A stretch of DNA of 39,479 bases, taken from an uncultured Eubacteriales bacterium (GTDB lineage: Bacteria > Bacillota > Clostridia > Oscillospirales > CAG-272). Positions 1-39,479 of the stretch are shown piece by piece. Every line of letters starts with the position of its first letter. Positions within the stretch are counted from its first letter, which is position 1. The notes under the pieces are model-generated. The model made no database searches. It saw only the letters and a list, made by a program, of their open reading frames with translations, and was not told the DNA's origin. The DNA lies in the NCBI GenBank assembly GCA_900321265.1, contig ONVJ01000122.1, forward strand, positions 1-39,479. Direction: 5' to 3'. Both the position numbers and the translations under genes were made by a program.

Positions 1-67
1 CCGCGCCGTTTTTGCCCGTTAATTTTGCGTTTTATACTGTTTTTGCAGCAAAAAACGCAAAGCTCGC

Positions 68-101
68 GCAAAAATCGCGGTTTCCCGTCCGCGATTTTTG
101 C
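68..101. terminator. Perfect 13-bp hairpin at the window edge, possibly the terminator of an upstream gene
   Basis: GCAAAAATCGCGG (68-80) and CCGCGATTTTTGC (89-101) are exact reverse complements around an 8-nt loop. The A5/T5 runs lie inside the stem, so it could act in either direction. The upstream gene is not in the window. Confidence 0.4.
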
Positions 102-137
102 GGGGCTGTAAAAAAAGTTGACTTTTTTTACAGCCCC
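102..137. terminator. Perfect 15-bp hairpin immediately following the first one
   Basis: GGGGCTGTAAAAAAA (102-116) and TTTTTTTACAGCCCC (123-137) are exact reverse complements around the 6-nt loop GTTGAC. There is no external T-run; the U-rich tract is part of the stem. Confidence 0.4.
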
Positions 138-178
138 GGAGCCGGAACCATAATCTTTCCCCGCTAATAATCTTTTTC

Positions 179-207
179 TTGACAATCATTAAAAAAAGAT
201 ATATACT
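179..207 (+). promoter_or_regulatory. Sigma-A-type promoter of the GH4/SBP/BNR/NanA-like operon
   Basis: TTGACA (179-184), a 17-nt spacer, then TATACT (202-207). It lies ~60 nt upstream of the first ATG, in an AT-rich island. Confidence 0.6.
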
Positions 208-268
208 TAACTATAACTGAATTCGACCGCGCCCTGCGCGGCGGAATCCCGAAAGGACGGACACCCGC

Positions 269-1591
269 ATGCCGAAAATCACTTTTATGGGAGCAGGAAG
301 CACGATCTTCGCCAAGAACGTTCTCGGCGACGTCATGCTCACCGACGCGCTCAGGGAATCTGAGATCGCGCTCTATGACATCGACCCCGTCAGGCTCGAA
401 GAATCCTTCATCATGGTCACCGCGCTCAACAGAAACATCAACGAAAACCGTGCGACGGTAAAGAAGTATCTCGGCGTACCCATGCGCAGGGAAGCGCTGA
501 GAGACGCGGATTTCGTCGTCGACGCCATACAGGTCGGACTCTACGAGCCCTGCACCGTCACCGACTTCGAGGTCCCGAAGAAATACGGCCTGCGCCAGAC
601 GATCGCCGATACCCTGGGGATCGGCGGCATCTTCAGAGCCCTGAGGACTATACCGGTTCTTCAGGATTTCGCCGAGGACATGAGCGCGGTATGCCCCCGC
701 GCGATCTTTCTGAACTATACGAACCCGATGGCGATACTGTCCGGCTATATGCAGAGATACACCGGCATCGAGACCGTCGGCCTCTGCCACAGCGTTCAGG
801 TATGCACGTCAACTCTGATGAAAGAGCTCGGCATGGACCCCAAGCGGCCGCTTCGCGAAAAGATCGCCGGGATCAACCATATGGCCTTCCTGCTCGAGTG
901 CGAGGACGCCGACGGGAACGACCTCTATCCCGAGATCAGGCGCCGCGCCTGCGAGATCCTTGACAATCCGCCCGAGGGCTTCAAGGATCTTGTAAGACTT
1001 GAGTATATCCGCCGCTTCGGATACTACGTTACCGAATCGAGCGAGCACAACGCCGAATACAACTGCTTCTTCATCAAGGATAAGTATCCGGAACTGATCG
1101 ACCGCTACCGCATCCCGCTCGACGAATATCCCCGCCGCTGTGTCAGGCAGATAAACCGCTGGAACGCCGACAGGGAGCTCTATGTGGCGGGCGACGTAAG
1201 CCATACGAAGACGAGCGAATACGCCTGCTACATCATGGAGGCGGTCGTTACGAACAGGCCCTACTGCTTCGGCGGAAACGTCCTCAACAGGGGGCTTATC
1301 GACAACCTGCCCGACAACGCCTGCGTCGAGGTGCCCTGCCTCGTCAACAAGCTCGGGATTCAGCCGACGCAGGTCGGCAGGCTGCCCGAGATCTGCGCCG
1401 CCATGAACCGCACGAACATCAACGTCCAGCTGCTGACGATCGAAGCCGCCGTCACAAGGAAAAAGGAGTGCATCTATCAGGCGGCGATGCTTGATCCGCA
1501 CACCTCCGCGGAGCTGTCGATCGACGACATAGTCTCCCTCTGCGACGACCTCATCGAGGCCCACAGGGGCTGGCTGCCCGAATATCACTGA
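269..1591 (+). CDS. Glycoside hydrolase family 4 (NAD+/Mn2+-dependent alpha-glucosidase/alpha-galactosidase/LplD-like glycosidase); substrate unresolved
   Basis: 440-aa ORF. It has the N-terminal Rossmann motif KITFMGAGS plus the NYTNPM and GLCHSVQ motifs characteristic of GH4. A GAAAGGA RBS lies upstream. Confidence 0.85.
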   Translation: MPKITFMGAGSTIFAKNVLGDVMLTDALRESEIALYDIDPVRLEESFIMVTALNRNINENRATVKKYLGVPMRREALRDADFVVDAIQVGLYEPCTVTDFEVPKKYGLRQTIADTLGIGGIFRALRTIPVLQDFAEDMSAVCPRAIFLNYTNPMAILSGYMQRYTGIETVGLCHSVQVCTSTLMKELGMDPKRPLREKIAGINHMAFLLECEDADGNDLYPEIRRRACEILDNPPEGFKDLVRLEYIRRFGYYVTESSEHNAEYNCFFIKDKYPELIDRYRIPLDEYPRRCVRQINRWNADRELYVAGDVSHTKTSEYACYIMEAVVTNRPYCFGGNVLNRGLIDNLPDNACVEVPCLVNKLGIQPTQVGRLPEICAAMNRTNINVQLLTIEAAVTRKKECIYQAAMLDPHTSAELSIDDIVSLCDDLIEAHRGWLPEYH

Positions 1592-1651
1592 CGCCTCCTG
1601 CTTCTCAGGCTTCCGGCGTTCTTCACAATAAAAATCTCCGAGGTGAAAAAA

Positions 1652-3184
1652 ATGAAAAAGACGACAGCGCTTGTTTCGCTCATCTTCGCGATCATATTCT
1701 GCCTGTCCGCCTTCGCGTCCTGCGCGGAGAAGACCGGCCCCGGGGCGGATACGACGGTCCCTTCGGTCACTGCCGCGACTGACACAACCGACGCGCCCGA
1801 AACAGACAAATACGAGATCGGCGACAACGTCCCCGCCACACTGAATTACGGCGATGAGGTCATAAACATCCTCAGCCGCGGAAGAGACTGGTGCAAGGAC
1901 GAGATTTCCGCAGAGGACGACGGAAACGCCATCCATTCGGCGGTCGCCACGAGGAACCTGGTCACCGAGAACCGCCTGGGCGTAAAGATCGAGAACACTC
2001 TGGTCCCGGGCAACGACAACTATGAGATCAGTGAGAAATACATAAGGACGCAGGTGAGCGGAGGGCTCAACGACTACAGCCTGATCTGCGCCAGCGTATA
2101 CGCCTCCATCATCCACACCAACGAAAATCTCTACTGCGATCTGATGGATGTCGAGAATCTCGATCTGTCCCGTCCCTACTGGTTCGAGGGCTTCAACAAC
2201 GCCGCCGTGTACAAGGGCTCCCAGTACTTCTGCACCGGGGCGATCTGCCTCTCTCTCTACCGCTTCACCTTCGCCACATTCTTCAACCGCCAGACCTTTG
2301 AGGAGCACAGCGTGCCCTTCCCCTACGACAAGGTCAACAGCGGCGAATGGACTCTCGATTACCAGTACGAGCTGGCTTCGATTTTTTACGAGGACGTTAA
2401 CGGAGATGGGGTGGCACAGGACCAGACCGACAAGTACGGCTTCGTCGCCAATCACGACATGATCTCGGTCGACCCCTACTGGTCCTCCTGCAAGCTTGAC
2501 ATACTCGGGCGCAACGACGCGGGAGAGTATGTCTACGCGGTGGACGTCGACAGGATCACCCTTGCCGTTGAAAAGATCAACGCGCTCTTCTGGGACAACC
2601 CGGGCACGCTGAGGATCGCGAACCAGTCTGCCGATTCCGAGCAGCCGATCATCGCCGGGCTCTTCGCCGAGGGCCATGCCGCCATGACGACACTGCGCCT
2701 GATCGAGGTCGAGAGCGACGCGATGAAGAACATGAAGGACGACAGGGGCGTCATCCCGATGCCGAAGCTCAACGCAGAACAGGACAGATACTACAGCTAC
2801 GTGCACGACACGATGTCCGCCTTCGCGATCCCGAACACCTCGAAGGACGACGCCGAGAAGAATATGCTCGGCGCGGTGCTCGAGGTCATGGCCTCCGAAA
2901 GCTACAAGACGATAACCCCCGCCTACTATGAGGTGACTCTGAAGGCGAGATACGTCAACGACGTCGAATCGGTGTCGATGCTCGACCTGATCACAGAGTC
3001 GATCTATATCGACGCCGGCATCCTCTACACCAAATCGATTGAATCTGTCCATCAGCTGATGAGGACCTTCATCGGCAAGAATCAGCCGTCTTCGGTCTCC
3101 ACCTATTTCAAGGCGAGAGCGAAGACCGTCCCGAACGCAGTCGCAAAGATAAATTCCGAGCTCGACGAGCTTAAGAAGGGTTGA
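1652..3184 (+). CDS. Probable lipoprotein, extracellular solute-binding-protein-like (LplA-like large SBP)
   Basis: The ORF track starts at GTG 1643. ATG 1652 is preferred because a GAGGTG RBS sits 6 nt upstream. The signal peptide ends in FASC (lipobox-like). The protein is a paralogue of the 6279-7745 product, with shared blocks such as RNxxVExxLGV and YDL/YSLxC. Confidence 0.7.
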   Translation: MKKTTALVSLIFAIIFCLSAFASCAEKTGPGADTTVPSVTAATDTTDAPETDKYEIGDNVPATLNYGDEVINILSRGRDWCKDEISAEDDGNAIHSAVATRNLVTENRLGVKIENTLVPGNDNYEISEKYIRTQVSGGLNDYSLICASVYASIIHTNENLYCDLMDVENLDLSRPYWFEGFNNAAVYKGSQYFCTGAICLSLYRFTFATFFNRQTFEEHSVPFPYDKVNSGEWTLDYQYELASIFYEDVNGDGVAQDQTDKYGFVANHDMISVDPYWSSCKLDILGRNDAGEYVYAVDVDRITLAVEKINALFWDNPGTLRIANQSADSEQPIIAGLFAEGHAAMTTLRLIEVESDAMKNMKDDRGVIPMPKLNAEQDRYYSYVHDTMSAFAIPNTSKDDAEKNMLGAVLEVMASESYKTITPAYYEVTLKARYVNDVESVSMLDLITESIYIDAGILYTKSIESVHQLMRTFIGKNQPSSVSTYFKARAKTVPNAVAKINSELDELKKG

Positions 3185-3205
3185 TTTCGCCTGCTTCCTT
3201 CTTTC

Positions 3206-3229
3206 CCCGGCCGGAACAGGCCGGCCGGG
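3206..3229 (+). terminator. GC-only hairpin after the first SBP gene (intra-operon attenuator or mRNA stabiliser candidate)
   Basis: CCCGGCCGG (3206-3214) and CCGGCCGGG (3221-3229) are exact complements around a 6-nt loop. No 3' T-run follows on the + strand. Confidence 0.35.
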
Positions 3230-3268
3230 AACCAATCAAAACCCGCCCGAAAGGCATTTTTAGTTAAG

Positions 3269-5077
3269 TTGAAAAATCATTTGCGAACAGTCAGGTTTGC
3301 GCTGCTTCTGCTCGGCGCGCTCCTGATCCCGGCGCTCTGGCCGGCGGTCGTCTCGCACGCCGAGGACGTGACTCCCGAGGTCCCGATAGTATCGTCGGTC
3401 ATCACGGGAGTCCGGGTCTCGTCGGGACCCGACAAGACCAGATACTTCGTCGGCGAAGACCTGGTGATCACCGGGGCGAAGCTGAGGATCGACTACAGCG
3501 ACGGGACCGTCTCGTATGCCGACATAAAGAACGAGTGGTGCTCGGGGTTCGACAGCTACACCGTCGGGACAGTCACCGTCTCGGTAAAATATCCCGACTG
3601 GGAGGATCCGGCGTCCTTCAACGTCGAAGTGGTCTACCCTTCGGTGAAATACATCACCATCAAGACGAATCCCAGAAAACTGACCTATTATACAGGTCAG
3701 TCGCTCGACCCTTCGGGGATCGCGGTGACAGCGAGCTATGAGAACGGCTATACCGAGGACGTCTCCACCGCGGTCACATACTCCCAGAGCGAGTTCAATA
3801 CTCCGGCGGAAAGCCTGAAGATCACCGTCTCCTACCGGAAAGACGGCAAGGTGTTCTCTGCGAGCTTCAATGTCAAGGTCATCAAAACGGCTCCCGAATC
3901 GCTGAACATCGTCGCGATGCCGGCAAAGACAGAATATCTTGACGGCGAAGATTTCGACGCCGACGGGCTGTCGGTCGCCGTGATATACAACGACGGATCG
4001 TCGGTGTTTCCCGAGCCCTCCGAGATAAGCTTTGAAGGTTTTGATTCGGACGTCCTGGGAGAGCAGACCGTCACCGTCACCTGCCGGGGAGTGTCGGCAG
4101 GCTTTTCGGTGACCGTCTCGCTTTCCCCCGATCATGAGCATATCCCGCTCGATCCGGTCATATCTCCCGAGCCGACATGCACCGAGCCGGGGAAGAGCAG
4201 CGTCACCTGCCGCGTCTGCGGAGAGGTGATCGAATCCGAGGATATCCCGGCGCTCGGACACCGCTGGGGAGAGTGGGAGGAGAAGGAGAGCCCTGCATAT
4301 CAGAAGGAGGGCAGCCTTGTCCGCGTCTGTGAGGTCTGCGGAGCTGAGGAGACCGAAACGCTGCCGCCTCTGTCGAGATCTGTATCCGACGGCGCAGGAG
4401 GACTGACCTTCACACTCGAGGGAGAGGGCACCGACTGCTTCCCGTCCGGAACTTCTCTGACAAGGGAAAACATTAGGGAGATGCTGACCCAGTCTGAGGT
4501 ACAGTCTGCCGAATATCTCGCGTCTACTGCCGGCGGGATCGTCGCCGAGGTATGCGAGGTAAAGCTGACCTGCCCGGAGGGCAGTCTGCTGCCCGACGGG
4601 AATCTCGTTGTCAGGATGTCGGTCCCGGAGGGCGATTATCTGGACTTTTCGCTCTTCATCGACGGGAAGAAGACGGTGACCGATTACAGCGAGAGCGACC
4701 GGGCGCTTCTCTTCGTGATCTCAGCGGAGGAAAGAAAGACGTCGTCTGTCTATCTGATCGCCGGAGTTCCGAGACCGCCCGAGACCACGGCGCCGCTGAC
4801 GACGGAGGTCCCGGAGCCGGTATCCGGAGACGAGACAACCTCATCCGGCGATATCCCATATCCGCCCGAAAGCGCGACCGCTTCGTCTCAGGATCCCGAG
4901 ACATCCTCTCCGGATGACAGATCTGTCGGTTCGGACAGCGAAGATGCCGGGGAGGGATCGGGCGGCATGACCCCGGAACAGTTCCGGAAAACCGTGGTTA
5001 CGATCGGCATCGTCATAGCGGGACTTCTCGTCCTGTTCGTGGTCGGTACGCTGCTCTACAAAAGATTCATCGACTGA
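3269..5077 (+). CDS. Membrane-anchored surface protein: three Ig-like repeats, a Cys-rich (zinc-ribbon-like) module, a P/T/S/E-rich stalk and a C-terminal TM helix
   Basis: 602-aa ORF with a TTG start and a signal peptide (LLLLGALLIPALWPAVVSHA). Three ~80-aa repeats share the pattern P-K-T-x-Y-x-x-G-E/Q-x-L/F-D-x-x-G-L/I...Y-x-D/N-G. CxxC pairs sit at TCRVCGE and VCEVCGA. The C-terminal hydrophobic helix VVTIGIVIAGLLVLFVVGTLLY is followed by KRF. Confidence 0.75.
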   Translation: MKNHLRTVRFALLLLGALLIPALWPAVVSHAEDVTPEVPIVSSVITGVRVSSGPDKTRYFVGEDLVITGAKLRIDYSDGTVSYADIKNEWCSGFDSYTVGTVTVSVKYPDWEDPASFNVEVVYPSVKYITIKTNPRKLTYYTGQSLDPSGIAVTASYENGYTEDVSTAVTYSQSEFNTPAESLKITVSYRKDGKVFSASFNVKVIKTAPESLNIVAMPAKTEYLDGEDFDADGLSVAVIYNDGSSVFPEPSEISFEGFDSDVLGEQTVTVTCRGVSAGFSVTVSLSPDHEHIPLDPVISPEPTCTEPGKSSVTCRVCGEVIESEDIPALGHRWGEWEEKESPAYQKEGSLVRVCEVCGAEETETLPPLSRSVSDGAGGLTFTLEGEGTDCFPSGTSLTRENIREMLTQSEVQSAEYLASTAGGIVAEVCEVKLTCPEGSLLPDGNLVVRMSVPEGDYLDFSLFIDGKKTVTDYSESDRALLFVISAEERKTSSVYLIAGVPRPPETTAPLTTEVPEPVSGDETTSSGDIPYPPESATASSQDPETSSPDDRSVGSDSEDAGEGSGGMTPEQFRKTVVTIGIVIAGLLVLFVVGTLLYKRFID

Positions 5078-5095
5078 GAGAGAGAGAGAGAGAGA
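5076..5095. repeat. (GA)10 dinucleotide microsatellite
   Basis: Ten uninterrupted GA units begin inside the TGA stop codon (5075-5077) of the surface-protein gene. They continue into a purine tract (AAGAAAAGGGGGAAAA). Confidence 0.95.
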
Positions 5096-5100
5096 AGAAA

Positions 5101-5140
5101 AGGGGGAAAACCGGCATCCGCTGTTTATCCCCCTGCTTTT
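5101..5140 (+). terminator. Weak intrinsic-terminator-like hairpin
   Basis: AGGGGGA (5101-5107) pairs with TCCCCCT (5128-5134) around a 20-nt loop, followed by GCTTTT. The stem is short and the loop large, so this is at best a partial terminator. Confidence 0.3.
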
Positions 5141-5166
5141 ATCACATATTACAGGAGAATGCGAAA

Positions 5167-6222
5167 ATGCCCTCAGCAGTTAAAAGCTTCACCGTTTCGA
5201 GAGACGATTCGGTCTACGAGGCATGGCCGGATCTCGCGCTTCTGCCGTCGGGCAGACTCGTGTGCACCTTCACCGAATGCACCCATCACCGCGACCGCGA
5301 CCGCTCAAGGATAGTCTTCGTCTTTTCCGACGACAGGGGAAGGACCTGGTCGGGGAAGATCCCGCTGTCTGAATACACCGACCGTGACTTTTATTTCAAC
5401 AACAGCCGGATCAGCCTGCTTCCCGACGGAAGGCCGGTCGTCATCTGCGACCGCGTCGACGGCACCGGAAGATACGAGACGGGATCAAAGACGGTCCAGT
5501 ATCTCTGGACGGGATCGCCGTCCGGGACAGAATGGTCGGAGCCCCGGATCCTGCCGTTCTGCGGGATAGTTCCCGACAAATACCGCGTCATAGGCGGAGG
5601 AAGACATCTTTGCGTGTACCAGCGGCACAGCCCTGTCAGCGGAAAGCTCTGCGAGTATCTCAGATACAGCGACGACGGCGGCGCGAGCTGGTCGGAGGAG
5701 ATAACGGTAGCCGACGATCCGAGGTACAATCTCTGCGAGGGCTCGGTGCTGCCGGTCGGCGAAAACGATCTCGTCTGCTTCATGCGGGAAAACTCGGGGC
5801 AGGGGATCGACTGCATAAAGACAGTATCTCACGACCGCGGCGAGACCTGGGGCGAGACCGTCAGGATGCCTGTCCCCGGCTGCCACCGGCCGGTCAGCGG
5901 GTATCTCGCCGACGGCAGGATCCTCATGACCTACCGCTTCCATCAGGGAGGGAAGGGATGGATGAGCTCGAAGACGCAGAATTTCTTCTCTGCCGTCTTC
6001 GATACCGACACCGCTCTCGCCTCGGAGCGGAAGAACATGGCGGTCAGGATAATGCCGGTCGACTACGACCGCTCGCCTCACAGCGACCTCGGCTACTCGG
6101 GATGGGTCCAGTTCCCCGACGGCGAGATCTATATCGTGAACTATATCGTCGACGACGCCCCCAAGGCGCAGATCAGGGGCTACAGCCTCGATCCCGGCGA
6201 CTTTGTCCTGGAAAGACAGTGA
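5167..6222 (+). CDS. Cytoplasmic BNR/Asp-box beta-propeller protein (sialidase-like, BNR_2-type)
   Basis: 351-aa ORF with three Asp-boxes (SDDRGRTWS, SDDGGASWS, SHDRGETWG). It has no signal peptide and no RIP tripeptide. An AGGAGA RBS lies upstream. Confidence 0.8.
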   Translation: MPSAVKSFTVSRDDSVYEAWPDLALLPSGRLVCTFTECTHHRDRDRSRIVFVFSDDRGRTWSGKIPLSEYTDRDFYFNNSRISLLPDGRPVVICDRVDGTGRYETGSKTVQYLWTGSPSGTEWSEPRILPFCGIVPDKYRVIGGGRHLCVYQRHSPVSGKLCEYLRYSDDGGASWSEEITVADDPRYNLCEGSVLPVGENDLVCFMRENSGQGIDCIKTVSHDRGETWGETVRMPVPGCHRPVSGYLADGRILMTYRFHQGGKGWMSSKTQNFFSAVFDTDTALASERKNMAVRIMPVDYDRSPHSDLGYSGWVQFPDGEIYIVNYIVDDAPKAQIRGYSLDPGDFVLERQ

Positions 6223-6278
6223 CAGGGCGCGGGCGGCAGTCAGACACGATCCGACTTATAATCGCAGGAGAATAAAAA

Positions 6279-7745
6279 ATGAGAAAGAAACATTTGATCT
6301 ACCGGATGATCGCCGCGTTTCTGCTCGTTCTGTTTGCAGTCTTCGCCCTCCCCGCCTGCGGGGACAAAGAGGGGGCAGGAGACGGCACGGACGCGACCTC
6401 CGGCGGCCCGGATACCGGGGAGACGCAGGCGGACGTGACCGGGGAGAACACCGACGTCTACCGCAATATCGACAGGACGAAAAAATACGACGGCAGCTTC
6501 AGGGTCCTCTCGTATGACGCGAAGACCTGGAACATCTATCTGACCGCCGACACCAACAGGGGCACTCTGCTCGACGACGCCGCCTTCAGGCGCAACAGCG
6601 AGGTCGAAGAGCTGCTCGGGGTGACCGTCGAGACGGTCCTGTTCCCGTCGGGGGACCTGATAGCGAGGATACAGTCGGCGAACGCGTCGGGGGCCCACGA
6701 AGACTCCTACGATCTCGTCTGCTTCTGGGCGACGACGAATATCGCGAGCCTCCTGACGACCGGCGCCGTTGAGGACTGGCGTTCGCTCGGCTCGGTCAAT
6801 CTGTCGGAGCCCTGGTACAATCAGTCGGCGAACGAGGCCTTCCTCTTTCGCGGCAGGCAGTATATCGCCGTGAGCGATCTGACATATCCCGTTCAGCAGC
6901 ATTTCAGATTCCTTTGCAATCTCGAGATGCTTTCCGAGCTCAGACTGAAAAGCCCCTACGCTCTCGTCGACAGCGGCGACTGGACGGCCGACGAGCTTCT
7001 CGCCCTGACGAAGGACGTCTATACCGACCTCGACGGCAGCGGCACGAAGACCGACCTTGACAGGTACGGGCTGGCGATCACCGTCAACGGGACCTCGAGA
7101 TTCATAAACAACTGGGGCCAGAGCCCGGTGAAGGTGTCCGACGATGGCTTCCTGATCAACCTGAGCGGGGATCTGCTCCAGGGGATGGTCGAGAAGATGA
7201 ACGAGATACAGACCGCGCCCGACACCTGGACCTATCCGAACGTCGACTACACCGTCTTCAACAGCGGAAGGGCTCTCTTTGAGGTCTACTCCAGCGATCC
7301 CGACAATCTGCGGGACATCTCGTTCAACTACGCTTATCTTCCTTATCCGAAATACTCAAAGGATCAGGAGAATTATATTACCGTCACGCACGGCGGCATA
7401 ATGGCGGTCCCCTGCTGCTGCGCCGACCTCGACCGGTCGGGCGCGATTATCGAGGCGCTTTCCGCCGCGTCATACAAATATCTCACCGAGGCCTTCGTCG
7501 AGACCTACTTCACCAGCCGTATCCTCCGCGACGCCGACTCGGTCAGGATGTACAGGCTGATGCGCGACACCGCCTTCTTCGACGTTTCAAGATACGTCGA
7601 TCCGTCGGGGAAGCTTTCGGGGCTCTCCTACTACACGTCGATGCTTAAAAACGGCAGGACCGATCTGGAAAGGCAGTATACCTCCGAGGGTCTTGCCATC
7701 GTCAAAAACTACCAGGCCCTTTGGGAAGGGATAAAAGGAGACTGA
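6279..7745 (+). CDS. Probable lipoprotein, extracellular solute-binding-protein-like (paralogue of 1652-3184)
   Basis: 488-aa ORF whose signal peptide ends in LPAC-GDKEG (lipobox-like). It shares blocks with the first SBP-like protein. An AGGAGA RBS lies upstream. Confidence 0.7.
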   Translation: MRKKHLIYRMIAAFLLVLFAVFALPACGDKEGAGDGTDATSGGPDTGETQADVTGENTDVYRNIDRTKKYDGSFRVLSYDAKTWNIYLTADTNRGTLLDDAAFRRNSEVEELLGVTVETVLFPSGDLIARIQSANASGAHEDSYDLVCFWATTNIASLLTTGAVEDWRSLGSVNLSEPWYNQSANEAFLFRGRQYIAVSDLTYPVQQHFRFLCNLEMLSELRLKSPYALVDSGDWTADELLALTKDVYTDLDGSGTKTDLDRYGLAITVNGTSRFINNWGQSPVKVSDDGFLINLSGDLLQGMVEKMNEIQTAPDTWTYPNVDYTVFNSGRALFEVYSSDPDNLRDISFNYAYLPYPKYSKDQENYITVTHGGIMAVPCCCADLDRSGAIIEALSAASYKYLTEAFVETYFTSRILRDADSVRMYRLMRDTAFFDVSRYVDPSGKLSGLSYYTSMLKNGRTDLERQYTSEGLAIVKNYQALWEGIKGD

Positions 7746-7749
7746 TCTC

Positions 7750-8649
7750 ATGAAGAATGAAAAAATGACACCCGCAAAAAAATTCGCCGGGCTCTATCCC
7801 GCGCTGCTGACACCCTTTGACGCCGGCGACAGAGTCAATCCCGAAGCGCTGGCGAAACTCGTCGAATTCAATATCCGCGGCGGCGCCGACGGCTTCTACG
7901 TCGCCGGAAGCACCGCGGAGGTCTTTATGCTGACTCCCGAGGAGCGCCGGCTCGTATACCGCACGGTCGCCGAGGCTGCCGGAGGCAGGGTCAGGCTCAT
8001 CGCGCACATCGGAGCGATCTCGACCGCCGACACCGTCGCCTACGGGGAATTCGCCTCCTCGCTCGGCTACGACGCGATATCTGCGGTTGCGCCCTTCTAC
8101 TACAAATTCGGATTCGGTCAGATAAAGGAGCATTATTTCGCCGTCCAGCGCGCCGTGGGACTTCCCATGCTCGTTTACAACTTCCCCGGGAACTCGGGGG
8201 TGAATCTGACAGCGGATCAGATAGGGGAATTCCTCTCTGACGACGGCTTTATCGGCATGAAGCACACCTCGAGCGACTATTTCGCGCTTCAGACGGTCAA
8301 GTCCCGCTATCCCGGCAAGGTGATATACAACGGCTATGACGAGATGTTCCTCTGCGGACTTGCCATGGGCGCCGACGGCGGAGTGGGCAGCACCTACAAC
8401 TTCATGGTCGACAAATTCGTAAAGATGAGGAAACTCTTCTCGGAGGGCGACACGAAGGGCGCCCTTGCCGTTCAGGACACCGTCAACAGGATCATTGCCT
8501 CCCTTATTAAGATCGGCGTCGCCGAGGGTGAGAAGGAGGTCCTCTGCCGGCTCGGCATCGACATGGGAAGGGCAAGGTCGCCTTACCGCGCTCCCGACGC
8601 GGCGATGAGAAAGAGGATCGATGAGGAGATCCTCCCGCTTCTGGGCTGA
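7750..8649 (+). CDS. nanA: DHDPS/NanA-family class I aldolase, most like N-acetylneuraminate lyase
   Basis: 299-aa ORF. GSTAEVFMLTPEERR resembles the NanA motif GSTGE rather than the DapA motif GTTGE. YNFPG and GMKHTSSDY supply the candidate Schiff-base Lys. The start lies 4 nt after the preceding stop. Confidence 0.65.
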   Translation: MKNEKMTPAKKFAGLYPALLTPFDAGDRVNPEALAKLVEFNIRGGADGFYVAGSTAEVFMLTPEERRLVYRTVAEAAGGRVRLIAHIGAISTADTVAYGEFASSLGYDAISAVAPFYYKFGFGQIKEHYFAVQRAVGLPMLVYNFPGNSGVNLTADQIGEFLSDDGFIGMKHTSSDYFALQTVKSRYPGKVIYNGYDEMFLCGLAMGADGGVGSTYNFMVDKFVKMRKLFSEGDTKGALAVQDTVNRIIASLIKIGVAEGEKEVLCRLGIDMGRARSPYRAPDAAMRKRIDEEILPLLG

Positions 8650-8680
8650 GGCAGGGACGGGACGGGTGTCCGTACCGAAA

Positions 8681-9997
8681 ATGAAAGATCATAAAAGGAT
8701 CCGTATCCTTTCCGTTATCCGCGCGTTCGCGGTCCTTATCCTCATTGCTTCCGCTGCGGTATGCCTTTTTTCCGCCTGCAGGGAGAGGGAAACCAAGGCG
8801 GATGTCACACAGACCGACAGCTGCGCATTGTCCGAAACGCCCGGAGAGGATACCGGGACCGTTGCGTCGGAGCCTGACTACGGTTTTACGCCTCCCGGGG
8901 GATACGAATTCTACCGGAAGCTTCAGCTCGGCAACCGGTTGGCCGCCTATGTGTTCAGATCCGAGGACAGGTCGGCGGCAGCCGAGCTTGCCCGCCGGTA
9001 TCTCACAGAGCTGGCCGACGAGGGCTGGGAGACCGTCGACGAGCGCGTGCTCTCAAGATATACCTTTCTTTGCCTGAAGAAGGAGGATGACGCGCTTCAC
9101 ATCTCGGTCGACCGGACGTCGCGCACGGTCAGAGTAATAAAGGACAGGTTTGAAAACAGCGTCTATTCGATATCCGACAGTTCCGGCGGACCGAAGGAGG
9201 CGACTCTCATTCAGCTCGACAACGACCACTCGAAGTCGGAGGTCGGCATGGGATACGTCATCTGCCTGAAGGACGGAAGGTTCGTCATAATCGACGGAGG
9301 CCATTCATACGACAGCGACGCCGCCTTGATCCGTGAGACACTTATGTCGCACAGCGGGGGAGGGAAGCCGGTGATCGCCATGTGGATCGTCACTCATCCC
9401 CACGCCGATCACTCGGGCGCCTTCAGACGTTTCGCCGAGCTCTACGGAAATGACGTGACGCTTCAGACGCTCTGCGTCAACGATGCCGTCGCCTACACCC
9501 CCTACAACGGGGAAAAGGCCTACAGCGCCGCTCCCTACGCCGCATATTTCGAGGGAGCCCGCGTTCTGACTCCGCAGACGGGCGACATGATAACCGTCGG
9601 AGGGGTATCCTTCGAGTTTCTCTACACCTTTACCGATTATTATCCCTCGGTGCCGACCTGCATGAACAACACCTCGCTCGTCCTGCGGGCGTCGGCGGGA
9701 CTGTCGGCGATCTTCCTCGGCGACATCCAGACCGAGGCTGGAGCTTTTCTTGCCTCGATGTACGCCGACCACTTAAGGAGCGATATCGTCCAGTTCGCTC
9801 ACCACGGCTACCGCAACGGGGCGAGCGCCGAGGTCTATACCTTCATCTCCGCCGATACCGGCCTCTGGCCTTCCTCATCCTCGCTCTACGAGTCGCTGAA
9901 GGACACCGCTCCGGCCGGCAGGGCCGCACAGGCGATGAAGAAGGTATATGTTTCGGACGAGGGCGGCTGCGAACTGTCGCTTGAAAAGGCTGAATAA
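8681..9997 (+). CDS. Membrane- or lipid-anchored MBL-fold metallo-hydrolase
   Basis: The ORF track starts at 8621. ATG 8681 (MKDHKRIRILS...) is preferred because it directly precedes a hydrophobic anchor ending in LFSAC. The HxHxDH motif is present as THPHADHSG, with HHGY downstream. Confidence 0.7.
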   Translation: MKDHKRIRILSVIRAFAVLILIASAAVCLFSACRERETKADVTQTDSCALSETPGEDTGTVASEPDYGFTPPGGYEFYRKLQLGNRLAAYVFRSEDRSAAAELARRYLTELADEGWETVDERVLSRYTFLCLKKEDDALHISVDRTSRTVRVIKDRFENSVYSISDSSGGPKEATLIQLDNDHSKSEVGMGYVICLKDGRFVIIDGGHSYDSDAALIRETLMSHSGGGKPVIAMWIVTHPHADHSGAFRRFAELYGNDVTLQTLCVNDAVAYTPYNGEKAYSAAPYAAYFEGARVLTPQTGDMITVGGVSFEFLYTFTDYYPSVPTCMNNTSLVLRASAGLSAIFLGDIQTEAGAFLASMYADHLRSDIVQFAHHGYRNGASAEVYTFISADTGLWPSSSSLYESLKDTAPAGRAAQAMKKVYVSDEGGCELSLEKAE

Positions 9998-10006
9998 AAA
10001 CAACAG

Positions 10007-10047
10007 AGGGGCTGCCGAGACCCGGTGACGGGTATTCGGCAGCCCCT
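10007..10047. terminator. Convergent terminator hairpin between the MBL-fold hydrolase gene (8681-9997) and rny
   Basis: AGGGGCTGCCGA (10007-10018) and TCGGCAGCCCCT (10036-10047) are exact complements. On the minus strand the hairpin is followed by GTTGTTTTTATT, so it fits rny best. No T-run follows on the + strand. Confidence 0.6.
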
Positions 10048-10145
10048 TCGCTATCCATATGATTTATATATGTTGTTATCGCGCTTTGCGCGGTGAGTGC
10101 AATCCGGTTTTATATAAAGTATATGGAAAATCCCTCTTCGGGGAG

Positions 10146-11720
10146 TTATTTGGCATAATCCACGGCCCTTGACTCGCGGATGAGATTGACCTTGATCTGG
10201 CCGGGATATTTTACTTCGTCCTTGATCTTCTGAGCGATGTCTCTCGCGATCACGACCATGCCCTCGTCGGTGACGTCCTCGGGCTTGATCATCACGCGGA
10301 GCTCGCGGCCCGCCTGAATGGCGAAGGCCTTTTCGACACCGTGGAATCCGGTGGCGATCTCCTCAAGTTTTTCAAGGCGTTTGATGTAGTTCTCAAGATC
10401 CTCGCGTCTGGCTCCGGGTCTCGCGGCGGATATCGCGTCTGCAGCCTGGACCAGCACCGCGATCGCGGTCTTGGGTTCCACGTCGTTGTGGTGAGCCTCG
10501 ATGGCGTGAATGACTTCGCGGCTTTCCTTGTATTTCTTTGCCGCGTTGACTCCGATCTCGACGTGAGTGCCCTCCACGTCGTGCGGAAATGCCTTTCCGA
10601 TATCGTGGAGAAGTCCTGCGCGTCTCGCGGTGTCTGCGTCGGCTCCGATCTCCTCCGCCATTATTCCCGCGAGGAATGCGACCTCGACCGAATGACGGAG
10701 CACGTTCTGACCGTAGCTCGTTCTGTAGCGGAGACGTCCGAGAAGCTTGACCAGTTCGGGATTGAGTCCGTGTACCTCGACTTCAAAGGTGGCTCTTTCG
10801 CCGGCCTGCTTGATGCCTGCCTCGATCTCGCGCTTCGCCTTTTCGTACATTTCCTCGATCCTGGCAGGGTGTATCCTTCCGTCCGAGATGAGTTTTTCGA
10901 GTGTCTGTCTCGCGATCTCTCTGCGGACGGGGTCGAATCCCGAGATCGTGATGGCGTCGGGAGTATCATCGATGATGAGCTCGACTCCGGTAAGAGTCTC
11001 AAGCTTCTGGATATTCCTTCCTTCGCGTCCGATGATCCTGCCCTTCATCTCCTCGTTGGGGATCTGGACCGTGCTGACAGTCGCCTCCGACACCTGATCG
11101 GCCGCGCATCTCTGGATGGCGAGCGTGATGATGTTGCGGGCCTTGTCGTCAGCCGTTTCCTTGAATTCCTCCTCGAGTTCGCAGAGTCTTTGTGCAAATT
11201 CGAATTTGACCTTTTCTTCCATTCCGGCAAGAAGTCTCTCGCGCGCCTCGGCGGCGGTCAGCCCCGAGATCTCCTCGAGACGCTCCTGCTGCTTTGCCAG
11301 AGCCTCGTCCGCCTGCTGCTTCACCGACTCGACTTCCTTCAGCCGTTTGTCGAGAGTTTCGTTCTTCTTCTCGAGCTGTTCGGTCTTCTTGTCGAGGTTC
11401 GATTCCTTCTGTGCCAGACGGTTCTCCATGCGGGAAACCTCTGAGCGGCGTTCCTTGACCTCTCTCTCGGCGTCGCTTCTGAAGCGGTTGATGTCTTTCT
11501 GAGCGTCGACCACCATCTGCTTCGACTCGAGTTCGGCCTTCATGAGGAGCGCGGCCTTGCTTTTCTCGGCTTCCTTTACGATCCCTTCGGCTTTTTCCTC
11601 GGCGATACCGGTCAGCTTTTTCTCCTTCTTTTTGCGGAAGGCGATACCGATCAGTATGCCGGCGACGACACCCAAGACGAGCGCGGCGGAAGCGAGGAGA
11701 GCTATTTCCAAAGGACCCAT
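10146..11720 (-). CDS. rny: Ribonuclease Y (N-terminal TM helix, coiled coil, KH domain, HD domain)
   Basis: The protein has the N-terminal helix [22 protein letters not shown], the KH motif IIGREGRNI and the HD motif LLHDIGK...HH. The start is set at MGPLE (ATG 11718-11720), 8-9 nt downstream of an AGGAGG RBS, rather than at the track start 11741. Confidence 0.95.
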
Positions 11721-11808
11721 CCTTTTGCACCTCCTTTTCATATATATTTAATTTGTCAAGGCGGACGGAGGGATCAGACCCTTTTCTCCGCCCGACAACA
11801 ATCATAAT

Positions 11809-11837
11809 ATTATACTATAAAAAAAAATAAAAGTCAA
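11809..11837 (-). promoter_or_regulatory. Sigma-A-type promoter for rny
   Basis: On the minus strand: TTGACT (11837-11832), a 17-nt spacer, then TATAAT (11814-11809). Confidence 0.55.
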
Positions 11838-11840
11838 CTG

Positions 11841-11891
11841 TTGAATTTTATTTGTTTTTGTGTTATCATATTAAAGAAGATTTGTTATAAT
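11841..11891 (+). promoter_or_regulatory. Tandem extended -10 promoters for the CarD-like gene
   Basis: The first is TTGAAT (11841-11846), 17 nt, then TGtTATCAT (11861-11869). The second is TTATCA (11863-11868), 17 nt, then TGtTATAAT (11883-11891). Confidence 0.5.
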
Positions 11892-11941
11892 AGCGGGAAA
11901 GTGTTTTTCCCGGAAATGCTACGGAAAGGTTGGGTTTCGGT

Positions 11942-12448
11942 ATGTTCAGCATCGGCGAGAATATAATATATGGCACGAACGGCATCTGCAGGGTCGGCGA
12001 GATCCGGACGAATCCGTTCGACGCTTCCGACAGCAGGCTTTACTATATATTATATCCTCTTTTTGACACCTCCAATTCCAAGATCTTTACACCTGTCGAC
12101 AACGACAACATCGTGATCCGCCGCCCGGTATCAAGGGATTTTGCCGAGGATTTCTTCAAACAGATCCCTGAGATCGGACTCGTCGAGGTCGAGGACGAAA
12201 GAAAAAGAAGGGAGGCTTACCGCTCCGCGGTACAGACCACCGATCTCTTCAAATATATCAGTGTGATAAAGACGGTCGTAAAGCGCCGGGCCTCCTTCAA
12301 AAAGCTGAGAAGACGGCTGCCCGATCTCGACAACGATTTCGAGCATACCGCCCGCAACTGTCTGTACGGAGAACTGGCAACCGTCCTGGATCTGGACAGG
12401 GAGGAGGTCCACAACAGGATCGTCGACCTGACCGAGGGGGATCTGTAA
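11942..12448 (+). CDS. CarD/CdnL-family RNA-polymerase-binding transcription factor-like protein
   Basis: The N-terminal FSIGENIIYGTNGICRVGEI resembles the CarD_CdnL_TRCF Tudor-like motif. The protein is ~168 aa. ATG 11942 is preferred over the TTG at 11930. Confidence 0.65.
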   Translation: MFSIGENIIYGTNGICRVGEIRTNPFDASDSRLYYILYPLFDTSNSKIFTPVDNDNIVIRRPVSRDFAEDFFKQIPEIGLVEVEDERKRREAYRSAVQTTDLFKYISVIKTVVKRRASFKKLRRRLPDLDNDFEHTARNCLYGELATVLDLDREEVHNRIVDLTEGDL

Positions 12449-12479
12449 GAAAACAATTATTAACAGGATATCAGGGAGA

Positions 12480-14663
12480 TCACGGATCGACAAGGCGTGC
12501 GACCGCGTCGGAGTCTGAACGGCGCCGGGCGGCAAGCCTTTCCGAGGTCTCCCTCATTTTTTCTTCAGCAGGAAGACGGCCGGCGGCGGAGAGAAGGGAA
12601 GACTCTGACAGTTCTCCCGGATCGAGCGCCGGGAAGCCGGCTTCCTCCGCGAAGGCCGCGACCTTGGGGTCGTAGACGACCGCAACCGCGGGGGTCAGCA
12701 CCGAGAGCGAAAAGACGGCCGCGTGGAGCCTTACGCATACCGAGAGCGAAGCTCCCGCCAGCAGAGCCTTCATCTCCTCCGGCGTCATCCTTCCCGCGTA
12801 CTCGCCGCCGCATCCCGCGGCGAGTTTTCGGGAGATCTCCTCATCCTCAGGCGCCATCGCCGCGGTGACCGGCCGGAGGCCGGTCCCGGCGCGGAGCGCC
12901 GCCGATGCGGCGGCGAGAGCGGCAAGGAACCTCCGCCGTTCGCTCCTTCGCGGAGAGGGAAGATCTCTGGCCGCGATGACGAAGTAGTCCCCGTATTTTT
13001 CCCCGAAGTCCTCCCGTGGCTCGGTCACACTGCCAGATACCGCCGCGGCGTCGGCCGAAAGGGCAAATCCGGGCAGCCCCGAACGCCTTCTGGCCTCTCC
13101 CGCAAGCCTTTCGGCGACGGCGAGCGAGCTTCTGTCCCTAAGTCCGGCGTGCGTGACCGACGCAAGAACAGCGGCAGCTGCCTTTTCGGAGTTCTTTTTT
13201 CCGAGCGGGCCGATCCCGCCTCCGGTGATCGCAGTCAGGCAGCCCGACTTTTTTGCGGCTCTCTGCATCGAAGTGTAATACAAAAGAGAGCGGCGGCTGG
13301 TGAGATCCTGCAGCAGCGATCCGCCGCAGAGGATGAAGAGCCTTGTCTTTTTCAGCTCTTCCCGGATCCGTCTGATATCAAGTCTTCCGACCGGCCTGCA
13401 GCCGGTCTTTTCTATGTCGGAAAAGCCCTTTTTCGGGCAGATCACCGATATTTTTCCGGCGGGGACCCCAGCTTCTCTCAGCTCCTCAAGCGAATGGTCG
13501 AGAGTGGCGTCGTCGCCGGCGTTGCGGGCTCCGAAATAACCGCACAGCATGACTCTGCCCTTCTTTTCGGATATGACCTCCCTGTAGACACAGGCGGTCT
13601 CTGCCGCGACGGATCTTATATCGTGACCTTTTTCCGCGAAGGATCTCGCGTATGCCCCGAGCTCTGCGCGAAGGTCTTTGTCGCCGGTCAGAAGAGCCAG
13701 CGATGAGCGCAACAGTTCGCTTCCGGAACCCTCCGGCTTATCTCCGGAAGGGATAAGGTTGGTGCGTTCAAGCTCATCCGAGGTCTCCGGGGAGAGGATC
13801 CCGCCGCATTTTCCGCCGCCCGACAGCGTCACTACCGGCAGACCTGCCGCCGCCGCCTCAAGCGCCGACCGCGACGCCCCGACGAATATGTCGCTCTCTG
13901 CGAGAAGCCCCGAAAGGTCGGCGAGCGCACCTGTAAAACTCACGCCGAAGCCGGGGCCCGCGCCTTCCGCTATTATCTTTACCTCTTTTTCCAGGCGCTT
14001 TCTGTCGCTGCCTTCTCCCGCGACTGTCAGTCGGATCCCGCCGCCTGTCATTGTCACGGAGAGGGAGGCGAGCTCCTTCGCCAGCATGACGACCGCGCCG
14101 GAGTTGTCCGGGTCAAGCCGGCAGGCGGCGCAAACTCTTACTCTGCAGGACGCCGCTCTGTCTGATGCCGGGGGTATCTCGACTCCGTTCCCGATGACGG
14201 TTATCCGCCCGGGATCCAGCCGGTATTTTTCGCAGAGCCATTCTCCGAGGGCGGGGCTTACCGATATTACCCTGTCTCCCCAGTAGGTCAGAGGCCCCTT
14301 CGGAGGCATCGGATCCCAGAATCCGTGCGCCGTCGTGACGACCGGAGGGAAGTCCCGCCGGTCTTTAAGCAGGCGGCAGATGAAGGCGGGAATCCTTCCG
14401 TGTGCGTGAATTATGTCCGGCCTCTCTCTCCCGACCGCGTCGAGAATCCCCCTGAGGGATGCCGCGACCGAGACCGGGTCCTTGCGGTCGAGGGGAAGGA
14501 GCATCTGCCTCGCGCCGGCAGCCTCAAGCCGCGGGACGAGGAGGCCGCCCGACGACGCGACGGTCACCGAATGACCCGCGCGGACGAGTTCGGCCGACAG
14601 TGTCAGGACATGGCTTTCGGCTCCGCCGATCCCCATTCTCGCGGTACAGATCAGTATCCGCAT
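12480..14663 (-). CDS. Fusion protein: N-terminal GT4 (group 1) glycosyltransferase plus C-terminal CsaB-type polysaccharide pyruvyl transferase
   Basis: 727-aa ORF. The N-terminus is MRILICTARMGIGGAESHV..., with ALEAAAAGLPVV in the GT-B C-lobe. From about residue 368 the sequence VMLCGYFGARNAGDDA ... LCGGSLLQDLTSRRSLLYY ... GGGIGPL matches CsaB-family signatures. Confidence 0.8.
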   Translation of the reverse strand: MRILICTARMGIGGAESHVLTLSAELVRAGHSVTVASSGGLLVPRLEAAGARQMLLPLDRKDPVSVAASLRGILDAVGRERPDIIHAHGRIPAFICRLLKDRRDFPPVVTTAHGFWDPMPPKGPLTYWGDRVISVSPALGEWLCEKYRLDPGRITVIGNGVEIPPASDRAASCRVRVCAACRLDPDNSGAVVMLAKELASLSVTMTGGGIRLTVAGEGSDRKRLEKEVKIIAEGAGPGFGVSFTGALADLSGLLAESDIFVGASRSALEAAAAGLPVVTLSGGGKCGGILSPETSDELERTNLIPSGDKPEGSGSELLRSSLALLTGDKDLRAELGAYARSFAEKGHDIRSVAAETACVYREVISEKKGRVMLCGYFGARNAGDDATLDHSLEELREAGVPAGKISVICPKKGFSDIEKTGCRPVGRLDIRRIREELKKTRLFILCGGSLLQDLTSRRSLLYYTSMQRAAKKSGCLTAITGGGIGPLGKKNSEKAAAAVLASVTHAGLRDRSSLAVAERLAGEARRRSGLPGFALSADAAAVSGSVTEPREDFGEKYGDYFVIAARDLPSPRRSERRRFLAALAAASAALRAGTGLRPVTAAMAPEDEEISRKLAAGCGGEYAGRMTPEEMKALLAGASLSVCVRLHAAVFSLSVLTPAVAVVYDPKVAAFAEEAGFPALDPGELSESSLLSAAGRLPAEEKMRETSERLAARRRSDSDAVARLVDP

Positions 14664-14718
14664 CTTTCCGGCTCCTCCCTTTCATTGTTTTTCGTCGCCG
14701 CATACGCTCTGCGGGATT

Positions 14719-14747
14719 ATTATACTCGATTTTGCGCTTTTTTTCAA
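14719..14747 (-). promoter_or_regulatory. Sigma-A-type promoter for the GT4-CsaB gene
   Basis: On the minus strand: TTGAAA (14747-14742), a 17-nt spacer, then TATAAT (14724-14719). Confidence 0.55.
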
Positions 14748-14829
14748 TGAGACGAGGCTATTATGTTCCTGAACAGTCAAAAAACAGAGCTGACAGGCTG
14801 CGGAAAAAACCTTTTCAGATCATTTTAAG

Positions 14830-14858
14830 TTGACAATTGAAAGTTATTATGATATAAT
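14830..14858 (+). promoter_or_regulatory. Near-consensus extended -10 promoter for the lipoprotein gene
   Basis: TTGACA (14830-14835), a 17-nt spacer ending in TGa, then TATAAT (14853-14858). Confidence 0.65.
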
Positions 14859-14924
14859 TATAAGGGTATGATCCTTTATTTCCAACTGCATAAAAAAACA
14901 ATAATAATAATTCTGGAGGAAAAA

Positions 14925-16400
14925 ATGAAGAAATCCATCAGATTCTTTGCCGTGGTTATGACCGCCGCCATGCTTTTTGCGGCAGTCCTCAGCTGCGTAT
15001 CCTGCACCGCGACCGAATCTCCCAAGGCTCTTTTCCAGAAGGCGATCTCCAGGACCGCCGACAAAATGGAGAAGATCGACATCGTGAACACTGCGGAAAA
15101 GATCGCTTCCGGCGGCTCGATCGAACTGAAGGGCGAAGGCCTTGAGTTCGGTGAAGACAGCGACTCCAAGGGCGAGTTTTCTCTCGTTCTTTACGCCAAC
15201 AAAGACAAAAAGACCGCCGCTGCCGTTCTCAACGCAAAGATCGGAGAGGAAAAATACGAAGGAGCCCTCTACGGATCGGAAAACGCGATCGTCGCAAAGT
15301 TTGACAAGATCCTCGGCAAAAACGCCTACGGTATCAATCTCTCCAAGGCGGGAAAGAATCTCGCAAAATCCGTCTTCGCAGAAGACAGCGACAGCAAATT
15401 CTCCCTCTCGGAGGAGGAATACGCGAAGCTTGAGGATGTCGTAAAGAATATCAACGAGCTCAAGTCTGCCGAAAAGGACGCCGAAAAACTCTACGACAAG
15501 TATGTAAAGAAACTTTACAAACTCATTTCGGACAACGCCGAATATGAGAAGGAGAACACCACCACCTCCGTTTTCGACGAAAAGGATGTCGCCTGCACTC
15601 TCGTTACGGTCAAGCTCTCCTCCTCGGCTCTGACAAAGGTCATCGAGTCCTTCTGGAAGGATGCCAAGAGCGACACTCAGCTCAAAAAGTTCATCAACGA
15701 CAGAATCATCGCCCTTGTCGACGAATATGACGATGCCGGAGATCTCTACGACGACATCGACGACTATGTTGAGAAAGCGGCAGAACAGATCGACAACAGC
15801 TCGGTATCGGTGACGGTCCGCTACTTCCTCAACAAATCTTCCGGAGCCATTATGAAGGCGGACGTCGCGCTGCGCGCCAACGGTGAAAAGACGACGGTCG
15901 GCGTCGAGCTCGGTAAGACCCACAAGACATTTGAAGGATTCAAGTTCACCGTCCGCAACGGCAGCGACGATCCCGATTATCTCTGGATCCGTGTCATTGA
16001 GGACACCAAGGAACAGCTCAGGTGCGAGGTCCTTACCACCAGGATGTTCTCGCTTCCCGAGATCACCCTCAAATACACGAAGGATGACGGAGCGGTGAAG
16101 ATCACCGTGGCCGAAGAGGACTATTTCGGAGAAAAGGACGAGACGACTGTCAAGCTGAACTACAAGAAGAAGGGCAGCGTCCACACCGTCGTTCTCGAGT
16201 CGATCTCGCAGAACGGCGAGAAGATCGACATCCCCTTCTCGGGTAAATATTCGGTGATCGTCAACACCTCTGCAAAAGCTCCGTCGGCTCCCTCCAAGTA
16301 CACCGACATCCTCACAATGAACGAAGAGACCTTCGAGGACTTTGTCGAAGAGGTGCAGAACAACTTGGAAGAAGCAAAGGAGAGCGTCCCGCTCGACTGA
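14925..16400 (+). CDS. Hypothetical K/E/D-rich lipoprotein
   Basis: The start is set at MKKSIRFF (ATG 14925), after a GGAGGA RBS. The signal peptide has a VLSC/VSC lipobox. I recognised no family. Confidence 0.75.
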   Translation: MKKSIRFFAVVMTAAMLFAAVLSCVSCTATESPKALFQKAISRTADKMEKIDIVNTAEKIASGGSIELKGEGLEFGEDSDSKGEFSLVLYANKDKKTAAAVLNAKIGEEKYEGALYGSENAIVAKFDKILGKNAYGINLSKAGKNLAKSVFAEDSDSKFSLSEEEYAKLEDVVKNINELKSAEKDAEKLYDKYVKKLYKLISDNAEYEKENTTTSVFDEKDVACTLVTVKLSSSALTKVIESFWKDAKSDTQLKKFINDRIIALVDEYDDAGDLYDDIDDYVEKAAEQIDNSSVSVTVRYFLNKSSGAIMKADVALRANGEKTTVGVELGKTHKTFEGFKFTVRNGSDDPDYLWIRVIEDTKEQLRCEVLTTRMFSLPEITLKYTKDDGAVKITVAEEDYFGEKDETTVKLNYKKKGSVHTVVLESISQNGEKIDIPFSGKYSVIVNTSAKAPSAPSKYTDILTMNEETFEDFVEEVQNNLEEAKESVPLD

Positions 16401-16422
16401 CCGGGAATCTCCGTGATACAGC

Positions 16423-16461
16423 TCAGGGGCTGCGAAAAGCGACGCTTTTCGCAGCCCCTGA
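16423..16461. terminator. 19-bp perfect palindrome between convergent genes
   Basis: TCAGGGGCTGCGAAAAGCG (16423-16441) and CGCTTTTCGCAGCCCCTGA (16443-16461) are exact complements. They lie between the lipoprotein gene (+) and the phosphoribosyltransferase gene (-). Confidence 0.6.
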
Positions 16462-16480
16462 AAAATATGATGCGGCGCGG

Positions 16481-17041
16481 TCAGCCGATCGGATTGCCCT
16501 CCCTGTCGAAGAGGGGAAGCTTCTCGAGATAGATCAGGTCGTCGCGTCCGGCGGCGTCGCCCTCAGCGAGGATGGTCATTCTGCCGCAGACGATGCCTCC
16601 GGCCTGTTCCACGAGGGCTTCGATCGCCCGTTCGGACTCTCCGGTGGAGACGACGTCGTCAACGACAAGTATCTTTTTCCCCTTCATCAGCTCGGCGTCG
16701 GCGGTGTCGAGGTAGAGCTTCTGTTCGCCTTCGGTCGTGATCGAGCGGACTCTGACCTCCATGACTCCGGTCATGTAGAGCTTGGGCTTCTTTCTGGCAA
16801 GAAAGTATTTCTGGTTGCCCGCAAGCCTCGCCATCTCGTGAACGAGAGGTATCCCCTTGGCTTCCGCGGTGATCAGATAGTCGTATTCCGGCGCTCGTCT
16901 GAGCAGCTCCGCCGCGCAGGCGGTGGTGAGCTCGGGGTCTCCGAAGATGACGAAGGCTCCGATCTGCAGGCTGTCGCCGATAGGGCAGAGAGGGAGCTCG
17001 CGCTCCAGTCCCGCGATCGTCATTCTGTAGGCTTTTCTCAT
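16481..17041 (-). CDS. Type I phosphoribosyltransferase family protein (Apt/Xpt-like)
   Basis: 186-aa ORF with the PRPP-binding loop KILVVDDVVSTGES. Its size and layout fit purine or adenine PRTases. Confidence 0.75.
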   Translation of the reverse strand: MRKAYRMTIAGLERELPLCPIGDSLQIGAFVIFGDPELTTACAAELLRRAPEYDYLITAEAKGIPLVHEMARLAGNQKYFLARKKPKLYMTGVMEVRVRSITTEGEQKLYLDTADAELMKGKKILVVDDVVSTGESERAIEALVEQAGGIVCGRMTILAEGDAAGRDDLIYLEKLPLFDREGNPIG

Positions 17042-17114
17042 TGCTGTGATAATACCGTCCCTTCTTCCGCGCCGCTACGCCGTGAGAAGTCCGGCGCGTT
17101 TCTTTCTGACAGAT

Positions 17115-17143
17115 ATTTTATCATATCCGGGCGATAAATGCAA
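17115..17143 (-). promoter_or_regulatory. Extended -10 promoter for the phosphoribosyltransferase gene
   Basis: On the minus strand: TTGCAT (17143-17138), a 17-nt spacer ending in TGa, then TAAAAT (17120-17115). The ~70-nt leader contains a CGCGCCG/CGGCGCG hairpin. Confidence 0.5.
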
Positions 17144-17333
17144 CAGAAAACCTCGCAGGAAGGGCTGAAGATTAAAAATATTTATTTAAATAAAAAAATC
17201 TCTTTTCTTTTCTTTGATTTTATGCTAAAATAAAAAGGCTGTGCGGAGTTCTTCCCGGGATCTGAACCGGTCCCGCAGAGAGGCGTCCGGCAAAAACGGA
17301 AATGTCATCTGAGTTTGACAAAAAGGGTCTGCG

Positions 17334-18635
17334 ATGAAAAAGATTATAATCAACGGCGGGAGAAAGCTCCGCGGCGATATCAGCGTCAGCGGAATGAAGA
17401 ACGCCGCTCTTCCCATAGTGTTCGCCACGATACTCAGCGGCGACGAATGCATCCTTGAAAACCTTCCCGACGTCACCGACGTCGCGCTCTCGCTGAAGAT
17501 ACTGGAGGACATGGGGGCGACGGTCAGGACTACGGGCAGGAACGCCGTCGCGGTCGATACCTCAAGGATCGGCGGCGACGTATCCGATTCACCGCTGGTA
17601 GGCAGACTGAGAGCGTCGACATATCTTCTCGGAGCGCTGCTCGGGAGATTCGGAGAGGCGCTTGTCGGCTTCTCTGGAGGCTGCGATTTCGGAGTGCGCC
17701 CGATCGATCAGCACATCAAGGGATTTCAGGCCCTGGGAGCCGAAGTCAGGATCGAAAACGGCTGCAACCATGCCTTCTGCCCGCACGGAGGGCTTCACGG
17801 CGGATCGGTCTATCTCGACATAGCCTCGGTCGGGGCGACGATCAACGTCATGCTCGCCGCGGTCACGGCGGCGGGAAAGACCACGATCGACAACGCAGCC
17901 CGCGAGCCGCATATCGTCGACCTCGCCAACTTCCTCAACATGTGCGGGGCCAGGATCAGCGGCGCCGGCACCTCCTTCATCAAGATCACCGGAGTCGAGA
18001 AGCTTCACGGCTGCAGCTATACGATAATCCCGGATATGATCGAGGCCGGCACCTACATGGTCGCCGCCGCTGCCACCGGAGGCCGCGTCACCGTCCGCGG
18101 AGTCATCCCGAAGCATATGGAAACTGTCACCGCCAAGCTCCAGGAGATGGGCGCCGGGATCGACGAGAAGGACGACGCGATAACCGTGTCCAGAAGCTCA
18201 AGGCTGACGAGAGCCAATATCAAGACATACTTCTACCCCGGCTTCCCGACCGACATGCATCCCCAGTTCGGCGCGCTGCTCGCCACCGCCGAAGGTACGT
18301 CGATCATCACCGAGGGCGTGTTCGACAACCGTTTCCGCTATGTCGACGAGCTCGCGAAGATGAACGCCGATATCAAGGTCGAGGGCCGCACCGCCACCGT
18401 AATAGGCAGGGAAAGGCTCACCGGCGCTCCGGTAAAGGCGGTCGATCTCAGAGCCGGAGCCGCGCTCATCATCGCCGGCCTTGCCGCCGAGGGCACGACC
18501 GAGATCTCGGGGGTGGAGACGATCGAGCGCGGATACGACGACATCGTCGGCAAGCTCCGGGGCCTCGGCGCCGATATCCGGATGATCGAATGCGAGAACG
18601 AACCCGAAAAGGAAACCCCCGACAAGGCCGGCTGA
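17334..18635 (+). CDS. murA: UDP-N-acetylglucosamine 1-carboxyvinyltransferase
   Basis: 433-aa ORF. It carries the N-terminal signature INGGRKLRGDISVSGMKNAALPI plus FPTDMHPQF and ERGYDDIVGKLRGLGA. Confidence 0.95.
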   Translation: MKKIIINGGRKLRGDISVSGMKNAALPIVFATILSGDECILENLPDVTDVALSLKILEDMGATVRTTGRNAVAVDTSRIGGDVSDSPLVGRLRASTYLLGALLGRFGEALVGFSGGCDFGVRPIDQHIKGFQALGAEVRIENGCNHAFCPHGGLHGGSVYLDIASVGATINVMLAAVTAAGKTTIDNAAREPHIVDLANFLNMCGARISGAGTSFIKITGVEKLHGCSYTIIPDMIEAGTYMVAAAATGGRVTVRGVIPKHMETVTAKLQEMGAGIDEKDDAITVSRSSRLTRANIKTYFYPGFPTDMHPQFGALLATAEGTSIITEGVFDNRFRYVDELAKMNADIKVEGRTATVIGRERLTGAPVKAVDLRAGAALIIAGLAAEGTTEISGVETIERGYDDIVGKLRGLGADIRMIECENEPEKETPDKAG

Positions 18636-18670
18636 TCCGGCGGGAATAAGAAAAAAAAGGTGTCATTTCA

Positions 18671-19630
18671 ATGTACAGGATAGGAATAGATCTCGGCGGG
18701 ACCAACATCGCCTGCGGGCTGGTCTCGGACGAAATGAAGATAATCGAGAAGGTGAGCGTTCCCACCGGGGCCGGAAGGGATCCCGCGCTCATCGTCGACG
18801 ACATGGCGGCGGCCTGCCGCGCGCTTATCGAAAAGGCGGGCGTCGGCATCGGCGAGATCGCCGCGGTCGGTATCGCGAGCCCGGGTATCGCTAACCATGA
18901 CGACGGCGTCGTCGAATACGCGAACAATCTTCCCTTCAGGAGATTCCCGATAGCCTCGATGCTCCGCGAGAGATTCCCGGTCGACAACATCCGCGTCGAG
19001 AACGACGCCAACGCCGCGGCCTGGGGAGAAGCCGTAGCGGGAGCCGCAAAGGGGACCTCGAGCTCGGTCATGATCACTCTCGGCACCGGTGTCGGAGGGG
19101 GCATCATCGTCGACGGCAAGGTTCAGTCGGGCTTCAACTACGCCGGAGGCGAGCTCGGACACATCGTCATCTGCGCGGGAGGCAGGAAATGCTCCTGCGG
19201 CCGCCGCGGATGCTGGGAGGCCTACAGCTCGGCCACGGCGCTCATCGCCATGACAGAGGAAAAGATCGCGGACTGCGAAGCCCGCGGTGAAAAGACCGTC
19301 ATGAAGGAGCTCGCCGAAAAGAAGGGAAAGGTCTCGGCCCGAACCGCCTACGACGCGATGAGGCTGGGCGACCCTGCGGCGATCGAGGTCGTGGACGAAT
19401 ATGTCTTCTATCTCGCCTGCGGACTCACAAATATCGTAAACATCTTTCAGCCGGAAGTCATCTCGATCGGAGGCGGCATCTCCAACGAGAAGGATACGCT
19501 TCTGAAGCCGCTGCTTCCGATCATCAGAAAGGAACAGTACGGCGGAGGACTCGTCCCCGAGACCGAGATCAGAATCGCCGAGCTGGGGAACGACGCCGGA
19601 ATTATCGGCGCCGCCTTCCTCGGTCTGTGA
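18671..19630 (+). CDS. glcK: ROK-family glucokinase
   Basis: 319-aa ORF with the ATP-binding motif IGIDLGGTNI and the ROK zinc motif GHIVICAGGRKCSCGRRGCWE. Confidence 0.85.
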   Translation: MYRIGIDLGGTNIACGLVSDEMKIIEKVSVPTGAGRDPALIVDDMAAACRALIEKAGVGIGEIAAVGIASPGIANHDDGVVEYANNLPFRRFPIASMLRERFPVDNIRVENDANAAAWGEAVAGAAKGTSSSVMITLGTGVGGGIIVDGKVQSGFNYAGGELGHIVICAGGRKCSCGRRGCWEAYSSATALIAMTEEKIADCEARGEKTVMKELAEKKGKVSARTAYDAMRLGDPAAIEVVDEYVFYLACGLTNIVNIFQPEVISIGGGISNEKDTLLKPLLPIIRKEQYGGGLVPETEIRIAELGNDAGIIGAAFLGL

Positions 19631-19637
19631 TCGAGAC

Positions 19638-20438
19638 ATGCCTTCTTTAAGCGAGATCTTTTCAAAAGGGATACCCCTCATACTCATTGAAAGGCAGAGC
19701 GTCTCGCAAGGGGTGTTTCTTCTCATCGTCGCGGCCGCGGTGCTCATCAGTTCGGCGGCGGGATATCTGGCAGGGAGCCTGAACTCGGCGATTATCGTAT
19801 CAAGAAGTATATTTAAGAAAGACATCAGGGAATACGGGAGCGGAAACGCCGGAATGACGAACATGTTCCGCGTGTTCGGAAGATCGGCCGGCCTTCTGAC
19901 GCTTGCCGGCGACGTCGCGAAGACCGCAGTCGCCTGCGTCGCGGGCTATCTCGCTTTCGGATACAACGGCTGCTGGATCGCCGGCTTTTTCTGCGTTCTC
20001 GGCCATATGTTCCCCTGCTGGTACAGGTTCAGGGGAGGGAAGGGAGTCCTGGTCTCGGCGGCGGTGCTGCTTTTCGCCGACTGGCCGGTTTTTCTGGGGG
20101 CGATCACGGTATTCCTGATCGTTCTTGTCGGGACGAAGTATGTCTCGCTTTCGTCGATCATGGCCTCTCTGCTCATGCCGCTGCTCCTCCACATCTTCTT
20201 TACCGTGGTGAGCGGAGACGGGAGCAGCGCGGGACTGAGGCTTCCGATCGCGGTAGCCATGGCGGCGGTCGTCGTCTTCAGCCACCGCGAGAACATAAAG
20301 AGGATCAGGGAGAAAAAGGAACCGAAGATCACGCTTCCCTGGGAGAAGAAGAAGAAAGAGAAAGAGAAGGGATCCTCCGGGACCGGAAACGCCGGGGATG
20401 CTCCTTCCGGCGACAAAAAGGGAAGAAAAAAGAGATGA
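19638..20438 (+). CDS. plsY: Glycerol-3-phosphate acyltransferase PlsY with N- and C-terminal extensions
   Basis: GSGNAGMTNMFR and FRGGKG are PlsY signatures. The start is uncertain: ATG 19638 has no clear RBS, and an in-frame GTG lies at 19713. The C-terminus is a K/E/G-rich tail. Confidence 0.85.
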   Translation: MPSLSEIFSKGIPLILIERQSVSQGVFLLIVAAAVLISSAAGYLAGSLNSAIIVSRSIFKKDIREYGSGNAGMTNMFRVFGRSAGLLTLAGDVAKTAVACVAGYLAFGYNGCWIAGFFCVLGHMFPCWYRFRGGKGVLVSAAVLLFADWPVFLGAITVFLIVLVGTKYVSLSSIMASLLMPLLLHIFFTVVSGDGSSAGLRLPIAVAMAAVVVFSHRENIKRIREKKEPKITLPWEKKKKEKEKGSSGTGNAGDAPSGDKKGRKKR

Positions 20439-21244
20439 CAAAGAGAGCGGCGGTCATAATCGCTGTGCTGTTTCTGATCCCCGTCATAGCCGGGATCGTG
20501 ATATTCGTGAAATGGAAAAAGGCCAATCCCGTCGTGGGCTCATATGACGGATCGGTCGACATGATCGAGTTCGGCGGTGACATCTACAGAAAGCTGGAGG
20601 ACTCTGAGGAACTCGCCTTCGAGCTCGGGCAGTATCTCGGAAAGATCGGGGACCGGCTGATCGGCGCCCCCGTCTACCGCGTAAAGAACGATGAGACCGG
20701 AGATTATCTCGCCGTCGTGGGGGACGGCGGGACCTTCCTCTTTACCGAAAGCGGAAAGCCCGCGGACGGAGAACCGGGAGACCCAGGCCTGATCACGAGA
20801 CTCTCCTTCAACCGTTTCGAATTCTCGGTGGATGACGAGGAAAGGCTCGAGGAGTTCCGCGGGATCCTTCTCGGGGAGCCCGACACGGTTTTCGTCCCAT
20901 CCGAATGGGACTCTTCGGAGAAGAAGAGCGGGGGCGATATCACCTCCGGGAAGCTGCCGGGCTGCCGGGTCTTCAGAGTCGACGCCTGCTACGGCGGATC
21001 GGCGGTCGCCTTCGGCAGACTGGGCTGGATAGTCGGGACCGGGAAGAACAGATGGTTCTTCATTCCCTTCGACTCCGCGGCTGAGTGCGAGGAAAAGCTT
21101 AAAAACGAAGAGATCGACGAGAGGGAATACTCCGCGGTCAGGATCGACGAGATCGGCGGGATCAGGCTTATGACCTCTGTATTCACGCCGGGTACCGCCG
21201 CCGCGGAAACAGGCTCTTCCGAGCCCGCGGAAACAACCGGCTGA
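20435..21244 (+). CDS. Hypothetical protein with an N-terminal TM anchor
   Basis: 269-aa ORF. Its ATG overlaps the plsY stop (ATGA, 20435-20438). It has one N-terminal helix (AAVIIAVLFLIPVIAGIVIFV). I recognised no family. Confidence 0.65.
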   Translation: MTKRAAVIIAVLFLIPVIAGIVIFVKWKKANPVVGSYDGSVDMIEFGGDIYRKLEDSEELAFELGQYLGKIGDRLIGAPVYRVKNDETGDYLAVVGDGGTFLFTESGKPADGEPGDPGLITRLSFNRFEFSVDDEERLEEFRGILLGEPDTVFVPSEWDSSEKKSGGDITSGKLPGCRVFRVDACYGGSAVAFGRLGWIVGTGKNRWFFIPFDSAAECEEKLKNEEIDEREYSAVRIDEIGGIRLMTSVFTPGTAAAETGSSEPAETTG

Positions 21245-21355
21245 AGGAGGAAAGCGGGAAGAAGGCCTGCTTCCGGTCCTGTCGGAATGAGCTGTTCCCG
21301 CCGGGAACCGCCGTGCTGCGGCCGGATCCGCAAGGAAGAATCCAAAACTCTGCAC

Positions 21356-21408
21356 GGGGCTGCCGAAAGACCGATTTTCACGGGTTTTTCGGCAGCTCCG
21401 CGGTTTTT
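21356..21408 (+). terminator. Intrinsic terminator ending the murA-glcK-plsY transcription unit
   Basis: GGGGCTGCCGAAA (21356-21368) pairs with TTTCGGCAGCTCC (21387-21399) as a 13-bp stem with one G-U pair. It is followed by GCGGTTTTTAT. Confidence 0.65.
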
Positions 21409-21785
21409 ATGCGGAATTAACAGAATATTCACAATTTTTGGTAATAATTGACAAAAGGCGGTTTCGGATAAGGCCGGGCGCCGGGTTTCCCCCTGATGAT
21501 GCCCTTTCCGCGGTCGTCCTTCTGACAGGCAAAATTCAGACCGTGAAGGATAACTGTTCGTCGTATTTCACAAAACGCGCTGTATGAGAGAGAGAACGGG
21601 GGCTGCCGCCCTTCTTTTTTTGCTTCAAAGGTAAATATTTATTACCTTTTGCGACGGTTATGTGAAAAAACACCGAAACAAGGTCAAGTTTGTGTGTGCA
21701 CGCGGTCAGATGACTTTCAAAACCACTCACATTAATATTGAAGTATTTTACTTATTTGCGCGCACGCGGAAATAAAAAAAATATA

Positions 21786-21815
21786 TTGACTTTCACAATC
21801 GTTTTGTGATATTAT
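21786..21815 (+). promoter_or_regulatory. Extended -10 promoter of the large SBP/Yip1/giant operon, with an operator-like inverted repeat in the spacer
   Basis: TTGACT (21786-21791), an 18-nt spacer, then TGaTATTAT (21807-21815). The spacer holds TCACA (21793-21797), 7 nt, then TGTGA (21805-21809). Confidence 0.6.
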
Positions 21816-21853
21816 ATTATTGCTTAATTATAATTTCACCGGGAGGAACCACT

Positions 21854-24800
21854 ATGGTAACGAAATTCCAGCGGTTAACTGCACTGCTGCTGGCGCTGCT
21901 GACGGCCTTGGGCTGCTTCGGCATATCCGTATCGGCTGCCGATGCGGATACCGAAGAGATCAAGATCTCCTATTCCAGCAACGCGATAGCAACTGCCAAG
22001 GAACTGCAGGAGGCGCTTTCCTACGAAGCTTATACGGCAAAGTATTCGAACGAAGCGCTCTATCCCAACGCGACCGAAGCCAAAGTCATCGACGGCACAG
22101 CCTATCTCGCGGACGGAACTACCGCGAAGGTAGAAAAGACCGAACATGACGGCAAATCGGCTCTCGAAACAGGCTCGACGGGTACCGTGGCCTACAAATT
22201 CACGCTGCCCGAGACGGCCAAATACGTGATCAGGGTCAACTACTGGCCGACCGAATCCGAGTCGTCCTCGACCTCGATCCAGAGGATCCTCAGGATCAAC
22301 GGCAAGGTCCCCTTCTCGGAGGCCTACACGATCGGCTTCACTAAGGTGTGGAAGACGGTCTACGCCCCCGAGGACGAAAATACGCTGAAGGACGGTACGG
22401 TCAGGCACTTCAGGCGCGACATCGACAACAACGAGATCCGCACCACCGCGGTGCAGCGTCCGGAATGGTGTTCCCTGACCGTAAAGGACATCGACGGATT
22501 CTACAAGGATCCTTTCGTTTTCGTCTTTGAAAAGGGCGAAAACATCATCACCCTCGAGGCGCTTGCCGAGGCGATCGCCATCGGCAGCATCGAGCTTCTG
22601 CCCTACGAAAAGGTCATGTCGTTTGACGATTACAGGGCGAAGTTCGCGTCCAAGCCCAAGGGCACCGATATCGTGAGGTTCGAGGCGGAAGAGCCCCTTG
22701 CCACCTCCACCAACACGATATACCCCGTTGAGGACAGATCCTCGGCGGTGAACAGCCCTACAGACGAGAGCCGCGTGGTCCTCAACACCCTCGGAGGTGA
22801 AAAGTGGCAGGTCTCGCAGCAGTGGGTATCCTACTCCTTTGAGGTCGCCACGTCAGGCATGTATCAGATCGTTCCCAGGTTCAGGCAGCATGTGAACGAC
22901 GGTATGTACTCCTCCCGTGCGCTTTACATCTACAGCGATTCCTCGCTGGCCCCCGGTGCAGACGGGTACTACAACGGAGTTCCCTTCGACGAGGCCCGCG
23001 AGCTCCGCTTCAACTACGATCCCGACTGGAACGCCTTCCCGCTCCGGTTCGGCAAGGTCTCGGTCGACGAAAAGGGCAACGAGATCCTTGATTACGTAGA
23101 TTGCGAATTCTACTTTGAGGCCGGCGTTACCTACACCATCAAGTTCGAGGTAACCCTCGGAACGATGGGCGAGATAGTCAGAAAGGTCCAGGCCTCGCTT
23201 GACGCCATCAACGGCGCCTATCTGAACATCATGCGTCTTACCGGCGCGTCTCCCGACGAATCCCGCGACTACTCCTTCTCGACGGTCATGCCGGATACCG
23301 TTATCCAGATCATCATCCAGTCGGGAAAGATCAGAAAGATCGCCGATGAGCTCAACTCGCTTGCCGGAGGAAAATCCTCCAACATCGCGACGCTTGAGAA
23401 GGTCGCCTGGCTGCTCGACAAGATGGGCCGCAACCCCGAGGACGAGTTCGCCAGGAACATGAAGCAGCTGAAATCCTACATAGGAAACCTCGGCACCTGG
23501 CTCTCCAACGCCAAGACCCAGCCGCTCCAGTTCGACTATATCACGATCCAGGGAGCCGACGAAAAGCTTCCGCGCGGCAAGGCTAACTTCTTCCAGTCTC
23601 TGAAGCACGAGTTCCTCAGCTTCTGGCACTCCTTCTTCAGAAACTACAACCGCATGGGTTCGATGGTCAAGGAGAGCGAGCTGAAGGAAGCTCTTCAGGT
23701 ATGGAACGCCTACGGTCGTGACCAGGCGCAGGTCATCAGAAACCTGATCAACAACGACTTCACCCCCAACACCGGTTATACCGTCGACCTCAAGCTGGTC
23801 GCCGGAGGCACGCTGCTTCCCTCGATCCTGGCCGGTCAGGGCCCCGACGCCTATATCGGACTCGGTGAGGACAACGTTATCAACTACGCCATCCGCGGAG
23901 CGCTCATCGAGATCGAGGATCTTGCCGGGTTCGCGGACCTGCTCTACTACAAGACCGATGAAAAACTGAATACCGTCTATGACGGGAACGGTGATCCGAT
24001 AAAGAACCCCGACGCTCAGTTCAATGAGGCCGCGATGCTCGTTCTCGGTATCCCGGATGCAGAAAACAAGATGCATTACTACGGTCTGCCCGAGACTCAG
24101 GCCTTCCCGATGATGTTCATACGCTCGGATATCCTTTACGAGCTCGGCATCACCACGCTCGACACCTGGGACGACCTGATCGAGGCGGCTACGATACTCA
24201 GCCAGAACTCGATGACGATCGGTCTTTCGAACGACTACAAGATCTTCCTCTATCAGATGGGAGGAACCCTCTTCGCCGACGGAGGAATGAGGATCAACCT
24301 CGATTCGAACGTCGCTCTCGATTCCTTCGAGACGATGTGCAACATGTTCACGACATACAAGCTCCCCTACAAGTACGACTTCGTCAACCGCTTCAGGACA
24401 GGCGAGATGCCGATCGGTATCGCCGGCTACAACGGCACCTACAACCACCTGATCGTCTTCGCGACCGAACTTCGCGGCGCATGGGAGTTCGTTCCCGTCC
24501 CGGGATACAGGATCACCGATCCCAAGACCGGCAAGGAGTTCATCAACAACGTCTCGGTCTCGACTGTCTCGGCGATCGTCATGATCAACGGCTGCGAAGA
24601 CAAGGACGGGACATGGGAATTCATGAAGTGGCATGTCGGCAAGGACTGCCAGGTCAACTATTCCAACGAGATGATCGCGATACTCGGCGACTCAGCCAAG
24701 CACGGCACAGCCAACATCACGGCTCTCGAAACGATGCCCTGGACGAACAAGGAAAGGGAAGCGCTGATCTCACAGTTCCAGAATCTCGCTTCGATCCCCA

Positions 24801-25267
24801 ACTATCCCGGAGCATATATCATCGGCCGTTACACCAAGTTCTCCTTCCTCGGTGCCTATAACGACGGCGACGAGCCTGTTTCCAAGCTGCTCAGCTACAT
24901 CAATATTATAAATAAGGAAATCACGCGCAAACGCGCCGAGTTCGGACTTGAGACTCTTGAAGTAGGAGAGACGCTGGCGAGCAAGCGCAAGGATCAGGCG
25001 CTTGCCGAGATAGACGCCCTCGACGCGTCTGTCGCCGCCTCCTGCTCGGCAGAGATCGCGGAGATCAAACGAGTGCTGGGTGAGATCGAGGAGAACGCCA
25101 CCTTCAAGGCATACTGCGACGATGTCTACATCGACGCTCTGAGAAAGGCCGGCAACGACCTCCTCGCCAAGGCTCCCGGCAACGAGAAGATCGAGAGCAT
25201 CTGCGAAAAGATCTCGGTCTGCGCAGACAGCCTCAAGATTTATCAGGCGTCATATCCGCTTGAGTGA
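21854..25267 (+). CDS. Secreted 1137-aa fusion: two CBM-like beta-sandwich modules, a helical linker, a type-1 extracellular solute-binding domain and a C-terminal helical tail
   Basis: The start is set at MVTKFQRL (ATG 21854), after a GGGAGGAA RBS. A signal peptide is present (...GCFGISVSA). Two modules have CBM6/35-like patterns (GTVAYKFTLPETAKYVIRVNYW; WVSYSFEVATSGMYQIVPRFRQ). The SBP-like core includes LPSILAGQGPDAYIG. Confidence 0.8.
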   Translation: MVTKFQRLTALLLALLTALGCFGISVSAADADTEEIKISYSSNAIATAKELQEALSYEAYTAKYSNEALYPNATEAKVIDGTAYLADGTTAKVEKTEHDGKSALETGSTGTVAYKFTLPETAKYVIRVNYWPTESESSSTSIQRILRINGKVPFSEAYTIGFTKVWKTVYAPEDENTLKDGTVRHFRRDIDNNEIRTTAVQRPEWCSLTVKDIDGFYKDPFVFVFEKGENIITLEALAEAIAIGSIELLPYEKVMSFDDYRAKFASKPKGTDIVRFEAEEPLATSTNTIYPVEDRSSAVNSPTDESRVVLNTLGGEKWQVSQQWVSYSFEVATSGMYQIVPRFRQHVNDGMYSSRALYIYSDSSLAPGADGYYNGVPFDEARELRFNYDPDWNAFPLRFGKVSVDEKGNEILDYVDCEFYFEAGVTYTIKFEVTLGTMGEIVRKVQASLDAINGAYLNIMRLTGASPDESRDYSFSTVMPDTVIQIIIQSGKIRKIADELNSLAGGKSSNIATLEKVAWLLDKMGRNPEDEFARNMKQLKSYIGNLGTWLSNAKTQPLQFDYITIQGADEKLPRGKANFFQSLKHEFLSFWHSFFRNYNRMGSMVKESELKEALQVWNAYGRDQAQVIRNLINNDFTPNTGYTVDLKLVAGGTLLPSILAGQGPDAYIGLGEDNVINYAIRGALIEIEDLAGFADLLYYKTDEKLNTVYDGNGDPIKNPDAQFNEAAMLVLGIPDAENKMHYYGLPETQAFPMMFIRSDILYELGITTLDTWDDLIEAATILSQNSMTIGLSNDYKIFLYQMGGTLFADGGMRINLDSNVALDSFETMCNMFTTYKLPYKYDFVNRFRTGEMPIGIAGYNGTYNHLIVFATELRGAWEFVPVPGYRITDPKTGKEFINNVSVSTVSAIVMINGCEDKDGTWEFMKWHVGKDCQVNYSNEMIAILGDSAKHGTANITALETMPWTNKEREALISQFQNLASIPNYPGAYIIGRYTKFSFLGAYNDGDEPVSKLLSYINIINKEITRKRAEFGLETLEVGETLASKRKDQALAEIDALDASVAASCSAEIAEIKRVLGEIEENATFKAYCDDVYIDALRKAGNDLLAKAPGNEKIESICEKISVCADSLKIYQASYPLE

Positions 25268-25299
25268 CCGAAGAATAATCCAAGTAAGGAGAGAAATAA

Positions 25300-26241
25300 A
25301 TGTCTAAAACAGCAACAAAGGCTGTGTCCCAAAAGGATATTTCAAGGTTTCGGTATACGCTGAAAGAGATGAACCGCAACAAGGTCGGATACGTCATGAT
25401 CGCACCCTTCATGCTCGTGTTCACCCTGTTCACCGTCGCGCCGGTCGTGGTCTCGATGGTCATAAGCTTTACGGACTTCAACCTGCTGCAGACTCCGAAC
25501 TTTGTTTTCCTGGACAACTACATCCGCCTTTTCCTTGACGACGATATCTTCCTGATCGCGATCAAGAACACATTCGTGTTCGCAGCGATAGTCGGTCCCG
25601 CCGGCTATCTGATGTCCTTTATGGTGGCCTGGTTCATCAACGAGCTCGAGCCTAAGATCAGAGCCGTCGTGACGCTCATCTTCTATGCTCCCTCGATCTC
25701 CGGCCACGTCTATCTCATCTGGGGCACACTCTTCTCCGGCGACTCCTACGGATGGGTCAACGGATTCCTCCTCAACTACAATCTTATTGACGAGGAGATT
25801 CAGTTCTTCGAAGACGCCGACTACGTCATGCCTCTGTGTATCGTTGTCGCACTCTGGATGTCGCTCGGTACCTCCTTCCTGTCCTTCATCGCCGGTCTGC
25901 AGGGCGTCGACCGTTCGCTCTACGAGGCGGGCGCCGTCGACGGCGTAAGAAACCGCTGGCAGGAACTCTGGTACATAACCCTTCCGTCGATGAGACCGCA
26001 GCTGATGTTCGGCGCTATTATGTCGATCACCTCCTCCTTCGGTTTCGGCGGAGTCGTCGACGCCCTCTGCGGAAACCCGTCGGTCGACTACTGCGCATGG
26101 ACGATCATGCATCACCTTAACGACTACGGCGGAGCGAGGTTCGAAGTCGGATATTCATCCGCGATAGCCGTCGTACTGTTTGCCATAATGATGGGCGCGA
26201 ACGCGCTGGTCAAGAAGCTGATTTCAAAGGTAGGTTCGTAG
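25300..26241 (+). CDS. ABC sugar transporter permease, MalF/UgpA-type
   Basis: 313-aa ORF with six predicted hydrophobic segments. The EAA loop is LYEAGAVDGVRNRWQELWYITLPSMRP. An AAGGAGAG RBS lies upstream. Confidence 0.9.
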   Translation: MSKTATKAVSQKDISRFRYTLKEMNRNKVGYVMIAPFMLVFTLFTVAPVVVSMVISFTDFNLLQTPNFVFLDNYIRLFLDDDIFLIAIKNTFVFAAIVGPAGYLMSFMVAWFINELEPKIRAVVTLIFYAPSISGHVYLIWGTLFSGDSYGWVNGFLLNYNLIDEEIQFFEDADYVMPLCIVVALWMSLGTSFLSFIAGLQGVDRSLYEAGAVDGVRNRWQELWYITLPSMRPQLMFGAIMSITSSFGFGGVVDALCGNPSVDYCAWTIMHHLNDYGGARFEVGYSSAIAVVLFAIMMGANALVKKLISKVGS

Positions 26242-26243
26242 AA

Positions 26244-27116
26244 ATGGCAAGATTAAGAACCAGAAAACACAAGGTAGTACTGAACCGCTCGGTCGGCGGT
26301 GACGCGGGCATAACCTTCCTGCTCGTGCTTCTCGGAGCCTTCATGTTCCTGCCGATGCTCTACGTCATCATGCAGTCGCTGAAGCCTCTTGACGAACTCT
26401 GGATGTTCCCGCCCAGATTCTACGTCGTAAACCCGACCTTCAGGAACTTCAAGGACCTCTTCGTCCTCATGAACACCTCCTGGGTCCCCTTCTCCCGCTA
26501 CATCTTCAATACGGTGTTCATCACCGTTCTTGGGACTGTAGGCAACCTCTTCTTCGGATCTCTTGCCGCCTACGCCTTCTCGAAGGTAATGTTCCCGGGG
26601 CGCAAGTGGATGTTCAAGGTGGTCCGTTCCTCGCTCATGTTCCACAAGACGGTCACCGCCGTTACGAACTTCATCATCATGAGCGCGCTGCATATGGTCG
26701 ACACCTACTGGGCGCTGATCATTCCGGCATGGGGCCACACCCTCGGCCTCTACCTGATGAAGCAGTTCATGGAATCGAACGTCACCGACGCCGTCCTCGA
26801 GTCGGCGAGACTTGACGGAGCGTCCGAGTTCAAGACCTTCTGGGTGATTGCGATGCCGATGGTCAAGCCCGCATGGCTTACCCTCATCATCTACTCCTTC
26901 CAGGATCTCTGGAACGCCGGTTCCTCGATCTACATCCACTCCGAGCAGCTCAAGTCCTTCAACTACGCGATCGGACAGATCACCGCCGGAGGTATCAAGC
27001 GTGCCGGAGCTTCGGCAGCTTCGCAGGTCATAATGATGGCGGTGCCTATACTGGTATTCGTCATAACTCAGTCAAACATCATCGAGACGATGGGATCGTC
27101 GGGAATGAAGGATTAA
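26244..27116 (+). CDS. ABC sugar transporter permease, MalG/UgpE-type
   Basis: 290-aa ORF with the EAA loop LESARLDGASEFKTFWVIAMPMVKP. It starts 2 nt after the preceding stop. Confidence 0.9.
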   Translation: MARLRTRKHKVVLNRSVGGDAGITFLLVLLGAFMFLPMLYVIMQSLKPLDELWMFPPRFYVVNPTFRNFKDLFVLMNTSWVPFSRYIFNTVFITVLGTVGNLFFGSLAAYAFSKVMFPGRKWMFKVVRSSLMFHKTVTAVTNFIIMSALHMVDTYWALIIPAWGHTLGLYLMKQFMESNVTDAVLESARLDGASEFKTFWVIAMPMVKPAWLTLIIYSFQDLWNAGSSIYIHSEQLKSFNYAIGQITAGGIKRAGASAASQVIMMAVPILVFVITQSNIIETMGSSGMKD

Positions 27117-27128
27117 GGGGGCAGCAAA

Positions 27129-29273
27129 GTGAAGTTTAAAAAGACAGCTGTTGCCGTCTTCTCGGTCGTGATCCTCGTGATCATGCTCGCGGCGATGCCC
27201 GTAAGCGCCGGAAGGACCTATCAGACCTATACCTATTCGATATCGGGTCAGGCCCTCCACTCCCCCGACGCCTACACTCCGCTGATGGAGATAGACAGCA
27301 CATACATGGGTCTGTCAAAGAATCTTGACAACCCCACAGATATCTTCGTGGACGATAAAGACAACGTCTATATTTCCGACACGAACAACAACCGGATCGT
27401 AGTTCTTGACAGGTATTTCAAATACAAGTTCGCGATCAGCGAGTTCATCAACGATCAGGGTATCCCCGACAAGCTCAACGCTCCGAACGGCGTCTTCGTC
27501 ACCTCGGACACGATCTATATCGCCGATACCAACCAGAACAGGATCGTCACCTGCGACCTTGAAGGAAACTTCCTGAGAGTCATCGCCGCCCCCGAGGACG
27601 CCCTCTTCGATACCGGCGCGGTCTACAAGCCGGTGGCGCTCGTGGTCGACTCCTTCAACAGGCTCTACATCGTTTCTTCGACTACCTATCAGGGCATCAT
27701 CGTTATGACCAGCGAGGGCGAGTTCATATCCTTCATCGGCGCCCAGAAGGTCGCGATATCCGCCTGGGACAAGCTCTGGAGAAAGATCATGAACTCGGAC
27801 CAGAGAGCCCAGACCGAGCTTCTGATAGCCTCTGAGTTCAACAACATCGATCTCAACGAAAAGGGTCTGATGTTCGTCACGACCTCCTCGATCGACAGCA
27901 AAAAGGTCGCGAGCGAGATCAAGAAGAAGACGAAATCCGGCGACTATATGCCGGTCAAGCTCCTTAACAAGTCGGGCGACGAGGTCATGCACCGCAACGG
28001 CTTCTGGCCGCCTGCGGGCGAGATCAACAATTCGGGCTCCTCATCCGACGGATCGATCAACGGCGTTTCCAAGATCATCGACGTCGCCTCGGGACCTGAG
28101 TTCACTTGGTCCATCATCGACACTCTCCGCCAGAAGGTGTTCACCTATGACGAGGAGGGCAACCTGCTCTTCGCCTTCGGCGATTCGGGCTCTCAGCTCG
28201 GAAACCTGGTCAGCATCCAGTCGATCGACTATATGTCCGACTCAAAGCTGCTCGTTCTCGACAAGACGAACAAGAATATCACGGTATTCCAGAGGACAGA
28301 ATACGGAGACATCCTCATCAACGCTCTCACGAACCAGAACTCCCGCCAGTATGACCGCGCGATAGACGACTGGACCGAGATCCTGAAGAGAAACTCCAAC
28401 TTCGACGTTGCCTACATCGGCATCGCCGACGCCCTCTACCGCAACGGCGAGTACAGAGAGGCGATGGAGTACTACGAGGCGGCCTATTCAAAGGGCGGCT
28501 GGTCCGACTCCTACAAGGAGATCAGAAAGGACTGGATCTCGAGATACGTGCTCCTGATCCCGCTCTTCGTGATCATAATCATAGCGGCCCTCGTAATATT
28601 CTTCAAATACGCGGGCAAGGTCAACAAGCGCGCAGAGACTTCGGGCAAGAAGAGGACATTCGGTGAGGAGCTGCTCTTCGCCTTCCACCTCATCTTCCAT
28701 CCCTTCGACGGCTTCTGGGATCTGAAGCACGAGAAGCGCGGCTCGGTCAGAGCTTCGCTCGTCTTCGTGCTCATCACGATCCTGGCGGTCTTCTACCAGG
28801 ACATCGGCTCGGGCTACCTTGTTAATCCGCAGGGCAGATATGCCGGTATCCTCAGCGACGCGCTCGGCGTCATTGTTCCCCACCTTCTCTTCGTGGTCGC
28901 CAACTGGTGCCTGACGACGCTCTTTGACGGAGAAGGAAGCTTCAAGGACGTTTTCGTCGCCGTTTCCTACTCGCTCGTGCCGATCCCGATGCTCATGATC
29001 CCGATGACGATCTTCTCGAACGTCGCCATCTCGACAGAGCTTCAGCTCGTCAACTTCATCAACTCGGTCGGAATGATATGGGCCTTCCTGCTCATCTTCC
29101 TCGGCACGATGGTGACGCACGACTATTCGATCGGCAAGAATATCATAACCACCGTCGGAACGATAATAGCCATGGCGTTCATCATGTTCGTCGCCATCCT
29201 GTTCACGACTCTCGTCGGAAAGATGGTCAGCTTCATTACCAACATCATCGTCGAGATCAACTATCGACTGTAA
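27129..29273 (+). CDS. NHL-repeat beta-propeller, TPR and Yip1-domain polytopic membrane protein
   Basis: 714-aa ORF with a GTG start after an AAGGGGG RBS. It has a signal peptide or anchor. NHL-like repeats include DIFVDDKDNVYISDTNNNRIVVLD and GVFVTSDTIYIADTNQNRIVTCD. The TPR-like segment is AYIGIADALYRNGEYREAMEYYEAAY. The C-terminal ~230 aa hold a TM helix plus a five-helix Yip1-like block. Confidence 0.75.
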   Translation: MKFKKTAVAVFSVVILVIMLAAMPVSAGRTYQTYTYSISGQALHSPDAYTPLMEIDSTYMGLSKNLDNPTDIFVDDKDNVYISDTNNNRIVVLDRYFKYKFAISEFINDQGIPDKLNAPNGVFVTSDTIYIADTNQNRIVTCDLEGNFLRVIAAPEDALFDTGAVYKPVALVVDSFNRLYIVSSTTYQGIIVMTSEGEFISFIGAQKVAISAWDKLWRKIMNSDQRAQTELLIASEFNNIDLNEKGLMFVTTSSIDSKKVASEIKKKTKSGDYMPVKLLNKSGDEVMHRNGFWPPAGEINNSGSSSDGSINGVSKIIDVASGPEFTWSIIDTLRQKVFTYDEEGNLLFAFGDSGSQLGNLVSIQSIDYMSDSKLLVLDKTNKNITVFQRTEYGDILINALTNQNSRQYDRAIDDWTEILKRNSNFDVAYIGIADALYRNGEYREAMEYYEAAYSKGGWSDSYKEIRKDWISRYVLLIPLFVIIIIAALVIFFKYAGKVNKRAETSGKKRTFGEELLFAFHLIFHPFDGFWDLKHEKRGSVRASLVFVLITILAVFYQDIGSGYLVNPQGRYAGILSDALGVIVPHLLFVVANWCLTTLFDGEGSFKDVFVAVSYSLVPIPMLMIPMTIFSNVAISTELQLVNFINSVGMIWAFLLIFLGTMVTHDYSIGKNIITTVGTIIAMAFIMFVAILFTTLVGKMVSFITNIIVEINYRL

Positions 29274-29292
29274 AGGCAGAAGGAGAATTGAA

Positions 29293-32200
29293 ATGAAGAA
29301 AATAATTGCAATGACCCTGTCTGTCATCATCCTCGTCGCGATGCTCATCGTCGACGTCGGGGCCTACGCGGTCGATCTGGTCTTCGAGATCGATTCCAAG
29401 ACAAAGAAGCCGACAGACACCGTCGATTACAAATCCACCCTTGAGCAGTACCTCACTCTCGAGTTTGCCACTGCCGAGGATAAGCTGGCTTCGATGGAGA
29501 TGCTGCTCGAAAAAGACGGGTATCAGCTCTGGGCCGACAGGCTGACCGGCGAGGTCGCCACCAAGAACCTCTCTTCGGGTCAGATCCTCTTCTCGAACCC
29601 CTATGACGTCGGAGCCAAATATCCCTCCAAGCAGGGACCGTCGGATTCCACCAAGAAGAAGCTGATGTCCCAGCTCATGGTGAGATACGTCGACAACGAT
29701 ACCGAGAAGGAGATGTACTCCTTTGAAGAGGCCGCGATGAACGGCCAGATCAAGATCAAGAACATCAAGAACGGTATCCGCGTCGAATACTCCATCGGCC
29801 GTGAGGAGACCAGAATGCTGGTCCCGAAGGTCATAGAGAAGACCCACTTCGAGACCGAGATCCTCGAGCCCTTCGCGAACGAGATCAACGAGATCTCCCG
29901 CGATTCCGGCCTTATCGAACTCAACTGGGTAGACTACTTCCCGGTATCGAAGAGAAAAGAAGCGGTCCCGGATTCGGGCGGAAACTCGCTCTGGTTCAAC
30001 TTCATGCAGCTCCTCGCCTACTATCAGTACAAGGCGACCGAAGCCTGCGCGACAGAACCCGAGAAGAAATCTCTGGTAGCCGCCTATCCCATCTGTAAGA
30101 AAATGAACGTCTACGTCTTCTCTACAGACGCTACGACGACAGAGACGATGAGGATAGAGAACTACATCAAGACCTACGCTCCCTCATACACCTACGAAAT
30201 GCTCGAAGCCGACCATGCTCTCACCGAGTATGAAGGCTCCGACAAGAACCCCGCGCTCTTCAAGGTCGCGCTGGAGTATACCCTTGACGAATGGGGCATG
30301 TCCTTCCGCTGCCCGGTCAACGGTCTGAGATTCGACGAATCGCTCTATCAGCTCGTCTACATCAGCCCGCTTCAGTATATGGGCGCCGGAGCCAACTACC
30401 TGCTCGGAGACAAGGCCGAGAAGTTCACAGGCTATAACTTCTTCCCGGACGGATCCGGCACACTCTTCCGTCACGAGGACCTCGCGACGAACAACACGAC
30501 CACGATCAACGCAAAGGTCTACGGAGCCGACTTCGCCTACAACAACATAAGCGGGACCCACTCCGAGACCGTCCGCTACCCGGTATTCGGGATCGTTTCC
30601 AACTACCATGACATCCGTCAGTCGGTAGAGAAGCAGCTGGTCGCGGAAGAGATCAGGGATCCGAACACCGGCGAAGTGCTCTCCCCCGCGGAATACGAGG
30701 AAGTCGAAGTCGACTATACTTATAATGAAGACCGCGGATTCGTGGCCATCATCGAGGAGGGCGACGCCCTCGCCGAGCTGTCCACATACCACGCGGGCTC
30801 GCTCAGCAAGTACAACTCGATAAGCATGCTCTTCTATCCCAGACCCAAAGACTCATACAACCTCGCCAACGCGATCTCGGTCGGCGCAAACGCCACCTGG
30901 ACGGTCGTCTGCTCGAGAAAGTATGTCGGCAACTACAAGGTCAGGTACATTATGCTCACCGACCGGACCATTGCCGAGGAAAAGGGACTGGAGAACACAT
31001 ACGAGCCTACCTGGATGGGCATGGCGACTGCGTACAGAGATTACCTGACCTACAAGGGCGATCTCCAGAGGCTTGAGTCCTCCGACGTTTCCGCCGACAT
31101 TCCCGCCTATATCGAGACCTTCGGCGCGATCGAGACTGTTGAAAAGATCATGTCGATCCCGGTAAACACGATGGCAGCGCTGAGCTCCTTCGAAAATATC
31201 AAGACGATGTATGACGAGCTCTCCGCCGAGGGAGTCGGCAACATCAAGTTCAAGCTCACCGGATACGCCAACGGCGGTATGTACGCCTCGATCCCCTACA
31301 GACTCAAGTGGGAGAAGGTCGTCGGCGGCGCCGAAGGATACAAAGATCTTGTCAGCTATGCGAAGCAGAAGGGCTTCCAGGTATTCCCCGACTTCAACTT
31401 CGCATATGTCAGATCGAGCACCAACAAGGCGTTCGACGGACTTACATTCAAGAAGCATATAGTCAAGTCGATCAACAACACCTATATGTCAAAGAGGTAC
31501 TACAGCGCCACGAGACAGACGATGATCGGACGCTTCGACCTCTGCGTATCCCCCGCATACTACTCTCACTTCTATGAGAAGTTCAATCAGAACCTGCTGA
31601 AATACTACGGGGACGGAGTGGACAAGACGATCTCCATCGCATCCCTCGGAACCGCCCTCAACTCCGACTTCGACGAGGATGAGCCTTACAACCGCGAAGA
31701 CTCGAAGAAGCAGACGATCGAGGCGGTAAAGGAGATCGGAGACAAGTATGACTACGTAATGACCGAAGGCGCCAACGCCTACGTCTGGAAATACGTAGAC
31801 TACATACTCAATGTCCCGCTCGATTCCAGCCGCTACACAAGGTCGAGCGCATCGGTGCCCTTCATCGGTGTCGTTCTTCACGGCAGCAAGCAGTTCGCCG
31901 GCACGCCGCTCAACATGGACGGCAACATAGGCTACAGCCTGCTGAAAGCGATCGAGAACGGCGCGGGAGTCTACTTCATCCTGGCTTACCAGAACTTCGC
32001 CAAGCTGAAGGAAGACTTCGTGCTCAGCGAGTACTACTCGGTCAGATACGATATCCTTAAGAACGACGTCGTCAAATACTACACGCTGATCAACGACCTG
32101 ACGAAGGATCTGCAGCTTGAGCTCATCACCTCGCACGAGTTCCTCACCGGCGAACGCGTGCCCGATCCCGATGAGGTCATAGCCGACGCCGCAGAGGCTC

Positions 32201-35200
32201 AGAGGCTTCTTGAAGAAGAGGCCAAGGCGGCCGAAGAGGCAGCCGAGAAAGCCAGAGTCCAGAGCCTGCTCAACGGACGTGTCAACGCCGCCGACAGCGC
32301 CGCCAACTGCCTGCTGCAGGTCAACGGCTTCTACAATCAGGCGGTCGCCAATGACGAGGGCAGCTGCTCGGTCGCCATAAACGGAAACGTGACGGTGACG
32401 ATCGGTATGAAGACCCTTGTCAATCAGGTCATCGAGACTTCCGCTGCAAGAGCCGCAGCTCAGACGCTCAATGACGAGAAATACGACGATGACAAGCTGA
32501 AAGCCGCGATCCTTGAGGCCTGGACCGAGATCAACGATCCCTTCAGCGCCCATATGAAGAGCGGCAGCAACGGCGCGTATGCCGCGATCCTCAGCACCTA
32601 TGAGAAGGCAAACGCCTCCTATACAAACAACGTCAACACCGCGGCAACCAGAAAAGAAGCCTACGACACTGCCGTTGAGAACGCGGTCAGAGCGGGTATC
32701 GACAAGATCCCCGAACTCTACGCCGCTTACAAGGAGAACGCGACAGAAGAAAATCTTCAGGCTCTGCTGCAGTATGCCGGGACTCTCGCGGACGCGGAAA
32801 AGTATGTCGAGCTGATCGCAAAGATCGCCGAGACCACGGCTGAGATCTCCGGACTCGCTACCGCGTATAAAGAAGATGCCGCTTACAAGGCACTCGAGGA
32901 GGCAAAGGCAGCAAGGGAACAGAATCTTAAGGATGCCGAAGCCGCCGACAAGGCCAGCGTAAACGAGCTGAAAGCCATTCAGAGCAATCCCGCCGGACAT
33001 ACCGCCGAGGAGATCGCCAGAGCCCAGGCATACACCGACGCTGTTGCCGCGCTTGCCGACGCTCAGGCGGAGGTCAAGGCAAGGATCAGTTATCTGAAGC
33101 TTGTCGACACCAGTGCCAAAAAGGCTCTCTCGACAGTGCCCGCAGGCTCCGACGAGCTGACCAAGCTTGAGCAGCTCATCGCGGATGCCGAAAAGGAGCT
33201 CGAGGAGCTCAACGATTCCGACAATACCACGAATCCCTACAATGCCGCCGTTATCTCCGCCCAGGCAGCTCTTGACGCCTTCACGCCCGCGACCGGCGCC
33301 GCAAGGACCGAGTCCGAAAAGGCGGACAAAGCCCTGAAGGATTACGAGGACAACTACAAGGCGACATACACCGAATCCGCCGCATATAAGGCCGCCGAGG
33401 CGAAGAAGCAGGGCTATGAGACCGAACTCGCTGCTCTGGAAGAGAAGTTCTCGAATATCGCTCCGGTACGCGCCCTGCTCGAAAAGTTCGTTTCCGCCAT
33501 GGAGGCGAGAAATGAAGCAGCCGCGAAGAGGACGACTCTTGAAAACAGCTATGCGTCCAACGCCGAATACATCAAGCTTCAGGACGCTCAGGACAAGGCC
33601 AATTACAACTTCACGGTAGTATCCGAAAAGCTTCTCGCCGCTATCGAAGAGGACGAGGAATACATCGCTCTCAAGAAGAAGGTGGAGGAGACAAAGGCAG
33701 AGCTTGAGAAATACACGCTCGGATATCTCGACGAGCTTGCCTACGCTGAGATCCAGGAAAAGCTTGAGGATGCCAAGGCTGAAGTAGAAGCTCTTGAAAC
33801 GGCATACCTCGAGGACGAAGAGTACAAGAAACTCTACGCGGCCTTCGAGACCGCAGAGAAGGAGCTCGACGCGGTAAGAACCGAGGCAGACTCGATCGCT
33901 TCCGCCGAGAAGCTGACGGTCACCGACGCGTTTATCGACAAGATCTCCAAAGCGGTTTCCGACTACGCCGCAGCAAAGTCCGCCCTCGATAAATACAATG
34001 AGGCGTTTGAGACAGAGCTGAAGGACAGCAAAGAATATAAGGAAGCCCTGTCCGAACTCGAGACGATCGAAAAAGAGGAAAAGGCGTTTATCGACGAGTT
34101 TATCGCTGAGCTCGACCAGGCCGCGATCGACTCAAGATCCGAAGAGAAGCCGGAAGAAACACTCGGAGGCAAATACGCGATCGCCCGCGACGCCTACGAC
34201 ACCGCGAAAAAATACCTCAATTATTTTGACGGAACGACTTCTGTGCCGAACACCGTCAAGGACGCTGTCGTTTATTCCGAGAAGGTAAAGACCATGGCCG
34301 AGTACACCAAGGCGGAATCCGAAAAGAAAGCCGCCCAGGACGCGATGGCGCTCTTCACCTCCGACTACGGAACAAAGCTCAAAGCCACGAAGGAAGAGAT
34401 CATCTCTACCATCACCGATCCTCAGCTGAAGGAGTACAACGCTCAGTATCAGGAGGCCAACGCCGCCTACTCCGCCGCCACGACCGAGATAACCGATACC
34501 TCGAAGGCACTCAGAGAATATGACAAGACCAGCGGCCCCGCGGTATACAACGCCGCCAACAGCTACTATACGGCTCTCGGCAATGTCAACACCGCGAGGA
34601 TCAACGCGGAGAAGGAACTGAAACACTCCGAACTGAGCGGATTCAAGGCTGCTTACGACGAGGACTCCGCCGCCTACGCGAAGATCTCGGGCAGACTTGA
34701 AGAGGTCAGGACCGAATCTGAGACTGCCGCGGAGGATTACAAGGTCGCTTCCGCCGATCTGACAAAGGCCACAAAGGCCTCCAACGACGCCATCAAGGCG
34801 GTCAGAGACCAGATCAACAGGATCACCGGCACGATAGTTCCCAGACTGAACTACTACGTCAAGGAGATGCTGAAGACGGTCGACGACTCCAATCTTGCCG
34901 TCGAAGTCCTTGGAAGTTCTCCCGACTATTCCGATCAGCTCAAGGAAGACGTGAAGGCCGCCAACAAGATCGCGGTCGACACCGAGAAGGAAGTCAGAGA
35001 GCTTTCCGACAAGGCGATCGCCTCGGCGAAGCACGCGCTTGAGACCGCATCCTCGATCATCGAGATAACCACCGAGATCAGCGATCCCTACAATCCTTCA
35101 GAGGGTTCGGGATCCGAAGAGACCGGAGACGACGAGGAAGAAGAGAACACCGTTACCAAGTACACCGACAACAGCGGAAACATCGTCGCTGTCGGATACT

Positions 35201-35364
35201 CAAACGGCGTCATGTTCCTCATCAACTACAACTATTTCGACGTTGTGACTGTTTACAACGAAGTCAGCTACACACTTCCCGCTTACGGCGGCTACAGGAT
35301 CAACCCTGACGGCTCCGTCAACTCTTTCTCAACATTCTTTGTGTTAGGAGGGATTGAAGAATGA
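29293..35364 (+). CDS. 2023-aa secreted or anchored giant: a ~930-aa globular alpha/beta domain (possibly DUF5696/GH-like), a ~970-aa A/E/K/Y-rich helical region, an acidic linker and a ~70-aa beta-rich C-terminal domain
   Basis: This is one uninterrupted ORF. A GAAGGAGA RBS lies upstream. The N-terminal hydrophobic segment is IIAMTLSVIILVAMLIVDVGAYA. The stop overlaps the next ATG (ATGA, 35361-35364). Domain limits were read from the translation: the helical region spans about nt 32160-35070. Confidence 0.85.
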   Translation: MKKIIAMTLSVIILVAMLIVDVGAYAVDLVFEIDSKTKKPTDTVDYKSTLEQYLTLEFATAEDKLASMEMLLEKDGYQLWADRLTGEVATKNLSSGQILFSNPYDVGAKYPSKQGPSDSTKKKLMSQLMVRYVDNDTEKEMYSFEEAAMNGQIKIKNIKNGIRVEYSIGREETRMLVPKVIEKTHFETEILEPFANEINEISRDSGLIELNWVDYFPVSKRKEAVPDSGGNSLWFNFMQLLAYYQYKATEACATEPEKKSLVAAYPICKKMNVYVFSTDATTTETMRIENYIKTYAPSYTYEMLEADHALTEYEGSDKNPALFKVALEYTLDEWGMSFRCPVNGLRFDESLYQLVYISPLQYMGAGANYLLGDKAEKFTGYNFFPDGSGTLFRHEDLATNNTTTINAKVYGADFAYNNISGTHSETVRYPVFGIVSNYHDIRQSVEKQLVAEEIRDPNTGEVLSPAEYEEVEVDYTYNEDRGFVAIIEEGDALAELSTYHAGSLSKYNSISMLFYPRPKDSYNLANAISVGANATWTVVCSRKYVGNYKVRYIMLTDRTIAEEKGLENTYEPTWMGMATAYRDYLTYKGDLQRLESSDVSADIPAYIETFGAIETVEKIMSIPVNTMAALSSFENIKTMYDELSAEGVGNIKFKLTGYANGGMYASIPYRLKWEKVVGGAEGYKDLVSYAKQKGFQVFPDFNFAYVRSSTNKAFDGLTFKKHIVKSINNTYMSKRYYSATRQTMIGRFDLCVSPAYYSHFYEKFNQNLLKYYGDGVDKTISIASLGTALNSDFDEDEPYNREDSKKQTIEAVKEIGDKYDYVMTEGANAYVWKYVDYILNVPLDSSRYTRSSASVPFIGVVLHGSKQFAGTPLNMDGNIGYSLLKAIENGAGVYFILAYQNFAKLKEDFVLSEYYSVRYDILKNDVVKYYTLINDLTKDLQLELITSHEFLTGERVPDPDEVIADAAEAQRLLEEEAKAAEEAAEKARVQSLLNGRVNAADSAANCLLQVNGFYNQAVANDEGSCSVAINGNVTVTIGMKTLVNQVIETSAARAAAQTLNDEKYDDDKLKAAILEAWTEINDPFSAHMKSGSNGAYAAILSTYEKANASYTNNVNTAATRKEAYDTAVENAVRAGIDKIPELYAAYKENATEENLQALLQYAGTLADAEKYVELIAKIAETTAEISGLATAYKEDAAYKALEEAKAAREQNLKDAEAADKASVNELKAIQSNPAGHTAEEIARAQAYTDAVAALADAQAEVKARISYLKLVDTSAKKALSTVPAGSDELTKLEQLIADAEKELEELNDSDNTTNPYNAAVISAQAALDAFTPATGAARTESEKADKALKDYEDNYKATYTESAAYKAAEAKKQGYETELAALEEKFSNIAPVRALLEKFVSAMEARNEAAAKRTTLENSYASNAEYIKLQDAQDKANYNFTVVSEKLLAAIEEDEEYIALKKKVEETKAELEKYTLGYLDELAYAEIQEKLEDAKAEVEALETAYLEDEEYKKLYAAFETAEKELDAVRTEADSIASAEKLTVTDAFIDKISKAVSDYAAAKSALDKYNEAFETELKDSKEYKEALSELETIEKEEKAFIDEFIAELDQAAIDSRSEEKPEETLGGKYAIARDAYDTAKKYLNYFDGTTSVPNTVKDAVVYSEKVKTMAEYTKAESEKKAAQDAMALFTSDYGTKLKATKEEIISTITDPQLKEYNAQYQEANAAYSAATTEITDTSKALREYDKTSGPAVYNAANSYYTALGNVNTARINAEKELKHSELSGFKAAYDEDSAAYAKISGRLEEVRTESETAAEDYKVASADLTKATKASNDAIKAVRDQINRITGTIVPRLNYYVKEMLKTVDDSNLAVEVLGSSPDYSDQLKEDVKAANKIAVDTEKEVRELSDKAIASAKHALETASSIIEITTEISDPYNPSEGSGSEETGDDEEEENTVTKYTDNSGNIVAVGYSNGVMFLINYNYFDVVTVYNEVSYTLPAYGGYRINPDGSVNSFSTFFVLGGIEE

Positions 35365-36347
35365 CTACCGACCTTCAGCTAAACAAGACGGTCAGTGCCC
35401 CCAAGAAGGCAGTAAAAAAGAAAAAGCGCGCTTCTTCCCTCGACAGGAGAAAGGCGCGCGCCGGATGGTGGTTCGTAATGCCCTTCATAATCGGTTTCCT
35501 GACCGTTTATCTTCCGGTAATATTCGATTCCATCAGATACTCGTTCAGCCATATCAAGATCACGTCGGGCGAAGGGTTCATAATTGAAAATGTCGGATGG
35601 GCGAACTACAATGAAGCTCTGTTCGTCAACCCGAACTTCGTACGGACTCTTCTGACCGGTCTTGGAGAACTCGCCTTCGATATCCCCGCCATCATTCTGT
35701 TCTCGCTCTTCATGGCGGTCCTTCTGAACCAGAAGATGGTAGGCCGCGCGCTCTTCCGCGCCATATTCTTCATCCCCGTTATCCTTGCGACAGGTATCAT
35801 GGAGTCGATCGACTCTCAGAACCTCGTCGGTACGATGATGGATGATACCGACGGAATCGCGGACGGCACCGGACAGTCAACGGCGACAGACATTGTTTCG
35901 GCGATCGATATCGAACGATTGTTCGCAAACATGAGAGTCGGAACCGAACTCGTCGAATATGTTGTCGGCGTCGTTAACAAGATCTACAACATAGTAAACC
36001 GCTCGGGCGTTCAGATGCTCATATTCCTTGCCGGACTTCAGTCGATATCGCCCGCCATCTACGAGTCCTGCCAGATCGACGGCGCGACCGCCTGGGAGAC
36101 CTTCTGGAAGATCACCTTCCCTTTTTTTTTTAATGATACGGCGACCACCGAGATCTACACCGTCATCGACTCGTTCACGACAGATTCCAACAGGGTCATG
36201 AAGTTCATTGCGGGTATTTACGTTCAGTCGAACGGACAGGAGGTCAGCTCGGCGATGTCATGGATGTACTTCCTGATAGTCATCGTCATCATAGCGCTGG
36301 TTTCCGCGATCCTCTCGGCCTTCGTATTCTACCAGAGAAGAGACTGA
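35361..36347 (+). CDS. ABC sugar transporter permease, MalF-type (divergent)
   Basis: 328-aa ORF with the EAA loop IYESCQIDGATAWETFWKITFP. It has a basic N-terminal tail. A T10 run lies at 36122-36131 and is in frame. Confidence 0.85.
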   Translation: MTTDLQLNKTVSAPKKAVKKKKRASSLDRRKARAGWWFVMPFIIGFLTVYLPVIFDSIRYSFSHIKITSGEGFIIENVGWANYNEALFVNPNFVRTLLTGLGELAFDIPAIILFSLFMAVLLNQKMVGRALFRAIFFIPVILATGIMESIDSQNLVGTMMDDTDGIADGTGQSTATDIVSAIDIERLFANMRVGTELVEYVVGVVNKIYNIVNRSGVQMLIFLAGLQSISPAIYESCQIDGATAWETFWKITFPFFFNDTATTEIYTVIDSFTTDSNRVMKFIAGIYVQSNGQEVSSAMSWMYFLIVIVIIALVSAILSAFVFYQRRD

Positions 36348-36364
36348 GAAAGGAGGAAGTTAAG

Positions 36365-37492
36365 ATGAATGCACAGGATACCGCTCCGAAAATCATGAAG
36401 GAGTCAAAGAACAAGATCAGAGTCGAGTTCGAACGCACTCCGCTCAAGGAAAGACTCAAGGCGAAATTCATCAATATGGCTTTCGTCACCGACGTCGTTT
36501 GGTACATATTCAGACTCATACTCCTCCTCGGGATCGCGTATATCGTGCTGTTTCCTTTCTACAGCAAGATCGCCGGTTCCTTCATGGGCAGAGACGATTT
36601 CGTCGACGTGACCGTCATGCTCATTCCCAAGAACTTCTCGCTTGACATGTACAAGTTCATAGTTCTTGAGAACCATTATTTCGAGGCCTTCGGCAACACT
36701 CTGCTGCTTGCCGGATCGACTGCACTTATCCAGGTGTTTATCTGCTGCCTTATCGGATACGGACTCGCGAAGTTCAAATTCAAGGGCAACAAGTACGTCT
36801 TCCTGGCCGTCATCCTGACGATGGTCGTGCCTCACCAGACCCTGCAGCTTTCTCTCTTCATGAAGTTCAGATTCTTCGACATATTCGGCATCATCAAGTT
36901 CCTTTCGGGGCACGCGAGAGTCGGAGAGGTCGGATGGATCAACGACATTCTCAAATCGATCAACATTTTCGGCTCAGAGAGCAGCAACAAGCTGATCAAG
37001 GGCATCATAAGCGACGGAGCGCTCAACCTGAACAACTCCTTCATGCCCCTGATCGTGCTCTCGCTCACCGGTCTCGCCTTCAAGAACGGCCTGTATATCT
37101 TTATGCTCCGCCAGTTCTTCCGCGGCGTTCCCGACGAACTTGAGGAGTCGGCGTATATCGACGGATCGGGCGTCTTCAGGACATTCCTGCAGATCATAAT
37201 TCCTCTGTCGGTGCCGATGATGATAACCGTCTTCCTGTTCGCCTTCTCATGGCAGTGGACTGACGACTTCTATACGAGGCTATTCTTTACCACGCATAAG
37301 ACGGTGCTGATGCCGGATATCGTCGCGATCCCGCAAACTCTCGAGACCAGCTACGCCGGACAGAACCTCTACTACTCGGCTATCAGAAACACCTGCGGCA
37401 TCATGATCATCTTCCCGCTGGTCATCATCTACGCCTTCCTCCAGAACTTCCTGGTACAGGGCATAGAGAGATCCGGACTTACCGCCGATTGA
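36365..37492 (+). CDS. ABC sugar transporter permease, MalG-type with an ~80-aa insertion
   Basis: The start is set at MNAQDTAPK (ATG 36365), after an AGGAGGAAG RBS. The EAA loop is LEESAYIDGSGVFRTFLQIIIPLSVP. At 375 aa it is longer than the usual ~280-300 aa. Confidence 0.85.
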   Translation: MNAQDTAPKIMKESKNKIRVEFERTPLKERLKAKFINMAFVTDVVWYIFRLILLLGIAYIVLFPFYSKIAGSFMGRDDFVDVTVMLIPKNFSLDMYKFIVLENHYFEAFGNTLLLAGSTALIQVFICCLIGYGLAKFKFKGNKYVFLAVILTMVVPHQTLQLSLFMKFRFFDIFGIIKFLSGHARVGEVGWINDILKSINIFGSESSNKLIKGIISDGALNLNNSFMPLIVLSLTGLAFKNGLYIFMLRQFFRGVPDELEESAYIDGSGVFRTFLQIIIPLSVPMMITVFLFAFSWQWTDDFYTRLFFTTHKTVLMPDIVAIPQTLETSYAGQNLYYSAIRNTCGIMIIFPLVIIYAFLQNFLVQGIERSGLTAD

Positions 37493-37519
37493 TGAGGCTC
37501 ACCGCTTACAACTGATTAT

Positions 37520-37551
37520 TGCGGCCCCCGCCCTGAAGGACGGGGGCCGCA
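37520..37551 (+). terminator. GC-rich hairpin ending the large operon
   Basis: TGCGGCCCCCG (37520-37530) and CGGGGGCCGCA (37541-37551) are exact complements around a 10-nt loop. No clear T-run follows. Confidence 0.5.
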
Positions 37552-37602
37552 GCATTGTCCGGGAAGAAAGCGGGCATGATTTTTCCGGTATCAAAAAAAG
37601 AC

Positions 37603-37631
37603 TATACAAAAATTTAAAAATATGATATAAT
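37603..37631 (+). promoter_or_regulatory. Extended -10 promoter for rlmB
   Basis: TATACA (37603-37608, a weak -35), a 17-nt spacer ending in TGa, then TATAAT (37626-37631). Confidence 0.45.
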
Positions 37632-37710
37632 ATATACTATGCCAGTATAACCGGGACCGGACCGCCGGTCTTTTGGGAAAAACGGCTGACCGAAAGGCCT
37701 GGGGGCAAGA

Positions 37711-38493
37711 GTGAACAGCAAAAGACCGATCAGAAGAGACCGGGACGCGGAAGAGGTCCCGGAAGGCATAGTGTTCGGCAGAAACGCGGTAAGGGAGCTC
37801 CTCAGATCGGGCAGAGAGATAGACAAGATTCTTGTCAAGCGCGGCGAACGCGACGGATCGCTGCCTGTGATCTGTGCCGAGGCATCTGCGAGAGGGATAC
37901 CCGTCGTCGATACCGAAAAGGAAAAGCTCGACCGTCTCTGCCGCGGCGGAGTACATCAGGGAGTCGCCGCATACGCATCGCAGAAGGAATACTGCGACGT
38001 CGACGATATTCTGAATATCGCCCGGGAACGCGGCGAGCAGCCCTTCATCGTCATACTTGACGGAGTTGAGGATCCTCACAATCTCGGTGCGGTCATAAGG
38101 ACCGCCGAATGCACCGGAGTACACGGCGTCATAATCCCCAAGCGGAGATCCGCCGGACTGACGGCGGTGGTCGCCAAAGCGTCTGCCGGCGCGCTTGAGC
38201 ATATGGCGGTGGCAAGAGTGCCGAATCTGGCTGCGGAGATCGACCGTCTCAAGGAGCAGGGGATCTGGATCTATTCCGCCGAGGCGGGGGGAGAGGATCT
38301 CTATTCCTGCGACCTTGACCGCCCCGCCGCCTTCGTCTTCGGCAGCGAGGGCTCGGGAATATCAAGGCTGATAAAAGAAAAGAGCGATTTTATAGTGTCG
38401 CTTCCGCTTTACGGAAGGATCAATTCGCTCAATGTTTCGGCCGCGGCTGCCGCGGTGCTCTGCGAAGCAGCTCACAAGAGACACGTTAAATGA
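37711..38493 (+). CDS. rlmB: 23S rRNA (guanosine-2'-O)-methyltransferase, TrmH/SpoU family (RlmB-type)
   Basis: 260-aa ORF with a GTG start. The N-terminal SpoU substrate-binding motif is IVFGRNAVRELL. The SPOUT motifs are LDGVEDPHNLGAVIRTA, FVFGSEGSGIS and SLNVSAAAA. Confidence 0.85.
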   Translation: MNSKRPIRRDRDAEEVPEGIVFGRNAVRELLRSGREIDKILVKRGERDGSLPVICAEASARGIPVVDTEKEKLDRLCRGGVHQGVAAYASQKEYCDVDDILNIARERGEQPFIVILDGVEDPHNLGAVIRTAECTGVHGVIIPKRRSAGLTAVVAKASAGALEHMAVARVPNLAAEIDRLKEQGIWIYSAEAGGEDLYSCDLDRPAAFVFGSEGSGISRLIKEKSDFIVSLPLYGRINSLNVSAAAAAVLCEAAHKRHVK

Positions 38494-38541
38494 AGAAAAA
38501 GACACATACGGGCATAATGCCCGGGAAAGGTGCATAAATAA

Positions 38542-39479
38542 ATGGCTGACAACGAGTCCTTATCCTCGATCATAGAAAAACTGAAAAAACGCCGTGCTGC
38601 GTCAGAAGAGGAGACTCCCTCCGGCCCCGCTCAGGAATCCGCTCCCGAAGCTGCGCAAGCCGCTTCCGCAGCTGCGGAGGGTGAAGCTCCGGCCGGCGGC
38701 GAAGATGCCGCGAAGGAGAGCGCCCCGGCTGAGGCGGAGGCTGTCGCGGATTCAGCGGAGGAGACCGGCAAAGATGCCGGACTCTCGGCCGACGACCTCT
38801 TCGACGGTTCTGAAAGCGGACATCAGAGCATAGTGGACGACGATCTCTTTGCGTCTCTGGTCAGCGATCTGAGAGAAGAGTTCGGTGTATCTCCCGACGA
38901 GGCATCCGCCGAAGCGCCCGATCTTAATGCCTTTATGGCTTCGGATTCGGCAGACGCGGAAGCCGTGGATACCGACGGTGCGGGGGACCTGACCGAGGCC
39001 GACGGCAAAGAGGAGCTTATATCGTCAATAATGAACGATCTTGCCCTCAATACCGAATCGGCGCCGGAGGACGGCACCGAAGCCGAAGCCGGAGATACCG
39101 TCTTTGCGGAAAGCGCAGATGAAGCGGTCGGCACCGGTATCGGGGAAGGATCCTTCGGAATTGCTTCGGGTGAGGAGGAGGTTTCTTCGGGTTCCGACTT
39201 TTCCGCAAAAGAAGCGGGGGATGATGTGAGCTCCGGGACTTCGGAGTCTGATGAGACCGCAGGCGAGGAGCCTGCCCGCGCGGATGGACAGCTTTCGGAC
39301 GACATGCTGCTTGCCGCCTTCGGATACGCGGATACATCCCGCGGAACGGGGGACACTGCAACCCCTCAGGCGCAGAAGCCAGCTCCTTCCCGCACCCCCT
39401 CAAGTCTTCAGAGACACAAGGCCGGGTCTGTCGACAGCAATCTCGATCTTGCCTTCGGATATGACGGAAAAGAATATAA
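38542..39479 (+). CDS. Acidic low-complexity protein, 3'-truncated by the window end
   Basis: This ORF is not in the supplied track, probably because it has no stop codon. I translated it by hand from ATG 38542 as MADNESLSSIIEKLKKRRAASEEE... and found no in-frame stop up to 39477. It is rich in D/E/A/S/G. AFGY occurs twice near the end. The overlapping listed ORFs look like alternative-frame shadows. Confidence 0.55.
   Translation, partial: MADNESLSSIIEKLKKRRAASEEETPSGPAQESAPEAAQAASAAAEGEAPAGGEDAAKESAPAEAEAVADSAEETGKDAGLSADDLFDGSESGHQSIVDDDLFASLVSDLREEFGVSPDEASAEAPDLNAFMASDSADAEAVDTDGAGDLTEADGKEELISSIMNDLALNTESAPEDGTEAEAGDTVFAESADEAVGTGIGEGSFGIASGEEEVSSGSDFSAKEAGDDVSSGTSESDETAGEEPARADGQLSDDMLLAAFGYADTSRGTGDTATPQAQKPAPSRTPSSLQRHKAGSVDSNLDLAFGYDGKEY

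Follow-up and report, generated by a model that had tools for sequence, protein, structure and literature searches.

Seven genes, all on the + strand, form a tight operon at positions 21854 to 37492 of the window, by which we mean the whole 39,479-nt stretch of DNA that was analyzed (Table 1). They encode, in order, a large solute-binding protein (SBP), two ABC permeases (the A pair), an NHL-TPR-Yip1 protein, a DUF5696 protein, and two further permeases (the B pair). An earlier note on this DNA had listed seven open reading frames, and we found all of them at the positions given there. Intergenic distances of 32, 2, 12, 19, −4, and 17 nt were reproduced as well, with the PermB1 start overlapping the gene 5 stop in an ATGA, and the note's SD-like sites correspond to a GGAGG-like RBS at every start of the seven genes. 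The deposited gene calls of assembly GCA_016291705.1 are the same as genes 1 to 5; the locus there reaches only gene 5.

Table 1. Features of the seven-gene operon and its boundaries (residue numbers refer to the encoded protein)
Feature	Positions	Strand	Remarks
Terminator-like hairpin with T-run	21598..21613	+	Closes upstream plsY unit
Promoter-like site, sigma-70 type	21786..21815	+	TTGACT, 18-nt spacer, TATTAT, extended TG
Gene 1, SBP fusion	21854..25267	+	1137 aa; secreted or N-terminally anchored
Gene 1, residues 70-435	22061..23158	+	Two beta-sandwich modules, weakly CBM35/Golvesin_C-like (model, pLDDT 83)
Gene 1, residues 438-555	23165..23518	+	Helical bundle between beta-sandwiches and SBP domain
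Gene 1, residues 614-1030	23693..24943	+	CUT1-type oligosaccharide-binding SBP domain
Gene 1, residues 1041-1132	24974..25249	+	C-terminal helical bundle, specific to gut-Clostridia clade
Gene 2, PermA1	25300..26241	+	MalF/UgpA-like ABC importer membrane subunit, EAA loop
Gene 3, PermA2	26244..27116	+	MalG/UgpE-like ABC importer membrane subunit, EAA loop
Gene 4, membrane protein	27129..29273	+	714 aa; signal peptide
Gene 4, parts			Extracytoplasmic NHL beta-propeller (~40-395), TPR (~398-459), TM helix (474-492), multi-TM Yip1 (520-689)
Gene 5, DUF5696 protein ("giant")	29293..35364	+	2023 aa; N-terminally anchored
Gene 5, residues 311-952	30223..32148	+	DUF5696 body, predicted beta-sandwich plus (beta/alpha)8 barrel (Pfam, model, Foldseek)
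Gene 5, residues ~960-1953	32170..35151	+	Ala/Glu/Lys-rich alpha-helical insertion within DUF5696 domain
Gene 5, residues ~1954-2010	35152..35322	+	Conserved terminal beta-strands completing DUF5696 domain
Gene 6, PermB1	35361..36347	+	Divergent MalF-like subunit, EAA loop, extra extracytoplasmic loop
Assembly artefact inside gene 6	36122..36160	+	T10 plus exact 29-nt Illumina P5 adapter
Gene 7, PermB2	36365..37492	+	Divergent MalG-like subunit, EAA loop, extra loop
GC-rich hairpin after gene 7	37520..37551	+	Terminator-like, without U-tract

The promoter-like site that the note had singled out is the top + strand match within positions 21000 to 38000, and the hairpin preceding it sets the plsY unit apart from the upstream end of the operon. 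The GC hairpin proposed for the downstream end is real, with a GC-rich stem of 12 to 14 bp that lies within a 108-nt fold (z = −2.5). There is no T-run directly 3′ of this stem, and the terminator scan made no call there because no U-tract adjoins it. The assembly artefact in gene 6 displaces the native codons for MISPMILVN, and residues ~255 to 264 of the deduced protein are Illumina adapter.

All four permeases match PF00528 (BPD_transp_1), with only genes 2 and 7 passing the Pfam cut-off, and also UgpA/UgpE/MalG/GlcU NCBIfam models. Each of them has an EAA motif (residues 209, 186, 235, and 261, respectively); the EAA loop of a permease is its coupling site to the ATPase. The "duplicated permease pairs" of the earlier note exist as two pairs, but these are ancient, distinct paralogues (~22 to 27% identical) with no recent duplication. 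In agreement with the note's by-eye reading of the operon, the operon and the scanned window ORFs contain no ABC ATPase gene of the MalK/MsmX or any other type, no regulator, and no sequence-recognizable glycoside hydrolase (GH). A second SBP is likewise absent from the operon, but a second SBP gene does lie in the window, at 6279 to 7745. That a missing ATPase is normal agrees with other genomes. The Bacilli cassettes (Paenibacillus, Neobacillus, and Cohnella) have, immediately ahead of the SBP gene on its upstream side, a MalK/UgpC-type gene that encodes an ABC ATPase with OB_MalK and/or TOBE_2 (annotated UgpC in P. cellulosilyticus), and the gut-Clostridia cassettes are without it.

In protein 1, two weakly CBM35-like beta-sandwiches precede an oligosaccharide-binding domain of the CUT1 type, and the CBM-like/SBP fusion proposed for this protein stands in this form. 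The whole protein gave no Pfam match; SBP models pass only with the C-terminal half alone, and residues 600 to 1137 score 51.5 bits against SBP_bac_1 (cut-off, 26) and 50.2 bits against SBP_bac_8 (cut-off, 27). Foldseek matched the SBP domain to a sophoro-oligosaccharide SBP, MalE, CbpB, and a cycloalternan SBP, with target-normalized TM values of 0.7 to 0.79. The CBM_35 and Golvesin_C matches were below threshold in the gene 1 protein and eight homologues that were scanned. No CBM35 match exceeded the gathering score; six of the eight homologues gave 14.7 to 19.1 bits versus a cut-off of 28, and the window's own protein is not among the matches listed in that range. The modeled modules are thus at most weakly CBM35-like, and glycan binding by them is putative. 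A conserved lipobox Cys was not found in the gene 1 protein.

The Yip1 assignment for gene 4 held up, with PF04893 scoring 56.9 bits (cut-off, 28.6) over profile positions 2 to 172 of 173, and a hydropathy scan placed six segments within residues 538 to 708. The NHL assignment did so too (PF01436, 34.1 bits versus a cut-off of 20), and the NHL stretches match Pizza designer propellers, PknD, and TRIM NHL domains with E values down to 3.6e-16. TPR matches were seen, but they fall below threshold. In some distant loci, NHL and Yip1 are separate genes.

The gene 5 protein matches DUF5696 (PF18952) with 386 bits versus a cut-off of 25.6. When the helical insertion was removed, the score rose to 404 bits and the match reached profile position 601 of 612. 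A confident structural model (pLDDT 84.9) predicts a GH129/GH101/GH31 fold for the DUF5696 body: Foldseek ranked GH129 first, followed by GH101 and GH31, with E values of 4.5e-22 (5opq), ~1e-19 (5wzn), and ~1e-11 (GH101) and a probability of 1.00 each. The enzyme-like globular domain that the note had suspected in the giant is therefore, by Foldseek on the model, of glycosidase fold. Identity to the GH129, GH101, and GH31 structures is 9 to 14%; phmmer and profile searches against PDB sequences found no GH link, and GH101- or GH129-type Pfam models gave no match to DUF5696 even at E ≤ 10.

The note had also described a giant coiled-coil protein. The long helical region is present, but it is a lineage-specific insertion inside DUF5696 and not a core feature. 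It measures ~1000 aa here, and its length varies with lineage from ~90 to 1100 aa. Giant size or a coiled coil as the defining trait is ruled out by short homologues of 747 to 880 aa in which the long insertion is absent.

The earlier note had asked whether homologues of the Yip1 protein and the giant are syntenic with SBP and permease genes. Gene order and strand are kept without exception, both in the gut-Clostridia clade (63 of 63 complete loci) and in the distant loci, which come from Lachnospiraceae and Bacilli (9 of 9; Butyrivibrio, Paenibacillus, Cohnella, Neobacillus, and others), so that all 72 complete loci agree. The best match of each window protein was the counterpart at the same position. 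Side-by-side annotations of YIP1 family, DUF5696, large SBP, and permeases in Paenibacillus and Clostridia, which the note had mentioned, are real. One might suppose that there is no single machine here and that the operon is a mere juxtaposition of an SBP, two ordinary permease pairs, and two membrane or secreted proteins with no relation to them. The extra conventional SBP genes that adjoin the core in several distant loci could independently serve one of the permease sets, as this would have it. We consider it highly improbable, however. The order is invariant across two Bacillota classes at 22 to 58% protein identity, a divergence too great for genes placed together by chance to have stayed together. 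Junctions are short or overlapping (medians of 1 to 42 nt in 66 to 79 loci, with stop/start overlaps at Yip1-DUF5696-PermB1 in Bacilli) while the flanks change.

We compared the neighborhoods of the cassette. The distant loci contain regulators (LacI, an AraC-type response regulator, and a histidine kinase/response regulator pair) and varied GHs (GH43, GH26, GH113, GH9, GH2, GH38, GH30, GH35, GH95, and GH10); together with the MalK-type ATPases, these point to glycan uptake. The gut-Clostridia cassettes have no regulator, accessory GH, or cre site nearby, and their neighbors are housekeeping genes (plsY, SpoU methylase, AlaRS, IscS/NifU, and CysRS). In the window, murA-like, ROK, and GT4-pyruvyltransferase genes also lie near the cassette. 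Such a setting would suit a role at the cell's own envelope, in which the operon turns over a glycopolymer of the capsule or of the secondary cell wall and reimports the fragments as constitutive housekeeping rather than foraging, and the three genes near the cassette in the window can be counted in its favor. The length of the gene 1 C-terminal bundle co-varies with that of the DUF5696 insertion, as if both were tuned to an envelope dimension, but this correlation ignores phylogeny. The gut-Clostridia neighborhood also carries little information because the flanking genes differ from genome to genome, and in Bacilli and Lachnospiraceae the core sits in regulated plant-glycan loci (GH26/GH113, GH10/GH95, GH43, or GH35/GH30, with LacI/AraC). 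We therefore regard an own-envelope role as quite improbable.

Whether DUF5696 is an enzyme bears directly on the function of the operon. D792 sits where strand beta4 of the barrel ends, and 34 of 36 sequences from across the family have it; the end of beta4 is the nucleophile position in GH129, GH101, and GH31 enzymes, and D792 is a candidate nucleophile. N828, H863, N874, E888, and R801 are also near-invariant around the barrel, and the N-domain has two invariant motifs, FFPDGSG and YGxD, as would suit an active-site pocket that has been preserved. A clear acid/base residue with family-wide conservation was not seen: position 825 is D in 25 sequences, S in 11, E in 2, N in 2, and T in 1, and D844 is conserved in about two-thirds. 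This variation is consistent with a carbohydrate ABC importer in which DUF5696 is a noncatalytic GH derivative. It would then hold glycan in a lectin-like manner, form a lid, or serve as a structural scaffold, and depolymerization would fall to accessory GHs that vary between loci and are encoded near the cassette or elsewhere. A generic structural part would also explain more easily why DUF5696 stays constant while the accessory GH sets differ widely. The near-invariance of D792 and its neighbors in a very divergent family, the invariant motifs, and the gut-clade cassettes without any other GH nearby argue against a noncatalytic subunit, which we judge unlikely.

On balance, and with some reserve, we think it probable that the seven gene products form one CUT1-type ABC machine for carbohydrate capture, trimming, and import, encoded as a fixed cassette across Bacillota. 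Given this architecture, we infer capture, trimming, and import as the most likely mechanism. The CBM-like modules would hold a glycan at the cell surface, and the DUF5696 subunit, as a retaining alpha-glycosidase-like enzyme with D792 as its candidate nucleophile, would trim or debranch it. From the SBP, oligosaccharides would go on to the A pair. A second translocation module may be formed by the B pair, whose genes adjoin those for Yip1 and DUF5696 and are translationally coupled to them in Bacilli. The Yip1-NHL protein may scaffold this module by analogy with YknW, and the membrane-organizer role that the note had suggested for Yip1 is hypothetical. An MsmX/MalK-type ATPase, encoded elsewhere in the genome here, would drive both pairs. 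In gut Clostridia, DUF5696 would have gained the long helical insertion, probably as a spacer or stalk.

The cassette shares with CUT1 importers (MalEFGK2, UgpBAEC, and MsmEFGK with shared MsmX/MsmK) the SBP cluster B/D fold, the MalF/MalG-like BPD_transp_1 subunits with EAA loops, and an ATPase that either adjoins the SBP gene, as in Bacilli, or is borrowed from elsewhere. Those importers have a single permease pair, whereas the cassette has two distinct ones, with NHL-Yip1 and DUF5696 subunits encoded between them. Its SBP also differs from theirs, with ~600 extra N-terminal residues (the two beta-sandwiches and a helical bundle), and is not a lipoprotein. With GH129 (NagBb alpha-N-acetylgalactosaminidase and ZgGH129 3,6-anhydro-d-galactosidase), the GH101 endo-alpha-GalNAc-ases, and GH31, DUF5696 has in common the modeled fold (Foldseek E, 1e-22 to 1e-10) and the Asp at the beta4 end. 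It differs from them in having no identifiable acid/base, in being membrane anchored and fixed in a transporter operon, and, in the gut-Clostridia clade, in being split by the helical insertion. YknW of the Bacillus subtilis/B. amyloliquefaciens YknWXYZ system is, like the gene 4 protein, a Yip1-family membrane protein; as an accessory subunit, it modulates how an ABC transporter complex is assembled (PMC4887032). However, YknYZ is a MacB-type exporter that acts with a membrane-fusion protein against SDP toxin and does not import sugar, and YknW is without the NHL/TPR ectodomain of the gene 4 protein. Surface glycan binding, glycosidases, and an importer are also co-encoded in Gram-positive polysaccharide utilization loci and, as functional counterparts, in Bacteroidota Sus-like systems, and the distant cassettes sit in such Gram-positive loci with regulators and GHs. 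The known Gram-positive loci are variable in composition, with one SBP and one permease pair, whereas the cassette is a fixed seven-gene core with changing GHs.

A bolder reading, which we hold to be doubtful, is that the operon represents an unrecognized class of ABC importer holo-complex, with DUF5696, as a new GH family, and Yip1-NHL both stoichiometric on a dedicated second permease pair. Cleavage would be physically coupled to translocation in such a Gram-positive counterpart of Sus-type machines, and the helical insertion would serve as a stalk whose length can be tuned to fit the cell envelope.

The DUF5696 family is large, with 3,769 clusters at 50% identity. Its carriers number at least several hundred genomes at species level, among them many uncultured Clostridia from human and herbivore guts as well as many Paenibacillus and Cohnella strains in culture. 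In line with the note's mention of no published function, a literature search found no publications on DUF5696 or the seven-gene cassette. Because cultured and genetically tractable carriers exist (Paenibacillus and Butyrivibrio fibrisolvens D1), the question is directly testable. If our preferred reading of a capture, trimming, and import machine is true, DUF5696 would found a glycoside hydrolase family of its own, similar in fold to GH129/GH101. The cassette, with its two permease pairs and two additional conserved subunits, would then be a new type of ABC importer, and bacterial Yip1 proteins would have their first importer-linked role. A core that stays fixed while the accessory GHs change suggests a general-purpose uptake chassis relevant to fiber degradation in gut and soil.

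The seven ORFs of the operon lie where the earlier note placed them, all on one strand, with intergenic gaps of 32, 2, 12, 19, -4, and 17 nt and a GGAGG-like ribosome-binding site before every start. The deposited gene calls of GCA_016291705.1 match genes 1 to 5, where that locus ends. The promoter-like site proposed for the operon is the top plus-strand match in the region. The upstream gap of about 600 nt (21245-21853), described earlier as noncoding, does contain features: a terminator-like hairpin and an AT-rich promoter-like stretch, possibly with a small transcription unit or a leader between the two. We found no cre site in this gap, and the window gave no Rfam match. The hairpin that had been taken as the end of the operon has a genuine GC-rich stem of 12 to 14 bp, but the U-tract is absent and the terminator scan made no call. 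Housekeeping genes flank the operon, with plsY upstream, probably cotranscribed with the 269-aa ORF that overlaps its stop, and a SpoU-type methylase gene downstream.

Features of the window, with coordinates and strand
Coordinates	Strand	Feature	Remarks
269-9997	+	Separate carbohydrate cluster	
269-1591	+	GH4	
1643-3184	+	513-aa ORF	No Pfam match
3269-5077	+	Big_3 surface protein	
5167-6222	+	BNR/sialidase-like protein	
6279-7745	+	SBP_bac_8 protein	Weak match
7750-8649	+	DHDPS/NanA-like lyase	
8621-9997	+	MBL-fold protein	
12480-14663	-	727-aa fusion	GT4 glycosyltransferase and polysaccharide pyruvyl transferase (CsaB-like) domain
14868-16400	+	510-aa ORF	No Pfam match
20435-21244	+	269-aa ORF	No Pfam match; overlaps plsY stop
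~21420-21460		AT-rich stretch	Promoter-like
21598-21613		Terminator-like hairpin with T-run	End of upstream plsY unit
21786-21815	+	Promoter-like site	
21854-25267	+	Gene 1	SBP fusion
25300-26241	+	Gene 2	PermA1
26244-27116	+	Gene 3	PermA2
27129-29273	+	Gene 4	Signal peptide, NHL beta-propeller, TPR segment, TM helix, multi-TM Yip1 domain, in this order
29293-35364	+	Gene 5	DUF5696 protein
35361-36347	+	Gene 6	PermB1
36122-36160		T10, then adapter match	Inside gene 6
36365-37492	+	Gene 7	PermB2
37520-37551		GC-rich hairpin	

Scanning one genome per GTDB species gave at least 564 confirmed matches, and the matches listed came almost entirely from gut MAGs with the labels Clostridia, Eubacteriales, Oscillospiraceae, or Ruminococcus. 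The full order SBP-A1-A2-Yip1-DUF5696-B1-B2 was present on one strand in 63 of the 82 loci examined; the remaining 19 show patterns that fit loci cut off by contig ends, and none runs counter to the cassette order. Junction medians across 66 to 79 loci were 42, 1, 15, 24, 18, and 17 nt. When annotated plasmids were searched by tblastn, the identical order appeared on Butyrivibrio fibrisolvens D1 pNP243 and on a Paenibacillus cellulosilyticus plasmid, and both loci carry the adjacent annotations (YIP1 family, DUF5696, large SBP, and permeases) that the earlier note had named. Seven more loci have the same order (Paenibacillus mucilaginosus, Neobacillus kokaensis, Cohnella luojiensis, Cohnella thermotolerans, two uncultured genomes, and one Logan assembly), and in the Bacilli loci the Yip1, DUF5696, and PermB1 reading frames share a few bases at their junctions. 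The flanks of the gut-clade loci, those of related gut Clostridia, are housekeeping genes that vary between genomes. Against this synteny and gene coupling, a reading in which the seven genes merely sit side by side is highly improbable.

Clustering of the neighborhoods also produced apparent recurrent families of unknown neighbors, which we rejected because they were shadow ORFs lying antisense to real genes, for example that for AlaRS, in GC-rich DNA. Examples of such long stop-free antisense frames are L060 16619-19447 (+), L015 15996-17057 (+), L038 88-1644 (+), and L021 18669-19226 (-). Frames of this kind group together from different loci and can pass for conserved unknown families, a pitfall for ORF-based neighborhood analysis.

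Pfam and NCBIfam upheld the domain calls of the earlier note. Genes 2, 3, 6, and 7 encode BPD_transp_1 permeases of the UgpA/UgpE/MalG/GlcU type, of which only genes 2 and 7 pass the Pfam cutoff, and all four retain the EAA loop that couples to the ATPase. Each window protein had its best match in the counterpart at the same cassette position, and PermA1 shared 54% and 44% identity with its A1 counterparts in the two plasmid loci versus ~24 to 27% with the B1 proteins; from these matches, the two permease pairs are ancient paralogues. Gene 6 contains a run of ten T and, directly after it, 29 nt that are identical to AATGATACGGCGACCACCGAGATCTACAC, which we take to be the Illumina P5 adapter. 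The patch replaces an equal length of native sequence and keeps the reading frame, so that PermB1 residues ~255 to 264 read FFFNDTATTE, ten corrupted residues of a TM segment. The same site in 75 of 75 related loci reads M(I/L/V)(S/T)PMILVN, nearly always MISPMILVN. Judged from these sequences, the patch is an assembly artefact of the deposited MAG contig, and the organism itself almost certainly has an intact PermB1.

The NHL and Yip1 parts of gene 4 form one protein in the window and in loci L084, L085, L086, and L091 (Paenibacillus, Neobacillus, and Cohnella thermotolerans). Two adjacent, overlapping genes encode them in L083 (Butyrivibrio) and L087 to L090, including Cohnella luojiensis. 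Because of these natural splits, we conclude that the NHL propeller and the Yip1 membrane part are separable modules.

The full-length gene 1 protein had no Pfam match, and its C-terminal half alone passed for both SBP_bac_1 (51.5 bits) and SBP_bac_8 (50.2 bits). An AlphaFold model (44 sequences; pLDDT, 83.3) showed, from the N to the C terminus, two beta-sandwiches (residues 70 to 250 and 270 to 435), a helical bundle, an SBP fold (614 to 1030), and a further bundle of helices at the C terminus. The SBP part could be superposed on oligosaccharide-binding proteins of the CUT1 class, namely, a sophoro-oligosaccharide SBP, MalE, CbpB, and a cycloalternan SBP (target-normalised TM, 0.71 to 0.79). 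Matches to CBM_35 and Golvesin_C recur for both sandwiches in homologues, every one below threshold, so the "CBM-like" reading of the sandwiches is plausible but weakly supported. The N-terminal modules of the SBP are ancestral. Its signal-peptide Cys lacks conservation, so the product is not a lipoprotein. Single-sequence and profile searches of PDB sequences with protein 1 returned nothing or only coiled-coil noise.

Gene 5 encodes a DUF5696 protein (386 bits), a family of 3,769 clusters at 50% identity (E ≤ 1e-3). The same kinds of PDB search with the DUF5696 region found no relative, only nothing or coiled-coil noise. A model of residues 1 to 960 (41 sequences; pLDDT, 84.9; pTM, 0.80) matched GH129 with a probability of 1.00, best to the ZgGH129 3,6-anhydro-D-galactosidase (E = 4.5e-22) and also to the NagBb alpha-N-acetylgalactosaminidase (E ~1e-19), followed by GH101 endo-alpha-GalNAc-ases (~1e-11) and GH31 enzymes. 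The absence of a classical glycoside hydrolase signature, reported earlier, thus holds for the sequence but not for the predicted fold. An alignment of 36 sequences from the gut-Clostridia, Paenibacillus/Cohnella, and Butyrivibrio-type clades showed conservation of the polar residues D386, D413, N508, R551, D792, R801, N828, S846, N874, E888, and H948. Retaining alpha-glycosidases of the GH13, GH31, GH27, and GH36 types carry their nucleophile at the C-terminal end of strand beta4, and the predicted model places D792 at that position of its barrel. No acid/base residue is clearly conserved in the 36 sequences, as position 825 varies and D844 occurs in about two-thirds of them. Catalysis by DUF5696 is plausible on the predicted model, and the opposing view, a noncatalytic domain derived from a glycoside hydrolase, we consider unlikely, although it deserves weight. 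We also considered N702, an Asp in most close relatives, as an inactivating change and rejected it, since Asn occurs in L007 and many Paenibacillus-clade proteins and the position lacks family-wide conservation.

The "coiled coil" of the earlier note is a helical region that lies inside the DUF5696 domain as an insertion. Removing residues 961 to 1953 from the window protein extended the profile match from position 577 to 601 and raised the score to 404 bits. The Paenibacillus and Butyrivibrio proteins (757 and 839 aa) cover the profile from position 2 or 3 to 612, up to their C termini, and a beta-strand motif of ~50 residues at the far C terminus is conserved in every DUF5696 homologue. Among relatives, the insertion ranges from ~90 to ~1100 aa, with modes near 100, 450 to 530, 840, and 1000, and family proteins of 1800 to 2545 aa are common. 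Ala makes up 18% of the insertion, Glu 13%, and Lys 9%, and a self-BLAST found no internal repeats. Topology suggests an out-and-back stalk. A test for an antiparallel hairpin by mirror symmetry of proline breakers was negative for the window protein and for seven long homologues (P = 0.43 to 1.0), and the proline-breaker pattern seen by eye is, by that test, chance. The length of DUF5696 beyond its body correlated with that of the C-terminal helical tail of the SBP across 53 gut-clade loci (Spearman, 0.71, with phylogeny ignored).

The earlier note had seen no ABC ATPase in the operon; none is present among the scanned window ORFs, and none is conserved beside the gut-clade cassettes, where only 4 of 81 loci have one, of varied type and position. 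Some distant loci carry a MalK/UgpC-type ATPase gene immediately upstream of the SBP gene. The distant loci also have regulators (LacI, an AraC-type response regulator, or a histidine kinase/response regulator pair), frequently an extra conventional SBP, and glycoside hydrolase sets that differ by locus: GH43; GH26, GH113, and GH9; GH2 and GH38; GH30 and GH35; or GH95 and GH10 with an esterase. These accessories place the core firmly in carbohydrate uptake. The gut-clade cassettes have no accessory glycoside hydrolase, regulator, or cre site, and the substrate of the window operon therefore cannot be named. Recycling of the cell's own envelope glycan is another reading of such cassettes; the GT4-pyruvyl transferase fusion elsewhere in the window suggests synthesis of a pyruvylated cell-wall glycopolymer, and the distant loci have the varied hydrolases just listed. 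We judge recycling distinctly improbable.

The separate carbohydrate cluster led by the GH4 gene has no permease genes; it could be a locus of the sialic-acid type whose SBP is an orphan.

Our preferred interpretation, which we hold to be reasonably likely, is that the operon encodes a multisubunit CUT1 ABC complex for capture, trimming, and import. It draws on the fold assignments from predicted models, the EAA loops, synteny, and gene coupling. The SBP and A pair would form one module and the Yip1-NHL protein, DUF5696, and B pair a separate one, with DUF5696 in a catalytic role and Yip1 as a scaffold. A literature search covering part of the journals found no paper on DUF5696/PF18952 or this gene combination and nothing relevant on Paenibacillus YIP1 family proteins, Yip1 with NHL and a permease, or new GH families near GH129/GH101. 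We rate the cassette as an ABC sugar importer plus three additional conserved components, and the distribution of accessories suggests that the core is a generic chassis and that the accessories determine its substrate range.

Follow-up and report, generated by a model that had tools for sequence, protein, structure and literature searches.

A seven-gene cassette in gut Clostridia

The window, which is the whole stretch of DNA that was analyzed (39,479 nucleotides), carries seven consecutive genes on the plus strand. The fifth encodes a 2,023-aa DUF5696 protein interrupted by a very long helical insertion. The cassette comprises the following genes:

21854..25267, plus strand: gene 1, a 1,137-aa lipoprotein (lipobox LTALGC)
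25300..27116, plus strand: genes 2 and 3, a pair of divergent permeases, one UgpA/MalF-like (313 aa) and one UgpE/MalG-like (290 aa)
27129..29273, plus strand: gene 4, a 714-aa membrane protein that combines a signal peptide, NHL and TPR repeats, and a multi-pass Yip1 domain
29293..35364, plus strand: gene 5, the whole gene for the DUF5696 protein with the helical insertion (2,023 aa), ending in a 4-nt overlap between its stop codon and the start of the permease gene that follows
35361..37492, plus strand: genes 6 and 7, two more paired permeases (328 aa and ~375 aa), gene 7 likely starting at 36365, behind a GGAGG ribosome-binding site

The same gene order was found in the 82 loci examined, all from gut Clostridia. 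Gene 1 is syntenic in 65 of these loci, all others being cut by contig ends, and gene 4 was found in 81 of the 82. The C-terminal half of the gene 1 product is related to solute-binding proteins, and its N-terminal ~560 aa belong to no family; the copy in this window has no Pfam or NCBIfam match, while its homologue in locus L002 carries PF01547. All four permeases are of the BPD_transp_1 type and score far below the curated equivalog cut-offs, and no ATPase gene is present in the cassette, either here or in L002. With four permeases and a binding-protein relative but without an ATPase, the cassette does not make up a type I ABC importer operon of the carbohydrate uptake type. The first-pass annotation had regarded a protein of this kind as unusual for an ABC importer operon; within this seven-gene cassette it is instead the rule across 82 loci. 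Neither the gene cluster nor the helical stalk has been described previously.

A secreted protein with a glycosidase-like head

The gene 5 product can be divided into the following parts, all on the plus strand:

29293..29370, plus strand: probable signal peptide, aa 1-26 (MKK, a hydrophobic core, and AYA before V)
29371..32112, plus strand: globular DUF5696 part, aa 27-940 (Pfam PF18952, homologue model, and Foldseek)
32113..32166, plus strand: opening strand of the C-terminal Ig-like domain ('LELITSHEFLTGER'), leading into the insertion, aa 941-958
32167..35049, plus strand: helical insertion, aa 959-1919 (AlphaFold2, periodicity, and Foldseek)
32362..32400, plus strand: short two-stranded beta-hairpin, ~aa 1024-1036 (model secondary structure)
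33901..33924, plus strand: candidate hairpin tip, loop aa 1537-1544 ('AEKLTVTD'), placed by helix-length bookkeeping only
35050..35181, plus strand: acidic linker, aa 1920-1963, without predicted structure (13 D/E, 1 K/R)
35182..35361, plus strand: remaining strands of the C-terminal Ig-like domain, aa 1964-2023 (model and homologues)

The hydrophobic N-terminus, initially read as either a signal peptide or an anchor, is likely a Sec signal peptide whose cleavage would leave no membrane anchor; sequence comparison indicated that homologues share the same n-h-c layout and AxA-type sites. As the first-pass annotation had observed, motif, Pfam, and hydrophobicity scans of the 2,023-aa protein detected no LPXTG-like motif, no SLH or cell-wall-binding domains or repeats, and no second hydrophobic segment beyond aa 1-34, a C-terminal membrane helix included. 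By these features, the protein does not belong among the wall-anchored surface proteins of Gram-positive bacteria.

An artefact, whether a chimeric assembly or a disordered low-complexity linker taken for structure, is almost certainly not the explanation for the length of the gene. Its 90%-identity cluster includes at least nine members from independent NCBI, JGI, and ENA assemblies, each exactly 2,023 aa long; the complete layout recurs in homologues of 80% to 45% identity; and GC content does not shift across 29293..35364. The high model confidence and the periodicity of the helical part, given below, speak against disorder as well.

Membership in DUF5696 (PF18952), proposed at the outset as a search to run, is clear: the match scores 386.1 bits against a gathering cut-off of 25.6 (E 4e-115) and aligns aa 478-952 to profile positions 131-577 of 612. 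The Pfam model describes the same globular part and stops at the 'HEFLxGER' strand region, leaving both the insertion and the C-terminal strands outside it. The family comprises 3,766 representative clusters at E <= 1e-3; no mention of DUF5696 was found in the literature searched.

The fold of the head was searched with Foldseek using an AlphaFold2 model of the short homologue P0076 (pLDDT 79), in which an N-terminal beta-rich region is followed by a (beta/alpha)8-type barrel. The nearest structures are the GH129-like DagB/ZGAL_3152 (5opq; E 1.3e-21, TMt 0.64) and the GH129 enzyme NagBb (5wzp; E 1.7e-17, TMt 0.70), followed by GH101 (~E 1e-9), GH31, GH36, and GH13. This result vindicates the early impression, drawn from sequence segments, of a TIM-barrel glycosidase-like domain. 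The domain order of GH129, GH129-like, and GH101 (2zxq, 5a55) proteins, taken from the layout of 5opq (PMC5698469), is also that of the P0076 model. It is well supported that the protein is secreted and has a GH129/GH101-type three-domain layout, with an N-terminal beta-rich domain, a TIM-type barrel, and a C-terminal Ig-like beta-sandwich. The DUF5696 protein differs from these enzymes in its low identity (~10-12%), its larger N-terminal region, and a C-terminal domain split by the insertion; in DagB, the Ig-like domain is a contiguous 73 aa (PMC5698469).

The resemblance to GH129 and GH101 glycosidases is one of predicted fold only, and catalysis is putative. Pfam, PDB, and profile searches gave no sequence-level match to any GH family: neither Glyco_hydro_129 nor Glyco_hydro_101 matched at E <= 0.1, a PDB sequence search with the protein returned nothing, and with a barrel-only profile NagBb rose to no better than E 0.71. 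Five head residues are invariant (R801, N828, H863, N874, and E888). Acids conserved after predicted barrel strands, which are candidates for catalysis, are D792 (236/254 members), D794 (234/254), D/E700 (252/254), and D844 (210/254). About 6% of members have Asn in place of D792 and D794, and ~14% have neither Asp nor Glu at the position of D844.

A helical insertion within a beta-hairpin

Pfam and AlphaFold2 bear out the three-part layout noted at first, in which a helical region separates a globular domain from a small beta-rich C-terminal domain. The AlphaFold2 model of aa 861-2023 (pTM 0.57) places 818 of the 961 residues of aa 959-1919 in helices of at least 10 residues, with pLDDT mostly 85-97. 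The insertion holds ~30 such helices, each 10-90 residues long, and its net charge is -69. Hydrophobic residues recur with a period peak of 3.5 (z = 14.2), forming a heptad-like stripe, and the two lines of evidence confirm the helical, coiled-coil propensity of the region. The description of this region as almost purely A/E/K/D/T/L was an overstatement, since these residues account for 62% of it and a beta-hairpin is modeled at ~aa 1024-1036. The description of the region as punctuated by tyrosine needs qualifying. Tyr follows the period of the hydrophobic stripe (z 3.7 at 3.5 residues), and a comparison of 41 homologues shows conservation at several Tyr positions; however, Tyr is rarer here than in the globular part (5.5% versus 8.0%), and its excess at helix breaks (19/31 versus 14.9 +/- 2.5 expected, with 7.7% of shuffles reaching 19) is not significant.

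The acidic linker that follows, also recognized at first, has a net charge of -12 and is modeled at low confidence (pLDDT < 50 for aa 1936-1954), and an acid-rich stretch is kept at this position in homologues. The beta-like C-terminus appears in the model as six strands at aa 1964-2013 (pLDDT ~80). In homologues, this segment always lies at the extreme C-terminus and is nearly always kept (118/120 and 256/261). The strand at aa 941-958 is predicted in both the P0076 model and the model of aa 861-2023.

What connects these two halves is revealed by family members that lack the insert. In P0250 ('...SHDFIANKVVKMTYSNGITFILNYN...'), P0258, and P0222, the 'HEFLxGER' strand is joined directly to the C-terminal strands, which indicates that the helical region interrupts a beta-hairpin belonging to the C-terminal domain. 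An insertion in such a place has adjacent ends, so that the chain has to come back to where it left the domain. The topology of these homologues, as read from their sequences, is the decisive evidence for an insertion. A comparison of homologue lengths points the same way: the insert at this single site varies by lineage from ~0 to ~1,460 aa among 256 family members and from 12 to 996 aa in 80 genome loci, all with the same cassette. Of the two arrangements first considered, a fold-back hairpin inserted into a glycosidase-like enzyme is therefore the one supported.

The other arrangement, a one-way rod or single alpha-helix of ~100-140 nm (~100 nm in the first-pass annotation) in which the C-terminal beta segment would form a distal domain of its own, is very unlikely. 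Its appeal lies in the high A/E/K content and the long predicted helices. The C-terminal strands, however, are contiguous with the 'HEFLxGER' strand in both the insert-free homologues and the fold neighbors, a 3.5-residue hydrophobic stripe is that of packed helices rather than a solvated single helix, and Foldseek returns antiparallel arms for the helical model.

Among PDB entries, the only matches to the helical model below E 1e-3 were MukB (two entries; E 2.7e-5, TM 0.06) and JetC, with Smc4 just above (1.4e-3) and Rad50, PrgA, and colicin Ia at E 0.15-0.8. In a viral library, named matches were mostly SMC/SbcC-type ATPases and tape-measure proteins, none below E 1e-3. The arms of SMC, MukB, Rad50, and JetC proteins are long intramolecular antiparallel coiled coils with both ends in one globular head, to which the insert can be likened. 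The return of both ends to one head is evidenced by the insert-free homologues, and antiparallel packing is suggested by the MukB match and the heptad period. The TM scores are negligible, and the likeness is one of topology rather than homology. DUF5696 is the only significant Pfam family on the protein and none falls on the insert, with neither an ABC-type ATPase head nor a hinge dimerization domain seen; the head here is glycosidase-like, and the protein is extracellular.

On this well-supported view, the helical region (~960 residues) and the acidic linker (44 residues) were spliced in after the first Ig-like strand, at what is a tight beta-hairpin in other members. The helices would extend outward and then come back, forming an antiparallel coiled-coil or bundle stalk much as an SMC arm does. 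Antiparallel pairing, docking of the C-terminal strands, and a stalk of ~50-70 nm are inferred from topology, secondary structure, and Foldseek matches at TM 0.05-0.07. Helix bookkeeping would allot the stalk ~335-340 residues each way (339 out, 335 back), or roughly 50 nm; a plain two-helix hairpin would measure ~70 nm. In P0076, the short insert is modeled as one 78-residue helix followed by helices of 43 and 42 residues, so that outward and return paths balance. The indels that separate clades do not fall symmetrically around one tip, which means either that the stalk is not a simple two-helix hairpin or that the alignment is unreliable.

The insertion grew by ancient duplication of a unit of ~85-105 aa with the motif Y-x-[ES]-[DSN]-x-x-Y-K-x-[LA], and what has since been maintained is its helical heptad pattern, not its sequence. 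When 70-aa blocks were compared profile to profile, scores reached 51.9 (E 1.5e-10) versus a maximum of 20.1 for reversed-sequence controls, so the loosely recurring units seen at first are real. The helical part contains no tandem or long direct repeats at the DNA level, in keeping with the earlier view that no recent tandem duplication took place.

A proposed lineage-tuned spacer and its alternatives

Within the ~2,000-aa clade, the insert stays at 958-1,005 aa while its identity falls to ~20-30%, compared with 46-97% for the globular part. The only well-conserved part of the insert is its base, near which the beta-hairpin at ~aa 1024-1036 lies, and the candidate tip is poorly conserved. Such retention of length with falling identity points to selection on the shape or length of the insert rather than on its sequence.

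Our favored reading, to which we assign a probability of roughly 55%, is that a glycosidase-like head carries a folded-back coiled-coil stalk acting as a spacer tuned in each lineage. The stalk would be stiff and strongly acidic, with a length set lineage by lineage, and would fix the distance from the head to surface partners encoded by the neighboring genes, namely, the four permeases, the NHL/TPR/Yip1 protein, and the lipoprotein. This would place the head at a defined depth within or outside the Gram-positive envelope, and the adjacent importer might take up the fragments released. Three observations weigh against a spacer: certain cassettes function with the insert nearly absent, the lengths of the partner proteins do not vary with that of the insert, and a cleaved signal peptide leaves no visible hold on the cell.

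The rapid divergence of the insert would also fit an exposed surface projection with no role as a ruler. In this scenario, the head sits on the membrane complex and the acidic rod extends outward to a free tip, where it would provide a steric or electrostatic bristle, or else a variable surface structure under diversifying pressure from phage, host immunity, or neighboring cells. The insert evolves much faster than the head, its length ranges from 417 to 1,094 aa in proteins whose heads average at least 65% identity, and the net charge of -69 comes with no conserved binding motif found. We nevertheless consider this explanation improbable, given that length is held to ~5% in deep subclades despite sequence divergence, which points to selection on length.

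Hairpins spliced into a beta-sandwich have precedents. In AcrA, MacA, HlyD, and EmrA, a coiled coil is spliced into the beta-sandwich (lipoyl) domain of a transporter accessory protein, its length varying between families with the gap to bridge. These membrane fusion protein hairpins span ~5-13 nm and oligomerize into a channel in tripartite efflux pumps. The DUF5696 protein, in contrast, has another fold and family with no HlyD-type Pfam match, a predicted stalk of ~50-70 nm, and an enzyme-like head, and it occurs in a Gram-positive lineage.

Another precedent is given by EnvC, PcsB, and CwlO, secreted proteins in which a coiled-coil hairpin accompanies a hydrolase-related domain and which act with an ABC-like membrane complex (PMC7668044, PMC6355983). 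By analogy, the stalk could be a docking or regulatory arm whose tip is gripped by permease loops or by the NHL/TPR ectodomain, tethering the secreted enzyme and perhaps switching it on, as FtsEX does with these hydrolases. Consistent with such an arm, the gene lies between ABC permease genes and beside that of a membrane protein with large extracellular NHL/TPR domains, the DUF5696 protein has no other visible anchor, and a Yip1-family subunit is known from the ABC system YknWXYZ (PMC4887032). The comparison with FtsEX breaks down at several points. In EnvC, PcsB, and CwlO, the coiled coil is N-terminal and ~10 nm long, the partner is FtsX (type VII ABC), and the substrate is peptidoglycan; here, it is an insertion, the permeases are type I importer subunits (BPD_transp_1), and the head is GH129/GH101-like rather than LytM, CHAP, or NlpC/P60. 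Furthermore, the same cassette works with inserts of 12-86 aa, which implies that the arm is not an essential contact, the candidate tip is poorly conserved, and 50-70 nm far exceeds any known force-transmitting coiled coil. A docking arm is, in our judgment, rather unlikely.

A broader extension of the spacer reading, which we offer as a speculation with the odds against it, is that the cassette is a previously unrecognized envelope-spanning glycan-harvesting machine of gut Clostridia, in which a glycosidase bears an SMC-arm-like ruler of 0 to > 100 nm. If so, each lineage would have adapted ruler length to how thick its wall, S-layer, or capsule is, and this length would set where on the surface polymers are cleaved relative to a double-permease importer organized by the Yip1/NHL/TPR subunit.

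The reading frame and its glycosidase-like head

The giant protein is encoded by an uninterrupted reading frame of 2,023 codons at 29293-35364 (+). Its N terminus consists of MKK, a 17-residue hydrophobic core, and AYA|V, which together form a typical Sec signal, and no hydrophobic segment occurs beyond this signal. A motif search found no LPXTG-like sequence and a Pfam scan found no anchoring domain, in agreement with the first-pass annotation, which had reported no LPXTG or anchoring signature. An assembly chimera was considered and rejected because the 90%-identity cluster contains nine members from NCBI, JGI, and ENA assemblies, each of 2,023 aa, because the complete architecture is retained in homologues of 80% to 45% identity, and because GC content is uniform along the gene. 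An artefactual origin is thus exceedingly improbable.

The head, up to about aa 955, matches Pfam DUF5696 (E 4e-115; 386 bits against a cut-off of 25.6), a family for which the first-pass annotation had proposed a search. NCBIfam returned no match for the giant protein, and the Pfam scan contained no glycoside hydrolase (GH) family match. PDB sequence searches with the giant protein and with the family profile gave only spurious helical matches (huntingtin polyQ, F-BAR, and SMC), and a barrel-only DUF5696 profile reached the GH129 enzyme NagBb at just E 0.71. Interferon-gamma chains, which matched this barrel-only profile (built on alignment A3) at E 8.5e-5 over ~80 to 90 residues around 'LNSDFDEDEPYNRED', were judged a false positive arising from a chance match of helical segments.

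Structural comparison established the fold class. The head was modelled on P0076, a short homologue of 1,168 aa, using AlphaFold2 with a 73-sequence alignment (mean pLDDT 79; pTM 0.69). The best listed PDB match of this model in Foldseek was the GH129-like 3,6-anhydro-D-galactosidase DagB (5opq; E 1.3e-21; TM on target 0.64), and further matches were to GH101, GH31, GH36, and GH13 enzymes. Judging by the model, the head is related to GH129 and GH101 at the fold level only: the giant protein is alike in fold, but the sequence searches do not place it in these families. Among 254 family members, the polar residues R801, N828, H863, N874, and E888, which follow predicted barrel strands, are invariant, whereas the acidic residues are common and not universal (D792, 93%; D794, 92%; D/E700, 99%; and D844, 83%); catalysis by the DUF5696 head is therefore only plausible. 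The long homologues P0122 (2,545 aa) and P0132 (2,300 aa) carry additional insertions within the globular domain, among them a ~30-aa barrel segment before 'NINFKLTGYANGG'.

A helical stalk inserted at one site

The helical region of ~960 residues contains 19% Ala, 12% Glu, and 9% Lys. A, E, K, D, T, and L sum to 62% of it, compared with 43% of the globular part, so that its earlier description as "almost purely" these residues was overstated; Tyr, at 5.5%, is below the 8.0% of the globular part.

An exhaustive search with aa 1-955 recovered 3,766 representative clusters, and complete proteins of 929 to 2,545 aa are frequent among the 150 best scoring. The last ~60 residues of the giant protein are conserved in homologues and always at the extreme C terminus (118 of 120 close homologues; 256 of 261 proteins). 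In the shortest homologues (P0250, '...VVSHDFIANKVVKMTYSNGITFILNYNNNTVNVEDYEIGALDFVVIK'; P0258; and P0222), the strand H-[ED]-F-[LI] is joined directly to the C-terminal strands, and other homologues carry short additions at this junction.

Short additions at the insertion site
P0142 and P0202: ~20 extra residues
P0242: ~45-residue helical hairpin
P0181 and P0188: one ~40-residue helix with an extended Ser/Asp-rich return

At the other extreme, the inserts of P0122 and P0132 (~1,460 and ~1,225 aa, respectively) are longer than that of the window protein. Anchor HMMs measured a gap of ~0 to 1,460 aa at this single site, with modes at 60 to 100, 200 to 300, 300 to 600, and 800 to 1,000 aa; the gap in the window protein, 998 aa including the linker, lies in the top tenth of family lengths. 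The helical region is, then, an insertion into the C-terminal domain. The hairpin alternative of the first-pass annotation, in which the helical region is an insertion in a glycosidase-like enzyme, is backed by the insert-free members. Whether the C-terminal strands correspond to the end of the DUF5696 profile was also addressed by Pfam scans: a hand-made fusion of aa 1-955 and 1936-2023 gained just 10 bits, and no match was obtained with the C-terminal 88 aa by themselves, a result that says little beside the insert-free homologues.

The stalk was modelled with AlphaFold2 on aa 861-2023, using 41 homologues (mean pLDDT 85; pTM 0.57). From aa 959 to 1919, pLDDT is 85 to 97, and the model contains about 30 helices of 10 to 90 residues each, separated by breaks of mostly 1 to 9 residues.

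Other elements of the AlphaFold2 model
~aa 1024-1036: short two-stranded beta-hairpin
aa 1920-1963: acidic linker of 44 aa, low confidence, no regular structure
aa 1964-2013: six strands

Insert-free relatives and fold neighbours indicate that the strands flanking the insert are neighbours in one small sandwich, so that the insert has to come back to where it departed. A one-way rod is very unlikely. The acidic linker, modelled without regular structure, spans ~15 nm at most if stretched and so can account for little of the return. We put the probability of a glycosidase-like head with an inserted helical stalk at about 0.85.

Inside the model-defined helices, the spacing of hydrophobic residues has a period of 3.5 (z 14.2 versus shuffles), a signal stronger than that at 3.6 to 3.67, and Tyr is in phase with the hydrophobic stripe (z 3.7). 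A sliding-window Fourier scan along the entire protein gave no diagnostic signal; the periodicity is clear only inside these helices. Such a heptad pattern is characteristic of helices packed in a left-handed, coiled-coil-like manner and not of a solvated single helix. The first-pass annotation had staked its reading on helical propensity across nt 32160-35070, and both the model confidence and the 3.5 period bear it out.

Foldseek matched the stalk model in the PDB to MukB (E 2.7e-5 and 3.1e-5), JetC (5e-4), and Smc4 (1.4e-3) and more weakly to Rad50, PrgA, and colicin Ia (E 0.15 to 0.8), with negligible TM-scores and RMSDs of 70 to 118 Å, as expected for long flexible rods. Named matches in a viral library were mostly SMC/SbcC-type ATPases and tape-measure proteins, none below E 1e-3. 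The stalk would have the topology of an SMC arm but is without the ATPase head and hinge.

Bookkeeping of helix lengths in the model would give an outward path of 64 - 50 + 47 + 80 - 42 + 35 + 205 = about 339 residues and, tentatively, a return of 206 + 90 + 39 = 335 residues, the turn being placed near aa 1537-1544. Because these lengths balance, we infer a stalk that extends for roughly 50 nm, built from bundles of more than two helices close to the head and from two helices farther out; as a plain hairpin it would reach about 70 nm. The same count in P0076 would put 78 residues on the outward path against 43 + 42 on the return. Clade-to-clade indels, mapped for a symmetric hairpin tip, were not symmetric about one point, so that the detailed topology given here is only tentative.

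The only two Cys residues in the 961-residue helical region, aa 1006 and 1027 (nt ~32308-32373), are separated by 21 residues and flank the short beta-hairpin of the conserved stalk base. The 1,861-aa homologue P0013 has two Cys residues in this region as well, and a disulfide staple is possible.

Repeats and evolution of the insert

No tandem or long direct repeats occur in the DNA of the helical region, as the earlier claim of no recent tandem duplication would have it, and self-BLAST of the region detected no internal repeats. Profile-profile comparison of 70-aa blocks, by comparison, scored up to 51.9 (E 1.5e-10) against a reversed-control maximum of 20.1, giving substance to the "loosely recurring units" noticed previously. 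Matching blocks are offset by about 85, 217, and 313 residues, which suggests a repeat unit of ancient origin and roughly 85 to 105 aa. The repeats share the core ...Y-x-[ES]-[DSN]-x-x-Y-K-x-[LA]... (e.g., TAYKEDAAYKAL, TAYLEDEEYKKL, NSYASNAEYIKL, and TYTESAAYKAA). Five repeat-core examples coincide with helix breaks one residue long, at which the D/S/N resembles an N-cap; across all helix breaks, Tyr enrichment was not significant, the observed count being reached by 7.7% of shuffles.

Within the clade of ~2,000-aa proteins, identity per 100-residue window is 12 to 76% in the insert versus 46 to 97% in the head, pointing to faster evolution of the insert. Good conservation is confined to its base, with no common tip motif. 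A free, fast-evolving surface bristle would fit this divergence; insert length, for its part, is steady in the clade (958 to 1,005 aa), and we consider the bristle unlikely. Across the family, insert length follows phylogeny (r 0.87 with the nearest neighbour), yet shifts from 417 to 1,094 aa are possible among heads averaging at least 65% identity. The natural length series at this one loop of a single domain, 0 to ~1,460 residues, is an unusually clean system, suited to questions about the origin of long coiled-coil stalks, the tolerance of beta-sandwiches, and protein rulers that position enzymes in a thick envelope, and the DUF5696 stalk may be a useful protein-engineering scaffold.

The cassette, possible function, and other genes

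The giant-protein gene occupies the fifth position in a run of seven genes on one strand (21854-37492). Successive genes among the first six lie 2 to 32 nt apart or overlap by 4 nt, and about 17 nt lie between the sixth gene and the start of the seventh.

Genes of the cassette
Gene 1, 21854-25267: 1,137-aa lipoprotein, lipobox LTALGC; its homologue in the related locus L002 carries SBP_bac_1
Genes 2 and 3: UgpA/MalF-like and UgpE/MalG-like permease pair
Gene 4: 714-aa protein with signal peptide, NHL repeats, TPR repeats, and multi-pass Yip1 domain
Gene 5: giant DUF5696 protein
Genes 6 and 7: second permease pair

No ABC ATPase gene is present in the cassette. Gene order and strand are identical in all 82 loci, wherever the contig extends, and within this constant cassette, insert length ranges from 12 to 996 aa. 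Its correlation with partner length is weak or absent (Spearman coefficients, uncorrected for phylogeny, of 0.35 with the binding protein and -0.11 with the Yip1 protein). A one-genome-per-species scan found at least 570 encoded relatives, of which the best 80 are mostly from gut or rumen metagenome-assembled genomes labelled Clostridia, Eubacteriales, Oscillospiraceae, or Lachnospiraceae. Despite this breadth, literature searches on DUF5696, PF18952, and the Yip1/binding-protein/glycosidase combination returned nothing relevant, and no paper naming DUF5696 or PF18952 was found. The fold class and the structural device are known; their combination, scale, and gene context appear undescribed.

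The stalk, with a net charge of -69, may serve as a stiff, acidic spacer that would set the distance between the glycosidase-like head and membrane-bound partners in the Gram-positive envelope, and the adjoining importer would take up the products of the head. We hold the spacer function tentatively, at slightly less than even odds. The closest design likeness among established structures is to membrane fusion proteins, whose lipoyl domain carries an inserted alpha-hairpin of variable length. A likeness in design also extends to the coiled-coil hydrolases that partner FtsEX (PMC7668044, PMC6355983), and the stalk could be viewed as an FtsEX/EnvC-like docking arm. Cassettes with almost no insert exist, however, which argues that the head, rather than the tip, makes the essential contact, and such an arm is improbable compared with a spacer.

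The GH129/GH101-like fold is a starting point for finding the DUF5696 substrate. Mucin-type or other alpha-linked glycans are the obvious candidates, as the window also encodes sialidase-like and NanA-like genes among several of host-glycan type upstream.

Upstream genes of host-glycan type
269-1591: GH4 enzyme
3269-5077: secreted-looking protein with three Big_3 domains
5167-6222: BNR/sialidase-like protein
6279-7745: SBP_bac_8 binding protein
7750-8649: DHDPS/NanA-family lyase

From their annotation, these genes suggest sialic-acid foraging by the same organism. The immediate neighbours of the cassette are housekeeping genes (PlsY-like G3P_acyltransf upstream and RlmB downstream), and the setting is not that of a typical polysaccharide-utilisation locus.

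The 1,137-aa binding protein matches no Pfam or NCBIfam family in the window. Beta-rich sequence makes up its N-terminal ~560 aa, in which two segments of similar appearance, 'YKFTLPETAKYVIRVNYWP' and 'YSFEVATSGMYQIVPRFRQ', are possibly carbohydrate-binding modules, and the binding-protein core is succeeded by a helical tail of ~100 aa. The mechanical call of the last permease starts at 36260, with an 88-nt overlap with the preceding gene; an ATG at 36365 behind GAAAGGAGG gives a protein of 375 aa, compared with 376 aa for the homologue in L002. Finally, a GT4 glycosyltransferase and a polysaccharide pyruvyl transferase domain are fused in a single 727-aa reading frame at 12480-14663 (-). Enzymes of this type modify cell-wall polymers, and the fusion bears on the envelope make-up of the organism.
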